Source: an uncultured Pseudoflavonifractor sp. (GTDB taxonomy: Bacteria; Bacillota; Clostridia; Oscillospirales; Oscillospiraceae). Taken from it: DNA of 64,000 bases. This document shows positions 1 to 64,000 of this stretch, in pieces. A model generated the notes under the pieces. That model made no database searches, was not told the origin of the DNA, and was given only the letters and a program-made list of their open reading frames with translations. Each line of letters opens with the position of its first letter. The first letter of the stretch is position 1. The position numbers and the translations under genes are program-made. The stretch is taken from contig NZ_CALXGI010000004.1 in assembly GCF_944387805.1 (NCBI RefSeq), positions 20,793 through 84,792 of the forward strand, read 5' to 3'.

Positions 1-653
1 TCCTCAATGTAGCCGTTCAGGTCGCCCAGCTTCATCTGCTGGCGGATAAAGTACTTGGCGCTGCGGCCAGCGATGAACCGGGTGACCAGCAACATGAAGC
101 ACACGCACAGCAGCACCACCAGGGTCAGCCACACGTTTTTGAACAGCATGGCGAAGAAGGTAACGGCGATCATGACCACAGAGTTGAACATCTGGGGGAT
201 GCTCTGAGAGAGCATCTGACGGAGGGTGTCCACGTCGTTGGTGTACACGCTCATCACGTCGCCGTGGGCATGGGTATCAAAGTACTTGATGGGCAGGGTC
301 TGCATGTGGCTGAACAGGTCGTCGCGGATGGTCTTCTGCACGCCCTGGGAGATGGCCACCATAATCCGGTTATAGGCCAGGGTGCACAGGGCGCCGGTGA
401 CGTACAGGCAGGCCATCATCAGCAGGGCCTGGAGAAGCGCGGTGTACACCGGGGTCTCCATGGTCAGCAGCGGGGCGATGTAGTCGTCGATGAGGGCCTG
501 GAGGAACAGAGAACCGCCCACAGAAGCGATGGCGCTGACCAGAATGCACAGCAGCACCAGGAAGAAGCGGAATTTGTAGCCGGCGAACACATAGCTGAGG
601 ATCCGGCCGGCGGTGTGGCGCTTGCCGGCGGAGGGCTGGGAATTCTTATTCAT
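1..653 (-). CDS. ABC exporter ATP-binding/permease subunit (N-terminal part; runs off the window start)
   Basis: Manually translated from ATG at 653: MNKNSQPSAGKRHTAGRILSYVFAGYKFRFFLVLLCILVS...YFDTHAHGDVMSVYTNDVDTL...KLGDLNGYIE, typical ABC_membrane TMD. Overlaps the stop of the upstream partner. Not in the ORF track. Confidence 0.9.
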   Translation of the reverse strand, partial: MNKNSQPSAGKRHTAGRILSYVFAGYKFRFFLVLLCILVSAIASVGGSLFLQALIDDYIAPLLTMETPVYTALLQALLMMACLYVTGALCTLAYNRIMVAISQGVQKTIRDDLFSHMQTLPIKYFDTHAHGDVMSVYTNDVDTLRQMLSQSIPQMFNSVVMIAVTFFAMLFKNVWLTLVVLLCVCFMLLVTRFIAGRSAKYFIRQQMKLGDLNGYIE

Positions 654-2379
654 CGTCGCCGCCTCCCTTCGTCTGGGACTCATAGATTTCACGGTATGTC
701 TGGCAGTTCTGAAGCAGCTCCTGATGGGTGCCCATAGCGCTGATTCTGCCGCCCTCCATCACCAGAATCTTGTCCGCGTCCTCAATGGAGGAGATGCGCT
801 GGGCGATGATGAACTTGGTAGTGTCGGGGATCTCGTTGCGGAAGGCCTGGCGGATCAGGGCGTCGGTCTTGGTATCCACGGCGGAGGTGGAGTCGTCCAG
901 AATGAGGATCTTGGGCCGCTTCAACAGGGCGCGGGCAATACACAGCCGCTGCTTCTGGCCGCCGGACACATTGGAGCCGCCCTGCTCAATGTGGGTATTG
1001 TACTTGTCGGGGAACTCCTGGATGAAGGGGTCGGCCTGGGCCAGACGGCACATATGGACCATCTCTTCGTCAGTGGCGTCGGCGTCGCCCCAGCGCAGGT
1101 TCTCCTTGATGCTGCCGGAGAAGAGCACGTTCTTCTGGAGCACCATGGCCACCTGCTGCCGCAGGGCCTCCATATCGTAGTCCCGGACGTCCACGCCGCC
1201 TACCAGCACCCGGCCCTCGGTGGCGTCGTACAGACGGGGGATGAGCTGGACCAGGGTGGTCTTGGAGGTGCCGGTGCCGCCCAGAATGCCCACAGTCTCG
1301 CCCGACTTAATGGTCAGGTTTACATCCTTCAGGCACTCCTTGGAGGGGTCGTTGGCATAGCTGAAGCTGACGTTCTCAAAGACCACGGAGCCGTCCTTCA
1401 CCTCAGTGACAGGGTTGGCGGGGTTCTTCAGGTCGCTCTCCTCGTTGAGCAGCTCGCAGATACGCTCGGCGGAGGCGCGGGCCAGAATAATCTGCACCAG
1501 AATCATGGAGCACATCATCAGGCTCATAAGGATCATCATAATGTAGCTGAACATGCTGGTCAGGTTGCCGGTGGTGATTTCGCCGCCCACCACCAGATGG
1601 GCGCCCAGCCAGGACACGGTCAGCATGCAGCCGTACACGCACAGCTGCATCAGAGGCGCGTTGAAGGAGATGAGCTTCTCGGCCTTGGTGAAGTCGGTAA
1701 AGATCTCGTTGGAGACGTTGCCGAACTTGGCCCGCTCATGGTCCTCACGGACAAAGGACTTAACCACCCGGATGCCCAGCAGGTTCTCCTGCACCACGTT
1801 GTTGAGCCAGTCGTACTTTTTGAACACCCGCTCGAAGATGGGGTGAGCGCTGGTCATGATGAAGTACAGGCCCAGCGCCAGAATGGGAATGACCACCAGG
1901 AAGATAAGGGCCAGCTTGGGGCTGATGGTGAAGGTAAGGGCCCAGGCGCAGATGAGCATGATGGGGCAGCGCACAGCGATGCGGATGATCATCATGAAGG
2001 CCATCTGCACGTTGGTCACGTCGGTGGTCAGGCGGGTGATGATGCCGCCGGTGGAGAATTTGTCAATGTTGGAGAAGGAGAACTGCTGTACGTTATGATA
2101 CATCTCCCGGCGCAGGTTGCGGGAGAAGCCGGTGGAGGCCTTTGCGGCAAACCGGCCGGACAGGGCGCCGAAAATCAGGGCTACAACGGCCATAACCACC
2201 AGCAGCAGGCCATAAAGCAGGATATTTGTCATGTTTCCGGCCTCAATGCCCTTATCAATGAGCTGGGCCATCATCATGGGGATTAGGACATCAAAGGCCA
2301 CCTCAAAGATAACGAAGATGGGGGTCAAAATGGTGTCCCGTTTGTACTCCTGAATACAGGCGATCAGACGTTTGATCAT
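646..2379 (-). CDS. ABC exporter ATP-binding/permease subunit (multidrug/lipid type, heterodimer partner)
   Basis: TMD plus NBD with Walker A GGTGTSKT, signature VSGGQKQR, Walker B LILDD; start set at ATG 2379 after AAGGAG. Confidence 0.93.
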   Translation of the reverse strand: MIKRLIACIQEYKRDTILTPIFVIFEVAFDVLIPMMMAQLIDKGIEAGNMTNILLYGLLLVVMAVVALIFGALSGRFAAKASTGFSRNLRREMYHNVQQFSFSNIDKFSTGGIITRLTTDVTNVQMAFMMIIRIAVRCPIMLICAWALTFTISPKLALIFLVVIPILALGLYFIMTSAHPIFERVFKKYDWLNNVVQENLLGIRVVKSFVREDHERAKFGNVSNEIFTDFTKAEKLISFNAPLMQLCVYGCMLTVSWLGAHLVVGGEITTGNLTSMFSYIMMILMSLMMCSMILVQIILARASAERICELLNEESDLKNPANPVTEVKDGSVVFENVSFSYANDPSKECLKDVNLTIKSGETVGILGGTGTSKTTLVQLIPRLYDATEGRVLVGGVDVRDYDMEALRQQVAMVLQKNVLFSGSIKENLRWGDADATDEEMVHMCRLAQADPFIQEFPDKYNTHIEQGGSNVSGGQKQRLCIARALLKRPKILILDDSTSAVDTKTDALIRQAFRNEIPDTTKFIIAQRISSIEDADKILVMEGGRISAMGTHQELLQNCQTYREIYESQTKGGGDDE

Positions 2380-2445
2380 GAAATCGCTCCTTTGCACTTG
2401 GAATCGTGGGGATATAGGGGCCGGGCGGGCAGCCGCCTTGAGAAA

Positions 2446-2823
2446 CTATTTCAGCAGATTGCGCTGAATTTTCCGCGCTGTGGCAATAAACTGTTCCAGT
2501 TCCTCCTCTGCCAGGCCGGCAGTCATGAGCTTCTCGGCAATTTGAAACTTCTCCGCAATATCCGCATGGACAGCCAGGGCCTTTTCCGTTGGGATCAGCT
2601 TTTTCAGCCGCGCGTCCTGGGGAACGCTCTGACGGACGAGCATGCCGTCCCGCTCCAGGTTCTGGAGAAAGCGGGAGGCGGTGGAACGGCGGATACAGAA
2701 TGCCTCCTCCACATCTCGCTGGTAGAGCGCCCGGTCCGGATAATCACAGAGAAAACCCATGATGAGACACTCGGTTTCTGTGCTGCCGTGGCGCTCGTCC
2801 GATGGAGGCGACAGTTCCATCAT
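2446..2823 (-). CDS. MarR family transcriptional regulator
   Basis: wHTH pattern LYQRDVEEAFCIRRSTASRFLQNLERDGMLVR...DARLKKL; leads the ABC pair. Confidence 0.9.
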   Translation of the reverse strand: MMELSPPSDERHGSTETECLIMGFLCDYPDRALYQRDVEEAFCIRRSTASRFLQNLERDGMLVRQSVPQDARLKKLIPTEKALAVHADIAEKFQIAEKLMTAGLAEEELEQFIATARKIQRNLLK

Positions 2824-2912
2824 CTTTCTCCTGAGCAGGTTGGACAGGCTGCGGATGAGAAAGCCAACGGAATTTTGGCGTTGTATGGCGATCGCCCCCC
2901 CCCCTCACTTTA

Positions 2913-2957
2913 GTTAGATAGCTAACATATTATAGTGAGATAAAAAATGGATGTCAA
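2913..2957 (-). promoter_or_regulatory. SigA promoter (TTGACA-N17-TATAAT) with a downstream 14-bp palindrome GTTAG-N4-CTAAC, likely MarR operator
   Basis: -35 at 2952-2957, -10 at 2929-2934, palindrome at 2913-2926. Confidence 0.8.
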
Positions 2958-3186
2958 TAGGGAAAATAGAAATTTGCTTTTTCGCAAAAAGTAAGAGGAA
3001 AGAACGTGAAAAAATAGACATAAATTTAAAATATCATAAGATGCGGGAAACAATTGCCGGAGGGCAAAGTTTTCCGGGGAAGGGGAATTGCAATCGGCGG
3101 AGGGACGTGCTAACATGTAAGCTAACAGGAAAATGCCTGCCGGGGGACCGGCAGGCAGGGGAGAAATGAAGTCCAGGTGATGAAGG

Positions 3187-4032
3187 GTGAAATATTTTTA
3201 TGGGGCCAGAAAGCGGGGGCCCTATTTTGAAGGCTGGCAGCTGCGGCACCAGGCGCCCGGCGGGGAGACGCTGTCGCTCTTCCCCATGCTGCGCATTGAC
3301 AGGGCGGGGGGAACCACAGCCGCCATCCGGGTGGAGTCCCGGGAGGGCGCGTGGGACGTCAGCTGCCCGGGAGAGAGTTTTCAGGCCTCTGAGGGGCTGT
3401 TTCAGGTGTGGGTGAAGGGCAGCCTCTTCAATCGGAAGGGGCTGTGGCTGGACCTGCGGACCGGAGGCATGACTCTCTGCGGCGAACTGCGGTACGGACC
3501 TTTTACGCCGCTGAAGTATGATTTGATGGGGCCGCTGGGGGCGCTACCTGTCTTTCCGGTGCGCCGGGGGGTCATCAGCATGGGACACCGGCTGGAGGGG
3601 GTCCTGCTGCTCAATGGACGGCGGATTGATTTTACCGGCGGCACCGGATTTATCGAGACGTTCCGGGGCACGGAGCGGCCCATGGCTTCACTGTGGAGCC
3701 AGAGCATCTGGCGGGAAGAGCGGAGCAACAGCATCCTGGTCAGCGTAGAGCGGATGTCCACCCTGGCGGGTCCACGCGTCAGCTGCCTGTGCGCGGTGCT
3801 TTACGGCGGGCGGGAGTACCGCCTGGTCACCTACCGGGGCGCCAGCGTGGAGCACTGGTCGGCGGAAGGGGTCATTGTCCGCCAGGGCGGGCTCTGCCTG
3901 GCCGTAAGGCCGGAGGGCGAGGGGGAGCATCCCCCGGTCCGCTACCAGCTCTGGGAGGGGGAGCGCCAGCTCTTTGACCACCTGGACCCCTGGGCGGGCT
4001 ATCACTGCATAGAAGGGAAAAAGGACGGCTGA
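3187..4032 (+). CDS. Tocopherol-cyclase-like protein, divergent
   Basis: YFEGW, DLMGP, GVISMGH and WSQ segments resemble the clostridial tocopherol cyclase-like family; GTG start. Confidence 0.55.
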   Translation: MKYFYGARKRGPYFEGWQLRHQAPGGETLSLFPMLRIDRAGGTTAAIRVESREGAWDVSCPGESFQASEGLFQVWVKGSLFNRKGLWLDLRTGGMTLCGELRYGPFTPLKYDLMGPLGALPVFPVRRGVISMGHRLEGVLLLNGRRIDFTGGTGFIETFRGTERPMASLWSQSIWREERSNSILVSVERMSTLAGPRVSCLCAVLYGGREYRLVTYRGASVEHWSAEGVIVRQGGLCLAVRPEGEGEHPPVRYQLWEGERQLFDHLDPWAGYHCIEGKKDG

Positions 4033-4086
4033 AGAACGGAAAATAAGGGAGGCATGGCGCCGGACGGCACATGCCTCCCTTATCTC

Positions 4087-4770
4087 TTACTGCTTGAATT
4101 TTTCCAGCAGCCAGGCCTCCCACCGGTCGCCGTACTTCATGGCAACCAGAAACAGGGCCAGACCGGCCAGGCCAATGAGTACCATAGCCCAGATGGGAAT
4201 AGAGATGACCGAGCCGCCCACGGCCGAGGCCACCAGCAGCCCCCAGGGCCGGGTGAGGACCACAATCACCAGAAAACGGGAGAAACTGATGTCGGTCAAA
4301 CCCGCCAGGATGCAAATCAGGTCGTCGGGGAAAAAGGGAAAGAGAAAGACCAGCGCCAGAAATACGTCCCTCTTGCGGCGGATCAGGTCCAGGTATTGGT
4401 CGGACACCTTCTGACTGACAAAGCGGCCCGCGAAGGACTGCCCCAGTATCCGGGCCAGCCAGAATACCGCCGCGGAGCCCAGCACCACCGCCCCTGCGGT
4501 GAGCAGAAAGGCGGGCCACATGCCGAAGAGCAGGGCGCCCCCTGCGGCGGTGATATTGCTGGGAATAGGCGCAATGACCACCGAAGCCAGCTGGACCAGG
4601 AAAAAGACCAGGTGGGAGTAGGGAGAGAAACGGGCGATATAGTCCTGAATGCCCTCCAGGGATTTTGCAGCGGCGAAAAAGCCGGTGTTCCAGAGAAAGA
4701 GAAAAATACCGCCCAGGACTAAAATAGTGAGAACCAGCGTGGCAATCCACTTGCGATTTCTTTTTTTCAT
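4087..4770 (-). CDS. TVP38/TMEM64 (DedA/VTT) family membrane protein
   Basis: VIAPIP...GGALLFG...FLFPFFPDDLICILAGLT motifs; start set at ATG 4770. Confidence 0.85.
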   Translation of the reverse strand: MKKRNRKWIATLVLTILVLGGIFLFLWNTGFFAAAKSLEGIQDYIARFSPYSHLVFFLVQLASVVIAPIPSNITAAGGALLFGMWPAFLLTAGAVVLGSAAVFWLARILGQSFAGRFVSQKVSDQYLDLIRRKRDVFLALVFLFPFFPDDLICILAGLTDISFSRFLVIVVLTRPWGLLVASAVGGSVISIPIWAMVLIGLAGLALFLVAMKYGDRWEAWLLEKFKQ

Positions 4771-4998
4771 ATGACAAGCCCCTTGTCTTATATTGCCGCA
4801 ATGGGCGCCGGATGGCTGCGTACGGCCATATCCGACACACATTACCATAAGGCTACCACAGAGGAGGCGAAGATGCCATAGAGAAATGGTTAAGATTGTT
4901 TAAATAAAATCAAAAAACCAGGGCATGCGGGAAGCTGAAACCTGTGGAAGCGGGGAATAAAAAATAGGCGGCCCCGGACAAAACCGGAGACCGCCGAA

Positions 4999-5030
4999 TA
5001 AACAAAAAGCCACACCATGGTCGGGTGTGG
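4999..5030 (-). terminator. Intrinsic terminator (CCACACC/GGTGTGG + U tract); a second hairpin with a U tract lies at ~4956-4995
   Basis: Inverted repeat at 5010-5016/5024-5030 followed by TTTTTGTTT on the minus strand. Confidence 0.6.
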
Positions 5031-5062
5031 AACTTCTGTACAGCACGGTATGTATGTCGAGT

Positions 5063-5146
5063 TTATCGATCGCTGACGATAACCTGTTCATCGCCGCCAA
5101 AAATCAATTCGTCGACATCCGTACTCTGGATGTCAGTCCACGTCAT
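5063..5146 (-). CDS. Putative 27-aa acidic small protein MTWTDIQSTDVDELIFGGDEQVIVSDR
   Basis: ATG at 5146 preceded by GAGAGGGGGTTGAGG; TAA at 5063-5065; own promoter and terminator. Confidence 0.4.
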   Translation of the reverse strand: MTWTDIQSTDVDELIFGGDEQVIVSDR

Positions 5147-5178
5147 GGCCTCAACCCCCTCTCTAATTTGTTAACTTT

Positions 5179-5207
5179 ATTATACTGCGGTTACAGTTAA
5201 GAAACAA
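5179..5207 (-). promoter_or_regulatory. SigA promoter TTGTTT-N17-TATAAT driving the 5.0-5.17 kb unit
   Basis: -35 at 5202-5207, -10 at 5179-5184. Confidence 0.65.
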
Positions 5208-5276
5208 GAGACAATTGTAGAAAATAGATAAACAAATTGTAAATAAATTATGTATTTTTGTGTTGTAAAAAAATTC

Positions 5277-5305
5277 TTGCTATTTTTAGTTCTGTGTGCT
5301 ATACT
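5277..5305 (+). promoter_or_regulatory. tRNA-Gly promoter TTGCTA-N17-TATACT with extended TG
   Basis: -35 at 5277-5282, TG at 5297-5298, -10 at 5300-5305. Confidence 0.7.
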
Positions 5306-5324
5306 ATCAAAGTCAATTTCAGAT

Positions 5325-5398
5325 GCAGGTGTAGTTCAATGGCAGAACGTCAGCTTCCCAAGCTGAACACGAGGGTTCGATTCCCTTCACCTGCTCCA
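5325..5398 (+). tRNA. tRNA-Gly (CCC)
   Basis: Cloverleaf: acceptor GCAGGTG/CACCTGC, anticodon arm TCAGC-TTCCCAA-GCTGA, T-loop GGTTCGATTCC, encoded CCA. Confidence 0.98.
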
Positions 5399-5662
5399 CG
5401 TCGGAGCAAGCTTTGTATCGCTTGCTCCGACTTATTTTATCAGTCAGAGCGCGCTCACGCCGCTGCTCCTCCTTTCCAAACCGCAACCGCTCACGCTGGG
5501 CTGCGGGCTTGGGGCCGCCGCTTCGCGGCGGTTTTGCTTTTTCCTTGGAAAATATCGATTTTAACCGTCTCTTCCAGAATAAAAGGCAACTGCGAAAGCA
5601 GTTGACTTTTATTCTGGGTTCCGCCGCCCAGAGGGCGGCTCCACCCTTCGGGATTTCAATGC
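5399..5662 (+). repeat. tRNA 3'-abutting multi-hairpin element, copy A
   Basis: Colinear homolog of 28609-28880 (reverse strand); shares identical 11-, 16-, 18- and 12-nt blocks and five hairpins. Confidence 0.85.
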
Positions 5663-5878
5663 TCAGGGCGGCAAAGCCGCCCTTCCGCCTGTTGGCAAAA
5701 ATCCAGGAACATGCGGGAAGGTATTGTATAATAAAACCATAAAAGGAGAAATGATATAGATTTTTCCAGCGCCTTGTGTTATACTTTTCGCAAAGAAACA
5801 GGGCGACGAACAAGAAATTGAGGAAAAAAAGATGGACGATAAAAATAAAATGGGTTCAGTTTTTAAGGAGGCGTAGGC

Positions 5879-6088
5879 ATGAAATATGTTATTAGGATCA
5901 TTCAGATTTCTACACTTTTAGGCGGAGCAGAATTTGTGGCATTACTACTTTTGGGGGATTTAACAGAAAGCGTAAAGCCAGTGGTATTAGGGGCAGTACT
6001 TGCCAGCCTGATTATATCTGGAGTACTTGGTATAATTGACCGGAAATTTGTAAGCACAAGAAACAAAGTTTCGGGCGCTTTATCTTGA
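5879..6088 (+). CDS. Small AT-rich two-TM hypothetical protein
   Basis: AAGGAGG RBS, two hydrophobic stretches, many A/T-ending codons unlike its neighbours. Confidence 0.6.
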   Translation: MKYVIRIIQISTLLGGAEFVALLLLGDLTESVKPVVLGAVLASLIISGVLGIIDRKFVSTRNKVSGALS

Positions 6089-6262
6089 CAGTATTGAAAG
6101 ATACTTTAGGGAACATCAGCCGGCACAATAATTACCGATTACCATTTATATTCTGTAATCTACTGTAAAAGTGAAATAATCTGTCAAAAGGGCAGTTGGA
6201 ATGTGTCCGGCTGCCCTTTTTCCATGCCTTCCATGCCGACAAGCAGAAAGGAGTAACCGGCT

Positions 6263-6313
6263 ATGACGAAACGGAAGGAGAAAACCCGCGAGGAATTGAC
6301 TTTCAAGGCTTGA
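6263..6313 (+). pseudogene. Truncated N-terminus of a DUF3847-like mobile-element gene (MTKRKEKTREELTFKA*)
   Basis: Strong RBS AGAAAGGAG; the KEKTREEL start resembles DUF3847 proteins of clostridial mobilisable elements (from memory); stops after 16 codons. Confidence 0.4.
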
Positions 6314-6421
6314 GGTGGGGCATCACATGCCCCAGATGAATATTCCTACATCGAATTTTGAATTTTAGTCTCCGGGAACACAAAAGGGAATTGGAAGTTA
6401 TACAAAAAGTGGAGAACTTCC

Positions 6422-6450
6422 TTGTAAAGCGCGGGATCCTGCGCTATAAT
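6422..6450 (+). promoter_or_regulatory. SigA promoter TTGTAA-N17-TATAAT for the sepF-like gene
   Basis: -35 at 6422-6427, -10 at 6445-6450. Confidence 0.7.
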
Positions 6451-6477
6451 GTAGAAAAACGCCAGGGAGGGAAAAGC

Positions 6478-6897
6478 ATGGGAATCTGGAACAAGGTGCG
6501 GGCGCGTATCCTGGGCGAGAGCTGGGAAGCGCCGGACGGTGCGGTGGAGAAGGATCCGCCGGAGAACAAGAAGCCGGGCCAGGGCTTTTCCCCGGCTGAC
6601 GACACGGGCGTAGGCAAGGTCATGGTGCTGACCCCCGGCAAGTATGTGGACGCGGGCAAGATTGCCGACTGCCTGCTGGACGGCTATGCGGTGGCGGTCA
6701 ATCTGGAGAGCGCCTCCCGGGAGGCGGCCCGGCGCATTGTGGACTTTCTCAGCGGCGCGGCCTACGGCCGGGACGGGCAGATGGTTCAGATTGGATACAG
6801 CGCCTATTTGCTCCTGCCCGCAGGAGCCAGGCTGCTGGACGGCGAGGAAGAAAAGGACCCGGACGGCTTTGACTTTGAGGACGCCCAGGGCTTTTGA
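6478..6897 (+). CDS. sepF: SepF family protein (stand-alone)
   Basis: KIADCLLDGYAVAVNLE...ARRIVDFLSGAAYG...YLLLP is the SepF core; ATG at 6478 after GGAGG. Confidence 0.8.
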   Translation: MGIWNKVRARILGESWEAPDGAVEKDPPENKKPGQGFSPADDTGVGKVMVLTPGKYVDAGKIADCLLDGYAVAVNLESASREAARRIVDFLSGAAYGRDGQMVQIGYSAYLLLPAGARLLDGEEEKDPDGFDFEDAQGF

Positions 6898-6909
6898 CAA
6901 CAGAGAACA

Positions 6910-6940
6910 GAAGAGGACCGGCCGCTGGCCGGTCCTCTTC
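6910..6940. terminator. Bidirectional hairpin terminator between convergent genes
   Basis: 14-bp perfect stem GAAGAGGACCGGCC/GGCCGGTCCTCTTC. Confidence 0.75.
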
Positions 6941-6954
6941 TTTCTGTATCGGCT

Positions 6955-8085
6955 TTATTCAAACGTCACCTGAGCGTCCAGGGGAACAATGTTCACATAG
7001 GTTTTGCCCCGGCCAAAGACGATGGGGTTGCCCTCCAGGTCGGTGTAGTAGAGCTGCCCGTCGGGCTCGGACTTGCTCCACACCAGGTCCGTGACCTTTC
7101 CGCCGCAGGCAAAGTACCCTGTGCCACCGCTGGACAGGTCCACGGAGACATGGCCGTAGGAGTCGCCGGTGTTGCGGCAGGCGGTGCGCAGCACCACCAC
7201 GTTGGTCACGCCCACCTGTTCGCCGGTGTTGCCGTCGATGTAGGGCGCGCCGTACTCGGAGACCAGGTAGCGCTTGGTCTCCGGGTCGTAGGTAAATACG
7301 CCGGTCTTGTAGTTGGAGAAGGGCACCGTGATGACGGGGGCGTCGGTGCCGCCGGCGGGGGTGCCGTCGTCGGCAAAGTCCATCTGGTAGCTCCAGCCCT
7401 CCTCGTGCTCCTGCCGGAAGGAGGCGGCGGAGAAGATCTCGTCAATCTTCGCGCCGGTGGTGATGACGCTGTGGACGTACCCGTTGGTGGACTTCCGGCC
7501 CGGGTCACGCCACATCAGATTGCCGCCCTCGCTGTTGCTCATGTAGGGGCCACGGACGGCGTCCAGGGAGGTGACGCCCCAGGCTCTGATTTTGCCGTAG
7601 GCGTCCTCCACACCGGCCACATCACTGCCGCCCGCGTGGATGAGGATGGCGTCATGGCCCAGGGCCAGCTCCAGGTAGTAGGTGCGGGTGGAGCGGACCG
7701 AGCCGATGACTCCCACATCCCGGGGGTTCTGGTACACGCTCATCATGCGGGTGATACCGCCCTCCTCCAGGCACTCGTAGATGATATCCGCCTCGGACTG
7801 GCCCTGCTGGGGCAGCGCCTGCTCCAGATTGTTGAGCATGATGGCCACCGGGCGCTTGTTCACCCACTCCTCCTCCATGGGCTCGCCGGTGAGGGGGTTG
7901 CGGGGACCGGTGTACTCGGGCTCCGCCGTCTCAGTGGGGGTGGGGGAGGGCTCGGGAGCCTCGGTTCTGGCGGGCAGGGTGGGGATGTCCGGGGGCGTGG
8001 GGGTGACCTCCGCCGTCTTGGAGCCGCAGGCGGAGAGCAGAAGCAGCAGGGACAGACAGAGAGGGAGCATCCGGCGCAGTCGCAT
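6955..8085 (-). CDS. DUF3048 (YerB-like) lipoprotein
   Basis: Lipobox LLLLSAC, Pro/Thr linker, RPVAIMLNN...ADIIYE..EGGITRM and GSVRSTR motifs. Confidence 0.85.
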   Translation of the reverse strand: MRLRRMLPLCLSLLLLLSACGSKTAEVTPTPPDIPTLPARTEAPEPSPTPTETAEPEYTGPRNPLTGEPMEEEWVNKRPVAIMLNNLEQALPQQGQSEADIIYECLEEGGITRMMSVYQNPRDVGVIGSVRSTRTYYLELALGHDAILIHAGGSDVAGVEDAYGKIRAWGVTSLDAVRGPYMSNSEGGNLMWRDPGRKSTNGYVHSVITTGAKIDEIFSAASFRQEHEEGWSYQMDFADDGTPAGGTDAPVITVPFSNYKTGVFTYDPETKRYLVSEYGAPYIDGNTGEQVGVTNVVVLRTACRNTGDSYGHVSVDLSSGGTGYFACGGKVTDLVWSKSEPDGQLYYTDLEGNPIVFGRGKTYVNIVPLDAQVTFE

Positions 8086-8164
8086 GGCATGGGCCTCCGT
8101 TCGTCAAGATTCTGTTTTTATAGTACCTGGCGGCGCTGCCGGTGTCAAGGGCGGAGCGGGTAGA

Positions 8165-8391
8165 AAAAGCCGCCCGGACGACGGGCGTCCGGGCGGCTGC
8201 AGGCTGTCGATAAACCCTTCGGCCAAAGGTTTCGGAGGGAAAGATAGTGTGAAAGAAAACCGTCAGGGTTGTCTTTCGCGTGCAATCAAACCACTTTTTC
8301 AAACTTTCAAAAGTTTGAAAAAGTGCAGCAGCCTGTCGAAAAGACGCTTCGACAGGCTGAAAGCCGCCCGGACAGAACTGTCCAGGCGGCT
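8165..8391. repeat. Hairpin-rich MITE-like insert between two copies of a terminator hairpin
   Basis: AGCCGCCCGGAC..GTCC(G/A)GGCGGCT at 8168-8198 and 8362-8391; internal 15-bp IR 8292-8306/8311-8325 and 12-bp IR 8329-8340/8348-8359. Confidence 0.55.
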
Positions 8392-8405
8392 GGAGAGACC
8401 GAAAA

Positions 8406-9602
8406 TCAGTCGGTGGTGTAGTTGTCGAAGTAGCCCTGGATATAGACAATGGGGGTGCCCTTGTCGCCGGAGCCGGAGGTCAGGTCACACAGGGAGCCGA
8501 TGAGGTCGGTAAGGCGGCGGGGGGTGGTGCCCTGGGAGACCATGTTGCCCACCAGGCTGCTGCCGTCCTTCTTGCGGATCTGCTCCTTGATGGCGTCGCG
8601 CAGAGCCTCGCCGGACAGGGCGGCGAAGTCGTTGTCGGCCAGATACTTCAGCTTCAGCTCATTGGGAGTGCCCTCCAGGCCGGCGGTGTAGGCGGGGGAG
8701 ACCACGGGGTCGGCCAGCTCCCAAATCTTGCCCACGGGGTCCTTGAAGGCGCCGTCGCCGTAGACCATGACCTCCACGTGCTTGCCGGTCTCGGCGAGCA
8801 TCTTGGCCTGGATGGCCTCCACCAGGTCCTGGCAGGGACGGGGGAAGAGCTTCACCTTGTCCTCGGTGGCCTTGTTGGAGCCCAGCAGGCCGTAGGTCTC
8901 GTTGCAGCCGCTGCCGTTGATGGGGGCGGTCATGATGTCGTCCAGAGTGAGGACCTTCTCAGCGCCGGCGGCCTGGAGCAGGCGCTTGGTGCGCTTGCGG
9001 GTGTGGATGTCGCAGGCCAGGACGGTCTTGGTGTAGTTCAGGACGGCACGGGGGTCGTTGGCGAAGATGATCTCCACCTCGGCGCCGCACTCCTGAATCA
9101 GGTTCTGGTAGTACTCCACGTAGTCCACGCCGGTGAAGGGGTGCTTCTCATAGCCGAAGAGCTCACGATAGCGCTCCAGGGTGAGCACGTCCTTGTAGGG
9201 GTCGACCCCCTTCTCGTCCACGGCGTCCAGGCTGATGAGGTGGTTGCCGACCTCGTCGGAGGGGTAGGAGAGCATCAGCACAATCTTGCTGCAGCCTTTG
9301 GCGATGCCCCGCAGGCAGATGGCGAAGCGGTTGCGGGACAGGATGGGAAAGATGACGCCCACGGTGCCGCCGCCCAGCTTGGCACGCACATCGGCGGCGA
9401 TGTCGTCCACGGTGGCATAGTTGCCCTGGCTGCGGGCCACAATGGCTTCGGTAATGGCAATGACATCCCGGTCGCGCACGGTGAAGCCGTCATCCCTGGC
9501 GGCCTCCAGCACAGAAGAGGTGACGATATCCACCAGGTTATCGCCGCTGCGGATAATAGGGGCGCGAATGCCGCGGGAAACAGTACCGACCATCCGGCTC
9601 AT
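8406..9602 (-). CDS. Coenzyme F420-0:L-glutamate ligase (CofE)-like protein, clostridial type
   Basis: N-terminal RGIRAPII..GD, DVIAITEAIVAR, C-terminal DLIGSLCDLTSGSGDKGTP. Confidence 0.75.
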   Translation of the reverse strand: MSRMVGTVSRGIRAPIIRSGDNLVDIVTSSVLEAARDDGFTVRDRDVIAITEAIVARSQGNYATVDDIAADVRAKLGGGTVGVIFPILSRNRFAICLRGIAKGCSKIVLMLSYPSDEVGNHLISLDAVDEKGVDPYKDVLTLERYRELFGYEKHPFTGVDYVEYYQNLIQECGAEVEIIFANDPRAVLNYTKTVLACDIHTRKRTKRLLQAAGAEKVLTLDDIMTAPINGSGCNETYGLLGSNKATEDKVKLFPRPCQDLVEAIQAKMLAETGKHVEVMVYGDGAFKDPVGKIWELADPVVSPAYTAGLEGTPNELKLKYLADNDFAALSGEALRDAIKEQIRKKDGSSLVGNMVSQGTTPRRLTDLIGSLCDLTSGSGDKGTPIVYIQGYFDNYTTD

Positions 9603-9791
9603 GAAAAAACACTCCTAAATTTTCAATTTTTTGTACAGAGCGGCTGAAAACCGCCCGGCAGTTTATTATACTACAAGCCGGGCCGGCCGCACAATAGAGA
9701 ATTCCCTCCCCAAAGGGAGAAAATGCGCCGGGCGGGAACAAGACAGCAAACCGCCCCGGCCAATGGACCGGGGCGGTTGGAACTGGAAAAC

Positions 9792-11066
9792 TCAGCGGCG
9801 GATAATCTCGTGGCGCTTGGGGCCGGTGGACACAGTCTTAATGGGGACGCCGATGTGCTTCTCAATGAAGTCCACATAGTCCCGGGCTTCCTTGGGCAGC
9901 TTGTCGTACTCGGTGACGCCCCGGATGTCGCACTTCCAGCCGGGCAGGGTCTCATAGACCGGCTTGGCCTTGTCCAGCAGGGGGGAGACGGGGAAGTCGG
10001 CGGTGACCTTGCCGTCAATCTCATAGCCGGTGCACACCTTGATCTCATCCAGGTAGCCCAGGCAGTCAATGGCGGTAAGGGCCACCTCTGTGGCGCCCTG
10101 GACCATGCAGCCGTAACGGGTGGCTACGGCGTCAAACCAGCCCACCCGGCGGGGGCGGCCGGTGGTGGCGCCGAACTCACCGGCGTCGCCGCCACGGCGG
10201 CGCAGCTCGTCAGCCTCATCGCCGAACAGCTCGGACACAAAGGCGCCCGCGCCCACGGCGGAGGAGTAGGCCTTGGTGACGCACACCACCTCGGTCAGGG
10301 CGGAGGGGGGCACCGCGGCGCCCACACAGCCGTAGCCGGCCAGGGTGTGGGAGGAGGTGGTGAAGGGGTAGATGCCCAGGTCGGGGTCCTTCATGGAGCC
10401 CAGCTGGCCCTCCAGCAGGATCTTCCTGCCCTCCTTCAGGGCCTGGTGGACAAAGGCCACCGCGTCGCCCACATAGGGGGCCACCATGTCCCGGTAGCCC
10501 ATGAGGGTGTTGAACAGCTCCTTGGGGTCCAGAGAGGGCTTGTGGTACAGATGCTCAAAGAGCACGTTCTTGATGACGCAGACATGCTCCAGCCGCTCCA
10601 TCAGCCGCTTCTCATCAAACAGGTCGCAGACCTGAATGCCAATCTTGGCATATTTGTCGGAGTAGAAGGGGGCGATACCCGACTTGGTGGAGCCGAAGGC
10701 GGCGCCGGCCAGGCGCTCCTCCTCATAGGTATCCTGGAGCACATGGTAGGGCATCAGCACTTGGGTGCGCTGGTCTACAATGATGTGGGGGGCGGGCACG
10801 CCGCCGTCGGTCAGGGTTTTCAGCTCATGGATGAATTTGGGCACGTCCAGGGCCACGCCGTTGCCGATGATGTTGGTGGTGTGGGGATAGAACACGCCCG
10901 AGGGGAGCTGATGCAGTGCGAACTTTCCATAATCACAGATAATGGTATGGCCTGCGTTGGCGCCGCCCTGAAAGCGGATGACAACGTCGGATTCCTCGGC
11001 CAGCAGGTCAGTGATCTTGCCCTTGCCCTCGTCGCCCCAGTTTGCGCCTACAATTGCTTTGACCAT
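9792..11066 (-). CDS. purA: Adenylosuccinate synthetase
   Basis: GANWGDEGKGK, RFQGGANAGHT, GATTGRPRRVGWFD. Confidence 0.98.
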   Translation of the reverse strand: MVKAIVGANWGDEGKGKITDLLAEESDVVIRFQGGANAGHTIICDYGKFALHQLPSGVFYPHTTNIIGNGVALDVPKFIHELKTLTDGGVPAPHIIVDQRTQVLMPYHVLQDTYEEERLAGAAFGSTKSGIAPFYSDKYAKIGIQVCDLFDEKRLMERLEHVCVIKNVLFEHLYHKPSLDPKELFNTLMGYRDMVAPYVGDAVAFVHQALKEGRKILLEGQLGSMKDPDLGIYPFTTSSHTLAGYGCVGAAVPPSALTEVVCVTKAYSSAVGAGAFVSELFGDEADELRRRGGDAGEFGATTGRPRRVGWFDAVATRYGCMVQGATEVALTAIDCLGYLDEIKVCTGYEIDGKVTADFPVSPLLDKAKPVYETLPGWKCDIRGVTEYDKLPKEARDYVDFIEKHIGVPIKTVSTGPKRHEIIRR

Positions 11067-11247
11067 AATCGTTCCTCCTGCCGCGGGGATTCGCGCGTTG
11101 GCCTTTTCCCACGGACGGACGATATTATATCCCCGGATTGTTCAGATTACAAGGGACAAAATGTAAAAAATCAGATTTGAGCGGAACATTTCTTCTCAGA
11201 CTGGAAGATGTCCGCCTCGGACGGAAGAGGATGGAAAAGGGTGTCCG

Positions 11248-11919
11248 TCACAGGAAAATCTCTGGGCTGGGGAGAAAAAATTCCGGAATGCCCTCGGCGG
11301 CGGGACACAGAGTGTGGAGGGGATAAAAAATGACCAGGGCGTCCTCTGTAAGATAGAAATTGTCCAGGGCAAAGTCCGCCTCCAACCGGCGGGGCCAGTC
11401 CTCATAGAACAGGAACTCCCCGGAGGCGGCCCGCCGGGCGCACTGGTCCGCCACCGCGGAGAGCACCTGCCGCCGCCAGCGAGTCCTGGGCGGAAAGAGG
11501 GAGGACAGAGAAACCGGGGTACCGGAGGACAGGTCCCAGGTCTCGCCCGACCGCACCAGCAGGGGCCGCGCGGTTCCGTGCTGTTCGGCGGCGTCGGCGT
11601 GCAGGCTGAGCACTCCGCCGCCGCTGCGGGTGACGGTAAAGTCCAGCGCCGCTGTCCAGGGGGTAAAGGGACGGGACTGCGCCCTGGCCTCCCGCAGGGC
11701 GGCGCAGGCCATGGCGTACAGCGGCCCCTCCCAGCGGGTTCGCCAGACCTGGGCCTGCCGGGCGAAACAGCGGTCAATGCGCCGCAGGCCCGGCGTGTCC
11801 CACTCCAGCGACGGCGCCCGGAGGGACAGCGCCAGCACCGGTTCCTCCTCCAGCGTCAGCACCTGCTCCTCCGGCGCAGCCTCTATTGTCACCGACTCCA
11901 CCCGGCGTTTTCCAAGCAT
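11248..11919 (-). CDS. DUF4163/DUF3298 (RsiV/PdaC-like) domain protein
   Basis: TWDL..G..VSL..LF and NFYLTEDALVIFYPLHTLCPAAEGIPEF C-terminal pattern. Confidence 0.65.
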   Translation of the reverse strand: MLGKRRVESVTIEAAPEEQVLTLEEEPVLALSLRAPSLEWDTPGLRRIDRCFARQAQVWRTRWEGPLYAMACAALREARAQSRPFTPWTAALDFTVTRSGGGVLSLHADAAEQHGTARPLLVRSGETWDLSSGTPVSLSSLFPPRTRWRRQVLSAVADQCARRAASGEFLFYEDWPRRLEADFALDNFYLTEDALVIFYPLHTLCPAAEGIPEFFLPSPEIFL

Positions 11920-12030
11920 AGACGCCCCTCCTTTTTCAAACCGTTCTGCCCCATCCTATGTATCAGAAGAAGATTTGACAGAAGTTTTTCCCTGTGTTAC
12001 GCTAAAGCAAAAGAGAAAGGAGAGTGCGGC

Positions 12031-12312
12031 ATGGTTCGGCTGTATATCCGGGTGTCCGGCCGGGTCCAGGGGGTAGGGTTCCGGTGGTTCACCTGCGCCG
12101 CAGCCGCCCGGCTGGATTTGACCGGCTGGGTACGCAACCGGGAGGACGGCGACGTGGAGATGGAGGTCCAGGGGGACGAGGGGCCGGTAGAGGAGTTTAT
12201 TCAGGCCGTGTCCCAGGGGCCCAGGTATGCCCGGGTGGACGGCGTAGAGCGCTATGCCCTGACGCCTGAGGAAGGAGAACGGTCCTTCCACGAGCGGGGC
12301 AGCCTGTGGTGA
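12031..12312 (+). CDS. acyP: Acylphosphatase
   Basis: VSGRVQGVGFR...GWVRNREDGDVE. Confidence 0.95.
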   Translation: MVRLYIRVSGRVQGVGFRWFTCAAAARLDLTGWVRNREDGDVEMEVQGDEGPVEEFIQAVSQGPRYARVDGVERYALTPEEGERSFHERGSLW

Positions 12313-12432
12313 AATTTTCCCCGCAAAAGGGACAAATTCTGTTTACTTTCATGCTTCAGTGATTTAAAATATAAAATGATAAATCATGAAAGCGAACCCT
12401 TACCAAATATACCAAAAGGAGGCTGTCAGCCT

Positions 12433-12744
12433 ATGACCAAGGGTGACAAGAAGGAACACAGCGATATTCTCTATGAGACCATTCTCACCCTCAAGGACCT
12501 GGACGAGTGCAAGAAATTTTTCTCCGATCTGTGCACTGTGGCCGAGCTGCGCGCCATGGAGCAGCGCTTTGAGGTAGCCATTCTCCTGTCCAACGGCATG
12601 ATCTACAACGACATTCTGGAGCGGACCGGGGCGTCCAGCGCCACAATCAGCCGGGTGAACCGCTCCCTCAACTACGGCGCGGACGGATACACCACTGTGC
12701 TGCCCCGGGTGAAGGAGAAGCTGAAGGCCGATGGAAAGCTATGA
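12433..12744 (+). CDS. YerC/YecD (TrpR-like) protein
   Basis: FFSDLCTVAELRAMEQRFEVA...TGASSATISRVNRSL.YG. Confidence 0.9.
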   Translation: MTKGDKKEHSDILYETILTLKDLDECKKFFSDLCTVAELRAMEQRFEVAILLSNGMIYNDILERTGASSATISRVNRSLNYGADGYTTVLPRVKEKLKADGKL

Positions 12745-13480
12745 GTTCCTGGCCGGGTGCTACGATGAGCTGACCACCGACGTGCGGTACGGCCGGTGGG
12801 CGGACTACATTGAGAAGCACTTTGCCCGCAGCGCCCTGCCCATCCATACGGTGCTGGACCTGGCCTGCGGCACCGGCAGCCTGACGGCGGAACTCATGGG
12901 CCGGGGCTACGAGATGATCGGCGTGGACCGCTCGGCGGAGATGCTGTCCGTGGCGGCGGAGAAGTGCCGGGACCTGGAGGGCGAGCCGCCCATCTTCCTG
13001 TGCCAGAGCATGGAGAAGCTGGACCTGTACGGCACCATTGACGCCTGCGTCTGCTGCCTGGACAGCGTCAACTATGTCACCAGCCCCAGGACCCTTCGGA
13101 AGGCATTCCAGCGGGTCCACCTGTTCCTCATGCCCGGCGGGCTGTTCCTCTTTGACATCAACACGCCGGACAAGCTTCGGGGCCTGGACGGGGGCATGTT
13201 TATCGACGAGACTGACGACGCATACTGCGTCTGGCGGGCGGAGTACTCCCCCCGGCGGCGCATCTGCACCTACGGCATGGATATCTTCCGCCTGGAGGCC
13301 GACGGCCGCTGGAGCCGGGGTGAGGAGGTCCATGAGGAGTACGCCTACGAGCCTGACGAGCTGGAGGAATACCTGCGGGAAGCCGGCTTCACCCGCATCC
13401 GCCGCCATGGCTGCCTGAAAATGCGCGCCCCCGTGCCGGGAGAGGAGCGCATCTTCTTCACTGCTGTGAAGAAGGGCTGA
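12731..13480 (+). CDS. Class I SAM-dependent methyltransferase
   Basis: VLDLACGTG motif I, GVDRS, DSVNY, FLFDINT. Confidence 0.9.
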   Translation: MESYEFLAGCYDELTTDVRYGRWADYIEKHFARSALPIHTVLDLACGTGSLTAELMGRGYEMIGVDRSAEMLSVAAEKCRDLEGEPPIFLCQSMEKLDLYGTIDACVCCLDSVNYVTSPRTLRKAFQRVHLFLMPGGLFLFDINTPDKLRGLDGGMFIDETDDAYCVWRAEYSPRRRICTYGMDIFRLEADGRWSRGEEVHEEYAYEPDELEEYLREAGFTRIRRHGCLKMRAPVPGEERIFFTAVKKG

Positions 13481-13614
13481 ACACAGCAGGCCGCAAGCGT
13501 GAAATTTGTCCGCTGAGTGGGGACAAATAATGCGCCCGGCGGGCTGCATCTTATTCGCCATTGGAAAAGGCGCGCGCACCTTTTCCACGGAAGAGAAAGG
13601 AAACAAACGCATTT

Positions 13615-14490
13615 ATGTCTGATCAGATTATTCGCATGTTGGCCAAGGATGCTCCGGTAAAGGCATCCGCCATTACGGCGGGCGCCCTGGTGGAGCGGGC
13701 CCGCCAGATCCACAAGACTCTGCCCACCGCCACCGCCGCCCTGGGCCGCGCCCTGATGGGGGCGTCCATGATGGGCAACCAGCTCAAGGAGGAGGCGGCT
13801 TCCCTCACTCTGCGGGTGAAGGGGGACGGCCCTCTGGGCGGCATTACCGCCGTGTCGGACAGCGAAGGCAACGTCCGGGGCTATGTCCAGAATCCGGCAG
13901 CCGATCTGCCGCGGAAGCGGCCCGGAAAGCTGGACGTGGGGGCCGCCGTGGGCGCCGGCTCCCTCACCATCATCAAAGACCTGAATATGAAGGAGCCCTA
14001 TGTGGGCACCATTGAGCTGCTCTCCGGCGAGATTGCCGATGATATCGCGGCCTATTTTCTGGAGAGCGAGCAGATCCCCACGGCCTGTGCCCTGGGGGTC
14101 CTGCTGGACACCGACCAGTCCGTCCTCTGCGCCGGCGGTTACCTCATCCAGCTGCTGCCCGGCGCGGATGAGAGCGTGATCCGCACCATCGAGCAGGGAG
14201 TGGCCCGGGTGGGCGCGGTGACCGACGCCCTCCGGGACGGACTGACCGCCAAAGGCCTGCTGCTGCAGGTGCTGTCCGACTTCGACATGGAGGTGCTGGA
14301 GGAGAGCCCGGTGGAGTACCGCTGCTACTGCAGCCGGGACCGGGTGACCCGGGCCCTCATCAGCATGGGAAAGAAAGACCTGGCGGAGCTGATCGCCGAC
14401 CAGGGCAAGGCGGAGCTCACCTGTCAGTTCTGCGACAAGGTGTATCACTACTCCAAGGAGGAGCTGGAGGCCATTCTGGCTGCAATGTGA
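13615..14490 (+). CDS. hslO: Hsp33 redox-regulated chaperone
   Basis: GDGPLGGI, GGYLIQLLP, C-terminal CxC...CxxC zinc motif (CYC, CQFC). Confidence 0.96.
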   Translation: MSDQIIRMLAKDAPVKASAITAGALVERARQIHKTLPTATAALGRALMGASMMGNQLKEEAASLTLRVKGDGPLGGITAVSDSEGNVRGYVQNPAADLPRKRPGKLDVGAAVGAGSLTIIKDLNMKEPYVGTIELLSGEIADDIAAYFLESEQIPTACALGVLLDTDQSVLCAGGYLIQLLPGADESVIRTIEQGVARVGAVTDALRDGLTAKGLLLQVLSDFDMEVLEESPVEYRCYCSRDRVTRALISMGKKDLAELIADQGKAELTCQFCDKVYHYSKEELEAILAAM

Positions 14491-14520
14491 CAGAAGAAGC
14501 GCTCCGCACAGATATGGGAT

Positions 14521-14558
14521 AAAGAACGCCCCCTGCCTACCGGCAGGGGGCGTTCTTT
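14521..14558 (+). terminator. Terminator after hslO
   Basis: 17-bp perfect stem with a 4-nt loop. Confidence 0.75.
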
Positions 14559-14683
14559 ATCAAAATAAAGCAGGACAAAACTCCCAATTCCTATAATAAT
14601 TAGGAAAATTAACATGGGATAATGCGGCAAAAAAAGATAGCCTGTAATATAATAAGCACCATAATAAGGAAGGGGGGAGAGGG

Positions 14684-15259
14684 TTGCTGCTGATTGATTT
14701 TTTTCAGAAGGCCCTTGGAATCTCCGACGAGACACTGGTGCAGGAGGCACTCCGTGTGTCAGAGACAAGGGTACTGAGAAAAGGGGAGTATCTGATCCGA
14801 CAGGGAAATGTACCCGCCCATGTGTATTTCCTCATGCAGGGAATTGTCAGGGGTGTGCTCTCTGATGTAAACGGTAAGGAAATTACAGACTGTCTGGTAT
14901 TCAAGTGCGGCGCGCCGGTCATGCCCAGCTCAGATATTACCCAGGCCGCGCCCATTGATATTCAAACGCTGAGCGAATGTGAGGTTGTGCGCATTGCCGT
15001 TTCTGAAATTAACCGGCTGCTCCGGACCTATCCCGCACTTGAAGAACTGTACCGTCAGCTCATTGTGGAGTCGGCCAGGACCCACTGGGAATTGAAAATC
15101 GCCATTTATCAGTACAACGCCATGGAACGCTACCAGTGGTTCCAGCAGGTATATCCCGGATTAAGCGAGAAAATCAGCAACAAGTACATCGCGTCTTTTC
15201 TCAATATGACGCCCGTGACCCTGAGCAGGCTGAAGCAGGAGCTGAAGAAGCAGGGGTAA
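14684..15259 (+). CDS. Crp/Fnr family (cNMP-binding) regulator
   Basis: LRKGEYLIRQG..VYFLMQGIVRG, C-terminal IASFLNMTPVTLSRL HTH; TTG start. Confidence 0.85.
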   Translation: MLLIDFFQKALGISDETLVQEALRVSETRVLRKGEYLIRQGNVPAHVYFLMQGIVRGVLSDVNGKEITDCLVFKCGAPVMPSSDITQAAPIDIQTLSECEVVRIAVSEINRLLRTYPALEELYRQLIVESARTHWELKIAIYQYNAMERYQWFQQVYPGLSEKISNKYIASFLNMTPVTLSRLKQELKKQG

Positions 15260-15265
15260 GAAAGC

Positions 15266-15306
15266 AGAGAGCGCCCGGAGCCGTGTAACGGCTCCGGGCG
15301 CTCTCT
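15266..15306. terminator. Bidirectional terminator
   Basis: 19-bp perfect stem between convergent genes. Confidence 0.75.
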
Positions 15307-15317
15307 TGAGACGGAGA

Positions 15318-15716
15318 TCAATAACAGAACTTGCCGGCAGGCTCGCCGTTGATGACGCAGTACACAGCGCCGTCCTCGGGCTTGACGTAGAGCTCCATGG
15401 TCTCAATGGCCTCAGTGTGGCCGGCCTCGGCCCACACCTGCTTGGCGCCGGCGATCATGGTGTTCTCCGTGACCTGACGTCCGCAGTACTCCAGGATAAT
15501 AGTGGTCTTGGTCTCCACAGCCGTCTCAGCGGCCTTCTTGGCGGGAGCCTTCTTAGCAGCAGCGGCGGTCTTGCGAACGGCCTTCTTCTCAGCGGCCTTG
15601 GGGGCAGCCTCGGCGGCAACCTCAGTGACAGCCTCGGGCTTGACCTCGGCCTTAGGAGCGGCCTTCTCCGCGGCAGCCTTCACAGCGGCCTCGCGACGCT
15701 TCGCACCAGCGATCAT
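15318..15716 (-). CDS. DUF6465-like protein with Ala/Lys/Pro-rich histone-H1-like N-terminal region
   Basis: AKKAPAKKAA repeats followed by MELYVKPEDGAVYCVING. Confidence 0.7.
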   Translation of the reverse strand: MIAGAKRREAAVKAAAEKAAPKAEVKPEAVTEVAAEAAPKAAEKKAVRKTAAAAKKAPAKKAAETAVETKTTIILEYCGRQVTENTMIAGAKQVWAEAGHTEAIETMELYVKPEDGAVYCVINGEPAGKFCY

Positions 15717-15972
15717 ATTTCAATTCCTCCAGTCCATATTGTTCAGACATGTTTTCATATGATTTGCTACGATTATTCTACAACAATTTTCCGGCAATTG
15801 TCATATATAAAATGTAAGAATTTTCAAAAGCGGACAGAATGGAATTTAGCTAATGCGTACTGAATCGGGCGAATCCGCATAAAACCGAACCTTTGACTGC
15901 GGAAGAAGGCGCCTGGCAGGAAGCGGGAGAGGGGCGCACAGGGCGGCCCCTCTCCCGTTGGCGGAAGAGCGC

Positions 15973-16860
15973 TCAGCTCCGGCAGCCCTTGCCGGCGGAG
16001 GGCGGGCAGCGGTCAGGGCGGTCGCCGTGGCCGCAGTCCCGGTCGGGGCGGTCACAGCCGCAGCCGCCCGCGCTGCCGTTGGGGGGGAAGAACTCATCCA
16101 CGGGGAACTGGACGTGGCGGAAGATTTCGCAGGGATCGTCCTCGCAGCCGCCGCAGGTGCACTCTTTCTCAGGCATGCAGTAGTCATAGGCGGGCATGAG
16201 CAGCTGGGTGTCCCGCTCCAGACGGATGATGGAGAACTGGCCCAGGGTGACATAGACCCGCTTGCCTTCACTGCCGAAGCACAGGTCGCCGCCGAAGCAG
16301 GAGCAGATGCAGGGCGGAATCTCGGACAGCTCGCAGTCGCAGCAGGGGCGGCAGTCGCACATGTCCACCAGCTTCATGTTGAGCACGATGGGGTCCACCG
16401 CCTCCACCACTGCGGTGGGCAGGTTGGTCTTCATGATGTTCTGTTCGTCCAGAGCGCCCAGGGCGGCCTCGGAGGAGAACACCTTGGCGCTGCCCTCGCT
16501 GCCGAAGAGGATGACACGCTTGTCAAACACGCACAGGCCGCAGACCTGTACGGGCCGGGCAGCGCCCACAAAGGCGTCGGCAGTGACCCGGTAGAAGTAG
16601 CGGACGTCCACGGTGAAGAAGCCGCGGTTGAAGCCGATGGGCTCCACGTCGATGTACACATAGAGCAGCTCCGCCTGGCCGGCGCGGATGGATACAGCCC
16701 GGTCAATGGCGCACTGGGAGCTCTGGGTGGGGTAAAAGCGAAGGTCCTCAATGCAATCCTTGTCCCGGCAGGAATCAAAAATCTTCTTGGTATGGATGCA
16801 GACGGCCTCGCGGATACAGGCGGAGTCCTGCACGGGGCCGGGCATAACCTTTTCAGGCAT
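15973..16860 (-). CDS. Cysteine-rich putative spore coat/exosporium morphogenetic protein
   Basis: VCIHTKKIFDSCRDKDC N-terminal motif, many Cys clusters, GGAGG RBS, sigK-like promoter. Confidence 0.55.
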   Translation of the reverse strand: MPEKVMPGPVQDSACIREAVCIHTKKIFDSCRDKDCIEDLRFYPTQSSQCAIDRAVSIRAGQAELLYVYIDVEPIGFNRGFFTVDVRYFYRVTADAFVGAARPVQVCGLCVFDKRVILFGSEGSAKVFSSEAALGALDEQNIMKTNLPTAVVEAVDPIVLNMKLVDMCDCRPCCDCELSEIPPCICSCFGGDLCFGSEGKRVYVTLGQFSIIRLERDTQLLMPAYDYCMPEKECTCGGCEDDPCEIFRHVQFPVDEFFPPNGSAGGCGCDRPDRDCGHGDRPDRCPPSAGKGCRS

Positions 16861-16908
16861 GGAAATACCTCCCGATTGAGTAGTGAGAGGCTGAATGCCC
16901 CTCACGCC

Positions 16909-16936
16909 ATACTATGGACAGCAAGGCGGTTTGGTG
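16909..16936 (-). promoter_or_regulatory. Predicted sigK-type promoter CACC-N16-CATAGTAT
   Basis: -10 at 16909-16916, -35 at 16933-16936; fits the mACm-N16-CATA---T consensus. Confidence 0.5.
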
Positions 16937-17054
16937 CGGGAGGGATTGGCATTCCGGGCCCGGGCGCATATCATGGGGCGCCTGATCGGCGGAGGGACGG
17001 CGCAAACGGAGAGAAGAAACGGAAAAGCAGGCTGATTTTTGCGGAAAAAGAAAA

Positions 17055-17084
17055 ACGGAGCGCCTCGTGAAAGAGGCGCTCCGT
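17055..17084 (-). terminator. Terminator after the hydrogenase gene
   Basis: 12-bp stem ACGGAGCGCCTC/GAGGCGCTCCGT with an adjacent A tract on the + strand. Confidence 0.7.
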
Positions 17085-17110
17085 ACCCGGAGGCGGGGGA
17101 GATGGAAAAC

Positions 17111-18634
17111 TCAGTCCACCAGCTTGTCCAGCTCCTTGATGTGCTCGGTCTCGTTGGAGGTCTTGTGGTTGGCCTGCTTGGCGTAGAGGTTGACGGCCAC
17201 CTGGGACTTCTTGATGGGCTGCATGGTACCGGCGCCGGCCACGCAGCCGCCGGGGCAGGCCATGCCCTCCAGCAGATAGCCGGGGTATTTGCCGGCCACT
17301 GCGTCCTTCATCATCTTGTAGCACTCCCGCAGGCCCTCGGCCTTGGCCACCTTGAGCTCCCGGTCGGGGTAGCGCGCCTTGATGACGTCCACCACGGCCT
17401 GGGCCACGCCGCCGGACACGGCGAAGTTGCGGCCGTCAGTGGAGGCGTCGTTGACGCCGGTGGGGTCCTCCTCAATGGTGGCCAGGTCCACGTGCTTGGC
17501 GTCGAAAATGCCGGCCATCTCCTCAAAGGTGAGGACAAAGTCCACCTCGCTGCGCACGCTCTTGCGCATGGCCTCCAGCTTCTTGGCGGCGCAGGGCCCG
17601 ATGAACACCACTTTGCCGTTGGGATGATTGTGCTTGATAAGGCGGGCGGTCAGAGTCATGGGGGTCAGGGCCATGGAGATGCAGTTGGCGTGGTCGGGGA
17701 AGCTCTTTTTGGCCATGACGGACCAGGCGGGGCAGCAGGAGGTGCCCATGAAGGGCAGCTCCTCGGGGACCTCCCGGATAAAATCCTCGGCCTCCTGGGT
17801 GGCGCACAGATCGGCGCCGATGGCTACCTCAAAGATATCGGCAAAGCCCAGCTGCTTCATGGCGGCGCGGAGCTTGCCGGGGGTGACCTTGGGGCCAAAC
17901 TGGCCCACAAAGGCGGGGGCTACGGCGGCGTACACCCGCTCGCCGGACTGGATGGCCCGGATGACCTGGAAAATCTGAGACTTGTCGGCGATGGCGCCAA
18001 AGGGGCAGTTCACCAGGCACATGCCGCAGGAGACGCACTTTTCGTAATCAATCTCCGCCTTGCCGTTGGCGTCGCTGTGAATGGCGCCCACGCCGCAGGC
18101 CACGGCGCAGGGCCGCTCCTGGATGATGATGGCCTTGTAGGAGCACACGTCGGCGCAGCGGCCGCACTTGATGCACTTGTCCTGGTCGATGTGGGAGCGG
18201 CCGTTGTAGCGGTCCAGCTTGATGGCGTCCTTGGGACAGACCTCCTCGCAGGGGTGAGCCAGGCAGCCCTGGCAGCCTTCAGTGACCAGCACCTTCTTCT
18301 CGGCGCAGCCGTTGCAGGCGAACTTGATAACATTGATCAGGGGCGGAGTGTAGTAGGTCTCGTCCCGGTCGGCGGCCTCGATATTGTCGGACAGGGGGGC
18401 GTGCTCCGCCGCGCTGCGGCAGGGCAGACCCATGGCCAGCCGCAGACGCTCGCCTACGATGGCCCGCTCCAGGAACACGTCGTTGCGGAAATTGCCCACC
18501 TCGCCGGGAATAATTTTATAGGGAAGCTCCTCAATGCGCTTGTCCACCGGCCACTCGGTGTGGTAGGCCATGCGGGCCACCTCGCGGAAGATTCTGTGCC
18601 GGATCTCCTGAATACGCGTTTCAACGCCTCTCAT
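17111..18634 (-). CDS. Monomeric [FeFe]-hydrogenase with 4Fe-4S ferredoxin domains (group B-like)
   Basis: H-cluster motifs TSCCPAW, GPCAAKKLEA, EGMACPGGCVAG; several CxxCxxCxxxC motifs. Confidence 0.92.
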   Translation of the reverse strand: MRGVETRIQEIRHRIFREVARMAYHTEWPVDKRIEELPYKIIPGEVGNFRNDVFLERAIVGERLRLAMGLPCRSAAEHAPLSDNIEAADRDETYYTPPLINVIKFACNGCAEKKVLVTEGCQGCLAHPCEEVCPKDAIKLDRYNGRSHIDQDKCIKCGRCADVCSYKAIIIQERPCAVACGVGAIHSDANGKAEIDYEKCVSCGMCLVNCPFGAIADKSQIFQVIRAIQSGERVYAAVAPAFVGQFGPKVTPGKLRAAMKQLGFADIFEVAIGADLCATQEAEDFIREVPEELPFMGTSCCPAWSVMAKKSFPDHANCISMALTPMTLTARLIKHNHPNGKVVFIGPCAAKKLEAMRKSVRSEVDFVLTFEEMAGIFDAKHVDLATIEEDPTGVNDASTDGRNFAVSGGVAQAVVDVIKARYPDRELKVAKAEGLRECYKMMKDAVAGKYPGYLLEGMACPGGCVAGAGTMQPIKKSQVAVNLYAKQANHKTSNETEHIKELDKLVD

Positions 18635-18908
18635 ACTGTTTTAGATCCCCCTTGTGTTTCTTCGGTGTTGCAGATAGAACCGATTTTGCCCGCTAAAACT
18701 GCGGGATTCTTCTTACAGTGAAAGAATACCGCAAATATCCCCGCTTGTAAATCATCAGGAGCAAATTAAATGTGATTTTTACATTAGAGAAGAAAAAGAA
18801 GACTATAATGGCCGGCTTTCGTGTACGTTTCACAGGACAGAGGAAAAGGAGATCCTTGCAAATGACCCGCTGAGCGCTTATCATGGAGAAAAAAGGAGGA
18901 CGAATCGT

Positions 18909-19370
18909 ATGAGACGAAAAGACCGGGAACGGGGGACAGAATTTATCCACCAGGTGATGGACCGCTGTGCATACATGGTGCTGTCCATGACAGGAGTGGA
19001 CGGCCTGCCCTACTGCGTGCCTCTGACGCCGGTGCGCAGCGGGGAGAACATCTACTTCCACTGCGCCCTGGAGGGGGAAAAGGTGGACGCCCTGCGTGCC
19101 AACCCCAAGGTGGCGATGGCCTTTGTGGAGGAGGCGGAGACAGTGCCCCGGAAGTTCACCGCCCAGTACTCCTCCGTGCTGGCCCGGGGTACGGCCAATG
19201 AGGTGACGGACGAGGCGGAGAAGCGGGAGGCTCTGCGGCTGCTGTGCCTGCGGCACTGCCCGGCGGACATGGACCGGTTTGACGAGGCGGCGCGGGCCTG
19301 GATGCCCCGCACTGCGGTGTGGAAGGTCCGCATCGACACAGCCACCGGAAAGGAAAATTCCGGAGACTGA
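18909..19370 (+). CDS. Pyridoxamine 5'-phosphate oxidase-like (NimA-type) flavin-binding protein
   Basis: PYCVPL...IYFHCALEGEKVDALRANPKV...YSSVLARG. Confidence 0.88.
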   Translation: MRRKDRERGTEFIHQVMDRCAYMVLSMTGVDGLPYCVPLTPVRSGENIYFHCALEGEKVDALRANPKVAMAFVEEAETVPRKFTAQYSSVLARGTANEVTDEAEKREALRLLCLRHCPADMDRFDEAARAWMPRTAVWKVRIDTATGKENSGD

Positions 19371-19512
19371 AAGAGCGCTGCCGGGCCAACAGCGTGCAAT
19401 AATACCAACGAACACAAGGAAGTGCCTTGACCTGTCCCCGCAGTCTGTGCTAGTGTGAACGTAAAGTCCTGCCCGGTGCAGGCTGGAAAAACGGACGATG
19501 GGGAGGATTGTC

Positions 19513-21120
19513 ATGGCGACGGTTACTGTCATACGGGGCGGGGAGGTCCGCCGGATTCACGGGGAGCGGGGGGAGTCCCTGCTCAGCGCCCTTCAGCGGG
19601 CGGGCCTGCGGGAGCCGGACGCCCCCTGCGGCGGAAACGGGACCTGCGGTAAGTGCCTGGTGGAGGCGGAGGGCGCCCTCTCAGAGCCCGGCGCCCACGA
19701 GCTGGAAAAGCGGGGGGCGGGAGAGCGCCGCCGTCTGGCCTGCTCCGCCAAAATCCTGGGGGACTGCACGGTGCGCCTGCCTGTGAGCGGCAGCGACGCG
19801 GTCATTGCCAGCGAGGGCTTTGACGGGGCGGACTTTCCCCTCAAGCCCTGTGTGCCCCTTCCGTCCGGCGGCGGAGTGGGCGCGGCGGTGGATATCGGCA
19901 CCACCACTGTGGTGGCCTATCTCTACGATTTGAAGGATGGCCGGCGGCTGGGCGTAGCCAGCGGTATGAACGCCCAGCGGGTGTTCGGCGCCGACGTAAT
20001 CTCCCGTGTCAACCACGCAAACACGGCGCCTGGCGGGCTGGAGCAGATGACCGGGGCTGTCCGGGAGCAGCTCTCCGGCATGCTGCGGCAGCTGTGCGCC
20101 GGCGCGGGCAGGACACTGGAGGAAGTGCGGGATATCTCTGTGGCTGGAAACACTATCATGGAACACATTTTTGCAGGCCTCTCCCCGGCGTCCATTGCGG
20201 TGGCGCCCTTCCGGCCCCTCTCCCTCTTTGGGGACAGCCGTCCTGCGGCGGAGGTGGGCCTGCCCGCCCCCAACGCCCAGGTCTATCTGGCCCCCTGTGT
20301 GGCGGGCTATGTGGGCGGCGACATTACAGCCGGACTGCTCTCCTCTGGAGCCTACCGGGCGGAGCGGCGGGTGCTGTTTCTGGATATCGGCACCAACGGG
20401 GAGATGGCCCTGGGGGACCGGAACGGTTTTACCTGCTGCGCCACCGCCGCCGGGCCCGCCTTTGAGGGGGCGGAGATCGTGTGCGGCATGTCGGGCGTTA
20501 CCGGGGCCATCAGCCAGGTCCGGCTGGAGAAGGGGGCGCTGCGGTGTACCGTCATCGGCGGCGGCCAAGCCAAGGGCATCTGCGGCTCCGGCCTGGTGGA
20601 CGCGCTGGCCGTACTGCTGAAGCTGGGCGCGGTGGACGAGACAGGCCGCCTGCTTCCGCCCGACGAGGCCCCGCAAGAGACCCGGCCCTGGCTGGAGGAG
20701 GCGGAAGAGGAGGGCTGCGTGTTCTGGCTGGACCGGACGGCAGGCGTGCGCATCACTGCGGGCGACGTGCGCAAGCTGCAGCTGGCCAAGGCGGCGGTGG
20801 CCGCGGGCATCCAGACCCTGCTGGAAGCGGCGGGGACCGGTGCAGATGGAGTGTCGGCTATGTATCTGGCCGGCGGCTTTGGCAGCTATCTGGACAAGGA
20901 GAGCGCCGCGGCCATTGGGCTGTTCCCGGCCCGGCTGCTGCCGGTGCTGCGCAGCGTGGGCAACAGCGCCGGGGCAGGTGCGGCGGAGGCGCTGCTCTCC
21001 GCCCCGGCCAGAGAGGAGCTGACGGCGGTGCGGGACCGCTGCGGCTATCTGGAGCTCTCCTCCCACCCCGCCTTTACCGGGCATTACATTGACTGCATGT
21101 CCTTTGAGGAGCAGGAGTAA
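19513..21120 (+). CDS. ASKHA-domain protein with N-terminal 2Fe-2S (RACo/RamA-type reductive activator of corrinoid proteins, DUF4445)
   Basis: CGGNGTCGKC...RLAC, DIGTTT, GADVISR, YVGGDI, DIGTNGE, AGPAFEG, GICGSG, LAGGFG. Confidence 0.92.
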   Translation: MATVTVIRGGEVRRIHGERGESLLSALQRAGLREPDAPCGGNGTCGKCLVEAEGALSEPGAHELEKRGAGERRRLACSAKILGDCTVRLPVSGSDAVIASEGFDGADFPLKPCVPLPSGGGVGAAVDIGTTTVVAYLYDLKDGRRLGVASGMNAQRVFGADVISRVNHANTAPGGLEQMTGAVREQLSGMLRQLCAGAGRTLEEVRDISVAGNTIMEHIFAGLSPASIAVAPFRPLSLFGDSRPAAEVGLPAPNAQVYLAPCVAGYVGGDITAGLLSSGAYRAERRVLFLDIGTNGEMALGDRNGFTCCATAAGPAFEGAEIVCGMSGVTGAISQVRLEKGALRCTVIGGGQAKGICGSGLVDALAVLLKLGAVDETGRLLPPDEAPQETRPWLEEAEEEGCVFWLDRTAGVRITAGDVRKLQLAKAAVAAGIQTLLEAAGTGADGVSAMYLAGGFGSYLDKESAAAIGLFPARLLPVLRSVGNSAGAGAAEALLSAPAREELTAVRDRCGYLELSSHPAFTGHYIDCMSFEEQE

Positions 21121-21154
21121 TCTGTCCCAAAGCGGAGAATAACAAAAATTACCT

Positions 21155-21202
21155 GAAAAGAACCGCCTCCTTTGGATCAAACTAGGTCCAAAGGGGGCGG
21201 TT
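21155..21202 (+). promoter_or_regulatory. Terminator-like hairpin overlapping a predicted sigG promoter (GAAAA-N18-CAAACTA) and the ypeB RBS
   Basis: Stem 21161-21176/21187-21202; the -10-like element 21178-21184 lies in the loop. Confidence 0.4.
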
Positions 21203-21205
21203 TTT

Positions 21206-22582
21206 ATGACCAGGGAGTTTTTCCGCAGCCGGCGGGCAAAGACGCTGATAATCAGTTTTACGGCGGCAGCCTTTGCGGTGACTGGCGGCGCGGCGCTCAG
21301 AAGCCACGCCAGAGCAGAGACCTACCGGAACATTGTCAACAACACATACCAGCACGCCTTTGCCGAGCTGACCACTGCAGTGGCGGAGATGGACGCGGCG
21401 CTGCAAAAGACCGCCTATGTCACGTCCCAGCCCCTGCTGGCGCAGCTGTGCACAGAGCTGTTCGGCCGGGCCATGTCGGCCCAGATGGCCGTAGGCGAGC
21501 TGCCCTACGGCAATGTGGAGCTGGCCCAGACCGCGTCCTTTGCCGCCAAGGTGGGGGACTATGCCGCGGCCCTGTCCAAGAGCACGGCGTCGGGAGGCGG
21601 GACCACAGAGGAGGAGAAGGAAAACCTGCGGGCCCTGGCCGCCGCCTCGGGGCAGCTATCCCAGATGCTCCAGGACCTGCAGGCCGGCATCCACGGCGGG
21701 ACCATTACCCTGGAGGACCTGGAGCAGGCACAGGCCCGGCTGGCCCAGTCCCAGGAGACCACGGAGGACACGGCGGGGAGTACCTTTCAAAACATGGAGG
21801 CCGACTTCCCTGAGGTGCCCACCCTTATCTACGACGGTCCTTTCTCCGAGCACCTCTCCACCCAGCAGCAGCCCAAGGCCCTGGAAGGGATGGAGGAGGT
21901 GACCCAGGAGGAGGCCCAGGCCGCGGCAGCGGAGTTCATGGGCCTGAAGCCGGAGATTTTCACGTCAGTAGCCACCGGCGAGGGGGCCATCCCCTACTGG
22001 AGCTTCTCCGCCGTGGTGGACGGAGGCGAGGTGTATATCGAGGTGTCCCGCCAGGGCGGAAAGGTGACCGAGCTGATGAACGCCCGGCCGGTGGGAGAGG
22101 CCGCCCTCACGGCGGAGGAGGGGGTGGAGGCAGCCCGGGCATTCCTGGCCGCACAGGGTTACGGGGATATGGAGCCCAGCTACTATATCAGCCAGGACAA
22201 TATTCTCACCGTCAATTTTGCCGCCCGGCAGGGGGATGTGCTGTGCTATCCAGACCTTGTCAAAGTGGCGGTGGCGCTGGACAGCGGCAGCATTGTGGGA
22301 TTTGAGGCCGAGGGCTACCTGATGAACCATACCCAGAGGGGATTGGAGACGCCGGCCGTCTCCGAGGAAGCGGCCCGGGCGGTGCTGGACCCGGCGCTGG
22401 ACTGCCTGTCCCATCAGCTGGCCATTATCCCCACCAGCGGCAAATACGAGGTGCTCTGCCATGAGTTTAAGTGCCGGACAGAGGACGGGCGGCACTATAT
22501 TGTCTATGTAAACGCCCAGACCGGAAACGAGGAAAAGATTCTGCTTCTCATTGAAGATGAGAGCGGAACGCTGACCATATAG
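21206..22582 (+). CDS. ypeB: Germination protein YpeB (PepSY domains)
   Basis: N-terminal TM, NTYQHAF, PTLIYDGPFSEH, YPDLVKVAVALD.G.IVGFEAEGY, YVNAQTGNEE. Confidence 0.92.
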   Translation: MTREFFRSRRAKTLIISFTAAAFAVTGGAALRSHARAETYRNIVNNTYQHAFAELTTAVAEMDAALQKTAYVTSQPLLAQLCTELFGRAMSAQMAVGELPYGNVELAQTASFAAKVGDYAAALSKSTASGGGTTEEEKENLRALAAASGQLSQMLQDLQAGIHGGTITLEDLEQAQARLAQSQETTEDTAGSTFQNMEADFPEVPTLIYDGPFSEHLSTQQQPKALEGMEEVTQEEAQAAAAEFMGLKPEIFTSVATGEGAIPYWSFSAVVDGGEVYIEVSRQGGKVTELMNARPVGEAALTAEEGVEAARAFLAAQGYGDMEPSYYISQDNILTVNFAARQGDVLCYPDLVKVAVALDSGSIVGFEAEGYLMNHTQRGLETPAVSEEAARAVLDPALDCLSHQLAIIPTSGKYEVLCHEFKCRTEDGRHYIVYVNAQTGNEEKILLLIEDESGTLTI

Positions 22583-22928
22583 CGTACCGCGCCTGACGCC
22601 CATCCGGAGACCTTCTTCTCTCCGGATGGGCGCGCATTTGCCTCCGTACGCCGGAGCTCGTGATGAGATATACCAATTTTTGATAAAAACCGAGAAAAAC
22701 GGAATAAAGATAAAAAATTGAGAACATGATTTCAGAGAAACGCGGAAAGTCACTTGAAGGAAATACGGAAGCATGGTAAAATAAAAATCAATAATTCGGA
22801 AAAAGAATATTTTTCAGACGCAAGAATCTGCATCTCGCTGCGGAGGGGAGAAGCAGATCGGGGACGGCGTCTGTCGGCATGGTCGGGAAAGAGGCCAGGA
22901 TTACGGCGGAAGAGCTTGAGAGGTTGCA

Positions 22929-25900
22929 ATGAGCATGGAATTGGACAGGCAGTATGTGGTGGAGACATACCGCAGCATCTTGGACTTTTTGAGCGAGAGC
23001 TCCAACGACTACTTCTATTTCTTTGACTTTAAGACAGACCGCCTCTATTTTTCCAGGAATATCTGCAAGAATTATGACCTGATGGAGGATGGAAGGGAGT
23101 ATATCTCCGGCCGGGAGTGGCTTGAGAAGGTATACACCTGGGATCTGCCCGTTATGCAGGAGGCATACAGACGGCTGTACAGCGGTGAGGATCGGGTGCA
23201 CCGGCTGGAGTACCGCATTATCAACCGCAGGGGAGACGTGGTGTGGATTAGCAGCCGCGGCAAGAGCCAGATAGATTCCAACGGGAAGCCCGTCTGGGCC
23301 TTTGGCTGCATCTCTGAGGACGCCATGGACGGCAAGGCGGACAGCTTCACGGGCGCGCTGAATATGCACCGGCTCAGGCAGGAGTGCGGACAGCTGCTGG
23401 CGGAGGAGCAGGACGGTTTTCTGCTGCTGGTTGGGGTGGACGACCTGAAGTCCATCAATCTGAAAATGGGGCGGGAGCATGGCAACAAGGTGCTGCAGCA
23501 TGTGGCCGCGGCGCTGAAGCGGGCGGTGGACGGGGCGCGGCAGATCTACCGGACCAATGGGGACTGCTTTGCGGTCAATCTGCCGAAGGCGGATGCCGGG
23601 CAGGCAGAAGCCGTATTCTCCTGCGCCCAGAAGCTGCTGGCCGGGGAATGTACTCTGTCCGGCGGCTGCGTGCCCTACCGGGAGTACATGGTGCCCGACG
23701 CCGAGACCCTCTATCAGTATGCTGAAAACACCCTGGACCACGCCAAGGCCCGGGGGAAAAACCGGCTGCTGTTTTTCTCTGCCGACGACTATGAGCGGGA
23801 GATTGCCACCCTGGAGCTGAAGGAAGAACTGCTCAACAGTGTCCGGGCCGGGTTCCAGGGCTTCTCCCTGGTCTACCAGCCTCAGGTGTTCTCCGCGACT
23901 TATGGAATTTATGGCGCGGAGGTACTGCTGCGGTATACCTCTCCCAGGCGGGGCAGCGTGCCCCCGTCGGAGTTTGTGCCCATTCTGGAGCAGAGCAAGC
24001 TGATCTGCCCTGTGGGCATCTGGGTTCTGGACACCGCTCTGAAGCAGTGCAGGGTGTGGCGCAGACAGGCGCCTGATTTCCACATGAGCGTCAACGTGTC
24101 CTACACCCAGCTGTGTGAGGAGAATATCGTCCAGAAGGTGTTGGACGCGGTGAACCGGAGCGGCCTGCCAGGCAGCGCGGTGACGCTGGAGATTACCGAG
24201 AGCATGCAGCTGCTGGACTATCCGCATATCAACGACCTGTTTCTCCAGTGGAAGAAGCACGGCATAGAGATTTCCGTGGACGATTTCGGCACCGGCTACT
24301 CCAGCCTGGGGCGGCTGAAGGAACTGGAAATTGACGAGATCAAGATTGACCGGTGCTTTGTCAACAACATTCAGCACAGCGCCTACAATTATCGCCTGCT
24401 GGGCAACATGCTGGAACTGGCCGACAGCTGCCAGATTCGGGTGTGCTGCGAGGGCGTGGAGACGGAAGAGGAGCTGGCGGCGCTGGAGGAGCTCCATCCC
24501 GCGCTGCTCCAGGGCTTTCTGTTCTCGCGGCCCTGTACCGCCCGGGAGCTGGAGGAGCGATACTTCCGGACAGAGAGCCCGGACTACATGGAACGGGTGG
24601 AAAGGGAGCGGAACTACCTGAGCCAGATCCATGCGGCGGAGATTGACGCCGCGGTAGACTGGCCGGAGGATGAGATGGCCGCCGCCATTATGGAGGCGGA
24701 AAATGATATCTTCTATGTCAGCGACATGGATACCTATGAGCTCTACTATGTCAGTCCGGCGGGGCGGCGGCTCATGGGACTGCGGGACTACCGGGGCCGA
24801 AAGTGCTATAAGGTCCTCCAGGGCCTGGATGAGCCCTGCTCCTTCTGCACCAACGCCAAGCTGAAGCAGGACAAATTTTATATCTGGGACAGGGAGAACG
24901 AGTACTGCGGGCGGCACTTTCTGCTCAAGGACAAGATGATCACCCACCGGGGGAAACGGCTGCGGATGGAGGTGGCGCTGGATATTACCAAGCATGAGAT
25001 TGTCAGCCGCAGCACGCAGGAGCGGCTGATTTTCGCCCAGAAGATTGCCGGATACACCAGGACCCTTGCGGAGAATGCCGACTACGGAGAGGCGATCAGC
25101 CGGGTTCTGGCCTCAGTGGGTGATTTCTACCAGGCGGACCGGGCCTATCTCTTTGAGCCCAGCCCGCGGCGGGAGGGATATTGGGACAACACCTTTGAGT
25201 GGTGCGCGCCCAACGTGGAGGCCCAGGCACAGAATCTGCAGGAAGTGCCGCCGCAGGCCGTGGCGCGGTGGATGGAGCTCTTTGACCGGGGGCGTTCCGT
25301 GGTCATTCTCAATCTGGATGCCCTGCGCCGGGAGAACCCGGAGGAATGGCAGATTCTGGACGCACAGAGGATTGCACGGCTGATTGCGGTGCCGCTTCGG
25401 GACGGCGGCCGTACCATCGGGTTTATCGGCGTGGACAATCCCCGCTATGCGATCCAGGATGACACACAGGTTTGGGTGCTGTCCAGCTTTCTGGTCAACC
25501 GCATCCGGCAGGAGCGGAATGAGAAGCGGTACCGGGAGCTGCTTCGGGCCAACTACCATGACGTCTTTGAGATGCTGGGCCTGGGCCTGTGGATTATCCG
25601 TCTTGACCGGGAGAAGGGCCGCCATGAAATGGTGGCCAGCGACGCGATGCTCCACATTCTGGGCGTCTCCGGCGTGCCCAGCGCCGAGGAGTGCTACCAG
25701 TTCTGGTACGGCAGGGTCAACGACGGCTACCGGCGCTATGTGGACGAGTCAATGCAGACGATGATCCGATCGAAGCGGCCCGTTCAGATGGAGTACAGCT
25801 GGCGGCACCCCCGGCGGGGGAATGTGCTGGTGCGCTGCACCGGCATGCGCTTCCAGGACGAGAACGGCATGCTCTGCCTGAAGGGGTATCACCGCATTGT

Positions 25901-27191
25901 TAACGACATGGAGCGGCCCAATCTGGTGCCGGAGGCCTGCGTGCGGGACATCTTCGAGTACAACGCGGCGGAAAAGACCATGTTCTTCCACACGGAGCGC
26001 ACGCTGCTGCTGGGAGAGGAGGCCCGCGAGTCTGACTTCCCCCAGTGCTGGATTGACAGTGAAATTGTCCATCCCCATTTTGTAGCGCAATTCCGCAGCG
26101 CCTTCCCGGGGCTGCACGGAGGAGCGGGGAAGGCGCGCCGGGAGCTGCTGCTCAAATCCAAGAGCGGGACATATGAGTGGTTCAAGCTGACAACCCAGCG
26201 GCTGGACCGGGAGGAGCAGGGACAGGAGGCGGTCATCGCCGTGCTGGAGCCCATCGGCGCGGACCGGGGCATGGAGCTGGAGTACATGCGGATGCGCAAA
26301 CTCTACCACACGCTGCTGTCCGAGGCCATCGCCTATGCGGAGGTGGACCTGGAGAGCGGACAGATTAAGTCCGTGGGCGGGCTGTGGCAGGCCTACAAAC
26401 AGGACTACCGCCAGAGCTCCCGGCACTTCATTGAGGTACTGGAACAGCAGCTGTCCCATATAATCTCTGACGAGGAGCTGGAGCGGCTCAGACGATACCG
26501 GGACCCGGCTGCGTGGAAAGAGATGCTGGCGCGGGGGGAGACCAGCAGCCGGTTCTGCTACCGCCGGCCGGTGGGAGACGCCCTCCACTGGGTGGAGCTG
26601 ACTACCTACCTGTTCCGGGAGGATATCACCCACAATATGTACACCCTTATTTATCTGAAGGATATCAACGCGGAGAAGGAGCGGGAGTTTGCCCAGGCCA
26701 AGGCGGCCGACCGGGACCCGCTGACCGGCCTGTACAACCGCACCGCTTTCGAGCGGGAGGTGGTCCGGTGCGTGAGCGAGTGCAATCGGTCCCCCTGCGG
26801 CGTGCTGCTGATATTAGACATTGACAACTTCAAGCAGATCAACGATAAGATGGGGCATCTGGAGGGGGACAAGGCGCTCCAGACCGTGGCCCGGGCGCTG
26901 ACCGCCACCTTCCGGCACGAGGATATTGTGGGGCGTCTGGGCGGCGACGAGTTCCTGGTCTTTATCAGGGGAGCCCTCCGGAGGGAGCAGCTGGAACGGC
27001 GTCTGGAGAGCCTGATGGCCAGCCTGGAGCAGACGGCGGGCCCCATACTGACAGGCAGTGTGGGCCTGACCTATGTCTCCTGCCTGGACTTCGACTATGA
27101 CGGCTATCTGAAACGGGCCGACCTGGCGCTGTACAAGAGCAAGCGGCAGGGAAAGAACCGGTTCCAATTCTATGAGGATGCAGACAGCTGA
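22929..27191 (+). CDS. Large c-di-GMP enzyme: PAS-GGDEF(degenerate)-EAL-PAS-GAF-PAS-like-GGDEF
   Basis: First GGDEF site reads RTNGDCF; EAL region AEVLLR and DDFGTGYSSL; GAF segment LIAVPL..IGFIGVDN; terminal RHED-N5-GGDEF. Confidence 0.9.
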   Translation: MSMELDRQYVVETYRSILDFLSESSNDYFYFFDFKTDRLYFSRNICKNYDLMEDGREYISGREWLEKVYTWDLPVMQEAYRRLYSGEDRVHRLEYRIINRRGDVVWISSRGKSQIDSNGKPVWAFGCISEDAMDGKADSFTGALNMHRLRQECGQLLAEEQDGFLLLVGVDDLKSINLKMGREHGNKVLQHVAAALKRAVDGARQIYRTNGDCFAVNLPKADAGQAEAVFSCAQKLLAGECTLSGGCVPYREYMVPDAETLYQYAENTLDHAKARGKNRLLFFSADDYEREIATLELKEELLNSVRAGFQGFSLVYQPQVFSATYGIYGAEVLLRYTSPRRGSVPPSEFVPILEQSKLICPVGIWVLDTALKQCRVWRRQAPDFHMSVNVSYTQLCEENIVQKVLDAVNRSGLPGSAVTLEITESMQLLDYPHINDLFLQWKKHGIEISVDDFGTGYSSLGRLKELEIDEIKIDRCFVNNIQHSAYNYRLLGNMLELADSCQIRVCCEGVETEEELAALEELHPALLQGFLFSRPCTARELEERYFRTESPDYMERVERERNYLSQIHAAEIDAAVDWPEDEMAAAIMEAENDIFYVSDMDTYELYYVSPAGRRLMGLRDYRGRKCYKVLQGLDEPCSFCTNAKLKQDKFYIWDRENEYCGRHFLLKDKMITHRGKRLRMEVALDITKHEIVSRSTQERLIFAQKIAGYTRTLAENADYGEAISRVLASVGDFYQADRAYLFEPSPRREGYWDNTFEWCAPNVEAQAQNLQEVPPQAVARWMELFDRGRSVVILNLDALRRENPEEWQILDAQRIARLIAVPLRDGGRTIGFIGVDNPRYAIQDDTQVWVLSSFLVNRIRQERNEKRYRELLRANYHDVFEMLGLGLWIIRLDREKGRHEMVASDAMLHILGVSGVPSAEECYQFWYGRVNDGYRRYVDESMQTMIRSKRPVQMEYSWRHPRRGNVLVRCTGMRFQDENGMLCLKGYHRIVNDMERPNLVPEACVRDIFEYNAAEKTMFFHTERTLLLGEEARESDFPQCWIDSEIVHPHFVAQFRSAFPGLHGGAGKARRELLLKSKSGTYEWFKLTTQRLDREEQGQEAVIAVLEPIGADRGMELEYMRMRKLYHTLLSEAIAYAEVDLESGQIKSVGGLWQAYKQDYRQSSRHFIEVLEQQLSHIISDEELERLRRYRDPAAWKEMLARGETSSRFCYRRPVGDALHWVELTTYLFREDITHNMYTLIYLKDINAEKEREFAQAKAADRDPLTGLYNRTAFEREVVRCVSECNRSPCGVLLILDIDNFKQINDKMGHLEGDKALQTVARALTATFRHEDIVGRLGGDEFLVFIRGALRREQLERRLESLMASLEQTAGPILTGSVGLTYVSCLDFDYDGYLKRADLALYKSKRQGKNRFQFYEDADS

Positions 27192-27454
27192 AACGAAAAA
27201 TACGGCAGCCCGCTGCGGCGCACAGTATGCGCGGTGCAGCGGGCTGCCGCTTTTTCCAGGGGCTCTGAACCGGACAAAGAGAGTCCGGCGGGCCGTCAGG
27301 ACTCACAGAGCGTATCCGCCCGAATGTGAAGATAACCTTAACAAATGCTAAGAGAGCCTATATGGATTTTACACAATTCAGGGCTATAATGTGGGAGCAC
27401 TGGCCCCCAGGCAGGGGGACGACAAAATGAATTAGTTTGAAAGGAAAGTCTGAT

Positions 27455-27790
27455 ATGAAACGAATTGCTACCATGATTCTGGGCGCCGCCCTGGTGCTCT
27501 CCCTGGCCTCCTGCTCCAAGCTGGGTCTCCCCGGCAGGCAGTCCGCCTCCCCCGCGCCCAGCGAGAGCGGGACAGTGGAGACCAAGACGGCCACGGTCTC
27601 AGGCGTTATCAACCGGATGGACAATTTTTTGGTGCTGCTGCTGGACAACGACAGCTACCAGATTTTTGACTTTGCCAAGGGGCTGGATACCAGCGGCTTT
27701 GCCGAGGGCGACCGGGTGGAGGTGACCTACACCGGCGTTCTGGGGGACGAAAACGCCACCCCTGTAGCCACCCAGATGGTGAAGCAGTAA
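27455..27790 (+). CDS. Small hypothetical lipoprotein
   Basis: Lipobox LSLASC; GAAAGGAAAG RBS; OB-fold-like GDRVEVTY segment. Confidence 0.7.
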   Translation: MKRIATMILGAALVLSLASCSKLGLPGRQSASPAPSESGTVETKTATVSGVINRMDNFLVLLLDNDSYQIFDFAKGLDTSGFAEGDRVEVTYTGVLGDENATPVATQMVKQ

Positions 27791-28004
27791 GACGGGAAAA
27801 ACAAACAGGGCCGGAGGACACAGCGGCGTGCCTCCGGCCCTGCTTTGTTCCGGGATGCTGAAGTGTTTATGGGGGCAGGTCGTGCCGCACGCGCCGGTGA
27901 AACTGCGCGCTCGGCGGCGGAGAAATCCATGCGCCGAAAGCCTGAGCCATGGTTCCCGGGGCTCTTTCGGCGCGTCTGCCTGTGACGTGGGAAGAGCGGC
28001 CGGT

Positions 28005-28571
28005 TTATTTTGTCACGCGAAAGGTCAGTCCATCGTATTTCTGTCCGCCGACCTCACGGGAACCCACATTGCGGTTGCACTCTACAAAGCCGAGCTTTGC
28101 CGCGCAGCGAAGCATACGGACATTGCCTGACCAAGTTTGCGTATAAAGCTCCTCCGCGCCGTTTTCAAAGAAGTAGTCCATAAAGGCGCGGAGAGCGTTT
28201 GTTCCAATGCCGTTTCCCCAGAGGTCGGACTCGCAAATAGAAATGCCGACCGCGCGGTGGACGGTCTGACCGTCTTTGACCTTGCCAAGGCTGTTGTAGT
28301 GCTCGTCTATGAGATAGGAGCTTACCCAGCCAATGTGCCGGCCGTTCCACTCGATTTCAAACTTCCAGCGGCGGGCGTTTTCGGGAAGGCCCTTCACGGA
28401 CTCATAATACTTGCGCCAAGCGGCGCGCTCCTTCTCCGCGTCCGATTCGAGAGGCTCCCACGGAGCGTCCGTATGGGACCACTCGGTTTCAGTGGTGAAC
28501 CAACGTACATAGTCCTCAATGTCGGAAGCGATCGGATCCCGAAGAATAATATTTTTGTATTGGATCTGCAC
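28005..28571 (-). CDS. GNAT N-acetyltransferase (RimJ/RimL-like), atypical codon usage
   Basis: GISICESDLWGNGIGTNAL...TWSGNVRMLRCAAKLGF; GTG start after GGAGG. Confidence 0.88.
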   Translation of the reverse strand: MQIQYKNIILRDPIASDIEDYVRWFTTETEWSHTDAPWEPLESDAEKERAAWRKYYESVKGLPENARRWKFEIEWNGRHIGWVSSYLIDEHYNSLGKVKDGQTVHRAVGISICESDLWGNGIGTNALRAFMDYFFENGAEELYTQTWSGNVRMLRCAAKLGFVECNRNVGSREVGGQKYDGLTFRVTK

Positions 28572-28608
28572 AGAGCTGCACCTCCCAGGAAGAATTTGCT
28601 GCTGCCAG

Positions 28609-28880
28609 GCATTGCAATGCCGGAGGGGGGAGCCGCCCTCCGGGCGGCAGAACCCAAAACAAAAGGCGACAGCAAAAGCAGCTGCCTTTTGTTTTGGAAG
28701 GGGCGGTTAAAATCGATATTTCTGAATGGAGAAAAATGCCGCCTGCAAGGCGGCCTACCAACTGCGAGCCCAGCGCAGCGGGTCGCAGTTGGAAAGGAGG
28801 AGCAAGGGAGCGGGCGGATGACGTCTTTTTTTGCCTCGGGCATAAAAAGACATCGGAGCAAAGCGGACTTTGCTCCGACG
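28609..28880 (-). repeat. tRNA 3'-abutting multi-hairpin element, copy B
   Basis: Begins right after the CCA of tRNA-Leu; homologous to 5399-5662. Confidence 0.85.
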
Positions 28881-28967
28881 TGGTGCCGGTGACCGGACTC
28901 GAACCGGTACGCTGTTGCCAGCGGCGGATTTTGAGTCCGCTACGTCTACCAATTTCATCACACCGGC
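28881..28967 (-). tRNA. tRNA-Leu (CAA)
   Basis: GCCGGTG acceptor, anticodon arm GCGGA-CTCAAAA-TCCGC, long variable arm, GGTTCGAGTCC, encoded CCA. Confidence 0.97.
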
Positions 28968-29151
28968 GTATAAAGAAGAAAGCAGCTGCCTGCTTCTATG
29001 CGTTGCTCCATATTATACAGGAAATTCAGCGCCATTTCAAGGAGAATTTTGAGGAGATGACGCAGGCGCATGGGTTGCAATATGGGGAAAAGTATGGCAG
29101 AATAGCCACGTAAGAGCGCGGGGAGGCCCGCACCCCGGAAGGAGAGACGTT

Positions 29152-30474
29152 ATGGACTACACCCTCTATCAGCTGGCCTGGTTTTTCCTGGTCTACTCCC
29201 TGGCAGGGTGGTGCGTCAGCGTAGCGGCTGCTGCGGTACGGCGGCACACCTTTGTCAACAGCGGCTTTCTCAATCTGCCGCTCAAACCGTCCTATGGCTT
29301 CGGCGCGGTACTCTTTGCCATCTTTCTGCCTGAACTGGCCGATCACCCCTTTTTCCTGGTGCTGGGAGGCGCAGTCATCGCCGCGGCAGTCACCTTTGTC
29401 ACCGGCTTCCTGCTGGAGCGCATCTTTCACCGCCGCTGGTGGGATTATACCAGGCAGCGATTTCAGTTTGAGGGGTATATCTCCTTCCCGCTGCTGCTGG
29501 TGTGGGGACTGCTGGCCCTGGCGTCTATCCGGTTTCTGGACCCTATGCTGGCCGGGCTGCTGGACCGAATTCCCAGACTGGCAGGACTCATTGCCCTGCT
29601 GGTCTGCCTGGGGCTGATTGCGGCCGACTTTGTGGTCTCCCTGGTGTCCATGCTCCAGCTCCGGTTCCGCCTGAAGCGGCTGTCCAGGCTGTCGGAGGAC
29701 TTCCGCGATCTGTCCAACCTGTTCGGCAACGCCATCACCCGCCGGGTCCAGCGCCGGGTCCTGAGCGCCCACAACCTGGAGGCGGAAAAGCTGCTGGAGG
29801 CCCAGGAGGAGACGCCGGAGAAGAGCGGCGTCTTTGCCGAGGGCTGCTGCTTTCACAAGCTGGTGTGGCTCTTTGTCATTGCCGCCTTCCTGGGCGACGT
29901 CATCGAGACGCTGTTCTGCCGGGTGACGGCGGGAGTATGGATGAGCCGGAGCAGCCTGATCTATGGCGCCTTCAGTGTGGTGTGGGGTCTGGGCGCGGTA
30001 ATGTTCACTGCCGTGCTCTACAAGTATAAGGACCGCAGCGACCGTTACATCTTTTTGGCGGGAACCATCCTGGGCGGCGCCTATGAGTATGGGTGCAGTG
30101 TGTTTACTGAGCTGGTATTCGGCACCGTGTTTTGGGATTACAGCCATATCCCCTTCAACCTGGGGGGACGCATCAACCTGCTCTACTGCTTTTTCTGGGG
30201 CATTGCGGCTGTGGTGTGGCTCAAGGGCATCTACCCCAGGCTCTCCGGCCTGATTGAGCGGATTCCGCCCAAAATCGGCCGCATCGGCACCTGGGTGCTG
30301 GTGGTGTTCATGGTGTGCAATATGGCGTTGTCCGCCCTGGCCCTGGCCCGGTACAACCAGCGTCAGACTGATCCCGACGCGCCCGCTACCGTCCTCTCCG
30401 ACTTTTTGGACCGACACTACCCCGACGAGCGGATCGCCAGAGTCTATCCCAACGCCATTTTGGTGGAGGATTAA
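29152..30474 (+). CDS. Putative ABC transporter permease (CmpB/TMEM229-like), tandem duplicated domain
   Basis: Two copies of the F..Y/FLG.....E...G.....Y G.GA...WDY......G.I pattern. Confidence 0.75.
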   Translation: MDYTLYQLAWFFLVYSLAGWCVSVAAAAVRRHTFVNSGFLNLPLKPSYGFGAVLFAIFLPELADHPFFLVLGGAVIAAAVTFVTGFLLERIFHRRWWDYTRQRFQFEGYISFPLLLVWGLLALASIRFLDPMLAGLLDRIPRLAGLIALLVCLGLIAADFVVSLVSMLQLRFRLKRLSRLSEDFRDLSNLFGNAITRRVQRRVLSAHNLEAEKLLEAQEETPEKSGVFAEGCCFHKLVWLFVIAAFLGDVIETLFCRVTAGVWMSRSSLIYGAFSVVWGLGAVMFTAVLYKYKDRSDRYIFLAGTILGGAYEYGCSVFTELVFGTVFWDYSHIPFNLGGRINLLYCFFWGIAAVVWLKGIYPRLSGLIERIPPKIGRIGTWVLVVFMVCNMALSALALARYNQRQTDPDAPATVLSDFLDRHYPDERIARVYPNAILVED

Positions 30475-30629
30475 AAGGAACCTGCACGCAGCCTCCGGCT
30501 TCCTGCATGGAAGCTGGGGGCTGTTTTGTACGGAAGTGGGCGCTTTTTTCCCGCCTGGGCTTAACAGAGAGATGGAACTTTGATATAATTGATCAGAATA
30601 AAACAAAAAGAGAACAGGGGAGGAGCTCT

Positions 30630-32171
30630 ATGACGACAGAGCAGAGGACCAGCGTTCAAAACAGCATTGGCCGCCTGGTATTTGTGGGACTGTGCATCCT
30701 GCTGGAGGTGCTTTGGGTTGTCCTGCTCTATATCAGGCTCAATGAGTATTCCGCCGTCCTCAGTGCCGTCACACGTCTGGCGGCCCTGGTAATTGTACTG
30801 AAGCTGTACGGAAAGCACACCAACGCGGCCTTTAAAATGCCGTGGATGCTGCTTTTGCTGGCATTTCCGGTACTGGGTGTGTGCCTCTACCTGCTGATGG
30901 GCCGCTCCGGGACAACCCGTCGGATGGCCCGGCGGTTTGAAAAAGTGGACCAGACCCTGGCGCGGTCCGTACCCAGCCGGCCGGATGCGGTGGAGGACCT
31001 GAAGGCCCGGGGCGGTCCGGCAGGCAATCTGGCCAGCTATTTGCAGCGGTACGGAGGGTTCCCCCTGTGCCGGAATACGGATGTGGCCTTCTATGCCGAG
31101 GCGGCCGACGGGCTGGAGGCCCAGCTCCGGGATTTGGAGCGGGCGGAGCGGTTTATTTTTATGGAGTACCACGCCGTGCAGGAGGGCGCGGCCTTCAGAA
31201 GGCTGAAGGATGTCCTGGCCCAAAAGGCGGCCCAGGGCGTGGAGGTCCGCTTTATCTATGACGACATCGGCAGCATCGGCTTCATCAACCGGGATTTTAT
31301 CCGCCGGATGGAGCAGGTGGGGGTGCAGTGCCGGGTGTTCAACCCGGTCATCCCGGTGTTCAACGTGTTTCTGAACAACCGGGACCACCGAAAGATTACG
31401 GTCATTGACGGCGCGGTGGGATTCACCGGCGGCTACAACCTGGCCGACGAGTACTTCAATCTGACCCACCCCTTCGGACGGTGGAAGGACACCGGCATCC
31501 GGCTGGAGGGGGATGCGGTGACCAGCCTGACAGCCCAGTTTCTGGAGATGTGGAACGCCATCCGTCCCACGGACGGCGACATGAGCGCTTACCTGGCGGC
31601 GGTGCCCTATCAGAGCAGGGAGGACGGCTTTGTCCAGCCCTATGCGGACAGCCCCCTGGACCAGGAATTTGTGGGGGAAAATGTGTACCTGAGCATGGCT
31701 GAGGGAGCCAGAGAGCGAGTGTGGTTTACCACGCCCTACCTCATTATCAGCGACGAGATGACCCGGGTGCTGGGCCTGGCGGCCCGGCGCGGGGTGGATG
31801 TGCGCATTATTACCCCCGGCATCCCGGACAAAAAGCTGGTGTACAGCGTGACCCGGTCCTACTACGCCGGGCTGGCCCGCAGCGGCGTGCGGATTTATGA
31901 GTATACCCCCGGCTTTATCCACGCCAAGCAGTGCGTGGCCGACGGGGAGACCGCTGTGGTGGGCACCATCAACATGGACTACCGCAGCCTGTACCTGCAC
32001 TTTGAGAACGCGGTACTTTTTCACGGCTGCGCCGCGGTAAAGCAGGTGGAGGAGGACTTCCAAAACACCTTTCCCCAGTGCCGGGAGGTCACGGAACAGT
32101 ACAGCTCCGGCCGTTCCGCCGCGCTGCGGGTGTGGCAGTGCCTGCTGCGGCTGTTCGCACCGCTGCTGTAA
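30630..32171 (+). CDS. cls: Cardiolipin synthase
   Basis: Two HKD motifs (HRKITVID, HAKQCVAD), N-terminal TMs, GTINMDYRS. Confidence 0.93.
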   Translation: MTTEQRTSVQNSIGRLVFVGLCILLEVLWVVLLYIRLNEYSAVLSAVTRLAALVIVLKLYGKHTNAAFKMPWMLLLLAFPVLGVCLYLLMGRSGTTRRMARRFEKVDQTLARSVPSRPDAVEDLKARGGPAGNLASYLQRYGGFPLCRNTDVAFYAEAADGLEAQLRDLERAERFIFMEYHAVQEGAAFRRLKDVLAQKAAQGVEVRFIYDDIGSIGFINRDFIRRMEQVGVQCRVFNPVIPVFNVFLNNRDHRKITVIDGAVGFTGGYNLADEYFNLTHPFGRWKDTGIRLEGDAVTSLTAQFLEMWNAIRPTDGDMSAYLAAVPYQSREDGFVQPYADSPLDQEFVGENVYLSMAEGARERVWFTTPYLIISDEMTRVLGLAARRGVDVRIITPGIPDKKLVYSVTRSYYAGLARSGVRIYEYTPGFIHAKQCVADGETAVVGTINMDYRSLYLHFENAVLFHGCAAVKQVEEDFQNTFPQCREVTEQYSSGRSAALRVWQCLLRLFAPLL

Positions 32172-32219
32172 CGGCCAATCGCCCCGGAGCCTGTCCGGGA
32201 TATGCAGGGAGGACTAGCC

Positions 32220-34733
32220 TTGAAAGCGAAAAAGAGTTCTGTCTCATCCAACACGGCGCTGAGCATGCTCATGCTGGCTCTGGTGGCCATCCTGCTCATA
32301 TTCAGCGTCCTTCTGGTCCGGGTCAAGCTGCTGGAGAATACGCAGAATCTGGGCATGGCGCTGGCCAAGAGCTACGCAGTGGAAGAGGAGATGCACCTGG
32401 ACAGCTTCCGGCAGCTCATCAATCTGGCCGCCCAGTATGTGGATGAGATTGACAATGGGAACGGGGACCAGGTTCAGGACTGGCTCAGCGGCTACTTTTC
32501 CAAGCTGACCGCCATACTGGGCGAGAGCACAGTGGACCCATACGCGGTGATTGACGGCAAAATTGTGGCGGCCAATCCGTGGGCGGGGGATTCGGACTAC
32601 CAATACCAGACCACGGATTGGTACCGCAGCGCGGTGGAGGCCGGCGGCGCGGTGGTGTTCAGCGACGTGTACACCGACGTCATTACAGGCGAGCCGGTTT
32701 TTACCATCTCCAAGGCGCTGGCCCGCAGCGGCGATGTGCTGGCCATGGACGTCTATATCCGCAATCAGGGGCTGCATAACACGGCCCAGACCCTGCCGGA
32801 GGACAGCTCCTATTTTCTCTGCGACACCGCCGGCACCCTGCTCTACTCCGTGACCCAGTGGGAGGCAGATGAGGAGACTCTTCAGACCTATCTCGACTAC
32901 CTGCTGACTGGCATTCAGGACGGGTCCCTGTCCGCCTACGATGCCTCCTTTGAGGACATGGAGGGGGTGGAGCGGGGGGCCTATTACTCGGTCATGAGCA
33001 ACGGCTGGACTGTGATTATGACCATTCCCATCCGGGACATCCTGATGGGGGACCGCAATACGGCGCTCAATGTGCTGGCCGGCGTGGGCGTGCTGCTCTT
33101 CGGCGTGCTGACCGCTATGGTGATACGTGATTTGCAGCAGAATAAGCGGATCAAGAAGGCGGGCAATACCATTCAAATCCTCAGCGACTCCTTCTACGCC
33201 GTCTACCGGGTGAATTTCCGCGAAGGGACCTATGAGGCCCTCAAAATGTCGAAGGATCTGAAGGCCCAGACGCCGCAGACGGGCGGGTATGACTTCCTGC
33301 TGGCCACAGTAAAGCAAGTGGTGGAGTCGGGAACGTATCAGGAGTTTGAGCTGAACTTCTCCCTGGACAGCATCCGCCAGCGGGTCAACGAGCACATTGC
33401 CGACTATGGCGGCGACTACCGCCGGCGCTTTGGAGAGACGTACAGATGGGTGAATATCCGCACGCTGTACGATGCCAAGCTGGCCCCTGACGAGGTAATC
33501 CTCTGCTTCCGGGATGTGGACATTGAAAAGCGGCAGCAGCTCCAGCACACCATTATCCTCCAGGAGGCTCTGGAGGCGGCAAAGAAGAGTACAAAGGCCA
33601 AATCCGATTTCTTCAGCAGCATGTCCCATGACATGCGCACTCCGCTCAACGCCATCATCGGATTCTCCCAGCTGGCCCAGAACAGCCAGGAGGACTGCTG
33701 TAAAATGCGGGAGTATATGCAGAAAATAGAATTTTCCGGGCGGCAGCTGCTGGCGCTGATCAACGACATTCTGGAGCTGTCCAAGATGGAGGCAGGGAAG
33801 AACGCCCTCAACAATAAGCGCTTCAACCTGAAGCGGTACGTAGAAGACGCAGCGGGCATTTTCCGGGACCAGGCGGAGCGGCAGGACAAGCACTTTTCCG
33901 TTGAGCTGGATCTCCACAACGAGGTTGTGGTAGGCGATGAATTCAAAATCGGCCAGATCCTCAACAACCTTCTCTCCAACTCGCTGAAGTACAGCAATCC
34001 CGGGGCGGACATCCGGCTGGAGGTCCGGCAGTTCGACTTCCAGCGGCACAGCAAATACCAGATCGTGGTGGAGGACACGGGGATTGGCATGTCGGAACAC
34101 TTTCTGGAGCATCTGTTTGACCCCTACTCCCGGGAGACCCGCTTTACCAGCGCCGCCACCGTGGGCACCGGCCTGGGCATGCCCATTGTCAAGAGCCTGG
34201 TGCAGCAGATGAGCGGTGAAATTTCTGTGGAGAGCACCCTGGGGAAGGGGAGCAAATTCACCGTCACCCTGCCGCTGGAGGCAGTTTCCGGCGAGGAGAG
34301 CGCCGGGGAGCGGAAGGAACCGGAAACAAACGTCTCCTTCCAGCTGGCCGGGCGGAAGATCCTTCTGGCAGAGGACAACGAACTGAATATGGAGATTGCC
34401 ACCGAGATCCTCACCATGAACGGCATGGAGGTGCTCCAGGCATTCAACGGCGCGGAGGCAGTGCGCATCTTCCAGGCGGCGGCCCCTTACTCCATTGACG
34501 CCATCCTGATGGACATGCAGATGCCGGAGATGGACGGCTGCGAGGCGGCCAAAGCCATCCGGGCGCTGGACAAGCCGGACGCGGCCACAGTGCCCATCAT
34601 CGCCGTCACAGCCAACGCCTTTGCCGAGGACATTGACAAGACCACCAAGGCGGGCATGAACGGACACATCTCCAAGCCCATCGACGTGGCGCTGCTCTAC
34701 CAGACGCTGGAGAAGTGCATGAAGCGCGGGTGA
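32220..34733 (+). CDS. Hybrid sensor histidine kinase/response regulator with an extracellular Cache-like domain
   Basis: MSHDMRTPLNAI H-box, NLLSN N-box, DTGIGM and GTGLG G-boxes, C-terminal REC (ILMDMQMP); TTG start. Confidence 0.93.
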   Translation: MKAKKSSVSSNTALSMLMLALVAILLIFSVLLVRVKLLENTQNLGMALAKSYAVEEEMHLDSFRQLINLAAQYVDEIDNGNGDQVQDWLSGYFSKLTAILGESTVDPYAVIDGKIVAANPWAGDSDYQYQTTDWYRSAVEAGGAVVFSDVYTDVITGEPVFTISKALARSGDVLAMDVYIRNQGLHNTAQTLPEDSSYFLCDTAGTLLYSVTQWEADEETLQTYLDYLLTGIQDGSLSAYDASFEDMEGVERGAYYSVMSNGWTVIMTIPIRDILMGDRNTALNVLAGVGVLLFGVLTAMVIRDLQQNKRIKKAGNTIQILSDSFYAVYRVNFREGTYEALKMSKDLKAQTPQTGGYDFLLATVKQVVESGTYQEFELNFSLDSIRQRVNEHIADYGGDYRRRFGETYRWVNIRTLYDAKLAPDEVILCFRDVDIEKRQQLQHTIILQEALEAAKKSTKAKSDFFSSMSHDMRTPLNAIIGFSQLAQNSQEDCCKMREYMQKIEFSGRQLLALINDILELSKMEAGKNALNNKRFNLKRYVEDAAGIFRDQAERQDKHFSVELDLHNEVVVGDEFKIGQILNNLLSNSLKYSNPGADIRLEVRQFDFQRHSKYQIVVEDTGIGMSEHFLEHLFDPYSRETRFTSAATVGTGLGMPIVKSLVQQMSGEISVESTLGKGSKFTVTLPLEAVSGEESAGERKEPETNVSFQLAGRKILLAEDNELNMEIATEILTMNGMEVLQAFNGAEAVRIFQAAAPYSIDAILMDMQMPEMDGCEAAKAIRALDKPDAATVPIIAVTANAFAEDIDKTTKAGMNGHISKPIDVALLYQTLEKCMKRG

Positions 34734-34803
34734 GATACAGCCTGCCTGCGGAGTGGGACTCTTGCTTGGAGAAGGGGCGGAAAATCCGCCGGAAGTTAAG
34801 AAA

Positions 34804-34833
34804 AGCGGGGCATGGCGTCTGCCATGCCCCGCT
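34804..34833. terminator. Terminator between the convergent hybrid kinase gene and rplT
   Basis: 13-bp stem with a 4-nt loop. Confidence 0.7.
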
Positions 34834-34857
34834 CTGTATCGGGCTGGATTTCAGGAC

Positions 34858-35214
34858 TTAGCCCAGCTGAGCCTTCGCCATCTCGGTGAGGGCGGTGAAG
34901 GCGGCCTTGTCGTTGACGGCCAGCTCGGCGAGCATCTTGCGGTTAATCTCCACGCCGGCCTTCTTCAGGCCGTTCATGAAGGTGGAGTAGTTCATGCCGT
35001 TCATCTTGCAGGCGGCGCTGATACGGGTGATCCACAGCTGACGGAAGTCGCGCTTCTTCAGCCGGCGGCCGGTGTAGGCGTACTTCAGGGACTTCATGAC
35101 CTGCTCTTTGGCCATCTTGAAGTGCTTGCTCTTGGCGCCCCAGTAGCCCTTGGCCAGCTTGAGGACCTTATTTCTTCTCTTGCGCGTCATCATCGCGCCC
35201 TTAACTCTAGCCAT
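34858..35214 (-). CDS. rplT: 50S ribosomal protein L20
   Basis: MARVKG...[15 protein letters not shown]. Confidence 0.99.
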
Positions 35215-35255
35215 TTGTTAAAAGCCTCCTATGTTATGAGTAAAAGGTAGTATTC

Positions 35256-35459
35256 TTATTTGTAGGGAATCATGCGCTTGATGGCGGACTCGTTGGTCTT
35301 GTCCGCGTAAGCGCCGGCGCGGAGGCCTCTCTTGCGCTTGGTGTCCTTACCGTGGCCGTTGAGCAGGTGGGACTTGAAGGCGTGGGCGCGCTTGACCTTG
35401 CCGCTCTTGGTGAGGTTGAAGCGCTTCTTGGCGCCGCTGTGGGTTTTGAGCTTAGGCAT
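35256..35459 (-). CDS. rpmI: 50S ribosomal protein L35
   Basis: MPKLKTHSGAKKRF. Confidence 0.98.
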   Translation of the reverse strand: MPKLKTHSGAKKRFNLTKSGKVKRAHAFKSHLLNGHGKDTKRKRGLRAGAYADKTNESAIKRMIPYK

Positions 35460-35513
35460 TTTCGTGATCTCCTTTACTGTTAAATACCTGGGACAGCCGC
35501 CGGGACGGCGGTT

Positions 35514-36044
35514 TTACTTCTTGGCGTCCTTACCGACCTTGGAGGACAGAAAGATGGACATGTGCCGTCCGTCCAGCTTGGGGTCCTTGTCCAGCGTGGC
35601 CACCTCGGCGCACTGCTCGGCAAACTTGAGCAGCAGATCCTTGCCGATCTCGGTATGAGCCATTTCGCGGCCGCGGAAGCGGACCGTCACCTTGACCCGG
35701 TCGCCGTCGGCCAGGAACTTCTGTGCATTGCGGACCTTCACATTGAAGTCGTTGACGTCAATGCCGGGAGACATGCGCACTTCCTTAATTTCCACCACGC
35801 GCTGGTTCTTCCGCGCCTCCTTCTCCCGCTTCTGCTGCTCGAACTTGAACTTGCCGTAGTCCATGAGCTTGCAGACCGGGGGAACCGCGGTGGGAGAGAT
35901 TTTGACCAGGTCCAGACCCTGCTCCATGGCCTTCTCCAGAGCGTCTCTGGCGGACATGATGCCCAGCTGTGCGCCGTCGGCGCCCACCAGGCGGACCTCC
36001 CTGTCCCGAATCTCCTCGTTAAGCTGATGACCCTGTTTGCTGAT
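35514..36044 (-). CDS. infC: Translation initiation factor IF-3 (non-canonical ATC start)
   Basis: LNEEIRDREVRLV...PPVCKLMDYGKFKFE; GGAGGTG RBS placed before an in-frame ATC at 36044. Confidence 0.96.
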   Translation of the reverse strand: MSKQGHQLNEEIRDREVRLVGADGAQLGIMSARDALEKAMEQGLDLVKISPTAVPPVCKLMDYGKFKFEQQKREKEARKNQRVVEIKEVRMSPGIDVNDFNVKVRNAQKFLADGDRVKVTVRFRGREMAHTEIGKDLLLKFAEQCAEVATLDKDPKLDGRHMSIFLSSKVGKDAKK

Positions 36045-36099
36045 AGGAAAGCACCTCCAATTCGTTAAGCAAGCCAAGCCTGCACCTGGCTGAAACCGC

Positions 36100-36235
36100 A
36101 AAAAAGCGGCTACCAACCGGTACCCGCGTCCAACACAACAGCACCCGCCGCATCCCGAAGAGCAGCGCGCGCTGAACCATGTTGACCTCTTTGCCTTTGG
36201 CTGGAGGTGAGGACGGCGGTACCGTTCCTGCTTTA
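36100..36235 (-). promoter_or_regulatory. Ribosomal protein L20 leader (attenuator) upstream of infC-rpmI-rplT
   Basis: AAGCAG..CCGCCGTCCTCACCT 5' segment, a GCGGGTACC..GGTAGCCGC-U6 terminator, and a competing CGGTACCGC antiterminator segment. Confidence 0.7.
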
Positions 36236-36542
36236 TTGTGCTGAGATACTATATCATATAATTCCGCCCAGGTCAAGCAAAAACTGATAAAAAAATATTT
36301 GTCAGGGCAGTTGCGGGAAAAATGGTCAAAAGAGGGAAAAGCACTGGTCTATTTGTTTAAAATGTCTGTCGTGACAATGGAATATTACATGGAACTTGTA
36401 AAAAATTCGGATTAAATAGTCAAATGGCGATTGCTCTTTGTAAAGGAGTGCGGTATAATAGGCCTGTAAGCCCAGGGAGGAACGGAGAAAGCGTCTGTTG
36501 CCAAACTGGGCCATCTGTTTCTTGAAAGGAAGGTAGATCACA

Positions 36543-37787
36543 TTGAAGAAGTCTCGTAAGCTCCTGGCTCTCATTCTGTCCCTGGCGATGGTCTTTGCAC
36601 TGGCCGCCTGCGGCAACCAGCCGGCCGGCGGAGACACCAACACTCCCGCGCCCTCCGGCAGCCAGCCTGTTGAGGACAGCCAGACCCCGGCTACCGAGCC
36701 CGGCGGCGACACGCCTACCGCCACCGACATCAAGGTGGCTATGATCACCGACTACGGCGACATCACCGACCAGTCCTTCAACCAGACCACCTATGAGGCC
36801 TGCAAGGCCTACTGCGATCCCGCCGGCATCCCCTTTGAGTACTATAAGCCCAACGGCGACTCCACCCCCGAGCGCGTGGCCATGATCGACGCCGCTGTGG
36901 CCGACGGCTACAACGTCATCGTGATGCCCGGTTACGCTTTCGCCGAGGCCATCAAGGAGACCGCCGACACGTACCCCGAGACCACCTTCATCGCCCTGGA
37001 CGTGGGCGAGACCGATCTGAATCCTCTGGACGAGAACGGCAATCCTCCCGCTGATCCCTACGTGGTTCCCTCCAATGTGTACTGCGCCGTGTACCAGGAG
37101 GAGCTGTGCGGCTACATGGCCGGCTACGCCGCTGTGAAGCTGGGCTACACCCACCTGGGCTTCCTGGGCGGCATGGCCGTGCCCGCTGTCCAGCGTTACG
37201 GCTACGGCTACATCCAGGGCGCTGACGCCGCCGCTGCTGAGACCGGCGCTTCCGTCACCCTGGAGTATGTCTACGGCAACCAGTTCTTCGGCGACGCCGA
37301 CATCACCGCTTACATGGACAACTGGTATCAGTCCCTGGGCGTTGAGGTTGTGTTCGCCAGCGGCGGCGGCATCTATACCTCCGCTGCCGAGGCCGCTGCC
37401 AAGGCCGGCGGCAAGGTCATCGGCGTTGACGTGGATCAGGCTGCCATCATCGACAAGTACGGCGAGGGCATGACCGTCACCTCCGCCATGAAGGGCCTGG
37501 CCAACACCACCCAGCACCTGCTGGATGAGGTTGTCAACGGCAACTTCGCCAACTACGGCGGCAAGATCGAGACCCTGGGCCTGGTGTCCGGCGACGATCC
37601 CACCGCCAACTATGTCCAGCTGCCCATGGACTCCACTCAGTGGGGCGACGGCTTTACCCAGGATGACTACAAGGCCCTGGTGAAGGCCATGTTCGACGGC
37701 GAGATCACCGTCTCCAACGACGTGACCATGGAGCCTGCGGCCAATGCTACCACCATCACCGTCAACAGCTACGGCAACATCAAGTAA
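36543..37787 (+). CDS. BMP family (nucleoside) ABC substrate-binding lipoprotein
   Basis: Lipobox LAAC, DQSFNQ, GYMAGYAA, VIGVDVDQ, TSAMK. Confidence 0.92.
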   Translation: MKKSRKLLALILSLAMVFALAACGNQPAGGDTNTPAPSGSQPVEDSQTPATEPGGDTPTATDIKVAMITDYGDITDQSFNQTTYEACKAYCDPAGIPFEYYKPNGDSTPERVAMIDAAVADGYNVIVMPGYAFAEAIKETADTYPETTFIALDVGETDLNPLDENGNPPADPYVVPSNVYCAVYQEELCGYMAGYAAVKLGYTHLGFLGGMAVPAVQRYGYGYIQGADAAAAETGASVTLEYVYGNQFFGDADITAYMDNWYQSLGVEVVFASGGGIYTSAAEAAAKAGGKVIGVDVDQAAIIDKYGEGMTVTSAMKGLANTTQHLLDEVVNGNFANYGGKIETLGLVSGDDPTANYVQLPMDSTQWGDGFTQDDYKALVKAMFDGEITVSNDVTMEPAANATTITVNSYGNIK

Positions 37788-37802
37788 GAAACAGATCCTG
37801 AA

Positions 37803-37835
37803 AAGAGGGCGGGCCAGGTCCCGCCCTCTTTTTTT
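37803..37835 (+). terminator. Terminator after the BMP gene
   Basis: 11-bp stem followed by a T run. Confidence 0.75.
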
Positions 37836-38006
37836 AAGCAGGCCACTGTGCACAAAGGGGTTGCGAATTTTTCCAGAAAATCCGTCAAATTTCCTTGGAA
37901 GAAACCGATGGATATTGTATAATGGTAATGTCAATTAAGCGCAAGGCGGCTTTGCCCTCCGGCAGAGGGCCGGCGCGGAACTATATATGAGGGGGAGGTC
38001 GTCGGC

Positions 38007-39536
38007 TTGGAACAAGCATATGCTATTGAAATGCTGAACATCACCAAGAAGTTTCCCGGCATCATCGCAAACGACAACATTACGCTTCAGTTAAAAAAAG
38101 GAGAAATCCACGCCCTTCTGGGCGAGAACGGCGCGGGCAAGTCCACCCTGATGAGCGTGCTCTTCGGGCTTTATCAGCCGGAGGAGGGCACCATCAAAAA
38201 GGACGGCAAGGTGGTCTCCATCAAGAACCCCAACGACGCCAATGACCTGGGCATCGGCATGGTGCACCAGCACTTCAAGCTGGTGGAGGTGTTCTCCGTT
38301 CTGGACAACATCATCCTGGGCGTGGAGCCCACCAAGGGGCCCTTTCTGAAGAAGGACGCAGCCAGGAAAAAAGTGGTGGCCCTCAGCGAGAAGTACGGGC
38401 TGAAGGTGGACCCGGACGCCATGGTGGAGGACATCACTGTTGGCATGCAGCAGCGCACCGAGATCCTGAAAATGCTCTACCGGGACAACGAAATCCTCAT
38501 CTTCGACGAGCCCACCGCGGTGCTCACCCCTCAGGAGATTGAAGAGCTGATGGAGATCATGCGGGGCCTGCGGGCGGAGGGAAAGAGCATCCTGTTCATC
38601 ACCCACAAGCTCAATGAGATTATGGCAGTGGCCGACCGCTGTACCGTCCTGCGCAAGGGCAGGTACATCGGCACCGTGGACGTGGCCCACACCACCAAGG
38701 AGGAGCTGTCCAAGATGATGGTGGGCCGTGATGTGGAATTCGTGGTCCACAAGGAGCCCGCCAAGCCCGGCGATGTGGTGCTGGATGTGAAGGACCTGAC
38801 CGTAGCATCCAAGATCCACAAGAATAATGCTGTGAAGAACGTATCCTTCCAGGTGCGGGCAGGGGAAATTGTCTGTATCGCCGGCATTGACGGCAACGGC
38901 CAGAGCGAGCTGGTGTACGGCCTGACCGGCATCGAGCCTGTTGTGTCCGGCGCCATCACCCTTAAGGGGCAGGACATCACCCATGCCCCCATCCGCAAAA
39001 GGTCGGTCTCCGGCATCAGCCATATCCCCGAGGACCGGCACAAGTACGGCCTGGTGCTGGACTATACTCTGGAGGACAACATGGTGCTCCAGCGGTACTT
39101 TGAGCCGGAGTTTGTTCAGGCGGGCTTCATGAAGCGGAAGGCCATCCGGGACTACGCCGAGCGGCTTATTGAGGAATACGATATCCGTTCCGGACAGGGG
39201 CCTGTCACCATCGCCCGCAGCATGTCCGGCGGCAACCAGCAGAAGGCCATCGTGGCCCGTGAGATCGACAAAAATCCCGATTTGCTCATCGCCGTTCAGC
39301 CCACCCGCGGCCTGGACGTGGGCGCCATCGAGCACATCCACAGCCAGATCGTGGCCCAGCGGGACGCCGGCAAGGCTGTCCTTCTGGTCAGCCTGGAGCT
39401 GGATGAGGTCATGTCCCTCAGCGACCGGATTCTGGTCATGTATGAGGGCGAGATCGTGGGCGAACTGGACCCCAAGACCACTACGGTGGAAGAAATGGGC
39501 CTGTATATGTCGGGCGCCAAGAGGGAGGGGAAATAA
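38007..39536 (+). CDS. Nucleoside/sugar ABC ATP-binding protein (two NBDs, NupA-like)
   Basis: GENGAGKST, MSGGNQQK. Confidence 0.95.
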   Translation: MEQAYAIEMLNITKKFPGIIANDNITLQLKKGEIHALLGENGAGKSTLMSVLFGLYQPEEGTIKKDGKVVSIKNPNDANDLGIGMVHQHFKLVEVFSVLDNIILGVEPTKGPFLKKDAARKKVVALSEKYGLKVDPDAMVEDITVGMQQRTEILKMLYRDNEILIFDEPTAVLTPQEIEELMEIMRGLRAEGKSILFITHKLNEIMAVADRCTVLRKGRYIGTVDVAHTTKEELSKMMVGRDVEFVVHKEPAKPGDVVLDVKDLTVASKIHKNNAVKNVSFQVRAGEIVCIAGIDGNGQSELVYGLTGIEPVVSGAITLKGQDITHAPIRKRSVSGISHIPEDRHKYGLVLDYTLEDNMVLQRYFEPEFVQAGFMKRKAIRDYAERLIEEYDIRSGQGPVTIARSMSGGNQQKAIVAREIDKNPDLLIAVQPTRGLDVGAIEHIHSQIVAQRDAGKAVLLVSLELDEVMSLSDRILVMYEGEIVGELDPKTTTVEEMGLYMSGAKREGK

Positions 39537-39539
39537 AGG

Positions 39540-40694
39540 ATGAAGCAAGGAAAAAAGTCCGGTTCCATCTGGAAGAACAAAGGCGTTCAGTCGCTGACCG
39601 CCTCGCTGCTGTGCATCCTGATTGGACTGCTGGTGGGCTATATCGTCCTGCTTATTATCAATCCTGCCGGCGCGACGGAAGCCATCAAGACCATTGTGGA
39701 GAACTTCCTCTACTATCCCAGCGCCGCGGCGCGGCTGAAGTATCTGGGCAACACCCTGGTCAAGACCGTGCCCCTGATTATGTGCTCCCTGTCCATCCTG
39801 TTTGCTTATAAGGTGGGCCTGTTCAACATCGGCGCCGCCGGACAGTATGTGGTGGGCGCGGGCGCCAGTCTCTATTGCGCCCTGGCCCTGGGGATGCCCT
39901 GGTATGTGTGCCTCATCGCCGCCATTGTTGCCGGCTGCGTTCTGGGCGGCATCTCCGGCGCCCTGAAGGCCTACTGCAACGTCAACGAGGTTATCTCCTG
40001 CATCATGCTCAACTGGATCAGCCTCTATGCGGTCAACATGCTGCTGGCCGGCGTGAAGGAGGTCGCCAGCCCCTACACCCTGACTCTGGCCAGCACTAAT
40101 AAGGACGCTATTCTGCCCAGCCTGGGTCTGGGGCAGTTCTTCAGCAACAACCAGTATGTGACCATCGCCATCCCCCTGGCAGTGATTATCTCCATCGTGG
40201 TGTGGGTGGTGCTGGAAAAGACCATGTTCGGCTATGAGCTGAAGGCCACCGGCTTCAACAAATTTGCCGCCAAGTACTGCGGCATGAAGGAGAAGCGGAA
40301 CATTATCCTGACCATGGTGATCGCCGGCGGACTGGCTGCCATGGGCGCGGGTATGTTCTACCTCACCGGCTTCGAGCAGTGGCAGACCACCGCCTCCGCG
40401 GTGCCTGCCATGGGCTTCAACGGCATCGCCGCCGCCTTCCTGGGTGGCCTGAACCCCATCGGCGCCATTTTCTCCTCCTACTTTATCCAGCATATCACCA
40501 ACGGCGGCGCCTATGTGGACAAGACCATGTACTCCGCTCAGATTGCCGATTTTATCTCCGCCCTGATCATCTATCTGTGCGGCTTCGTGCTGTTCTTCAA
40601 GAGCTTCATGGACAAGCGGGCCGACCGCAAGGCGGAGGCCAAGGCTCTGGCGGCCAAGCGGGCCGCTGAAAACGGGGAAGGAGGGGACAAGTAA
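39540..40694 (+). CDS. Nucleoside ABC permease
   Basis: GLFNIGAAGQY, NEVISCIMLNW, GFNGIAAAFLG. Confidence 0.92.
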   Translation: MKQGKKSGSIWKNKGVQSLTASLLCILIGLLVGYIVLLIINPAGATEAIKTIVENFLYYPSAAARLKYLGNTLVKTVPLIMCSLSILFAYKVGLFNIGAAGQYVVGAGASLYCALALGMPWYVCLIAAIVAGCVLGGISGALKAYCNVNEVISCIMLNWISLYAVNMLLAGVKEVASPYTLTLASTNKDAILPSLGLGQFFSNNQYVTIAIPLAVIISIVVWVVLEKTMFGYELKATGFNKFAAKYCGMKEKRNIILTMVIAGGLAAMGAGMFYLTGFEQWQTTASAVPAMGFNGIAAAFLGGLNPIGAIFSSYFIQHITNGGAYVDKTMYSAQIADFISALIIYLCGFVLFFKSFMDKRADRKAEAKALAAKRAAENGEGGDK

Positions 40695-41635
40695 TGGTAC
40701 TGCTCATTCAGTATACGCTGATTTTTGCCTCCGTCCTGATCCTGGTGGCGCTGGGCGGCTGCTTCTCGGAGCACTCCGGCGTTATCAACATCGGCCTGGA
40801 GGGCATCATGGTTATGGGCGCCCTGGGCGGCGCGCTGATGATGAAGTTCCTGCCTGCCGGCACCCCTGCGCCGGTGATCATTCTGGCCGTGGTGGTGGCC
40901 GCCATGGGCCTGGGCCTGGTGTACTCCCTGCTGCTGGCCGTGGCCGCCATCAACTTCAAGGCGGACCAGACCCTGGTGGGCACAGCTATGAACCTGCTGG
41001 GCACCGCCGCCGCCACTGTGTTCGTCAAGGCCATGAATACTGCGGAGAACGTGAACAACGTCTCCTCCACCATCCAGTATATTGAGCCCAAGAAGGCCTT
41101 TATCGTCAATATCGCCGGGTTTGAGTTCAACTGGTTCATGCTCCTGGCTGTCATTGCTCTGGTACTGGCCTATGTAACCCTGTACAAGACTCGCTTTGGC
41201 CTGCGGCTTTGCGCCTGCGGCGAGCACCCCCAGGCGGCCGACTCCGTGGGCATCAATGTGTACAAGATGCGCTATGCCGGCGTGCTCATCTCCGGCGTGC
41301 TGGGCGGCCTGGGCGGCATCGTCTATATCACTGCCGGCGTCAGCGAGTGGAAGTTTGAAAACGGCGTGGCCGGCTTCGGCTTCCTGGCTCTGGCCGTTAT
41401 GATCTTCGGCCAGTGGAAACCCACCCGCATTGCCCTGGCCGCTCTGGTGTTCGGCCTGTTCCGCGCCCTGGGCAACGTGTACACCGGCTTCGACTTCCTG
41501 GCTGCCCTCAATCTGCCCAGCGGTGTGTACAACATGCTGCCCTATATCATCTCTCTGGTCATCCTGGCCTTCACCTCCGGCAAGTCCCGGGCGCCCAAGG
41601 CTGAGGGTATCCCCTACGACAAGGGACAACGCTGA
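40694..41635 (+). CDS. Nucleoside ABC permease
   Basis: EHSGVINIGLEG, GEHPQAADSVGINV, GFLALAVMIFGQW. Confidence 0.92.
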   Translation: MVLLIQYTLIFASVLILVALGGCFSEHSGVINIGLEGIMVMGALGGALMMKFLPAGTPAPVIILAVVVAAMGLGLVYSLLLAVAAINFKADQTLVGTAMNLLGTAAATVFVKAMNTAENVNNVSSTIQYIEPKKAFIVNIAGFEFNWFMLLAVIALVLAYVTLYKTRFGLRLCACGEHPQAADSVGINVYKMRYAGVLISGVLGGLGGIVYITAGVSEWKFENGVAGFGFLALAVMIFGQWKPTRIALAALVFGLFRALGNVYTGFDFLAALNLPSGVYNMLPYIISLVILAFTSGKSRAPKAEGIPYDKGQR

Positions 41636-41768
41636 CCTTCCTGTTATAAGAGCTGCCTTCCAAAGAGGACCGCTGCCCATCCGGGCGGCGGTCCTCTTTG
41701 GCCGGCCCCGCATGGGGCGGCCTGCGTGGAGGGCGGAGCGCTGTTTTAAGAAATCCGCCTGCGAAAGG

Positions 41769-41812
41769 TTGACATCCATATGTGATGCGCATACAATAGT
41801 TGCGCGCACAAC
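41769..41812 (+). promoter_or_regulatory. SigA promoter (TTGACA-N17-TACAAT) with a downstream palindrome GTTGCGCGCACAAC, likely MarR operator
   Basis: -35 at 41769-41774, -10 at 41792-41797, palindrome at 41799-41812. Confidence 0.75.
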
Positions 41813-41844
41813 AATAAGAACTGCAACTGAGGAGGCGACGGCAC

Positions 41845-43581
41845 GTGCTTCTGCGGATTTTTTCCTATCTGAAGCCCTACCGGAAACACACCATACTGGC
41901 AATACTCTGCATTGCGGTGGAGGCGGCCTTTGAGCTGATCATCCCCTTCCTGATGGCGGACATTGTAGATGTAGGCGTCAAAAATGGGGATACTGCGTAC
42001 ATTTTCGCCCGGGGCGTCATGATGGCAGTCTGCGCCCTGCTGGCGCTGATGTTCGGCGCGGGCAGCGCCCGTTTTTCCGCCGTTTGCGGACAGGGCTTGG
42101 GCGCAGAGCTGCGGAAGGAGGAGTACCGCAAAATTCAGGCTTTTTCCTTTGCAAATACGGACCGGTTCCAGACCTCTTCCCTGGTTACACGGCTTACCAG
42201 CGACGTGACCGCCGTGCAGAACGCAGTAGCCACCGGCCTGCGGCCTGCTGTCCGATCTCCCATTATGATGATTATGGCCCTGGGATTGTCCTTTACCATG
42301 AGCCCCAGGCTTGCGGTGGTGTTCCTTGTGGCGGCGCCCCTGCTGGCTATCCTGCTGTGGCAGATTATCAAGCGGGTGCGGCCCATGTACGGCAAGATGC
42401 AGGGCGCTCTGGACCAGGTCAACCGGATTATCCAGGAGAACCTGACCGCCATCCGGGTGGTGAAGGCCTGCGTCCGTGGGGAGTACGAGGTGGAGAAGTT
42501 CGAGGAGGTCAACAAGAACCTGCGGGACACCTCTGAGCACGCCTTCCGGCTGGCGGCCCTGAACATGCCTGCCATGCAGCTCATTATGTACGGCACCATC
42601 CTGGCCATCCTCTGGTTCGGCGGGCAGCTGACCATGGTGGGGGGCATGGAGGTGGGCGACCTGACCGGTTTTCTCAGCTATGTGCTCCAGGTGCTCAACT
42701 CTCTGATGATGCTCTCGTCCGTGTTCCTCATGCTCACCCGGTCTCTGGCCTCCTGCCGCCGGATTCTGGAGGTTATGGACGAGAAAATCGATATCACCGA
42801 GACCCCTGGCGTCACCGATCCAAACGCCAGGGTTGAGCGGGGCGATATTGTGTTTGACGACGTGTCCTTCCGCTACCGGGCGGGGGCGGGGGAGAATGTG
42901 CTGGACCATGTGTCCTTCCACATCAAGGCGGGGCAGACGGTGGGCATTCTGGGCCAGACCGGATCGGCCAAGTCCACCCTGGTCCAGCTCATCCCCCGGC
43001 TGTATGATGTCACCGGCGGCGCGGTATATGTGGATGGCAGGAACGTGAAGGAGTACCCCCTGGAGCACCTGAGGGACGCCATCGCCATGGTGCTCCAGAA
43101 GAACACCCTCTTCTCCGGCACGGTGAAGGACAACCTCCGCTGGGGCAACGAACACGCCACCGACGGGGAAATTGACGAGGCCTGCCGCATCGCCTGCGTA
43201 GACGAGTTTATCGACAGGCTCCAGAATGGGTATGACACAGAACTGGGTCAGGGCGGAGTCAACGTGTCCGGCGGGCAGAAGCAGCGGCTGTGCATCGCCC
43301 GGGCCATTTTGAAAAAGCCCAGGGTGCTCATTTTGGATGACTCCACCTCCGCTGTGGACACAGCCACTGAGGCCAAAATCCGCCAGGGCCTCTCCCAGGG
43401 CCTGCCCGGCGCCACCAAGATTATCATCGCCCAGCGGGTGACCTCTGTCCAGGAGGCAGACCAAATCCTCATCCTGGAGGACGGGAAGATCAGCGCCGTA
43501 GGCACCCATGAGAGCCTGATGGCCTCCAACCCCTTCTACCAGGGGCTCTATCAGTCTCAACAGAAAGGAGCGCTGGAATAA
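41845..43581 (+). CDS. ABC exporter ATP-binding/permease subunit
   Basis: GQTGSAKST, VSGGQKQR, LILDD; paralog of 646-2379. Confidence 0.93.
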   Translation: MLLRIFSYLKPYRKHTILAILCIAVEAAFELIIPFLMADIVDVGVKNGDTAYIFARGVMMAVCALLALMFGAGSARFSAVCGQGLGAELRKEEYRKIQAFSFANTDRFQTSSLVTRLTSDVTAVQNAVATGLRPAVRSPIMMIMALGLSFTMSPRLAVVFLVAAPLLAILLWQIIKRVRPMYGKMQGALDQVNRIIQENLTAIRVVKACVRGEYEVEKFEEVNKNLRDTSEHAFRLAALNMPAMQLIMYGTILAILWFGGQLTMVGGMEVGDLTGFLSYVLQVLNSLMMLSSVFLMLTRSLASCRRILEVMDEKIDITETPGVTDPNARVERGDIVFDDVSFRYRAGAGENVLDHVSFHIKAGQTVGILGQTGSAKSTLVQLIPRLYDVTGGAVYVDGRNVKEYPLEHLRDAIAMVLQKNTLFSGTVKDNLRWGNEHATDGEIDEACRIACVDEFIDRLQNGYDTELGQGGVNVSGGQKQRLCIARAILKKPRVLILDDSTSAVDTATEAKIRQGLSQGLPGATKIIIAQRVTSVQEADQILILEDGKISAVGTHESLMASNPFYQGLYQSQQKGALE

Positions 43582-45434
43582 TGGCTGCAATGATAAGAGG
43601 CCGGGGGCCCAAGGACACCAAAAAGACCGTGCTCCAGCTCGTGCGCTACCTGGGACGGCACAAGCTGGCCCTTGTTGCCGTTGCCGTAATGGTATTTATC
43701 GGAAGCGGCGCCAATATCTTTGGTACCTATCTGCTCAAGCCGGTCATCAACCAGTATGTGCTGCCCGGGGACGTGCAGGGCCTGATGGTGATGCTGCTGC
43801 TCATGGGGCTGATGTACCTGTCGGGGGCCGCCGCCACCTGGGGATACAACCAGCTCATGGCTCACACTGCCCAGCAGGTGGTGGCGGAGATCCGCTCCGA
43901 TCTGTTTGCGCATGTCCAGACCCTGCCCCTGCGGTACTTTGACACCCACACCCACGGCGAGCTCATGAGCCGTTTTACCAACGACGTGGATACCCTCACC
44001 AACATGCTCAACAACTCCTTTGCCATGCTGATTCAGAGCGCTATCATGGTGGTGGGCACGATTACCATGCTGCTGGTGCTCAATGTTTGGCTGTCCCTTA
44101 TCGTGGTGGCCTTTCTGGCGGCCATGGCCCTGTTTATCCGGTGGAACGGCAAGCGCAGCCGCCGGTATTACAACGAGCAGCAGGCCCGGCTGGGCGACCT
44201 GAACGGCTTCATTGAGGAGATGGTGTCCGGCCAGAAGGTGGAGAAGGTGTTCAACCATGAGCCCCAGGACTTTGAGACCTTCTGCCGCAAGAACGAGGAC
44301 CTGCGGAAGGCGGCCACCAAGGCCGTCAACTACGCGGGCATGACCGTGCCCACAGTGGTGAGCCTGTCCTATTTCAACTACGCCGTGTCCGCCTGCGTGG
44401 GAGGCATGTTCGTCCTGTCCGGCCTGATGGATCTGGGCAGTCTGTCGGCCTATCTGGTGTACGTCCGGCAGAGCGCTATGCCCATGAACCAGTTTACCCA
44501 GCAGGTCAACTTTATCATGGCTGCCCTGTCCGGCGCGGAACGGATTTTTGAGATGATGGAGGAGCAGCCCGAGGTGGACGAGGGCAAGGTAACCCTGTGC
44601 CGCGCCCGGGAGAACAGGGACGGAACCTTCACCGAGGACTCCGCCGGAATCTACGCCTGGCGGGTGCCCCAGACTGATGGTACCGCCAAACTGGTGCCCC
44701 TCCGGGGAGACGTGCGGTTCCACAACGTGGTGTTCGGTTACAACAGCAAAAAGACGATCCTCCACGGCATTGATCTCTTCGCCAAGCCAGGACAGAAGAT
44801 CGCCTTTGTGGGCTCCACCGGAGCGGGCAAGACCACCATCATCAACCTGATCAACCGGTTCTATGAGCTCAGCGAGGGCACCATTACCTACGACGGCATC
44901 GACCTGCGGGACATCCGCAAGGACGATCTGCGGCGCTCTATGGCCATGGTCATTCAGGACGCCCACCTCTTCACCGGCACCATTCTGGAGAACATCAGGT
45001 ACGGCAGGCTGGACGCCACCGACGAGGAGGTGAAGGAGGCGGCCAGGCTGGCCAACGCCGACTCCTTCATCCGCCGCCTGCCCGACGGGTACGATACCAT
45101 GCTCACCTCTGACGGCGCCAACCTGTCCCAGGGCCAGCGCCAGCTGCTCACCATCGCCCGGGCTGCCGTGGCCCAGCCGCCGGTGCTGGTGCTGGATGAG
45201 GCCACCAGTTCGGTGGATACCCGCACTGAGCAGCTCATCGAGCAGGGCATGGACCAACTCATGGAGGGGCGCACCGTGTTCGTCATTGCCCACCGGCTCT
45301 CCACCGTCCGAAATGCCCAGGCCATCCTGGTGCTGGAGCAGGGACGGATCATCGAGCGGGGCAGTCATGAGGGGCTGTTGGCCCAGAAGGGGCGGTATTA
45401 TCAGCTCTACACCGGCCAGTTCGAGCTGGAATAA
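43581..45434 (+). CDS. ABC exporter ATP-binding/permease subunit
   Basis: GSTGAGKTT, LSQGQRQ, LDEATS; paralog of 1-653. Confidence 0.93.
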   Translation: MAAMIRGRGPKDTKKTVLQLVRYLGRHKLALVAVAVMVFIGSGANIFGTYLLKPVINQYVLPGDVQGLMVMLLLMGLMYLSGAAATWGYNQLMAHTAQQVVAEIRSDLFAHVQTLPLRYFDTHTHGELMSRFTNDVDTLTNMLNNSFAMLIQSAIMVVGTITMLLVLNVWLSLIVVAFLAAMALFIRWNGKRSRRYYNEQQARLGDLNGFIEEMVSGQKVEKVFNHEPQDFETFCRKNEDLRKAATKAVNYAGMTVPTVVSLSYFNYAVSACVGGMFVLSGLMDLGSLSAYLVYVRQSAMPMNQFTQQVNFIMAALSGAERIFEMMEEQPEVDEGKVTLCRARENRDGTFTEDSAGIYAWRVPQTDGTAKLVPLRGDVRFHNVVFGYNSKKTILHGIDLFAKPGQKIAFVGSTGAGKTTIINLINRFYELSEGTITYDGIDLRDIRKDDLRRSMAMVIQDAHLFTGTILENIRYGRLDATDEEVKEAARLANADSFIRRLPDGYDTMLTSDGANLSQGQRQLLTIARAAVAQPPVLVLDEATSSVDTRTEQLIEQGMDQLMEGRTVFVIAHRLSTVRNAQAILVLEQGRIIERGSHEGLLAQKGRYYQLYTGQFELE

Positions 45435-45449
45435 AGGGGGAAAAGGCCA

Positions 45450-45905
45450 ATGGAAAAGCATGAACTTCGGGCGGTGCTGTTCCAGCTGGAGCTGGACCGC
45501 CGGAGGCTGCTCCAGCCCTGGTTTTCCGGCCTGGGGCTCACCCTGGGCCAGGGGCAGCCGCGGATTCTCGCCCGCCTTCTTCAGGGGGACGGCCTGACAC
45601 AGCGGGAACTGGCCGACGCCTGCACCCTGGACGCAGCCACTCTCTCCCGGGCCCTGGACCGGCTGGAGGAGACGGGACTTATCCGCCGGGTGGAGAATCC
45701 GGGCAGCCGCCGCTCCTATCTGGTCCGGCTGACTGATGCCGGACGGGAGAAGGCCGTACAGGTACAGCGGGGCTTCGATAAGGTGGACGAACTGCTCTGC
45801 CAGGGATTTGCCGGGGAGGAGCTGGACCGGATTCAGGCAGACCTGGGGCGCCTGAAGGCCAATCTGGAACAGTGCGAGACCTTGTTCGGGGGAAAATCCA
45901 CCTGA
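45450..45905 (+). CDS. MarR family regulator
   Basis: LTQRELADACTLDAATLSRALDRLEETGLIRR...SRRSYLVRLT. Confidence 0.92.
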   Translation: MEKHELRAVLFQLELDRRRLLQPWFSGLGLTLGQGQPRILARLLQGDGLTQRELADACTLDAATLSRALDRLEETGLIRRVENPGSRRSYLVRLTDAGREKAVQVQRGFDKVDELLCQGFAGEELDRIQADLGRLKANLEQCETLFGGKST

Positions 45906-45920
45906 CAAGTAGGAAACTAT

Positions 45921-45997
45921 TTTACAAAATGTGCAAACAGCGGTATAATAAAGCCTGCCGGACTTGCGGAAAAGCGCGGTCCGGCAGGTATTTTATT
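45921..45997 (+). promoter_or_regulatory. SigA promoter TTTACA-N17-TATAAT followed immediately by a terminator-like hairpin
   Basis: -35 at 45921-45926, -10 at 45944-45949; stem 45954-45963/45979-45988 then TATTTTATT. Confidence 0.55.
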
Positions 45998-46010
45998 GGC
46001 GAGGTATTTT

Positions 46011-46958
46011 ATGAAGAAACTCATCCCCCTGTTCCTGAGCCTGGCACTGCTGCTGTCCGGCTGCGGCCCGGCCTCCGCCCCGGCGGAGGAGGACAACACC
46101 CTGACTGTGGCGGCCATGACCTACCCCATTTATCTCTTCACCAGCCGGGTAATTGAGGGCGCGGAAGGGGTGGAGACCCAGGCTGTCATCAACCAGCCCA
46201 TGAGCTGTCTCCACGACTACACCCTGAGCGTCAACGATATGAAGGCTATCCAGGGCGCAGATTTGCTGCTGCTCAACGGCGTGGGCCTGGAGGACGCCAT
46301 GTCCGCTGCCATTGAGTCCAGCGGCGTGCCCACAGTGGACTGCTCGGAGGGCGTGTCCCTCCTCCACTACGGCGAGAGCGCTGAGGAGCACGCAGAGCAC
46401 GACGGCGGGGAGGACCACGACGGACACGACCACGGCGAGTACGACCCCCACATCTGGATGGACCCGGCCCGGGCCGCCGTAATGGTGGAGAACATCGCCG
46501 CCGCCCTGTCCCAGGCCGACCCGGACAACGCCCAGCTGTACGCGGACAACGCCGCGGCCTACGCCGCCGAGCTGACCGCTCTGAAGGATGAGCTGCGGGA
46601 CAGACTCTCCGGCCTGGAGCCCAGGGAGCTCATCACCTTCCACGAGGGCTTCGGCTACTTTGCCGACGCCATGGGCCTGACGGTGGTCAAGGCCATTGAG
46701 GAGGAGGCGGGCAGCGAGGCCAGCGCCAAGGAGCTGGTGGAAATTGTGGATCTGATTGAGGAATACCGGCTGCCCGCCATCTTTACCGAGGCCAACGGCT
46801 CCGACGCCACCGCCAACGCGGTGTCCCGGGAGACAGGGGTCAGGGTGGAGCAGCTGACCATGCTGATGAGCGCCGAGGCGGTGCCCGCGGACAGCGCCGA
46901 CCCCTACCGGGCCGGGCTGGAGCAGAATGTCAACGCAATCCTGGAGGCCTATGAATGA
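46011..46958 (+). CDS. Metal (Zn-type) ABC substrate-binding lipoprotein, ZnuA/TroA family
   Basis: Lipobox LSGC, CLHDY, His-rich loop HAEHDGGEDHDGHDH, DPHIW, TFHEGFGYF. Confidence 0.92.
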   Translation: MKKLIPLFLSLALLLSGCGPASAPAEEDNTLTVAAMTYPIYLFTSRVIEGAEGVETQAVINQPMSCLHDYTLSVNDMKAIQGADLLLLNGVGLEDAMSAAIESSGVPTVDCSEGVSLLHYGESAEEHAEHDGGEDHDGHDHGEYDPHIWMDPARAAVMVENIAAALSQADPDNAQLYADNAAAYAAELTALKDELRDRLSGLEPRELITFHEGFGYFADAMGLTVVKAIEEEAGSEASAKELVEIVDLIEEYRLPAIFTEANGSDATANAVSRETGVRVEQLTMLMSAEAVPADSADPYRAGLEQNVNAILEAYE

Positions 46959-47725
46959 GAAAACCAAAGCATGAAATCCAGGGCGCCGGCTGTGCAGGCG
47001 CCTGCTGCCTCCGGGTGGAGCACCTGGGGGTGGACATGGGGGGAGCGGACATCCTTCGGGACGTGAGCTTCCACCTCCACTGCGGCCAGATTGTGGCCCT
47101 CATCGGCCCCAACGGCGCGGGAAAGAGCTCCCTGTTCAAGGCGGTGCTGGGCCAGATTCCCCACAGCGGCACCATCGAGTTTCAGAAGGCGGGGGGAAAG
47201 CACACCCGACCCCTTATCGGCTACGTGCCCCAGTCCCCCGCCTTTGACCGGGGGGACCCGGTGAGCGTGTTCGACTTCTTCTCTGCCGCCATCTCCTCCT
47301 GGCCGGTGTTTCTGCCCACGCCCAAAAGCCTGCGCAGGCGGGTGCTCTCCTGCCTGGAGCGGGTCCACGGGGCCGACCTTATCGACAAGCGCATGGGCGC
47401 CCTGTCGGGCGGCGAGCTCCAGCGTGTGCTCATGGCCATGGCTCTGGAGCCCCTGCCACACATCCTGATTCTGGATGAGCCCCTCTCCGGCGTGGACATC
47501 GACGGCGAGCGGCAGCTGCTGGACATGCTGGACGAGATCTGCAATCAGTACGACCTGTCCATTCTGCTGTCCACCCACGACTTCGCCACCCTGGAGGAGT
47601 ACGCCGACCAGGTGATTCTCCTCAAGTCCACGGTGCTGAAGGTGGGCGCCCCCGGAGAGGTCCTCTCCTCCGATGAGTTCAAATCCGTGTTTCACCTGGA
47701 CCTGGGAAAGGGGGCGGGGACGTAA
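46955..47725 (+). CDS. Metal ABC ATP-binding protein
   Basis: GPNGAGKSS, GYVPQ, LSGGELQRV. Confidence 0.93.
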   Translation: MRKPKHEIQGAGCAGACCLRVEHLGVDMGGADILRDVSFHLHCGQIVALIGPNGAGKSSLFKAVLGQIPHSGTIEFQKAGGKHTRPLIGYVPQSPAFDRGDPVSVFDFFSAAISSWPVFLPTPKSLRRRVLSCLERVHGADLIDKRMGALSGGELQRVLMAMALEPLPHILILDEPLSGVDIDGERQLLDMLDEICNQYDLSILLSTHDFATLEEYADQVILLKSTVLKVGAPGEVLSSDEFKSVFHLDLGKGAGT

Positions 47726-48573
47726 TGGAGCTGTGGTATCAGATTGTGTCCGTCCTGCCCTTTGACTGGGCCGGGCCCGACGGGCTCTACTTCATGAAGA
47801 ACGCCCTGCTGGCGGTGCTGGTCATCTCGCCCCTGTTCGGACTGCTGTCCACCATGGTGGTCACCAACCGGATGTCCTTCTTCTCCGACGCCCTGGGCCA
47901 CTCCGCCTTTACCGGCATGGCCATCGGCGCCATCTTCGGCTTTGTGGACCCCATGTGGTGCGCGGTGGTCTTTGCCATCGCCTTCTCCCTGCTCTTCACT
48001 CTGGTGCGCCACCGGACCCACATGGCCAGCGACACGGTTATCGGCGTCTTTTCCTCCACGGCGGTGGCCCTGGGCATCTTCCTGGCCACCCTGGGGGGCA
48101 AGAGCTTTACCAAGTTCAACAACCTGCTTATCGGCGACATTCTCAGCGTGGAGCCGGGCAAGATTGGCCTGCTGGCTCTGATTTTGCTGCTGGTGATTGT
48201 GCTGTGGCTGATGTCCTTCAACCAGCTGATGCTCTCCTCCATCCATCCCGCTCTGGCGGACAGCCGGGGCATCAGGGTGTTCTGGCAGGAGGCGGTGTTC
48301 TCCGCGGCCATTGCCGTGGTGGTCACCGTGTCCATGACCTGGGTGGGCCTGCTGGTCATCAACTCCCTGCTGGTGCTCCCCGCCGCAGCGGCCCGGAACC
48401 TGGCCCGCAATATGCGGCAGTACCACCTGTTTTCCATCCTGGGGGCCATTGTGGCCGGCATCGCCGGGCTGATGACCTCCTACTATGCGGGCACCTCTGC
48501 CGGCGCGTCCATTACGCTGTATCTGGCGGCCTTCTTTGCCGTCACCTTCCTGCTGCGGGGCCGCCGGGCCTGA
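47725..48573 (+). CDS. Metal ABC permease (ABC-3)
   Basis: SFFSDALGHSAFTG, VGLLVINSLLVLPAAAA. Confidence 0.93.
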   Translation: MELWYQIVSVLPFDWAGPDGLYFMKNALLAVLVISPLFGLLSTMVVTNRMSFFSDALGHSAFTGMAIGAIFGFVDPMWCAVVFAIAFSLLFTLVRHRTHMASDTVIGVFSSTAVALGIFLATLGGKSFTKFNNLLIGDILSVEPGKIGLLALILLLVIVLWLMSFNQLMLSSIHPALADSRGIRVFWQEAVFSAAIAVVVTVSMTWVGLLVINSLLVLPAAAARNLARNMRQYHLFSILGAIVAGIAGLMTSYYAGTSAGASITLYLAAFFAVTFLLRGRRA

Positions 48574-48606
48574 CATCACCGCCGGAGACGAGAGGAGGCG
48601 GAGGAC

Positions 48607-50097
48607 TTGAACCGAAAAAAGGAAAAGCACCCTGAGCGTTCCGCGCCCCGGAAGGTCCACCTCTGGAGCTCCCTCCAGACAAAATTTGCCCTGACCTATA
48701 TTGCAGTCATCGCGTCGGTGCTGGTGCTGCTCAATACCTATCCTCTCCTGGCCTCACGGGAACTGGTGGAGACCTCCAAGCAGACCGCCCTCCAGAGCCA
48801 GGCATCCCTGATTTCGTCCGCCCTGTCCAGCCTGCGGACCATGACCTATGACGGCGCAGACGGCGTCTTTCAGGAGCTGCGGCTTCAGGACAACGTGGAC
48901 CTGGCCCGCATCCGCATTCTGGTGACCGACGCCTCGGGCATGATTATCTATGACACCGGGGACACCGGCGCCACCATCGGCCGGTACGCCCTGATAGGCG
49001 AGGTGGTCACGGCCCTCAAGGGCCAGGGCTACGACGTGTTCACCTGCCAGTACCGGGACGGCGTGTTCCGCAACCGGGCGGCCGCGCCGGTGGTCTACCG
49101 GGGGTCCATCATCGGCGCGGTGTGCCTTTATGAGTACGATGCCGACCAGGGGGCTCTGCTCTCCGGCGTCCAGCGGAATCTGGGCAGAATCTCGGCGGTC
49201 ATCTGCCTGGTGGCCCTGCTGCTGAGTGTGGTGTTCTCCCGGGCGCTCACCCGGCGGATGGGCACCCTGCTCAAGGCCATCCGCATTGTGCGGGAGGGCG
49301 AGTACAGCCACCGGGTCCAGCTGGGGGGCCACGACGAGCTGGCCCTGCTGGCAGACGAGTTCGACCAGCTCACCGGCCGCCTCCAGACCACCGAGGAGGT
49401 GCGGCGCCGCTTCGTGTCCGACGCCTCCCACGAGCTGAAAACCCCGCTGGCCTCCATCCGCCTGCTCACCGACTCCATTCTCCAGTCCGACCACATCGAC
49501 CCGGAGACCAGCAAGGAGTTTGTCAGCGACATCGGCGAGGAGGCCGAGCGGCTCACCCGTATCACCGAAAAGCTCCTCACCCTCACCCGCATGGACAACG
49601 CCGCCCCGGTCCACACCGAGCCGGTGGACGTGAAGTACGTGGTGGAGAAGGTGGAGCATATGCTCTCCCCCCTGGCCAAGGCGGTGGACGTGGCTCTGCT
49701 CTGCCAGCTGGATGAGGGCTGTTTTGTCCGGGCCACCCAGGACGATATCTATCAGATTGCCTTTAACCTGATGGAAAACGCCATCAAGTACAATCTGCCC
49801 CAGGGTACCGTGACCGTGAAGCTGTTTGTCCGGGGCGGAAGTGTAATGCTCCGGGTGGAGGACACCGGCGTAGGCATCCCGAAGGAGGATCTGCCCAAGG
49901 TGTTCGACCGGTTTTACCGGGTGGACAAGGCCCGCTCCCGAGAGGCGGGCGGCACCGGCCTGGGGCTGTCCATCGTGCGGGACACCGCCCGGCAGCACGG
50001 CGGCAGCGTCACCGTCCGCCGCCGCGACCCGGACCCGGGCACCTGCTTTGAGGTTGTGTTTCCGCTCTGCGGGCCGGAAGGGGGGAGCAAGCTGTGA
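48607..50097 (+). CDS. Membrane sensor histidine kinase (HAMP-HisKA-HATPase), no adjacent response regulator
   Basis: SDASHELKTPL, NLMENAIKY, DTGVGI, GGTGLGLSI. Confidence 0.93.
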   Translation: MNRKKEKHPERSAPRKVHLWSSLQTKFALTYIAVIASVLVLLNTYPLLASRELVETSKQTALQSQASLISSALSSLRTMTYDGADGVFQELRLQDNVDLARIRILVTDASGMIIYDTGDTGATIGRYALIGEVVTALKGQGYDVFTCQYRDGVFRNRAAAPVVYRGSIIGAVCLYEYDADQGALLSGVQRNLGRISAVICLVALLLSVVFSRALTRRMGTLLKAIRIVREGEYSHRVQLGGHDELALLADEFDQLTGRLQTTEEVRRRFVSDASHELKTPLASIRLLTDSILQSDHIDPETSKEFVSDIGEEAERLTRITEKLLTLTRMDNAAPVHTEPVDVKYVVEKVEHMLSPLAKAVDVALLCQLDEGCFVRATQDDIYQIAFNLMENAIKYNLPQGTVTVKLFVRGGSVMLRVEDTGVGIPKEDLPKVFDRFYRVDKARSREAGGTGLGLSIVRDTARQHGGSVTVRRRDPDPGTCFEVVFPLCGPEGGSKL

Positions 50098-51038
50098 GAC
50101 GGTGTGATTTGCGCCAATACCGGAGCGGCGGACTGCTGCTGGTTCTGACCGGGCTGCTGCTCCTCTCTGCCTGCGCCCTGCTGGAGGGCGGCGAGGAATC
50201 GCCTCCCGAGGGCGCCTATCGGGTCTACTACGCGGTGACCGGGGAGCAGTCCACGGTGCAGGTGGTGGACTGGGAGTACCGCATCCCCTCCGGCGAGGAC
50301 ACCGCCTCCGCCCTGGCGGAGCTGGTGCTCTCCCAGCCTGAGACGGCCGGGCTGGCCTCGCCCGCGCCCTCCGGTACCCGGCTGCTCTCCTGCCAGCAGG
50401 AGGAGGGACAGCTGCGGCTGGACCTGTCCGAGCAGTACGGCGGCCTGTCCGGCGTGGATTTGACCGTGGCCAATTCCTGCCTCACCCTCACCCTCTGCCA
50501 GCTGGAGGGGGTGGAAGAGGTATACATCACCGTGGAGGGGGAGCCCCTGCCCTACCAGACCATGCGCACCATGGGGAAGGACGACGTGCTGCTGCCCGGG
50601 ACGGGGAAGGGGACGCTTACCGTATCGGTGGGCCTGTGCTTCCCCAGGGCTGAAGGCGGCGGCCTGGGCGTGGAGTACCGGGACGTGGTGCAGAACGAGA
50701 GTGAGACCCTGGCCAGCGCGGTGTTCACCGCCCTGCTGGAGGGGCCCGGCTATCCGGAGCTGACCAGTCTGATGCCCGAGGGCACCAAGCTGCGGAGCAT
50801 TCTGGTGGAGGGCGGTGTGTGCACGGTGAACCTGTCGCCCGAGTTCCTGGCCGGCGTGCCGGAGGAGGAGCAGGCGGCCCGGCTGCTGCTGTACTCCATT
50901 GTCAACACCCTGTGCATGCAGGAGGAGCTGTCCATTGACGCGGTGCAGCTTCTCTCCGAAGGCCGGAGTGTGGAGTCCATTGGCGGTGTGCCCGCCTCCG
51001 TGCCCCTGGAGCCGGACTGGACGCTGCTGGAGTCTTGA
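50094..51038 (+). CDS. GerMN-domain lipoprotein (two GerMN repeats)
   Basis: Lipobox LLSAC; two LxSxxPxGTxL...VNLSxEF...SIVNTL repeats. Confidence 0.85.
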   Translation: MRRCDLRQYRSGGLLLVLTGLLLLSACALLEGGEESPPEGAYRVYYAVTGEQSTVQVVDWEYRIPSGEDTASALAELVLSQPETAGLASPAPSGTRLLSCQQEEGQLRLDLSEQYGGLSGVDLTVANSCLTLTLCQLEGVEEVYITVEGEPLPYQTMRTMGKDDVLLPGTGKGTLTVSVGLCFPRAEGGGLGVEYRDVVQNESETLASAVFTALLEGPGYPELTSLMPEGTKLRSILVEGGVCTVNLSPEFLAGVPEEEQAARLLLYSIVNTLCMQEELSIDAVQLLSEGRSVESIGGVPASVPLEPDWTLLES

Positions 51039-51155
51039 CAGCGTCCCACCTGGCGTGTAGGATATTACTTGCCATAAAAAGAGAAATTTGACCAGTTCAG
51101 GGCCTGGGACCAGGCCTGCCGCCGGACAGACGGCTTACCCAAGAAAAAGGAGAGC

Positions 51156-52445
51156 ATGACCATGAGTGACTACCGTATGAGCACCAACTGCATCCACGCC
51201 GGCTACCGCCCCGGAAACGGGGAGCCCCGGAATATTCCCATTGTCCAGTCCACCACCTTCCGGTACGCTACCGGCGAGCAGATGGGCGCCCTCTTTGACC
51301 TGGAGGCCAGCGGCTATTTCTACACCCGCCTCCAGAACCCCACCAATGACCACGTGGCGGCCAAAATCTGCGCCCTGGAGGGCGGCACGGCGGCCATGCT
51401 CACCTCCTCCGGCCAGGCGGCCAACTTCTATGCCGTGTTCAACATCGCCTCCTGCGGCGACCATGTGGTGGCCTCCTCCGCCATCTACGGCGGCACCTTC
51501 AACCTCTTCGCCGTCACCATGAAGCGGATGGGCATTGAGTTCACCTTTGTGGACCCGGACTGCTCTGAGGCTGAGCTGGAGGCCGCTTTCCGGCCCAACA
51601 CCAAGGCCGTGTTCGGCGAGACCATCGCCAACCCCGCCCTCACTGTGCTGGACATCGAGAAGTTCGCCAAGGCGGCCCACGCCCACGGCGTGCCCCTCAT
51701 CGTGGACAACACCTTCCCCACCCCTGTGAACTGCCGTCCCTTCGAGTGGGGCGCTGATATCGTCACCCACTCCACCACCAAGTACATGGACGGCCACGCC
51801 AACGCGGTGGGCGGCGCCATTGTGGACTCCGGCAAGTTCGACTGGAATGCCCACTCCGACAAGTTCCCCGGCCTGACCACCCCCGACGAGAGCTACCACG
51901 GCGTGACCTACACCGAGCGCTTCGGCCTGGCCGGCGCCTACATCACCAAGGCCACCGTCCAGCTCATGCGGGACCTGGGCTCCATCCCCTCTCCCCAGAA
52001 CTGCTACTACCTGAACATCGGCCTTGAGACCCTGCCTCTGCGGATGAAGCAGCACTGCTCCAACGCTCTGGCCGTGGCCCAGTATCTCCAGGGCCATGAG
52101 AAGGTGGCCTGGGTCAAGTACCCCGGTCTGGAGGGGGACCAGTACCACGCCATGGCCGCCAAGTACATGCCCAATGGCACCTGCGGCGTGGTGTCCTTCG
52201 GCGTGAAGGGCGGCCGTGCGGCAGCCTCCAAGTTCATGGCCGGGCTGGAACTGGCCTCCATTGCCACCCATGTGGCCGACGCCAAGACCTGCGTGCTCCA
52301 CCCCGCCTCCACCACCCACCGGCAGATGAACGATGCCGAGCTGGCCGCCGCCGGTGTGTCTCCCGACCTGGTGCGCCTGTCCGTGGGTATTGAGGACCCC
52401 GCCGACATCCTGGCCGACGTGAAGAAGGCCCTGGCCGGCGTGTAA
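51156..52445 (+). CDS. metY: O-acetylhomoserine aminocarboxypropyltransferase (sulfhydrylase)
   Basis: YTRLQNPT, IVDNT, HSTTKYMDGH (PLP lysine), HPASTTH, VRLSVGIE. Confidence 0.9.
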   Translation: MTMSDYRMSTNCIHAGYRPGNGEPRNIPIVQSTTFRYATGEQMGALFDLEASGYFYTRLQNPTNDHVAAKICALEGGTAAMLTSSGQAANFYAVFNIASCGDHVVASSAIYGGTFNLFAVTMKRMGIEFTFVDPDCSEAELEAAFRPNTKAVFGETIANPALTVLDIEKFAKAAHAHGVPLIVDNTFPTPVNCRPFEWGADIVTHSTTKYMDGHANAVGGAIVDSGKFDWNAHSDKFPGLTTPDESYHGVTYTERFGLAGAYITKATVQLMRDLGSIPSPQNCYYLNIGLETLPLRMKQHCSNALAVAQYLQGHEKVAWVKYPGLEGDQYHAMAAKYMPNGTCGVVSFGVKGGRAAASKFMAGLELASIATHVADAKTCVLHPASTTHRQMNDAELAAAGVSPDLVRLSVGIEDPADILADVKKALAGV

Positions 52446-52544
52446 GACAAAGTCTGCAAAGAGAAGCCGCCCCAGCGGAACCGGATTGTCCGGACCCGCT
52501 GGGGCGGTTCTATTGCGGCCTGAAAAAAGGGCATTGCTGTTTTA

Positions 52545-52782
52545 TCACTTGGCGCAGTCGTTAATGAGGCAGCCGGCCGGCACGATATCCCGTACGCCCC
52601 GCAGGACAGGTCCTGCGGGGCGCCCCGGGCGAGATTGGATTTGCACGGGCGGAGTAAATCCGCCCGGCATCAAGGTTTTTCCGCAGGAAAAACGCTTGGG
52701 ACGCCGCAGGGGCGGCGGCGAGGAGCGGGATCTCTTACTTGGCGTAGTAGTTGATGAGACAGCCGGCCAGCACGATATCCCG
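52545..52782. repeat. 48-bp degenerate direct repeat of the hydratase 3' end flanking a ~140-bp hairpin-rich spacer
   Basis: 52545-52592 vs 52735-52782: 42/48 identical by manual alignment. Confidence 0.8.
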
Positions 52783-54984
52783 CTCCTCGCGGGTCATGCC
52801 GGGCAGGCGGAGGGTGACGGTGCGCTCCTGGCCGTTCTGGATGAGGGTGGCTTCCACGGTCTCGTCCATGGACTCCAGCGCCTTCCGGATGCCGGGCAGC
52901 CACAGCTGGTCCCCGGGCTGGATGTTCCAGTCCTTCACGCCGTCGGCCACAAAGGGCAGCATACCCCAGTTGACCACATTGGAGCGGTAGCGCTTGGTGG
53001 CGTACTCAGCGGCCAGGTTGGCGCAGCCGCCCAGCACACGCTGGCAGGAGGCGGCCTGCTCACGGGCGGAGCCGTCGCCGGGCTTGAGGGCCATGACAAA
53101 GGTGCCCAGGCCGGTGGTGCGGCCGTCCCGACCGCCCAGGGCCTCCACAACGGCGGGGTTCTCCGGGTCCTTGCGCCGCAGCAGCTCTACCTCCTGGACC
53201 GCCTTGGCGCGGGGAACGTACTGGGGGTCCTTGCGGCTCAGAGCGAACTGGGAGAGCTTGATGGGGTTGGAGCGGTAGGAGGAGGTCTCGCCGGAGGGGA
53301 TGAGCTCGTCGGTGGTGGTCACCGGATCGTAGATGGCGGCAGCGGCGGTGAGGAGCAGATTCTCCGGCATGGGGATCTGCTCGGGCCAGTCGGCGATGTT
53401 GGGGCCAAAGACCAGCTCGGTCTCGGGGTGGGGGTGGCCCACGCCGAAGTACACCCGGGCCTTATAGGCCGAGTCGTCGTAGTGATAGGGCTCGTTGGCG
53501 GCGTCGGCAGGGACGTCGGGCAGCTCGGTGGCGGCGGTGAGCACGCCGCCGTTGAGGGCGGTGGCCGCGATGGAGCGGGCGTCCATCAGGGCCACATAGG
53601 CCACCTGGCCGTCTGCGGGCTTGGAGCCCTCCCGGTTGGGGAAGTTGCGGGTAGAGTGGCGGATGGAGAAGGCGCCATTGGCGGGCACGTCGCCCGCGCC
53701 GAAGCAGGGGCCGCAGAAGCAGGAGCGGATGGACGCACCGGCGGCCATCAGGTCGGCAATGTAACCCTGCTTGGTCAGCTCCAGGTTGATGGGCATGGAG
53801 CCGGGGTAGCAGGAGAGCCAGAAGGCATCGGAGCCGATGGTGTGACCCTTGAGGATCTGGGCGGCCCGGACCAGGTTCTGATAGGTGCCGCCGGAGCAGC
53901 CGGCGATGACGCCCTGGTCCACGTGGAACTGGCCGTTCTGAATCTTCTTGGTAAGGGAGGGAGCGCCGTTCTTCAGCTCCAGTTGGCGCACCGCGTCCTC
54001 CTCAACCTGGTGGAGCAGGTCGGCCATGTTGGACTTGAACTCCCGGATGGTGAAGGCGTTGGAGGGGTGGAAGGGCAGGGCGATCATGGGCTCCACGGCA
54101 GACAGATCCACTTCGATGAGGCCGTCGTACCAGGCGCCGTCGGCGGGGGCCTGGGCCTGGTAGGAGTCGCCCCGGCCCAGCACGGCCAGGTGCTCCTTCA
54201 CGGTGTCGTCGGTGCTCCACACGGAGGACAGGCAGGCGGTCTCGGTGGTCATCACGTCGATGCCGGAGCGGTAGTCCATGGACAGATTCTTCACGCCGGG
54301 GCCGAAGAACTCCATCACCGCGTTCTTCACCGCGCCAATCTTGAAGGTGGCGCCGATAAGGGCCAGGGCCACGTCCTGAGGACCCACGCCGGGGCGGGGC
54401 GCGCCGGTGAGGTGGATGGCGATGACCTTGGGGTAGGCGATGTCGTAGGTCTTGCACAGCAGCTGGCGGGCCAGCTCAGGGCCGCCCTCACCGATGGCCA
54501 TGCAGCCGTAGGCGCCGTAGCGGGTGTGGGAGTCGGAGCCCAGAATCATCCGGCCGGGGGCGGCGTACCGCTCCCGCATGTAGGAGTGGATGACGGCCTG
54601 GTGGGCGGGGACGAACTCGCCGCCGTACTTCTTGGCGGCGGAGAGACCAAACACGTGGTCATCCTCGTTGATGGTGCCGCCCACGGCGCACAGGGAGTTG
54701 TGGCAGTTGGTGAGCACATAGGGCAGGGGGAACTCTTTCATGCCCGAGGCACGGGCGGTCTGGATGATGCCCACGTAGGTAATATCATGGGAGGCCATGG
54801 CGTCGAATTTCAGCTTCAGCTCAGCCATGTTGCCGGCGGTGTTGTGGGCCTTGAGGATGCTGTAAGCCATGGTGCCGGACTTGGCCAGCTGGGGCGCAGG
54901 CAGACCTGCGGCCGCACCCTCGGCCTCAGAGAGGAAGCCGCCGTCCCGATAGTAGACGCCGGAGAGAGTCATTTTGATGCTCAT
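52735..54984 (-). CDS. Aconitase-family hydratase (YbhJ-like)
   Basis: [64 protein letters not shown]. Confidence 0.9.
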
Positions 54985-55202
54985 GGACGTACCTCCAATA
55001 TCTTGTGGATTTTGAAATCATTTTGCGCTCGGGGAACCGAGACCTTGTGGGACATCAGTTCGCTGATTTGATAAATATTATCATACCAAAGCGGCGGGGA
55101 AAGTGCAAGCGGAAGGGGTGGGAAAATGCAGATTTCCCATTACACCGCCGGGACGCATAAAAAATTGTAAAAATTTATGTTAACCTTTTTGGCCCAAATC
55201 CA

Positions 55203-55231
55203 TTGACGGAGAGAGGGGGATTCGGTAGAAT
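55203..55231 (+). promoter_or_regulatory. SigA promoter TTGACG-N17-TAGAAT for the amidase gene
   Basis: Consensus-like hexamers with a 17-nt spacer. Confidence 0.6.
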
Positions 55232-55302
55232 ATTAGGGAACGTTTGCCGGGGCGGCTGAGGCCCCGTGAGTGAGGCTTACAAAGGATAAAAGGAGTTCCC
55301 CC

Positions 55303-56787
55303 ATGAGACAGACAAAGAGAGCGGCTGTATTTCTGCTGATGCTGGCCCTGCTGGTGTCCTTCCTGCCGGTGCAGGCGGCGGGACCCAACGGGCTGCTGAA
55401 TATTGAGGTACATAACGAAGCCACAGGGCGCTACGAACCCCAGCAGGCGGAAAAGATAAACATCAGCCTGGACGGGACGGTTCTCGACCTGACAGGAGAT
55501 GTGCCCGGCCTGGCGCTGGGCAGTCGCACCATGGTGCCCATCCGCACAGTGGCCGAGGCGCTGGGCGCAACGGTGCTTTGGCCCCAGGGCAGCAACCAGG
55601 TGATTCTCCGCAAGGGGACGGACACCATTGTCCTCACTCTGGGCGCGGCTAATGCGGTGGTCAACGGCCAGGTGGCGCCTCTGCCTGACGGCGTGCCCGC
55701 CTGCGTGGTGAAGTGCCAGGGCGTGGAGCGGACCATGGTGCCGCTGCGGTTTGTGTCCGAACGGCTGGGGGCCCAGGTGGACTGGGAACAGGAGACCTTT
55801 ACCGCCAAAATCGTCAGCGGGGAGAATGATGCAGCCTACATCACCCGCATCCAGGCCAACTACGATATGCAGACCGTGTTTATCGGAATGGACCAGAAGC
55901 TGGAGTACCGCATCACAGACAGCGGCAACAGGGTGACGCTGGACATTCTGGGCGCGGAGCTGTCGGCGGGCTTCCCCGGCACCATTGCAGTGGACAACGA
56001 CTTTATTGATACAGTCCGCTACGCTCAGCATGGGACGGATCTGTATGATGGCTATGACCATGTAGTCCGGGTGGAGCTGATTCTGGCCGACGGAGTCAGC
56101 CGGGAGAAGAACCTGACTGTAGAGCAGCAGGACGACGGCATCCTCATCACCGCATTCCGGGCCCCGGAGGACGAGCCGGTTGTGCCGGATACCCCGGCGG
56201 AGAAGCCCACTGACCCGGTGAATCCCTCCAACCCCATCGATCCCGCCCGGCGGACCATTGTCATTGACCCGGGCCACGGCGGCACCAGCAGCGGCGCGGC
56301 GTACGAGGGCATCCTGGAGAAGGACCTGACCCTGCCCATCTCCCTGAAGCTGGAGGCTCTTCTGAAGGCGGCGGGGTACAACGTGGTGATGACCCGGTCC
56401 ACCGACGTCTATGTGGGCCTCTACGAGCGGGCGGATATCGCCAACAGCGTGGACGCGGATATCTTTGTCTCCATTCACGCCAACGCCTTTGACGACCCCT
56501 CGGTCAACGGCCTTATCACCTACTACCACCCCTCCAGCGGGCGGGGCAGGCGGCTGGCCCAGGCCATCCAGACGCCCGCCTGCCAGGCCACCGGCGCTAA
56601 GGACCGGAGCATTGCCTCGGCAGACTTTGTGGTCCTGCGGGAGACCGACATGTGCGCTGTGCTGGTGGAGACCGGCTTCATGACCAACCACGACGAGCTG
56701 ATGAAGCTCAACACCAGCTCCTATCAGGACAAGCTGGCCCAGGGCATTGCCCAGGGTATCATCAATTACCTGAACACGCTGGGGTGA
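55303..56787 (+). CDS. N-acetylmuramoyl-L-alanine amidase (Amidase_3) with N-terminal copper-amine-oxidase-like (stalk) domains
   Basis: Signal peptide; RTMVPIR/RTMVPLRFV repeats; IDPGHGG, LEKDLTL, SIHANA, VLVETGFMTN. Confidence 0.92.
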   Translation: MRQTKRAAVFLLMLALLVSFLPVQAAGPNGLLNIEVHNEATGRYEPQQAEKINISLDGTVLDLTGDVPGLALGSRTMVPIRTVAEALGATVLWPQGSNQVILRKGTDTIVLTLGAANAVVNGQVAPLPDGVPACVVKCQGVERTMVPLRFVSERLGAQVDWEQETFTAKIVSGENDAAYITRIQANYDMQTVFIGMDQKLEYRITDSGNRVTLDILGAELSAGFPGTIAVDNDFIDTVRYAQHGTDLYDGYDHVVRVELILADGVSREKNLTVEQQDDGILITAFRAPEDEPVVPDTPAEKPTDPVNPSNPIDPARRTIVIDPGHGGTSSGAAYEGILEKDLTLPISLKLEALLKAAGYNVVMTRSTDVYVGLYERADIANSVDADIFVSIHANAFDDPSVNGLITYYHPSSGRGRRLAQAIQTPACQATGAKDRSIASADFVVLRETDMCAVLVETGFMTNHDELMKLNTSSYQDKLAQGIAQGIINYLNTLG

Positions 56788-56794
56788 TATCATC

Positions 56795-56832
56795 AAAAAG
56801 CACCGCCGGACAGCTGTCCGGCGGTGCTTTTT
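56795..56832. terminator. Perfect 38-bp palindrome, bidirectional terminator
   Basis: AAAAAGCACCGCCGGACAG|CTGTCCGGCGGTGCTTTTT. Confidence 0.8.
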
Positions 56833-56838
56833 GTGCCG

Positions 56839-58263
56839 TTACTGTTCTGTCAGCTTCCGGCGGACGGCCTCATTGACGGCCTTGGGGTCGGCCTTGCCCT
56901 TGAGCTGGCGCATGACCTGGCCCACCAGGAAGCCGAAGGCCTTCTCCTTGCCGGCGCGGTAGTCGGCCACCGACTTGGGGTTGTCGGCAAAGGCCTTGTC
57001 CACAGCGGCCTCCACCAGGCTGCCGTCCTGAATCTGCTCCAGTCCGTGCTCCGCCACATAGGCATCCACGTCGCCGTCGCTGTCGAACACTGCCTCAAAC
57101 ACGGTGACGGCGGTGTTGCGGTTGAGCCTACCCTCCGCCACCAGGGCGATGAGACGGGCCAGAGTGGCGGGGGAGAGGGGCATATCCGCCGCCTCCATGC
57201 CCCGGGCGGACAGGGCGCGCAACACCTCGCCCATAATCCAGTTGGACGCCTGTTTGGCAGGGGCGCCCAGGTCAACCACTGCCTCAAAGAAGTCGGACAG
57301 CGCCTTCTGGGAGGTGATCATCTCGGTGTCGTAGGCGGGCAGGCCGAACTGGCGCTGATACCGCTCCATTCTGGCCGGGGCCATCTCGGGCTGGGCGGCG
57401 AGCAGGCGGTACAGGTACTCCTGGGACAGCTCCACCGGGGGCAGGTCGGGGTCGGGGAAGTAGCGGTAGTCCTGGGCGTTCTCTTTGGAGCGCATGGCGT
57501 AGGTGGCGTCCTTGTTCTCATCCCAGCGGCGGGTCTCCTGAACCACCCGCTTGCCCTCCTCCAGCAGCTCAATCTGCCGCCGGCTCTCATACTGGATGGC
57601 CCGGGAAATGGCCTTGAAGGAGTTGAGGTTCTTCATCTCAGTGCGGGTGCCCAGCTCCGTGGAGCCTGCGGGGCGTACCGACAGGTTCACGTCGCACCGG
57701 AGGGAGCCCTCCTGCATCTTGCAGTCGGACACGCCCAGGTACTGGAGGGTGGAGCGCAGCTGCTCCAGGTAGGCGATGACCTCCTCGGCGGTGCGGAAGT
57801 CGGGCTCGGTGACAATCTCGATGAGGGGTACGCCGCAGCGGTTATAGTCGCAGCAGGTCTGGTCGGTCCAGGGGTCGTGGACCAGCTTGCCCGCGTCCTC
57901 CTCCATGTGCAGCTCGTGAATACCCACCGTCTTGCCGCCGCCGATGTCCACCCTGCCGTTCCGGGCGATGGGCAGGTAGAGCTGGGAGATCTGATAGGCC
58001 TTGGGCAGGTCGGGGTAGAAGTAGTTCTTCCGGTCAAAGCGGCTCTTCTTGGTGATCTCACACCCCAGGGCCAGCCCGGCCTTGACGGCGAACTCCAGCA
58101 CCTTCTCGTTGAGCACGGGCAGGGCGCCCGGCATGCCGGTGCACACCGGGCAGCAGTGGGTGTTGGGCGCGCCGCCGAAGGCAGTGGTGCAGGAGCAGAA
58201 GATTTTGGTGGCTGTGGAGAGCTCCACATGGGTCTCCAGACCGATGACGGTTTCCCAGGTCAT
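56839..58263 (-). CDS. gatB: Asp/Glu-tRNA amidotransferase subunit B
   Basis: IGLETHVEL, RKNYFYPDLPKAYQISQ, HMEEDAGK, GSLRCDVNLS, YRYFPDPDL. Confidence 0.98.
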   Translation of the reverse strand: MTWETVIGLETHVELSTATKIFCSCTTAFGGAPNTHCCPVCTGMPGALPVLNEKVLEFAVKAGLALGCEITKKSRFDRKNYFYPDLPKAYQISQLYLPIARNGRVDIGGGKTVGIHELHMEEDAGKLVHDPWTDQTCCDYNRCGVPLIEIVTEPDFRTAEEVIAYLEQLRSTLQYLGVSDCKMQEGSLRCDVNLSVRPAGSTELGTRTEMKNLNSFKAISRAIQYESRRQIELLEEGKRVVQETRRWDENKDATYAMRSKENAQDYRYFPDPDLPPVELSQEYLYRLLAAQPEMAPARMERYQRQFGLPAYDTEMITSQKALSDFFEAVVDLGAPAKQASNWIMGEVLRALSARGMEAADMPLSPATLARLIALVAEGRLNRNTAVTVFEAVFDSDGDVDAYVAEHGLEQIQDGSLVEAAVDKAFADNPKSVADYRAGKEKAFGFLVGQVMRQLKGKADPKAVNEAVRRKLTEQ

Positions 58264-58264
58264 A

Positions 58265-59731
58265 TTATTTGACCTCCTTCCCATAGGGGGAACGTCTGTG
58301 GTAATCGGTGTCCAGCTGGAAGGCGTGGGCGGCGTTGAGAACGGCCGCCTCACCCAGGGCCGGGCCGATGAGCTGGGCGCCGATAGGTACGCCGCCGTCA
58401 AAGCCGCAGGGCATGGACAGGGCAGGCAGACCCGCCAGATTGGCGGGCACGGTGTAGATGTCGCTCAGATACATCTTCAGCGCTTCGCTGAGGCTCTCAC
58501 CCAGTTTAGGGGCGGTGGTGGGGGAGACAGGGGTGAGCAGCAGGTCGTACTGCTCAAAGGCCCTGTCAAAGGCCTCCTTGATGAGGGCCTTGACCTGGAG
58601 GGCTTTTTTGTAGTAGGCGTCGTAGTAGCCGGAGGAGAGGACAAAGGTGCCCAGCAGAATGCGCCGCTTCACCTCGGAGCCGAAGCCCTCGGTGCGGGTG
58701 CGGCAGTAGAGGTCGGTCAGGTCCTCGTACTCGGGCGCACGCCAGCCGTACTTCACGCCGTCATACCGGGACAGGTTGCTGCTGGCCTCGGCGCAGGCAA
58801 TAATATAATAGGTAGGCACCATATATTTCATCAGGGGGAAGGAGAAGGTCTCCACTCTGGCCCCTCTTGCCTCCAGCACGGCGGCAGTGGCCTTGACGGC
58901 ATCGGCCACCTGGGGCTCCAGACCTTCGCCAAAACACTGGCTGGGCAGGCCGATCTTCATGCCCCGGATGTCCCCGGTCAGCCTGGAGAGCAGGCTCCCC
59001 GCGGGCACGTCCAGGGAGGTGGCATCCCGCCTGTCCCTGCCCTGGATGGCGTCCAGCACGGCGGCGCAGTCGGCGGCGGTGCGGGCCAGGGGGCCAATCT
59101 GGTCCAGAGAGGAGGCGTAGGCGATGAGGCCGTACCGGCTGACCGAGCCGTAGGTGGGCTTGATGCCGGTGACGCCGCAGAAGGAGGCGGGCTGGCGGAT
59201 GGAGCCGCCGGTGTCGGAGCCCAGGGCGAACCAGCACGCCCGGGCGGCCACAGCAGCTGCCGCGCCGCCGGAGGAGCCGCCGGGCACCCGGGAAGTGTCC
59301 CAGGGGTTGCGGGTGGGGCCGTAGAAGGAGGTCTCGGTGGTGGAGCCCATGGCGAACTCGTCCATGTTCAGCTTGCCCAGGGAGACGGCTCCGGCCTCTG
59401 CCATCCGCTCTGTCACGGCGGCATCGTAGGGTGGCGCGAAGTCCCCCAGGATTTTGGAGGCGCAGCAGGTCTTGACGCCCTTGGTGCAGATGTTGTCCTT
59501 GATGGCCATGGGCACGCCGTACAGGGGGCTTTTTGCCTCTTTCACCCCGGCCTGGAGGGCCTGGGCGCGGGCCATGGCCTGCTCACCGGCGGCGGTGATA
59601 AAGCAGTTGAGGGAGGGCTCCCGCTCCGCCATCGCGTCCAGGGCGGTCTGGGTGGCCTCAGCGATGGACACGTCCCCAGCCCTGATGGCCGCGCCCAGCT
59701 CCAGGGCGCTCAGTTCCAGCAGTTCTTTCAC
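58265..59731 (-). CDS. gatA: Asp/Glu-tRNA amidotransferase subunit A
   Basis: KLNMDEFAMGS, GGSSGG, GSDTGGSIRQPA. Confidence 0.98.
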   Translation of the reverse strand: MKELLELSALELGAAIRAGDVSIAEATQTALDAMAEREPSLNCFITAAGEQAMARAQALQAGVKEAKSPLYGVPMAIKDNICTKGVKTCCASKILGDFAPPYDAAVTERMAEAGAVSLGKLNMDEFAMGSTTETSFYGPTRNPWDTSRVPGGSSGGAAAAVAARACWFALGSDTGGSIRQPASFCGVTGIKPTYGSVSRYGLIAYASSLDQIGPLARTAADCAAVLDAIQGRDRRDATSLDVPAGSLLSRLTGDIRGMKIGLPSQCFGEGLEPQVADAVKATAAVLEARGARVETFSFPLMKYMVPTYYIIACAEASSNLSRYDGVKYGWRAPEYEDLTDLYCRTRTEGFGSEVKRRILLGTFVLSSGYYDAYYKKALQVKALIKEAFDRAFEQYDLLLTPVSPTTAPKLGESLSEALKMYLSDIYTVPANLAGLPALSMPCGFDGGVPIGAQLIGPALGEAAVLNAAHAFQLDTDYHRRSPYGKEVK

Positions 59732-59743
59732 AGTAAACCCTCC

Positions 59744-60031
59744 TTATTCCACAGCCTTGGGCACCCGGAAGGTCTCCTCGTCTCTGTCCGGCGCGCCGGA
59801 CAGCAGAACCTCCCGGTCTGCCGAGGGGACCACCTCGTCAGCACGGAGCACGTTTTTCAGGGGGAAGGTGTGGCTCATGGGCTCCACGCCGTCGGTGTCC
59901 AGGGTGTTGAGGGTGTCCATATAGGTGACGATCTGTTCCAGCTCACCGGCCATTTTGGCCTTCTCCTCCTGGGGGAGGCGGAGCCGGGACAGGGTGGAGA
60001 CGTAGTCCACCAGCTCTTCGGTAATTTTCAT
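59744..60031 (-). CDS. gatC: Asp/Glu-tRNA amidotransferase subunit C
   Basis: LSRL, DTDGVEPMSH, FRVPK. Confidence 0.96.
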   Translation of the reverse strand: MKITEELVDYVSTLSRLRLPQEEKAKMAGELEQIVTYMDTLNTLDTDGVEPMSHTFPLKNVLRADEVVPSADREVLLSGAPDRDEETFRVPKAVE

Positions 60032-60179
60032 AACAGCAGCATCCTTTCGTCCAATCCCCTCGGAGAGCGGAGGGGGTATCGCGCCGCAGGTGCGTATCTA
60101 GGGGGAACTGGTTCCCCCTGGAGGGCGCATATCCTGCCGCAGCGCGGCAGAGATTTTCCGCAGAAAATCGATGCGCCCT

Positions 60180-61502
60180 TTAAGGTTCCAGCCGGGTGCG
60201 GTCCCGGGGGAAGAGGGTGGCCAGGCGCACATTGTCCAGGCCGCACAGCTGCATGGTCAGCCGCTCCAGGCCGATGCCCAGGCCGCCGTGGGGGGGCGCG
60301 CCGTACTTGTGGAGCATGAGGTAGGACTCGAACTCTTTGGGGTCCATGCCAAGCCGCTCCATCTTGGCCACCTGCTGGTCGTAGTCGTGAATGCGCTGGC
60401 CGCCGGTGGTCACCTCCATGCCCCGGAACAGCAGGTCAAAGGACAGGGTGTACTTGGGGTCCTCCGGGTCGTCCATGGCGTAGAAGGGCCGCTTTTTGGC
60501 CGGGTAGTGGGTGACAAAGACCAGGTCGCTGCCCCATACCTCCCTGGCGTACCGGCCGATGGCGTGCTCCTCCTCGGGCTCCAGGTCGTAGGGGTTGCGG
60601 ATGGCGTAGCCGTACCTCTCCGCCGCCAGCCGTTTGGCCTCGTCAAACCGGACGCAGGGGATATCCTTCATTTCCGGGAGGGTAACACCCAGCCGGGCCA
60701 GGTCGCCGGCGTACTCCTCGCTCAGCAGGCGGAAGCAGTACTGGAGGAAGCCGGTCTCCACGGCGATGATGTCGTAGAAGCTGTCGATATACCCCATCTC
60801 AAAATCCATGGAGGTGTACTCGTTCAGGTGGCGGGTGGTGCTGTGCTTCTCCGCCCGGAACACGGGGCCCACCTCGAACACCCGCTCAAAGACGGGCACC
60901 ATGGTCTGCTTGTAGAACTGGGGGGACTGGGTGAGGAAGGCCTTGCGGCCGAAGTAGTCCAGCCGGAAGATGTTGCTGCCGCCTTCCGCCCCGGCGTGGA
61001 CAATCTTGGGGGTGTGGATTTCGGTAAAGTCTTGGCTCTGGAGGTACTCACGGAAGGCCCGGCAGATGCCTGCCTGGATGCGGAATACACTGCGCTCCCG
61101 CAGGCTGCGCAGCACCACAGGGCGGAGGGAGAGCCGGGAATCCAGGGTCAGGTTCAGCTTCCACTTGGAGACAGGCACCGGCGTTGGTGCGGCAGGACGG
61201 GAGAGCACCCGCACCGCAGCCGCGGCCAGCTCAGCCCCGCCGGGAGCCCGCTCCTCCGGGCGCACCGTGCCCAGCACCTCCACGGCGCACTCCTCGGTGA
61301 CGCCGTCCAGCTCCACCTCCGGCGGGCACACGCACTGGAGCACCCCGTCTCCCTTGCGCAGGAGCAGGAAGGTGAGGCCGCCCATGTCCCGCAGGGCATG
61401 GACCATACCACGGACGGAGACGGCCTGATTGGCCAGGGCACCTCCGATAATGTCGTCTATGGCGGGCTGCTTGACTGGGGTAAGAGCTGTCGCTGTGATC
61501 AT
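60180..61502 (-). CDS. aspS: Non-discriminating aspartyl-tRNA synthetase (short archaeal/eukaryotic type)
   Basis: OB-fold start, FLTQSPQFYKQ, FRAE..RHLNEY, PPHGGLGIGLERL; 440 aa; first gene of aspS-gatCAB. Confidence 0.93.
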   Translation of the reverse strand: MITATALTPVKQPAIDDIIGGALANQAVSVRGMVHALRDMGGLTFLLLRKGDGVLQCVCPPEVELDGVTEECAVEVLGTVRPEERAPGGAELAAAAVRVLSRPAAPTPVPVSKWKLNLTLDSRLSLRPVVLRSLRERSVFRIQAGICRAFREYLQSQDFTEIHTPKIVHAGAEGGSNIFRLDYFGRKAFLTQSPQFYKQTMVPVFERVFEVGPVFRAEKHSTTRHLNEYTSMDFEMGYIDSFYDIIAVETGFLQYCFRLLSEEYAGDLARLGVTLPEMKDIPCVRFDEAKRLAAERYGYAIRNPYDLEPEEEHAIGRYAREVWGSDLVFVTHYPAKKRPFYAMDDPEDPKYTLSFDLLFRGMEVTTGGQRIHDYDQQVAKMERLGMDPKEFESYLMLHKYGAPPHGGLGIGLERLTMQLCGLDNVRLATLFPRDRTRLEP

Positions 61503-61552
61503 GACCGTTCACATCCTTTTGAAAGAGTAAAAAAATTCCACCACAAAAAACG

Positions 61553-61822
61553 AAAAAAGCCCCGAGACTGCCAAAGCAGTTTCGGGGCGAAACATACCTG
61601 TTCCGCGGTACCACCCAAAGTTGCGGCGTCCTCATTGACGCGACCTCTTATACTCCTTAACGCGGAGGGGGACGGGCGAACCTACCCCTCCGGCTGGAGG
61701 CTCGGCACGCCGGCTCAAAAGTGTTGCGCCGTCTCTTCTCTCCGGGGCGGGCTCTCAGTCGGTGGCCCGCGTTCTCTGTCGGATGCCCGAGGGGCGGTCT
61801 TTCTCGTTGCCTTTGTGATGTT
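61553..61822 (-). promoter_or_regulatory. T-box riboswitch, Asn (AAC) specifier
   Basis: GGGTGGTACCGCG at 61604-61616, terminator 61559-61588 with U tract, Stem I with AG-box/GNUG elements, AAC at 61723-61725; promoter TTGACA-N18-TATAAT at 61829-61858. Confidence 0.93.
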
Positions 61823-62005
61823 GGAGGCATTATACGCCCGCAGAAGGACATTTGTCAACGGTTATTTTTCTTCAATATTTTTCCATGAAAGAAAAAAGGT
61901 GATCTTTGCCGATGGAATGTGCTATAATGAACAGAATTGAATCAGCTGCCGCAGGGGCTGTCCGGCCCCCTGGCGCTGAGCACACCCAAAGGAGAGAACC
62001 CAGCC

Positions 62006-62866
62006 ATGAAAATTATTGACATTCTCAGCCAGGACAAGGTCACCCTGTCCTTCGAGGTATTCCCGCCCAAGACCAGCGACTCCTACGAGTCTGTGGCAAA
62101 GGCCACGCAGGAGATTGCGGCCCTCAAGCCCGACTTCATGAGCGTGACCTACGGAGCCGGCGGCGGCACCAGCGACTACACCGTGGGCATTGCCGCGGGC
62201 ATCCGGGACAAGTACGGCGTGGAGCCTCTGGCCCACCTGACCTGCGCCTCCTCCACCCGGGAGCGCGTCCAGCAGGTGCTGAGCAAGCTGAAGGCGAGCG
62301 GCATCAGCAATGTGCTGGCCCTGCGGGGAGACATCCCGGAAGGGGGCGCTCCGGCCCATGACTACCACCACGCCGCCGAGCTGGTGCGGGAGATCAAGGC
62401 CAGCGGCGACTTCTGTGTGGGCGGCGCCTGCTACCCCGAGGGCCACCCCGAGTCCCCCAACAAGGCCAGCGACATCGACTATCTGAAGGCCAAGGTGGAG
62501 GCGGGCTGTGAGTTCCTCACCACCCAGATGTTCTTTGACAACAACATCCTCTACAATTTCCTCTACCGCATCCGGGAGAAGGGAATCACCGTCCCCGTGG
62601 TGGCGGGCATCATGCCGGTGACCAACGGCAAGCAGATTGCCCGCATCTGCAAGCTGTCCGGCACCTATCTGCCCGAAAAATTCAAGGCCATTGTGGACAA
62701 ATTCGGAGACAACCCTGCCGCCATGCGCCAGGCCGGCGTGGCCTACGCCGCCGGACAGATCATCGACCTCATCGCCAACGGCGTCAACCACATTCACATC
62801 TACTCCATGAACAAGCCGGAGATTGCCGCTGGCATTCAGGAGAGCCTGTCGGAGGTCCTGAAGTGA
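62006..62866 (+). CDS. metF: 5,10-methylenetetrahydrofolate reductase
   Basis: SFEVFPPK, SVTYGAGG, AHLTC, LALRGD, ACYPEGH, TQMFF. Confidence 0.96.
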   Translation: MKIIDILSQDKVTLSFEVFPPKTSDSYESVAKATQEIAALKPDFMSVTYGAGGGTSDYTVGIAAGIRDKYGVEPLAHLTCASSTRERVQQVLSKLKASGISNVLALRGDIPEGGAPAHDYHHAAELVREIKASGDFCVGGACYPEGHPESPNKASDIDYLKAKVEAGCEFLTTQMFFDNNILYNFLYRIREKGITVPVVAGIMPVTNGKQIARICKLSGTYLPEKFKAIVDKFGDNPAAMRQAGVAYAAGQIIDLIANGVNHIHIYSMNKPEIAAGIQESLSEVLK

Positions 62867-63513
62867 TCCTGGAGGCGGACTACGGCGAGATCTGCCGGTA
62901 CCTGGGCTACCGGAGGGACACACCCCCGGACAGCGCCATGGAGCAGACCATCCGTGCCTGCGCCCGGCGGCTGGAGCAGGCGGTCACCCCCCGGTGGGTG
63001 AGCCGGGAATTCCCCCTCACCCGCCTGCCCGACGGGACGTTGGAGCTGGGGGAGGTCCGGGTGGAGAGCAAGAGCCTGTCCCGCAACCTGAAGGGCTGCG
63101 AGCGGGTGATTTTCTTCGCCGCCACCCTGGGGGTGGAGGCCGACCGGCTCATCGCGAGAGCCGCCGCCGTGCGGATGAGCGAGGCGGTGATCCTCCAGGC
63201 CGCGGCGGCCTCCCTCATCGAGGTGTGCTGCGACGAGGCCTGTGAGGAGCTGCGCGTCAAAGCGGAGGAGGAGGGCTGGTATCTCCGGCCCCGGTTCAGC
63301 CCCGGCTACGGGGACTTCTCCATCGCCCACCAGCGGGATATCACAGCTTTGCTCCAGACCCCGGCCAGAATCGGACTGACGGTGACGGAGCAGATGCTGC
63401 TGGCCCCCATGAAGTCGGTCACCGCGGTGATCGGCATGTCCCGCCAGGCGGCGCCCTGTCACCGGCAGGGCTGCGAGGCCTGCGGCAAGACCGACTGCGC
63501 CTTTCGCAGATAA
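62863..63513 (+). CDS. Stand-alone B12-dependent methionine synthase activation-domain-like protein
   Basis: FAATLG, RFSPGYGDF, PMKSVTAVIG, C-terminal C-x4-C-x2-C-x4-C. Confidence 0.85.
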   Translation: MILEADYGEICRYLGYRRDTPPDSAMEQTIRACARRLEQAVTPRWVSREFPLTRLPDGTLELGEVRVESKSLSRNLKGCERVIFFAATLGVEADRLIARAAAVRMSEAVILQAAAASLIEVCCDEACEELRVKAEEEGWYLRPRFSPGYGDFSIAHQRDITALLQTPARIGLTVTEQMLLAPMKSVTAVIGMSRQAAPCHRQGCEACGKTDCAFRR

Positions 63514-63525
63514 CAGGAGGAACCT

Positions 63526-64000
63526 ATGAGTTTTTTGGAGAAACTGGGGCGTGAGCGCCTCTTTTTTGACGGCGGCACCGGCACCTTGCTTCAGGCCCAG
63601 GGCCTGAAGGGGGGCGAGCTGCCCGAGACCTGGAACCTGCGCTACCCCGAGCGGATTCAGGCCGTGCACAAGGCCTATCTGGAGGCGGGAAGCCACGTCA
63701 TCTGCACCAACACCTTTGGGGCCAACGCCCTGAAGTTCCCCGACGGCGGGGAGTGGGATCTGGACGAGATTGTCCGGGCCGCTATGGACAATGCCAAGAA
63801 GGCCAGAGCGGAGACGGGCCGGGAGGCCGACGCCTACATCGCTCTGGATCTGGGCCCCACCGGGCGGCTGCTGCGGCCCATGGGGGACCTGGACTTTGAG
63901 GACGCGGTAGCGCTGTTTGCCCGGGTGGTCCGGGTGGGCGCTGCGGCAGGTGCCGACCTGGTGCTCATCGAGACCATGAGCGACGGCTACGAGGCCAAGG
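63526..64000 (+). CDS. metH: Homocysteine S-methyltransferase / split MetH N-terminal module (partial)
   Basis: Manually translated: MSFLEKLGRERLFFDGGTGTLLQ...ETWNL..PE...HKAYLEAGSHVICTNTFGAN...DLGPTG...IETM. Not in the ORF track. Confidence 0.88.
   Translation, partial: MSFLEKLGRERLFFDGGTGTLLQAQGLKGGELPETWNLRYPERIQAVHKAYLEAGSHVICTNTFGANALKFPDGGEWDLDEIVRAAMDNAKKARAETGREADAYIALDLGPTGRLLRPMGDLDFEDAVALFARVVRVGAAAGADLVLIETMSDGYEAK

Follow-up and report, generated by a model that had tools for sequence, protein, structure and literature searches.

An unannotated gene for a small acidic protein in Oscillospiraceae, with a terminator stem conserved in sequence

A short open reading frame (ORF) that stands just before an intrinsic terminator, with another gene of the same strand beyond it, raises the question of whether it is the leader peptide of that gene or a small gene in its own right. 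Such an arrangement is found in the window (the whole stretch of DNA that was analysed, 64,000 nucleotides). A previous reading of its letters alone, hereafter the sequence-only reading, had described a 27-residue acidic ORF with a strong purine-rich ribosome-binding site, carried by an RNA whose 3' end would sequester the start codon according to the logic of leader-peptide attenuators or of fold-back-inhibited small-protein mRNAs, and had added that this might be a dual-function RNA. Gene callers skip small proteins of less than 30 amino acids, and the frame is unannotated. It is surrounded by the following elements.

5146 to 5063, minus strand: small ORF of 27 codons, with its ATG at 5146 and a TAA stop codon (5065-5063)
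5163 to 5155, minus strand: Shine-Dalgarno sequence GAGAGGGGG, which ends 8 nt before the ATG
5207 to 5179, minus strand: sigma-A type promoter of the small gene, with a -35 box TTGTTT (5207-5202), a 17-nt spacer and a -10 box TATAAT (5184-5179)
5256 to 5216, minus strand: A/T-rich upstream element, with AATACA (5256-5251), TTTACA (5243-5238), TTTATC (5232-5227) and TCTACA (5221-5216)
5030 to 5000, minus strand: first intrinsic terminator, with CCACACC (5030-5024) and GGUGUGG (5016-5010) around a 7-nt loop, followed by CUUUUUGUUU
4995 to 4959, minus strand: second intrinsic terminator, in tandem with the first, GGCGGUCUCCGG...CCGGGGCCGCC with a U run behind it

The acidic ORF and its strong ribosome-binding site are thus where they had been placed. 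The encoded peptide, MTWTDIQSTDVDELIFGGDEQVIVSDR, includes 7 acidic residues and 1 basic residue and is devoid of both a signal sequence and a hydrophobic segment. Its core motif is D10-V-D12-E-L-I15-F16-G and its C-terminus is S25-D-R27. The AlphaFold2 model obtained from the family alignment (mean pLDDT 71) displays one short helix over V-D-E-L-I-F, the remainder of the peptide being extended.

A six-frame profile search of whole genomes retrieved homologs that are all short ORFs (21-34 aa) starting with an ATG preceded by a Shine-Dalgarno sequence. They share the motif D-[VIL]-D-[DE]-[LM]-I-F-G...S-[DEQ]-R, whose last three residues directly abut the stop codon, and differ by their N-terminus, which is variable and often aromatic. 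Six residues are invariant across the homologs (D10, D12, I15, F16, S25 and R27; alignment A2). A DNA search against 60 relatives matched the region in 9 of the 10 genomes of the genus, whose copies all retain the 27-codon frame; in the more distant ones, the match is limited to the ORF itself.

The way in which these sequences vary is that of a translated frame. Among 32 distinct 18-codon cores, the entropy of the codon positions 1, 2 and 3 is 0.69, 0.42 and 1.24, respectively, and synonymous differences account for 48% of the codon differences in frame (2843 synonymous for 3078 non-synonymous) versus 12% and 4% in the shifted frames (675:5015 and 229:5262). All the synonymous codons are used for the invariant residues and, within the genus, serine 18 is encoded by AGC, AGT, TCT or TCC, i.e. 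it switches between the AGY and TCN families. The stop codon can be TAA, TGA or TAG while its position is fixed. The variation of third positions and the switch of serine codons therefore indicate that selection acts on the protein. The sequence-only reading had stated that loss of the ATG or of the frame in homologs, or a lack of synonymous bias, would speak against the peptide; the homologs retain ATG, frame and stop codon, and their synonymous bias is strong. This comparison shows the reading frame to be under purifying selection at the protein level in at least 40 genera of one Oscillospiraceae clade and, judged on this pattern of substitutions, the 27-codon frame is a real, unannotated small-protein gene.

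The E-values of a 27-position profile were computed per genome, hence a threshold of 1e-4. At this threshold (E<=1e-4), the family is present in 76 of the 401 genomes of the host's own family, belonging to 40 of 134 genera, almost always as one copy per genome. Its hosts include Pseudoflavonifractor, Flavonifractor (among them F. plautii ATCC 29863), Lawsonibacter, Intestinimonas and other Oscillospiraceae. A sample of the whole order gave matches in 15 of 26 genomes of the own family, versus 4 marginal partial matches in 374 genomes of other families; these weaker matches outside Oscillospiraceae stop short of the C-terminus and are probably due to chance.

A profile search in a library of 1.84 billion representative proteins yielded 81 clusters at 50% identity, all of them short and stand-alone, and no fused or longer natural form of the peptide was found among them. 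The longer entries of the library result from upstream alternative starts, some of them running antisense through the tRNA gene, or from read-through of the stop codon and the terminator under a wrong genetic code. Thus, nine artefactual long versions (P0019, P0024, P0028, P0044, P0045, P0051, P0066, P0086 and P0093) carry the terminator translated as ...PHL.VW.F.FY, and the long versions present in public collections are presumably gene calls made under the wrong genetic code. The exact protein of the window is missing from a collection of 15 billion proteins, in which four relatives are present, none of them carrying a name. No family match to the peptide was obtained in Pfam-A, NCBIfam, PHROGs, PDB sequences or the ESM Atlas, the sole PDB match being a chance repeat in a designed TIM barrel, and neither a corpus of 8.4 million full texts nor the searched supplements of the Sberro et al. 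preprint contain the motif strings. The peptide can therefore be classified, on the basis of these searches, as an uncharacterised small-protein family that belongs to no curated RNA or protein family. A mimicry of the C-terminal peptide of FtsZ was considered and rejected: the FtsZ tail, ...EDDPFNDIFKIFNRGK, shares only an acidic run and 'IF' with the peptide, and sepF, located nearby (6358-6897), is not a conserved neighbour.

The signals that surround the ORF are conserved together with it, whatever its location in the genome. The start of transcription of the small gene is predicted near 5172. Of 57 loci, 49 display a predicted promoter of the form TTGnnn-16..18-TAnnnT upstream of the ORF; its spacer measures 17 nt in 46 of them, and the -10 hexamer is TATACT in 23 and TATAAT in 19. 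The consensus is TTGnnT-17-TATAAT/TATACT. Nearly all the homologs carry AAAGGAGG or a similar Shine-Dalgarno sequence at an equal distance from the ATG, the GG columns being invariant (alignment A4). With such near-consensus signals, the small gene is probably expressed strongly and constitutively.

The A/T-rich element located upstream of the -35 box consists of TTTACA-like hexamers spaced by about 11 bp, and many genera harbour comparable phased hexamers (TTCACA, TTTACA, TTTATG, TTTACA) at the same place. In the upstream regions of two loci, L102 and L099, as many as four hexamers that resemble TTTACA, TTCACA or TTTATG recur every 11 bp directly 5' of the -35 box. We take these phased hexamers to resemble either the direct-repeat boxes of response regulators of the OmpR/PhoB type (PhoP/WalR-like) or a phased UP element; the A/T-rich element may accordingly be a UP element or a candidate site for an activator of the response-regulator type. 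A search for other occurrences in the genome of the window, whose G+C content is 60%, was swamped by AT-rich regions when a weight matrix of the hexamer was used, and strict repeat patterns led to 6 unrelated sites.

The second constant part of the unit is the first terminator. Its stem, CCACACC/GGUGUGG, is identical letter for letter in 30 of 40 loci; three loci have changes in both arms that preserve the pairing (CCACGCA/UGCGUGG in L030, CCACACA/UGUGUGG in L033 and CCACGUG/CACGUGG in L058). The stem is followed by U5-6GU4, and the 8 nt located 5' of it are purines in 74% of cases. Its surroundings are far less constant: the loop ranges from 4 to 26 nt, the stop codon lies 15-44 nt from the stem, and variation is free in the loop, the spacer and the third codon positions. 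The neighbouring tRNA-Gly gene served as a control: its terminator is a different one in every genus. The letters of the stem are kept while all these sequences vary, and selection therefore acts on the letters themselves, beyond pairing. The second terminator was found in L001-L006 only, i.e. in the close clade of the window, and is absent from the other genera. Hairpins of the form CCACACC...GGTGTGG number 1-4 per genome; those located elsewhere were considered as possible paralogs of the small gene and rejected, since they correspond, in five genomes, to unrelated terminators or to coding sequence. Pairing of the hairpin with the acceptor stem of tRNA-Gly was likewise discarded, the tRNA varying (GGUGU/GGUAU) while the hairpin is constant. 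In one species of the genus (L006), the terminator of tRNA-Gly(CCC) is itself CCACACC-loop-GGTGTGG, so that the same stem flanks both sides of the divergent pair.

The fold-back proposed earlier relies on a complementarity between GCCAUG (5149-5144), which includes the start codon, and CAUGGU (5019-5014). This complementarity does exist; it is nevertheless no better than chance, since 44% of the 3' ends can still pair with the start region over 6 or more consecutive bp once they have been shuffled. A longer, wobble-rich run of 9 bp, GAGGCCAUG/UGUGGCUUU, is shared by the window and the three relatives closest to it, for which shuffling gives p values of 0.01-0.06; it is absent in L006 and in all the other genera. 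As CAUGGU covers part of the loop and of the 3' arm in the terminator hairpin (5030-5010), the two structures would compete, as had been proposed; the ensemble, however, favours the terminator, whose stem has a pairing probability of 0.987 in the window versus 0.005 for the pairing of the start with the 3' end. The fold in which the start is paired is 2.1 kcal/mol worse than the minimum free energy (MFE) structure (-53.2 versus -55.3). Among 46 homologous transcripts, the corresponding median probabilities are 0.99 for the terminator stem and 0 for the start/3'-end pairing, and the longest complementarity reaches 6.4 bp on average versus 6.0 in shuffles. RNAalifold, applied to 31 transcripts from different genera, proposes a single conserved structure, the 7-bp terminator stem, with 2 compensatory pairs; no rod, antiterminator or other alternative pairing is conserved among them, and an internal hairpin of the ORF, GACAUCC/GGAUGUC, is confined to the genus. 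Masking of the start codon through pairing with the 3' end is therefore neither favoured in the window nor conserved.

The gene located downstream of the terminators, on the same strand, is the one expected from the sequence-only reading. Together with the gene located on the other side of the ORF, its features are as follows.

4897 to 4850, minus strand: predicted promoter region of the DedA gene, with a conserved AATCTTAA element (4897-4890), TGGCAT (4878-4873) and an extended -10 box TGgTAGCCT (4858-4850)
4770 to 4087, minus strand: gene of a VTT-domain (DedA/TVP38) membrane protein of 227 aa (PF09335, E 4.9e-19)
5325 to 5398, plus strand: tRNA-Gly(CCC) gene, divergent from the small gene

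In the window, about 190 nt separate the second terminator from the DedA gene. Across genera, the only part of the DedA promoter that is kept is TGnTAnnnT (TAGCCT, TATCTT, TAAAAT, TACTCT, TAGTCT, TAAGCT and others), which is therefore read as an extended -10 signature, and AATCTTAAG-like elements are found about 35-40 nt upstream of it. In L089, L099, L100, L031, L039 and other loci, the DedA promoter displays an extended -10 box TGGTAGCCT, seen in many genera, with a quasi-palindromic AAATCTTAAGAAATTT-like element about 35-40 nt upstream; this quasi-palindrome may be the operator of some regulator.

The neighbourhood was compared among 58 distinct loci, with neighbours assigned by ORF clustering and a GC3 criterion instead of annotation. 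In 31 of them the ORF has the co-directional DedA gene behind it, the downstream gene is convergent in 17, another co-directional gene is present in 6 and the situation was not judged in 4. In loci without DedA, the ORF, its promoter and its terminator are unchanged. Among the 401 genomes of the family, 32 carry both the small ORF and a DedA orthologue, 44 the small ORF only, 29 DedA only and 296 neither, counts that are descriptive only, related genomes being not independent. The DedA orthologue is thus found in 61 of 401 genomes and is missing from 44 of the 76 genomes that carry the small ORF; in several of the 32 double-positive genomes, the two genes are far apart or on separate contigs. 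The intervening promoter, the constancy of the unit in the absence of DedA and these counts argue for two separate transcription units.

Other neighbours also recur. About half of the loci have a tRNA gene no more than some 550 nt upstream; it is mostly tRNA-Gly(CCC), with Ser or Arg in some genera. This adjacency and the stable-RNA-like promoter may point away from DedA as the partner of the small gene. The list of recurring neighbours comprises VTT/DedA, YhhN, Lit, MatE, ABC-3 and tRNA genes. In several genera (e.g. at L087, 4933-6258, and L095, 4929-5588), DedA is followed by genes of the YhhN family and of Lit (lipoprotein intramolecular transacylase), which form a small membrane-lipid/lipoprotein cluster. 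In L005 and L020, hairpin-rich insertions of about 200-300 nt separate the terminator of the small gene (in L005, the second one) from the DedA promoter; sister genomes lack these insertions, which may be small mobile or repeat elements. Finally, an ORF of 281 aa (window 3187-4032, plus strand), previously read as tocopherol-cyclase-like, matched neither a Pfam nor an NCBIfam model at the thresholds applied.

From these data, an independent monocistronic gene, with its own promoter and terminator, that encodes a 27-residue, strongly acidic, cytoplasmic small protein is very probably the right description of this locus. The peptide would act in trans as a short binding motif that docks on a partner protein. 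In this view, D-x-D-[DE]-L-I-F would form a small amphipathic helix, beyond which the chain would be extended and rich in V/I up to the S-x-R that is invariant at the C-terminus; the model, with its pLDDT of 71 and its single short helix, is consistent with a binding motif that would fold upon its partner. The context offers a sole and weak candidate for this partner, the VTT/DedA membrane protein that is often encoded next to it. The sequence-invariant hairpin would end this very short mRNA and probably stabilise it, and may also be recognised by an RNA-binding factor. Indeed, the adjacency of DedA in 31 of 58 loci and the conservation of the letters of the terminator are unexplained by a plain small-protein gene and leave room for a role in cis or at the RNA level.

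The attenuator logic put forward by the sequence-only reading, in which translation of the ORF or fold-back of its start on the 3' end would set the formation of the terminator and hence read-through into DedA, is very unlikely to apply here. The order ORF, terminator and same-strand VTT/DedA recurs across genera in 31 of 58 loci, yet the ORF and terminator are unchanged in the 17 loci where the downstream gene is convergent, and a further 6 of the 58 have another gene. The 9-bp pairing between start and 3' arm can form in the window and three close relatives, with an alternative fold only 2.1 kcal/mol above the MFE; the antiterminator pairing is, however, not conserved, RNAalifold giving the terminator only for the 31 transcripts, and its probability (0.005 in the window, median 0 in the 46 homologs) and extent (6.4 versus 6.0 bp) speak against it. 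The stop codon is just 15-44 nt from the stem, but, judged by the footprint of a ribosome, a stem located at least 15 nt past the stop codon is probably too distant for a ribosome that terminates there to touch it. A conserved extended -10 promoter between terminator and DedA and, in the window, two tandem terminators are hardly what read-through control would call for, and the invariant residues (D, D, I, F, S, R) and fixed C-terminus differ from the codon runs of leader peptides. The opposite simplification, a non-coding sRNA (a '6S-like rod') whose ORF would be accidental, deserves almost no credence. It could appeal to the stability of the transcript of the window (MFE -78.3 kcal/mol, z = -3.4 versus shuffles); this reading is refuted by the codon analysis, in which substitutions recur with a period of three bases, start, frame and stop are conserved and serine switches between codon families. 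Moreover, the terminator is the only conserved structure, the GACAUCC/GGAUGUC hairpin being found within the genus only, and Rfam 15 (gathering thresholds and E<=10) gave no family, 6S included, apart from a sub-threshold, terminator-like match to DicF (21 bits versus a gathering score of 48).

A dual function of the RNA finds more in its favour than those two proposals, for a reason other than the one given earlier: the sequence of the terminator stem is conserved, while the fold-back is not. The mRNA of ~170 nt would then also be a riboregulator, or be itself regulated, through a sequence-invariant 3' module in which the purine-rich stretch, CCACACC/GGUGUGG and U5-6GU4 could be bound by Hfq, by CsrA or by a different RNA-binding protein, or serve as a pairing seed. 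We regard this as rather unlikely. The identity of the stem letters in 30 of 40 loci, whereas loop, spacer, third positions and the adjacent tRNA terminator vary freely, the low number of such hairpins (1-4 per genome), the purines 5' of the stem (74% over 8 nt) and the presence of Hfq and CsrA genes in the genome all fit it; L030, L033 and L058, which change both arms, still pair. Nevertheless, the conserved letters are buried in a stable stem instead of being exposed as a seed, a conserved complementary target was looked for and not found, no Rfam family matches, ordinary terminators commonly have a purine-rich 5' flank that pairs with their U tail, and a short, highly expressed mRNA may simply select strongly for one optimal terminator. 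The precursor of a secreted or modified peptide, either a pheromone or bacteriocin with a double-glycine leader or a RiPP cleaved after ...LIFGG, is more improbable still than the attenuator. The peptide is short and conserved and, in the window, ELIFGG loosely resembles the end of a double-glycine leader; the position of the second glycine is, however, variable (G, S, C, T, D, M, Q, R, E, A or N in alignment A2), cysteine and a hydrophobic core peptide are both absent, and no C39-peptidase ABC transporter, radical SAM enzyme or other maturase is found among the recurring neighbours. As a separate observation about Hfq, the gene is followed on the same strand, 150-350 nt downstream, by two further short stretches that match positions 44-63 of the Hfq model, in its C-terminal third (genome G000, contig C67, 11292-11891); they may be repeats or a partial duplication.

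The independent small-protein gene is thus among the better-supported cases of small proteins that can be obtained from comparison alone. Dozens of genera of gut bacteria that are abundant in humans and animals have kept it, and it is an easy experimental target in the cultivable species F. plautii. Two of its features are unusual, namely a terminator whose sequence is frozen across genera and the repeated presence of tRNA genes and of the gene of a DedA-family membrane protein beside it. A more ambitious reading, which we hold to be unlikely, is that of a dual-function regulator: the peptide would bind and modulate a conserved cellular target, most plausibly the VTT/DedA lipid-transport protein or else a component expressed from stable-RNA-type promoters, and the 3' hairpin of its mRNA, CCACACC/GGUGUGG, would be recognised by an RNA-binding factor. 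If true, this would be a new class of peptide-plus-RNA regulators specific to gut Oscillospiraceae. The locus also calls for caution, as an order of ORF, terminator and gene that mimics an attenuator in one genome is resolved into what appear to be separate transcription units by comparison.

Comparison with known systems places this gene more precisely. It shares with the leaders of attenuators such as trpL, hisL, tnaC and ermCL a short ORF with a strong Shine-Dalgarno sequence and a close terminator, behind which about half of the loci have a gene of the same orientation. Unlike them, it has no conserved alternative pairing and no regulatory codon run, its amino-acid sequence is conserved, a promoter separates its terminator from the downstream gene and the unit persists beside convergent or unrelated genes. 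Dual-function sRNAs that encode small proteins, such as SgrS/SgrT, RNAIII/delta-hemolysin and SR1/SR1P, resemble it by a transcript of ~170 nt, a conserved small peptide and an RNA element conserved in sequence; they differ from it in that its conserved RNA letters are those of the terminator stem itself, for which a complementary target was not found. Other bacterial small proteins of at most 50 aa stand alone and bind a larger protein, such as MciZ, Sda, MgtS, AcrZ and SgrT. The gene described here has no sequence similarity to them and its range is one Oscillospiraceae clade; furthermore, its product is strongly acidic and soluble, whereas most of the characterised small proteins are membrane helices. 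Like them, however, it is very short and monocistronic, possesses its own promoter and terminator and was missed by annotation, and its conservation is centred on a short motif that is probably structured only when bound.

Follow-up and report, generated by a model that had tools for sequence, protein, structure and literature searches.

Two tRNA genes of different specificity, on opposite strands of the 64-kb window (the whole stretch of DNA analyzed here), are followed by much the same structured sequence. What this sequence is, and how it could have come to lie at one exact point behind both genes, is the question that the locus raises. A preliminary description had placed colinear, strongly structured DNA directly after the CCA of both genes, which alignment and folding confirmed, and had inferred a non-autonomous element targeting, or kept at, tRNA 3′ ends, which related loci now support. 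The window copies are gene-less members of a family of small cassettes in gut Oscillospiraceae that lie exactly after the CCA of tRNA genes, and this family has apparently not been described before.

The first copy is anchored by tRNA-Gly(CCC) (5325..5398, + strand; ARAGORN and Rfam), which encodes its CCA and has a promoter-like site at 5277-5305. A complete B unit of subtype B2 (178 nt; 5399..5576, +; nhmmer modB positions 2-186, E = 4e-44) begins with the first base after this CCA. Its left end is formed by hairpin 1 (12 bp) and the T-run TTATTTTATC (5400..5441, +), which resemble an intrinsic terminator and are probably that of tRNA-Gly. The conserved block TGCTCCTCCTTTCCAA (5464-5479, +) precedes hairpin 2 (CCAAACCGCAACC...GGGCTGCGGGCTTGG; 5476..5512, +), which is supported by covariation across 17 B units (alignment columns 90-126), and hairpin 3 (GCCGCCGCTTCGCGGCGG) with its T-run (5514..5545, +) provides a second terminator-like site. 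The unit closes with a conserved 27-nt core, AAATATCGATTTTAACCGTCTCTTCCA (5550..5576, +), which ends in CCA and in which the spacing from a TCGA box to that CCA matches the tRNA T-loop. Adjoining it is a 5′ fragment of an A unit (5577..5689, +; nhmmer, model positions 2-112 of 235), comprising a long hairpin that takes in the preceding CCA (5574-5617) and further hairpins at 5623-5639 and 5666-5682. The fragment is 3′-truncated at ~5689, and metagenome contigs that continue into a full A unit diverge from the window at 5689.

The second copy, on the minus strand throughout, is anchored by tRNA-Leu(CAA) (28881..28967; ARAGORN and Rfam), again with an encoded CCA and with a promoter-like site at 29040-29012. 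Here the complete B unit belongs to subtype B1 (186 nt; 28695..28880; nhmmer modB positions 2-186, E = 3e-47) and contains hairpin 1 with its T-run (28881-28840), hairpin 3 with its T-run (28754-28728) and the core (28721-28695). The A unit 5′ fragment that follows (28586..28694; model positions 1-108; long hairpin at 28697-28654) stops just short of the ribosome-binding site and start of a GNAT gene (28571-28005). A third, fragmentary copy, an isolated A-like fragment at 52631..52717 (+; nhmmer, model positions 73-157), adjoins no tRNA and lies between the two copies of a 46-nt sequence (52547-52592 and 52737-52782) duplicated from the 3′ terminus of an aconitase-family gene (52735-54984, −).

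Both tRNA genes have CGTCGGAGCAA directly after CCA, and the two downstream regions align colinearly, with a mean column identity of 79% over the whole alignment, which includes both tRNAs and sequence beyond. The 16-mer TGCTCCTCCTTTCCAA and the 18-mer AAATATCGATTTTAACCG, previously noted as identical blocks, were each found in exactly two places in the window, those given for them, compared with 0.00–0.03 expected from shuffles, and the compensatory hairpin changes listed in the same description are present. A protein-coding reading was rejected, as indels between the two copies break the frames. The shared sequence had been presented as one element of ~270 bp ending at 5662 and 28609; its colinearity holds, but nhmmer extended the similarity to 5689 and 28586, and what had been taken for one element is two adjacent units. 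Each stretch is best read as a short head-to-tail array of two gene-less cassettes, a complete B and a truncated A, of which the distal A unit is probably the older, decayed member. The cassette family to which they belong is modular and occurs widely among Oscillospiraceae.

We surveyed about 90 Oscillospiraceae loci containing ~105 unit starts, which were classified by regular expression and reclassified by hand. Units share one layout, a left hairpin with a T-run, a body of covarying hairpins, and the 27-nt core AAATATCGATTTTAACCGtCCcTTCCA at the right end, and the starting hairpin is of the terminator type and sits directly after a sequence ending in CA. Approximately 47 of the 105 starts adjoin the CCA of a tRNA or tmRNA (15 tRNA species plus the tmRNA 3′ end) and ∼46 adjoin the core of a preceding unit, while ∼11 follow some other CA-ending sequence and one or two follow something else. 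Among the tRNA genes in the fetched loci, 34 of 59 have a unit within 6 nt, always on the strand of the tRNA. The arrays are built of head-to-tail units, the distal one 3′-truncated in nearly every case. In all 39 complete units the type of left hairpin tracked the body that follows and not the preceding sequence (B1, 10/10; B2, 5/5; B3, 6/6; B4, 2/2; A, 16/16), and the unit is therefore hairpin, body and core together. The preliminary inference of an undescribed, non-autonomous element would have been refuted by a lack of enrichment at tRNA ends, by similarity limited to generic terminator motifs, or by a match to a described family; it withstood these tests and is supported, with the conserved core and covarying hairpins ruling out the second.

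Gene-less units measure 173–242 nt. Copies of B1 at 10 loci have an average pairwise identity of 89%. Between species, a given subtype stands behind different tRNAs, and the units at orthologous tRNA loci are not the same, which shows turnover and mobility over evolutionary time. One orthologous pair (L049 and L118) has different content behind tRNA-Pro(CGG), although this is not a clean empty-vs.-filled comparison. A search for presence/absence variants in four chicken-gut DNA runs yielded no informative joints, the assembled contigs breaking at repeats, and in contigs of this kind we observed neither an excised circle nor a clean empty site, and no presence/absence differences between strains.

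Larger units of 1.1–5 kb have the same layout, with a post-CCA hairpin, an operator-like region with inverted repeats, a gene for a ~320-aa serine recombinase, variable defense-like cargo (0–4 kb) and the core. Their homology runs from the CCA junction to the recombinase stop codon, about 1.06 kb at 78–95% identity. They sit behind tRNA-Thr(CGT), Leu(TAG), Leu(GAG) and Pro(CGG), as well as behind other tRNA-like 3′ ends and C-type and A-type cores, and are closed by a core wherever the contig extends to the right end. A candidate partner of the kind sought in the preliminary description, a co-occurring recombinase, was thus found in other genomes. The protein has Resolvase and Recombinase domains and an RVS motif with the catalytic serine. 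Among named families it comes nearest to CcrB and XisF (CcrB was the top-scoring model in an NCBIfam scan, far below its equivalog cut-off), and the serine recombinases of the relatives show homology to PDB 3g13 and SprA. Because the zinc-ribbon and coiled-coil domains of large serine integrases are missing, its activity is unproven. One unit with an 865-aa gene has A-type ends on both sides, such that A looks like the gene-less relative of a gene-bearing unit.

The core is common to units behind 15 different tRNAs. It also occurs at the end of larger, ICE-linked regions with full-length large serine recombinases, where the variant TCCTTTGCA is identical across host species and the sequence after it differs, being almost always a hairpin; the core therefore belongs to the element and not to the target. 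The only features that it has in common with a tRNA end are the spacing of the TCGA box and the CCA. Its derivation from the T-arm inside a degenerate tRNA was rejected, because inspection by hand showed no pairing of the 5′ T-stem. The C-type end plus core had no match in the phage database and a single match in the plasmid database, to Pusillibacter faecalis pMM59_01, which led to an ICE region. The own left end of that region lies inside a disrupted recombinase gene, and the region shed no light on the att sites.

Jointly with the assignment to this family, we consider it probable, though by no means firmly so, that the window copies are non-autonomous cassettes that site-specific recombination inserted at the CA closing the acceptor arm. 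Units would be integrated and excised site-specifically by a serine recombinase acting in trans, with a 2-bp crossover at or beside that CA, and the core would be a half-site borne by the element that resembles a tRNA gene end. The likeness, a TCGA box at T-loop distance from CCA, would explain why many tRNAs and resident cores alike serve as targets; arrays would form when a unit inserts behind the CA at the end of a resident core. An inserted unit would also supply its own terminators to the tRNA transcript and insulate the DNA downstream. That the recombinase moves gene-less units, that crossover occurs at CA, and that the core mimics a tRNA end are all inferences. Nearly every unit start is preceded by CA and nearly every core ends in it, but some cores end in TA, and the crossover has not been mapped. 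A crossover inside the ATCGAT of the core or the tRNA T-loop was rejected because the upstream tRNAs are intact (7/7 acceptor pairs) and the core after ATCGAT is constant.

Several observations sit awkwardly with this mechanism. The absence of a recombinase from the window had been reported earlier, and tblastn with the serine recombinases of related loci gave no match in the 64 kb (this class and the window only), such that the window copies would be non-autonomous. The right halves of the targets are variable hairpins, which is unusual, since serine recombinases normally read both half-sites, and the left ends of A, B and recombinase units are similar in structure but hardly in sequence. The hairpins covary strongly, which shows that their structure is under selection; a site serving recombination alone would have no need of this. 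Truncation of A recurs near model position 108–116, for which random decay is no obvious explanation, and the activity of a recombinase lacking zinc ribbon and coiled coil remains to be proven, as stated above.

Recombination at CCA could also be cast more boldly, and only tentatively, as an integron-like platform on tRNA genes, on which the ~320-aa, truncated large-serine-type recombinase stacks cassettes behind CCA. In almost every stand-alone gene for a tRNA or tmRNA the enzyme would recognize the T-loop box and CCA, and it would also recognize the core, a 27-nt tRNA-end mimic on every cassette, and the cassettes would comprise defense, homing-endonuclease-like and recombinase genes along with 0.2-kb non-coding "terminator cassettes." Like integron cassette arrays, the units are promoter-less modules standing head to tail at one primary site, with variable cargo and a closing recombination site better conserved in structure than in sequence. 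Integrons differ in having an IntI tyrosine recombinase and the attC signature (RYYYAAC...GTTRRRY), both absent here. The present cassettes are anchored at the CCA of a tRNA gene as their primary site, many of them have no coding sequence, and the recombinase gene is itself carried in a cassette. By eye, attC boxes (R″/L″-L′/R′) were absent from the core and hairpins, and the recurrent neighboring enzymes were serine recombinases.

The explanation that survives best outside site-specific recombination, although we think it unlikely, is that the units act chiefly as cis-elements or small RNAs of the host, i.e., a functional structured RNA or multi-terminator trailer, acting as read-through insulators, 3′-trailer processing signals or an sRNA with the C-rich core as seed. 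They would then be kept for their function and would have spread among tRNA loci only via gene conversion or homologous recombination. The structural evidence is what such a role would lead one to expect: the two window stretches fold with z = −7.3 and −7.5 relative to shuffled sequence, each has three terminator-like hairpins on the tRNA strand, compensatory double changes affect 16 of 46 predicted pairs in A and 18 of 35 in B, GNRA- or UUCG-like loops, as read from the sequences, are common on the tRNA strand, and B-like sequence was found in metatranscriptome contigs. However, departures of the G-U and A-C kinds are about equally frequent, and there is therefore no strand-specific RNA signal; the metatranscriptome evidence concerns presence in contigs and not transcript ends, and DNA carry-over or read-through is possible. 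Nor is there a matching family in Rfam 15, whether gathering or permissive thresholds are applied: the tRNA family alone was matched across the window and seven loci with complete units, and permissive scans gave only sub-threshold chance matches (e.g., SpF25, 27–41 bits against a gathering score of 48). Full-text literature searches found no description, in agreement with the earlier view of the element as undescribed. The same core closes 1–5 kb protein-coding units with their own recombinase, and one subtype stands behind at least six different tRNAs and other units, so that an insertion process is required anyway. The co-transcribed non-coding RNA, a candidate in the preliminary description, is now the weaker reading, yet is not excluded.

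An improbable alternative is that the arrays were retro-copied, with a reverse transcriptase starting within a unit RNA, running to its 5′ end, switching template to the 3′ CCA of another unit RNA, tRNA or tmRNA, and the cDNA subsequently recombining with a tRNA gene. Template switching to 3′ CCA ends has a precedent in variants of the Neurospora Mauriceville retroplasmid; the junctions fall exactly at the CCA of 15 tRNA species and tmRNA, the units also end in CCA, and distal 3′ truncation in nearly every array fits internal priming. A CCA added to the transcript would have been a test, but with the CCA genomically encoded in all 59 tRNA genes of the loci it says nothing either way. Units of 1–5 kb with promoters and genes have the same junctions and fit DNA recombination better, a terminator hairpin would be an odd 5′ end for a transcript, and no recurrent reverse transcriptase appeared in the neighboring ORF clusters checked, which are partly annotated.

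We give still less credence to HUH-type single-strand DNA transposition, as in IS200/IS605-derived PATEs, IS91 or Helitrons, by which units with a left-end hairpin would insert 3′ of a short target ending in CA and premature termination would leave the last units truncated. This would account for the position of the hairpin at the very left end, the insertion of units 3′ of a short motif with neither visible target duplication nor terminal inverted repeats, a right end similar to the target, and the truncated last units. PATEs are marked by conserved subterminal hairpins at both ends and a Y1 TnpA in the genome; the units have an end hairpin on the left side alone. The hairpins bound by TnpA-type enzymes are conserved, whereas those of the units differ freely in sequence, with compensatory changes, and two letters of target would not by themselves account for the specificity for tRNA ends. 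Serine recombinases recurred near the units and Y1, Y2 and Rep-like genes did not; no TnpA was noticed among the recurrent neighboring ORFs, whole genomes being outside the scope of this search.

We attach almost no weight to the proposal that the units are leftover att sites of tyrosine-integrase islands or prophages, for which tRNA genes are classic targets and and of which a related locus (L004/L038) provides an example, a prophage with a tyrosine integrase in tRNA-Gly(CCC): it is largely refuted because the tRNA-specific direct repeats are absent, such elements leaving a repeat of the tRNA's own 3′ part (as seen at L004, the classical contrast), whereas the units have none, begin after CCA, are alike behind unrelated tRNAs with the same core behind 15 of them, and leave the upstream tRNAs intact. 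Derivation from a DDE element as a MITE, which would call for terminal inverted repeats and a target-site duplication, was also rejected, given a left-end hairpin unrelated to the right-end core and no flanking duplication beyond CA. Group IIC introns insert after terminator hairpins and have a GUGYG 5′ end, domains V and VI and a length of >0.6 kb; they were rejected too, as the units are 173–242 nt and start with the hairpin itself, and no intron family appeared in the Rfam scans.

Site-specific cassettes behind tRNA genes also have partial counterparts among known mobile elements. SCC and psi-SCC of staphylococci are moved by Ccr large serine recombinases, use a single site in rlmH (orfX) and are kilobases long. 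Like the present units, they are serine-recombinase cassettes that integrate at a single fixed position where a housekeeping gene ends (3′) and pile up there in tandem, with variable cargo and non-autonomous (ccr-less) members; unlike SCC, the present units use many tRNA and tmRNA genes with an exact post-CCA junction, have gene-less members of 175–240 bp, and are associated with a ~320-aa recombinase without zinc ribbon or coiled coil. Tycheposons of Prochlorococcus, which have tyrosine or large serine recombinases, use a handful of tRNA/tmRNA genes and are kilobases long, similarly form cargo-carrying tandem islands with degraded remnants at such genes. Repeats of the 3′ part of the target tRNA flank them, whereas the present units have no tRNA-derived repeat, have the same core whichever tRNA they follow, and include gene-less mini-units. 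REP/BIME and Correia elements are likewise short, abundant, structured intergenic repeats that may act as terminators or insulators. They are scattered between genes, REPs being linked to RAYT transposases and Correia elements having terminal inverted repeats and a duplicated TA target; to our knowledge, none lies precisely at tRNA CCA ends. Among Firmicutes, IMEs and CIMEs are small and accrete in tandem at one att site, CIMEs having kept their att sites and lost their recombination genes (PMC5704250). Serine-recombinase IMEs, e.g., Tn4451, have flanking 2-bp repeats and insert inside genes or with low specificity, and tRNA 3′ ends are targets of tyrosine-recombinase IMEs (PMC5704250). The present 0.2-kb non-coding members differ from these, and no such family is described in that source (PMC5704250). 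The serine recombinase that defines an IME or SCC-like element is present in the gene-bearing relatives and, as judged by tblastn, not in the window copies.

If recombination at CCA is confirmed, the family would represent a new way for mobile DNA to use tRNA genes, in which the insertion point is set by the very end of the gene, the CCA common to many tRNA species, and in which a serine rather than a tyrosine recombinase gives rise to modular, integron-like arrays. A compact recombinase with a short, definable site would be a possible genome-engineering tool for the poorly tractable gut Clostridia, and the gene-less units merit interest as portable terminators with several hairpins. For the Oscillospiraceae themselves, a major gut bacterial family, a large fraction of the conserved "intergenic" DNA that follows tRNA genes, at which metagenome assemblies break, would be explained, and a hotspot for the exchange of candidate defense genes would be identified.

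Both tRNA genes to which the preliminary description had attached a shared ~270-bp structured element were identified by ARAGORN and Rfam: tRNA-Gly(CCC) at 5325–5398 on the plus strand and tRNA-Leu(CAA) at 28881–28967 on the minus strand. When both strands were read, CGTCGGAGCAA was found directly after the CCA of each gene, and the two downstream stretches remained colinear over ~265–290 nt, with a mean column identity of 79% over the whole alignment, tRNAs and flanks counted in. The identical blocks described earlier lie at their reported positions and occur twice each in 64 kb vs. ~0 expected. Both stretches folded far more stably than shuffled sequences (z = −7.3 and −7.5), each has three hairpins resembling terminators on the strand of its tRNA, and promoter-like sites are present upstream of both tRNA genes. 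Annotation, alignment, block counts and folding thus confirmed structured, colinear DNA after both CCA ends. The original interpretation was correct in outline but not in positing one element, as profile searches resolved the sequence into modules, with two units of different families (A and B) per array. Behind tRNA-Gly, a B unit (5400–5576, plus strand; B[2-186]) precedes a 3′-truncated A unit (5578–5689, plus strand; A[2-112]), and metagenome contigs with a full A unit branch at exactly 5689; behind tRNA-Leu, the corresponding minus-strand units span 28879–28695 (B[2-186]) and 28694–28586 (A[1-108]).

Profile search also recovered a third, A-like fragment at 52631–52717, between two copies of an aconitase-gene 3′ end. 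The minus-strand aconitase-family gene (52735–54984) has a 46-nt, 89% identical duplicate of its 3′ end 190 nt beyond the gene, and the region (52547–52782) has the appearance of a scar left when an element inserted into this 3′ end and replaced it. Elsewhere, a 592-nt inverted repeat (721–1312 and 42921–43512, 70% identity) and several direct repeats across 38–47 kb, which resemble Walker-type ATPase motifs, are, judged from the repeats alone, probably paralogous ABC-transporter ATPase genes.

When one genome per species was scanned for exact copies of the 18-mer AAATATCGATTTTAACCG, at least 117 stretches were recovered vs. fewer than 20 expected by chance (rough estimate), ~86 among the matches listed being from Oscillospiraceae and related Clostridia. 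Within this group the motif extends to a 27-nt core, AAATATCGATTTTAACCGtCCcTTCCA, with a hairpin directly after it. Complete units belong to two distantly related families, A (~235 nt) and B (173–190 nt; subtypes B1 to B4), and are ordered as a hairpin with T-run, more hairpins, and the core. Because left-hairpin type tracked the downstream body in 39 of 39 complete units regardless of upstream sequence, the unit consists of hairpin, body and core and begins at the first base after …CA. The core variant beside ICE-linked recombinase regions (TCCTTTGCA) is constant across host species while the sequence after it differs; the core is therefore part of the element.

At least two more right-end types lack the 27-nt core (..ATCAACACATGACA and ..CCTATCATTACACTCC(GAC)(CA); related loci L025 4640–4691, L122, L142 5150–5175 and L076 2360–2390; L049 6290–6380, L118 and L137 2480–2529). 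Unit left ends directly follow them, so these arrays also string together cassettes of other end types. At L004 3700–4030 and L038 (Clostridiales bacterium CCNA10), tRNA-Gly(CCC) is occupied by a prophage that encodes a 403-aa tyrosine integrase and has left a second copy of the tRNA 3′ half; behind the prophage, the host sequence forms a hybrid unit with an A-type hairpin, B-type body and core.

Every one of the 59 tRNA genes in the fetched loci has an encoded CCA. In 34 cases a unit follows within 6 nt, without exception on the strand of the tRNA and behind the final gene of a tRNA operon. Targets included tRNA-Leu (five anticodons), Thr(CGT), Gly(CCC, GCC), Ser(GCT, CGA), Arg(CCT, CCG, ACG) and Pro(GGG, CGG), as well as a tmRNA 3′ end. 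After removal of reverse-strand artefacts of palindromic hairpins and reclassification of regex output by hand, ~47 of ~105 unit starts were preceded by a tRNA-like CCA, ~46 by the core of an earlier unit, ~11 by other sequence ending in CA, and 1–2 by something else; the suspected enrichment of related copies at tRNA ends is borne out by these counts. Arrays with 1–3 complete units were common in the fetched loci, and their last member was nearly always 3′-truncated. One subtype can stand behind different tRNAs in different species (B1, mean identity 89%, follows Leu, Gly, Arg and Pro tRNAs and cores), and orthologous loci differ in contents (tsaD–tRNA-Thr in L059 vs. L120 vs. L140; tRNA-Pro(CGG) in L049 vs. 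L118), indicating repeated movement of units.

RNAalifold predicted six hairpins from 13 A units, with compensatory double changes in 16 of 46 pairs; B units (n = 17) had such changes in 18 of 35 predicted pairs, from an alignment that mixes subtypes and is poor at hairpins 1 and 3. G-U and A-C departures were about equal, and the strand of any functional RNA could therefore not be assigned. Gut metatranscriptome contigs contain B-like sequence, which is weak evidence for its transcription. A role of the units as structured host RNA or as a trailer of terminators is not excluded. An alternative to the terminator fold lies at 28840–28818 (minus strand) and at equivalent positions in all B subtypes: the 3′ arm and T-run of hairpin 1 can instead pair with an A-run and GACGTC ~12 nt further on (GACGTCTTTTT...AAAAAGACGTC). 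B1, B2 and B3 have all retained it, each in a sequence of its own.

Gene-carrying units are closed by the same core, and in at least 17 of ~90 loci a serine recombinase is encoded a few kb upstream of it on the same strand. The plainest example is a compact recombinase unit, which begins directly after CCA with a hairpin (AGYTGGRAGCTACATTTTAGCC...GGCTGAAATGTAGCT-TTTT), followed by an inverted-repeat, operator-like region, a ~311–332-aa serine recombinase, 0–4 kb of variable cargo, and the core. The recombinase has Resolvase and Recombinase domains and an RVS motif; domain scans found no zinc ribbon in it. Exact scanning of metagenome contigs for the operator yielded 19 further loci, with left ends behind tRNA-Pro(CGG), Leu(GAG), Leu(TAG) and Thr(CGT), three more tRNA-like 3′ ends, one C-type core and one A-type core; of three other sites, two read …CA and one ends in a short tRNA-Pro-like …CCA. 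Recombinase units are homologous to one another from the CCA junction to the recombinase stop (78–95% identity). Their cargo differs, with matches to PADLOC candidate defence families (AAA_13/PrrC-like, AAA_14, metallophosphoesterase).

An ~800-aa AAA_13 cargo protein (L123 1238–4760, Pusillibacter faecalis pMM59_01; L035; L061) matches the PADLOC family PDC-S06 and has a weaker match to the anticodon nuclease PrrC; PDC-S01 and PDC-S10 are matched by further cargo. On the minus strand of L124 (4630–6090, P. faecalis pMM59_01), a TndX/TnpX-like large serine recombinase gene, absent from the plasmid gene table, appears from our reading of the sequence to be truncated at the start of a conjugative element. 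The L091 unit runs from a tRNA 3′ fragment ending CCA through an A-type hairpin, a promoter-like site identified by eye, an 865-aa gene and an A-type right end to the core. The 865-aa protein (L091 443–3040 and L001) has ten DUF4379 treble-clef zinc-finger repeats and PHROG matches to HNH and homing endonucleases, and its similarity to Vsr/DUF559 and homing endonucleases is weak. The A-type right end overlaps the final codons of the gene.

Position, modularity, turnover, shared ends and the existence of recombinase-bearing members are observations; the best-supported mechanism is site-specific integration by a serine recombinase at the CA ending the tRNA acceptor arm, with enzyme and crossover inferred. 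The core would serve as the element-borne half-site. Its TCGA box lies as far from the terminal CCA as the T-loop TCRA box does in tRNA genes, a spacing by which one protein could recognize many tRNA ends and resident cores; this mimicry of tRNA ends is an inference, as are the crossover point and recombinase action in trans on A and B units. Several results count against the model: tblastn with serine recombinases of related loci found none in the 64-kb window, neither excised circles nor a clean empty site turned up in assembled contigs (which are broken at repeats), unit left ends have little sequence in common, the recombinase is without the domains through which large serine integrases select their sites, and A is recurrently truncated near position 110. 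Retro-copying via template switching at CCA ends and HUH-type single-strand transposition are also not excluded; an origin of the units as tyrosine-integrase scars is largely refuted. Among integrative mobilizable elements, tRNA 3′ ends are targets of tyrosine recombinases, and serine-recombinase elements insert inside genes or with low specificity (review PMC5704250).

No Rfam family matches the units and full-text literature searches found no description, in agreement with the initial suggestion of an undescribed system. The nearest analogues, SCC and psi-SCC arrays, CIME accretion, integron cassette arrays and tycheposons, each differ from the cassette family in one or more of the defining features tested. 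The window feature is real, and its copies most likely belong, as non-autonomous members, to an undescribed family of serine-recombinase cassettes that uses the CCA ends of tRNA genes. Under the proposed integration by serine recombinase, each new unit would be inserted beside the tRNA, so that older units would be distal and decaying, and because each unit brings terminators, insertion would leave tRNA expression and downstream genes undisturbed.

Follow-up and report, generated by a model that had tools for sequence, protein, structure and literature searches.

An aconitase-family gene in the analysed stretch of 64,000 nucleotides (the window) ends in a direct repeat whose two copies enclose one member of a family of dispersed elements, here called E. 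The family is ~135 nt long, non-coding and folded into four hairpins, and it has no gene of its own. Its copies adjoin gene ends with a fixed polarity, accompanied by a duplicated gene terminus and a short inverted copy of the target. Based on the filler and microhomology at the junctions and on the fold-back copies, we infer that E was inserted and is locally renewed by template switching, without a site-specific recombinase or a classical transposase, and this is the reading that we favour on balance.

The aconitase-family locus and its alleles

The gene (52735-54984, minus strand) encodes an intact aconitase-family protein of 749 aa (Pfam PF00330, E-value = 2e-90). Its last 16 codons, stop included (52735-52782), are present again at 52545-52592 with 6/48 differences, confirming the duplicated 3' end reported in the initial annotation. 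The direct repeat (52547-52592 versus 52737-52782) covers 46 nt at 89% identity with a spacing of 190. On the coding strand, the differences (gene copy/distal copy) are T/C, T/C, C/T, T/G, A/G and A/G, and the stop codon is TAA in the gene versus TGA in the distal copy, which is translated as RDIVPAGCLINDCAK followed by the stop. Three of the six changes are non-synonymous, so the distal copy is decaying. The 142-bp spacer between the repeat copies contains four hairpins and represents one copy of E. Both of its strands fold far better than shuffled sequences (z = -7.2 and -6.7; 0/200 shuffles equal), in line with its earlier description as nearly all hairpins. In ascending coordinates, the locus consists of the following features.

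52467-52507, no strand: native intergenic terminator hairpin beyond X' (inverted repeat, 19-nt arms, 89% complementary)
52545-52592, minus strand: X', orphan repeat copy ending in TGA, decaying, adjoining native downstream sequence
52593-52595, no strand: filler TAC, 3 nt, between X' and E
52596-52627, minus strand: hp1, variable long hairpin (13-bp perfect arms 52595-52607 / 52610-52622)
52628-52645, minus strand: linker, degenerate in the window (family consensus TTTTATCTGC, + strand, from the seed alignment)
52646-52666, minus strand: hp2, conserved, CGGGCGGA-GTAAA-TCCGCCCG
52671-52698, minus strand: hp3, conserved 12-bp hairpin with one bulged base, CAAGGTTTTTCC / GGAAAAAC(G)CTTG
52702-52717, minus strand: hp4, small G+C hairpin in the variable tail, CGCCGC / GCGGCG
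52718-52731, no strand: 14-nt inverted copy of the target across the inner repeat junction, exact complement of 52777-52790
52732-52734, no strand: spacer of 3 nt that separates the stop codon from the inverted copy
52735-52782, minus strand: X, functional repeat copy, the last 16 codons of the aconitase-family gene including TAA
52777-52790, minus strand: coding-sequence site mirrored by the inverted copy, with the inner repeat junction at 52782/52783

The hairpin at 52467-52507 coincides with a terminator-like site on the minus strand and lies between the aconitase-family gene and a convergent metY-like gene (51156-52445, + strand). The inverted copy at 52718-52731 is perfect over its 14 nt, as had been noted from the letters; in non-cognate controls, in which the tail of each element was tested against the junctions of other elements, the best match was at most 8 nt.

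Across the compared genomes, the locus is occupied by E in G000, G010, G007 and G001, and empty in G009, G008, G006, G002, G004 and G005, where the stop codon is directly followed by the native terminator. Because the sequence beyond X' in G007 is homologous to the terminator directly after the stop codon in the empty G009, X' lies in the native context. No spacer separates the inverted copy from the stop codon in G010 and G007. In addition, an identical protein and an identical locus were found in two metagenome contigs of the same species as the window. At a second locus (C13:36071), E is present in G000 and G006, and a single copy of the repeat is present in G010, G007, G008 and G009. The occupancy patterns of the two loci are incongruent and therefore indicate repeated gains and/or losses.

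The initial annotation had proposed a minimal element or excision scar using the gene as an att site, and had set against it a locus without any empty allele and a unique spacer. Empty alleles exist, and the spacer recurs in its own genome. The insertion with duplication of the 3' end thus stands, whereas a private scar and a common att site do not. The larger islands that it suggested looking for were not encountered: the occupied alleles in G010, G007 and G001 are as small as that in the window, and no island or integrase was present at the occupied alleles examined.

Distribution, polarity and folding of E

Copies of E were found with an nhmmer profile. The window's own genome gave 28 BLAST matches and 49 profile matches, amounting to about 40 copies, and dozens of copies per genome occur in Flavonifractor-like gut bacteria. 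The family is confined to Pseudoflavonifractor, Flavonifractor, Lawsonibacter, Intestinimonas and a few related genera (Oscillospiraceae). In total, 153 copies were collected from the own genome and from 105 stretches of other genomes (86/105 via a GTDB pattern scan); many of the compared genomes are drafts or MAGs, in which array lengths may be mis-assembled. A phage or plasmid origin was rejected: IMG/VR viral contigs and phage records contained no match to E, and the single plasmid match (36 nt, partial, Xanthobacter) was at chance level. A known RNA family was likewise rejected, as no Rfam 15 covariance model matched 52000-53200 at E-value <= 1. A full-text search of the published literature returned no description of an E-like element.

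On the + strand of the window, the order of the units is native flank, X', 0-4 nt of filler or CC microhomology, hp1, T-rich linker, hp2, hp3, sometimes hp4, an inverted copy of ~14 nt, a spacer of 0-38 nt, X and the gene body. A direct repeat of 26-128 bp of the adjoining gene terminus accompanies 102/107 gene-proximal copies; the flank repeat score is at least 45 in these 102 units and at most 31 in the controls, except for three orthologous pairs. The repeat differs at every locus, and no att site is common to the loci. At the left junctions, filler of 1-6 nt (mostly 1-3) occurs in 45/96 and C-run microhomology of 1-3 nt in 28/96. The variable repeat length and the filler or microhomology both argue against the site-specific recombination supposed initially. 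Alignment of the copies revealed no terminal inverted repeats, one end being the C-run and hp1 and the other a variable tail. Tandem units are identical to each other, and a near-identical E is never shared by two different genes, which favours local renewal.

The unit period is 216 +/- 24 bp and is the only reliable length measure. A length ruler was rejected, since the correlation between insert and repeat length (r = -0.62) is probably an artefact: misplacement of the outer edge moves the two lengths in opposite directions. In-frame read-through into the orphan copy was also rejected, because the period modulo 3 (34/28/21) has no frame preference and the window's period of 190 shifts the frame by +1.

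The tail side of E faces the gene in about 90% of units, and of the 90-nt stretches that adjoin its tail, 91% show coding periodicity, versus 13% of the 90 nt beyond X'. Gene-end classes were called by codon-position G+C, as open-frame calls are wrong in this high-G+C genome. Both gene ends are used: 83/95 unique units (~85% of copies) are located at 3' ends, and at the 5'-end loci (7/50) E is antisense to the gene and has the same strand bias as at 3' loci. The outer repeat edge falls within -12 to +6 nt of the stop codon at 29/34 loci. Three loci have a repeat whose end lies 4-12 nt past the intrinsic terminator of the gene itself, the place where the transcript ends.

All copies of hp1 share one architecture, CCCC-stem-loop-stem-GGGG and then (A/G)CCCC, and each locus has its own stem sequence. 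Derivation of hp1 from the target was rejected, as a resemblance was found in the window only and not at other loci. Beside the CCCC/GGGG clamp, 31 copies have an A·C pair on the + strand, 27 have A-T and 11 have G-C; the A·C pair corresponds to G·U on the minus strand. Compensatory changes occur in hp2 (GC/CG and GC/AU/GU swaps, 118 unique copies) and in hp3 (CG 58 / GC 39 at one pair, AU 104 / GC 11 at another), and the presence and length of hp4 differ between copies. The minus strand, which is the mRNA-sense strand at 3' ends, folds better in 95/118 units (p = 2e-13) and contains 150 G·U pairs versus 101 on the other strand. The hairpins are selected on one strand. In the complete genome G004, ten copies lie on mixed strands without a two-arm pattern, a weak observation because the replication origin is unmapped; lagging-strand targeting was rejected on the lack of a strand pattern among these ten copies.

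The inverted target copy and routes of insertion

An inverted copy of 9-19 nt spans the inner repeat junction. Its length is 9 nt or more in 78% of the 102 copies versus 4% of non-cognate comparisons, with a mean length of 11.2 nt versus 5.8 nt, and was seen at 39/50 independent loci. The inverted copy, which was initially noted as letting the aconitase mRNA fold over its own stop codon, is not peculiar to this mRNA but a hallmark of the whole family. The copy usually covers -9 to +5 around the junction (~9 nt inside the repeat and ~5 nt beyond) and starts ~1-7, 16-22 or 32-40 nt after hp3. It also follows its target: gene substitutions in orthologues are mirrored (for example, cgggaCatc / gatGtcccg in G001), and where the same E core is found at the same gene in different genera, the inner junctions differ and the tails match each junction. 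At two loci, the native terminator tail already contains 7-9 nt complementary to the later junction.

An unproven fold-back route, every step of which we infer from the junctions, could produce this anatomy. A DNA 3' end near a gene boundary would fold back on a short complementary coding stretch and be extended by a few nucleotides, giving the inverted copy. Synthesis would then copy an E template, re-enter the target via C/G microhomology and re-copy the gene terminus, giving the direct repeat. The two repeat copies would then recombine, with precise loss or tandem arrays as the outcome. In the window, the last 48 nt of the aconitase-family gene would have been duplicated in this way, with the distal copy left to decay beside the native terminator. 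Quasi-palindrome or fold-back template switching at replication forks, as in bacterial template-switch mutagenesis and in ODIRA in yeast (PMC10766183), resembles this route in its short inverted repeats that prime copying, its junctional microhomology and the resulting duplications. Bacterial template-switch mutagenesis and ODIRA are sporadic mutations, whereas E is a heritable, dispersed and structured element with one anatomy at ~50 loci.

The template-switch model needs three ordered template switches. It leaves without explanation both the near-constant 9+5 geometry of the inverted copy and the clustering of the outer repeat edge at the stop codon. The lack of near-identical copies of E at two different genes gives no sign of recent movement between loci, which also counts against it. 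In a more specific form that we put forward tentatively, E may be an enzyme-less, self-renewing, strand-specific folded DNA or RNA that captures polymerases at transcription-unit boundaries by fold-back and template switching, each event rewriting the gene-end copy together with the 14-nt imprint. If this is true, stop codons and terminator ends are places where 3' ends of DNA or RNA form in vivo, and the repeat and the inverted imprint document them.

Three families of possible partner enzymes were surveyed, namely reverse transcriptase (RT), Y1 transposase and IS110 recombinase; none of them tracks E, although a dedicated enzyme of another family may act on it. By template jumping and snap-back, an RT might copy E RNA and, with it, the 3'-terminal part of an mRNA, terminated or ribosome-trimmed; recombination would then bring the product into the gene end. 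Such a route fits the mRNA sense of E at ~85% of loci, the mRNA-sense identity of the better-folding, G·U-bearing strand, the three repeats that end 4-12 nt past an intrinsic terminator, and the combination of filler and microhomology, which is typical of RT template jumps. We nevertheless consider it unlikely. RT is absent from the E carriers G001, G003, G004 (a complete genome), G005 and G007, nor does the copy number of E go with the number of RT genes; the window region is without an RT, and its genome holds one distant RT. Moreover, the 5'-end loci have E antisense to the gene yet the same strand bias, and the inverted copy holds bases beyond the supply of a captured-fragment cDNA alone. 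A retron ncRNA (a1-msr-msd-a2) is, like E, a unit of ~150 nt closed by a flanking inverted repeat, in which a series of small conserved hairpins precedes a single long variable one. However, E has no adjacent RT or effector gene, occurs in dozens of copies per genome and takes its closing stem from the target sequence. A diversity-generating retroelement was rejected, as the repeat differences are not confined to the adenines of either copy and 5'-end loci exist.

A rather improbable alternative is that E is a MITE mobilised by a trans-acting DDE transposase with target duplications as long and variable as those of IS1634 and IS1549, whose direct repeats of 8-514 bp are without a mechanistic explanation (PMC2266710). 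E shares with these insertion sequences the long target duplication of variable length, and with MITEs and REP/BIME repeats a short, non-coding, hairpin-rich, multi-copy nature, a position mostly behind genes and a narrow taxonomic range. A staggered cut, however, would duplicate the target symmetrically and predicts both orientations, whereas the tail of E faces the gene in ~90% of units; it predicts no inverted target copy, and the junctions of E carry filler. IS1634 and IS1549 are 1.5-2 kb long with a DDE transposase and terminal repeats, whereas E lacks terminal repeats, and neither a fixed gene polarity nor an inverted target copy, both present in E, has been reported for them. MITE and REP/BIME families are without the 26-128 bp repeat and the inverted target copy that accompany E. 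E differs from them further in having no terminal inverted repeats, no fixed short duplication and, in several carriers, no cognate transposase or RAYT.

It is equally improbable, in our view, that an enzyme acting on folded single-stranded DNA inserted E with the 14-nt inverted copy as a programmable guide that pairs with the target, comparable to the guide tetranucleotides of IS200/IS605, the EBS-IBS pairing of group II introns or the bridge RNAs of IS110. In favour of this, the inverted copy straddles precisely the position to which E is joined at its other end, keeps a constant geometry and tracks target substitutions in orthologues, and the structure is strand-specific. Such a guide, however, would have to be in place in each copy beforehand, whereas resetting of the junction renews the tail and leaves the core unchanged. 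The left junctions are imprecise, and no replication-direction bias was found among the ten G004 copies. Neither enzyme family tracks E: Y1 (RAYT, PF01797) is absent from G000, G001, G005 and G007, all of which have many copies of E, and IS110 recombinase is absent from several E-rich genomes. The EBS/IBS pairing of group II introns and the guides of IS200/IS605 elements likewise place an internal stretch complementary to the target across the insertion point, and their folded single strand is strand-specific, as in E. By contrast, E has no ribozyme domains, RT or Y1 transposase, and these elements insert without a long duplication, whereas the corresponding stretch of E appears to be re-made at each event.

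E might also have been domesticated and now act mainly as an RNA or DNA signal at the ends of genes, such as a 3'-UTR stabiliser or a convergent terminator, with the repeat and the inverted copy as historical by-products. Orthologous copies are kept across genera with compensatory hairpin evolution, a 3'-end bias exists, hp1 followed by the T-rich tract on the + strand resembles a terminator, and two further samples of the species carry the window locus unchanged. As the main account of E, this reading is very doubtful, because it leaves without explanation the matching of repeat and inverted copy to an evolving gene and the resetting of the junction; in addition, precise loss is frequent among close relatives, and the same strand bias holds at 5' loci, where that strand is outside the mRNA. 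It is compatible with the template-switch explanation and does not exclude it, and retention at orthologous loci across genera together with hairpin selection could equally mean a host function, for example as a 3'-UTR RNA.

Finally, insertion by a tyrosine or serine integrase with an attP overlapping the gene 3' end, leaving a minimal element or scar, is highly improbable: a duplicated gene end and an empty allele are as expected, and integrase islands at the 3' ends of tRNA or protein genes similarly leave a displaced 3'-end copy beyond the insert and the gene intact, but E has no integrase, cargo or att core, its ~50 independent loci have 50 different repeats of variable length (26-128 bp) without a shared core, its junctions are imprecise with filler on the left, both 5' and 3' gene ends are used, and no island or integrase was seen at the occupied alleles examined.

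Significance of the E family

Among the described bacterial mobile elements compared here, we could not match the three-part combination of a gene-end repeat, an inverted target copy and a fixed polarity, as read from the genomes. The usual explanation for small dispersed repeats in bacteria is a trans-acting transposase, but we could not derive the signature of E at ~50 independent loci from any known transposition, integration or retro-insertion chemistry.

E also affects genomes and their annotation. It breaks short-read assemblies, and many contig ends of the window's genome lie within E. It creates orphan gene fragments, which annotation pipelines may call as small genes, and it can substitute a protein's final codons. 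The family lends itself as a natural model of fold-back template switching in bacteria, and the cultured type strains F. plautii ATCC 29863 and P. capillosus ATCC 29799 are available for this. If E spreads or renews itself via host polymerases alone, it would represent a new route of genome change in Clostridia (Flavonifractor, Pseudoflavonifractor, Lawsonibacter and Intestinimonas) that are abundant in the human and animal gut.

The aconitase-family gene and its displaced 3' end

The aconitase-family gene (52735-54984, minus strand, 749 aa; PF00330, E-value = 2e-90) has a Cys/Met-metabolism PLP enzyme gene (51156-52445) as its convergent neighbour. The duplication of its 3' end, claimed in the initial annotation, was borne out by the window sequence and a repeat finder, which returned a direct repeat of 46 nt (52547-52592 versus 52737-52782, at a spacing of 190 bp and with 89% identity); the stop codons extend it to 48 nt with six differences. 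The distal copy X' (52545-52592) translates to RDIVPAGCLINDCAK*, and three of its six changes relative to the functional terminus X (52735-52782) are non-synonymous, indicating that X' is not under selection. The 142-bp spacer was indeed hairpin-rich, with four hairpins and a single-strand fold of z = -7 versus shuffles. The perfect 14-nt inverted copy of coding sequence was likewise recovered: 52718-52731 is the exact reverse complement of 52777-52790, a stretch spanning the inner repeat end (52782|52783).

The same locus was occupied in two related genomes, G010 and G007 (91-92% identity to the window over the matched stretch), with the inner junction (the gene-side end of X) as in the window and an orthologous element carrying compensatory changes in its third hairpin, hp3. 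It was also occupied in the distant G001 (74% identity over the matched stretch), where the copy has a different first hairpin (hp1), lacks the fourth (hp4) and is accompanied by a truncated second unit. This unit, comprising the tail and half of hp3, lies between X' and the native terminator (L015, 1440-1690), and shows that arrays are eroded by deletion. Empty sites, which the initial annotation had proposed to seek in relatives, were found in G009, G008 and G006 (gene 95-96% identical) as well as in G002, G004 and G005, with a canonical terminator directly after the stop codon in all six. In G009, the stop codon is followed by a terminator (ATAAAGCAAAAGCGAGAGGCCCCGCCGG...) that is homologous to the stretch beyond X' in G007 (ATAAAACAAAACAGAGATGCCCCGCCG...), indicating that X' keeps the native context. 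The window's locus was unchanged in two metagenome contigs of the same species. Another locus, C13:36071, was occupied in the window's own genome (G000) and G006, and precisely empty, with a single repeat copy, in G010, G007, G008 and G009. This pattern is incongruent with that of the aconitase locus, which points to recurrent gains and/or precise losses.

Other small inserts were also seen. Between the metY-like gene and X', G007 contains an additional AT-rich ORF of ~170 codons that the window lacks (L011, 860-1390), and G009 has a different AT-rich insert of ~0.8 kb at the equivalent place; small insertions have a hot spot in the region between these genes. At 8165-8391 of the window, a ~160-bp hairpin-packed insert lies between two near-identical terminator-like hairpins (CCGCCCGGAC...GTCCGGGCGG). 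It gave no match to the profile of the spacer family described below, and may belong to a further family of small elements with duplicated flanks in this genome.

Structure and distribution of the element E family

The initial annotation had weighed a unique spacer as the mark of a simple local duplication; the genome-wide search found instead a dispersed family, here called element E, of which the spacer is one copy. In the own assembly (2.99 Mb, 110 contigs), an initial search returned 49 matches at E-value <= 10, of which about 25 matched the spacer core significantly; BLAST returned 28 matches, and a profile built from 18 copies likewise returned 49. Many contigs of this assembly start or end within a copy or array (including C6, C20, C22, C33, C38, C53, C67 and C73). 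Assembly breaks are often caused by element E, and draft assemblies give unreliable array lengths; many of the genomes compared are drafts or MAGs. The pooled set of 153 copies combined the own genome with 105 stretches from other genomes, and because orthologous loci inflate raw counts, counts are also given per independent locus (n=50). The parts of the element are as follows.

Parts of element E in order along the window plus strand
hp1, first on the plus strand: CCCC-variable stem-loop-GGGG, then ACCCC
Linker, after hp1, plus strand: T-rich, consensus TTTTATCTGC
hp2, after the linker, plus strand: CGGGCGGA-GTGAA-TCCGCCCG
hp3, after hp2, plus strand: 12-bp stem, CAAGGTTTTGCC...GGCAAAAC(G)CTTG
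Variable tail, after hp3, plus strand: often with a small G+C hairpin, hp4

Among 118 unique copies, hp2 and hp3 showed repeated double compensatory changes (example pair counts: CG 58 / GC 39; AU 104 / GC 11; GC 102 / AU 8 / GU 6). The sequence of hp1 varies by locus, its pairing is always kept, and compensatory change was found among orthologues. The more stable fold was that of the reverse complement of the plus strand in 95 of the 118 units (Wilcoxon p = 2e-13), with 150 G·U pairs versus 101 on the plus strand. The hp1 pair beside the CCCC/GGGG clamp reads A·C in 31 copies, A-T in 27 and G-C in 11 on the plus strand, corresponding to G·U, A-U and G-C on the other. The better-folding strand is the mRNA-sense strand at 3'-end loci; since the bias was also present in 11 of 12 units at 5' gene ends, it appears to be a property of the element rather than of the host transcript.

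A subfamily with E-like hp2 and hp3 was observed behind tRNA genes and terminators outside the window (C3:77595-78021 and C61:9265-9336 of G000). It is closed by a CCCACCC/GGGTGGG stem and is without the usual gene-end repeat; at C3:77595-78021, the tRNA 3' part and terminator are repeated with a period of ~316 bp.

All ten other species of the window's genus carried copies. When one genome for each GTDB species was scanned for the exact pattern, 86 stretches contained the core. Their sources were Pseudoflavonifractor, Flavonifractor (with F. plautii ATCC 29863 among them), Lawsonibacter faecis, Intestinimonas, Candidatus Galloscillospira, Enterenecus and unnamed Clostridiales, and nothing outside these taxa. 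Thirty genomes drawn from other genera of the same family and order gave no match to the core, and no match to the element was found in IMG/VR and phage records; plasmid records gave a single, chance-level match of 36 nt. No matching family was found in Rfam, and a full-text literature search found no account of this one.

Gene ends and the inverted copy of the target

Every copy in the own genome uncut by a contig end was flanked by a direct repeat of adjoining sequence (30-115 bp, 87-100% identity; unit period 167-244 bp). In the pooled set, 102 of 107 gene-proximal units had a flank repeat score >= 45, and controls in which the left and right flanks came from different units scored <= 31, except for three orthologous pairs. 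The left copy X' adjoins hp1, and the right copy X is found past the tail, from where it runs on into the gene. Codon-phase G+C periodicity called 91% of 90-nt stretches past the inner junction coding versus 13% left of X', indicating that the tail faces the intact gene and X' faces intergenic DNA.

Judging frames from third-position G+C, 83 of 95 unique units were assigned to gene 3' ends. The other 12 were at 5' ends, with a repeat that takes in the ribosome-binding site and first codons; per independent locus, 37 were at 3' ends, seven at 5' ends and six unclear. The outer repeat edge fell -12 to +6 nt from the stop codon at 29 of 34 3'-end loci, and at three loci the repeat extends beyond it, to a point 4-12 nt past the intrinsic terminator of the gene itself. 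A repeat that does not reach as far as the native stop codon leaves the gene with a few final codons from the insert; in L056 and L107, the gene appears to end in one to three codons plus a stop from the insert. From these sequences, the element appears able to rewrite protein C-termini.

The window's 14-nt inverted copy is a hallmark of the family. The best ungapped complement between each unit's tail and the 30 nt around its inner junction averaged 11.2 nt, versus 5.8 nt for tails compared with the inner junctions of other units. It reached >= 9 nt in 78% of cognate pairs versus 4% of controls, and >= 12 nt in 49% versus 0.9%; it was present at 39 of the 50 independent loci. Typically, it spans ~9 nt within the repeat and ~5 nt beyond, in the gene body, independently of the similarity between X and X'. 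The part beyond the junction is missing from X', indicating that the inverted copy was taken from an uninterrupted target. Moreover, it tracks gene changes in orthologues (gatGtcccg / cgggaCatc in G001 versus gatAtcccg / cgggaTatc elsewhere), with further cases in L108 (GGCGTCATCCAGCT) and L077 (TGCCTGTCGCCC).

Possible origin and local renewal

The left junction is imprecise, with 1-6 filler nt (mostly 1-3) in 45 of 96 cases and 1-3 nt in common with the hp1 C-run in 28 of 96; 0-38 nt separate the repeat from the inverted copy. The variable repeats, filler or microhomology, short fold-back copy and lack of a dedicated enzyme among the three families compared led us to propose template switching during nucleic-acid synthesis. 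A 3' end would arise close to a transcription-unit boundary and fold back onto the coding region, where extension by a few nt would give the inverted copy. Synthesis would continue on an E template and re-enter the target via C/G microhomology, copying the gene terminus again as the direct repeat. Recombination between repeat copies would then yield precise loss and arrays. At the L057/L089/L045 locus and in L093, the native terminator tail already has 7-9 nt complementary to the later junction site, and this stretch is a perfect complement in the functional copy, the outcome expected if fold-back priming were followed by copying of the opposite arm. The constant 9+5 geometry of the inverted copy is not accounted for by template switching.

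The synthesis involved may be reverse transcription, with RNA as the template, or may take place in DNA replication or repair. Repeat edges at terminator ends and stop codons hint at RNA ends, but reverse transcriptase is absent from many carriers. Ten copies in the complete genome G004 showed no clear strand pattern along the chromosome. A recombinase or transposase was judged unlikely as the maker on the same junction features and on comparison with three enzyme families: reverse transcriptase (PF00078), Y1 transposase (PF01797) and IS110 recombinase (PF01548) were each missing from several E-rich genomes, and none of them was found in G001, G005 or G007. The integration scar at a gene 3' end read by the initial annotation was only partly supported: the displaced gene end is a feature shared with integrase-borne islands, but integrase, cargo and a common att core were all absent.

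Among known systems, MITEs and REP elements are alike in size, copy number and position, but element E fails their defining tests, having no terminal inverted repeats, short fixed duplication or cognate enzyme. Long variable repeats are shared with IS1634 and IS1549, whose direct repeats of 8-514 bp arise by an unknown mechanism (PMC2266710); however, these are full insertion sequences, for which target imprint and gene polarity are not reported. Group II intron EBS/IBS pairing and IS200/IS605 guides also place a complementary stretch across the insertion point, but none of their catalytic parts are present. Fold-back template switching, such as ODIRA, is documented as a sporadic mutational process (PMC10766183), but no heritable element is documented as living by it.

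Some copies form tandem arrays with two or three units, often identical within an array, in the own genome (C7, C27, C32, C38, C53, C67 and C72) and in other species; C53:4300-4898 nests three units of two different subtypes at one gene end, with four gene-terminus copies, the outermost orphan being the most decayed. No near-identical copies were found at two different genes; for units with unrelated flanks, the highest identity had a median of 82%. The few pairs > 90% identical were at the same gene in different genera, sharing hp1-hp3 and differing in inner junctions, repeat lengths (L047 and L059, 51 and 107 nt; L035 and L071, 92 and 30 nt) and tails. L040 and L062, another case at one gene, have an equal hp1 type and different inner junctions. 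These differences indicate that the core persists at a locus and that the repeat is made anew together with the inverted copy that matches it. Spread to further genes would accordingly be old or rare, with local renewal probably continuing. The window copy is one old, vertically inherited member of the family, which comprises small structured elements that make a second copy of a gene terminus and leave an inverted imprint of their target, and which is apparently undescribed so far.
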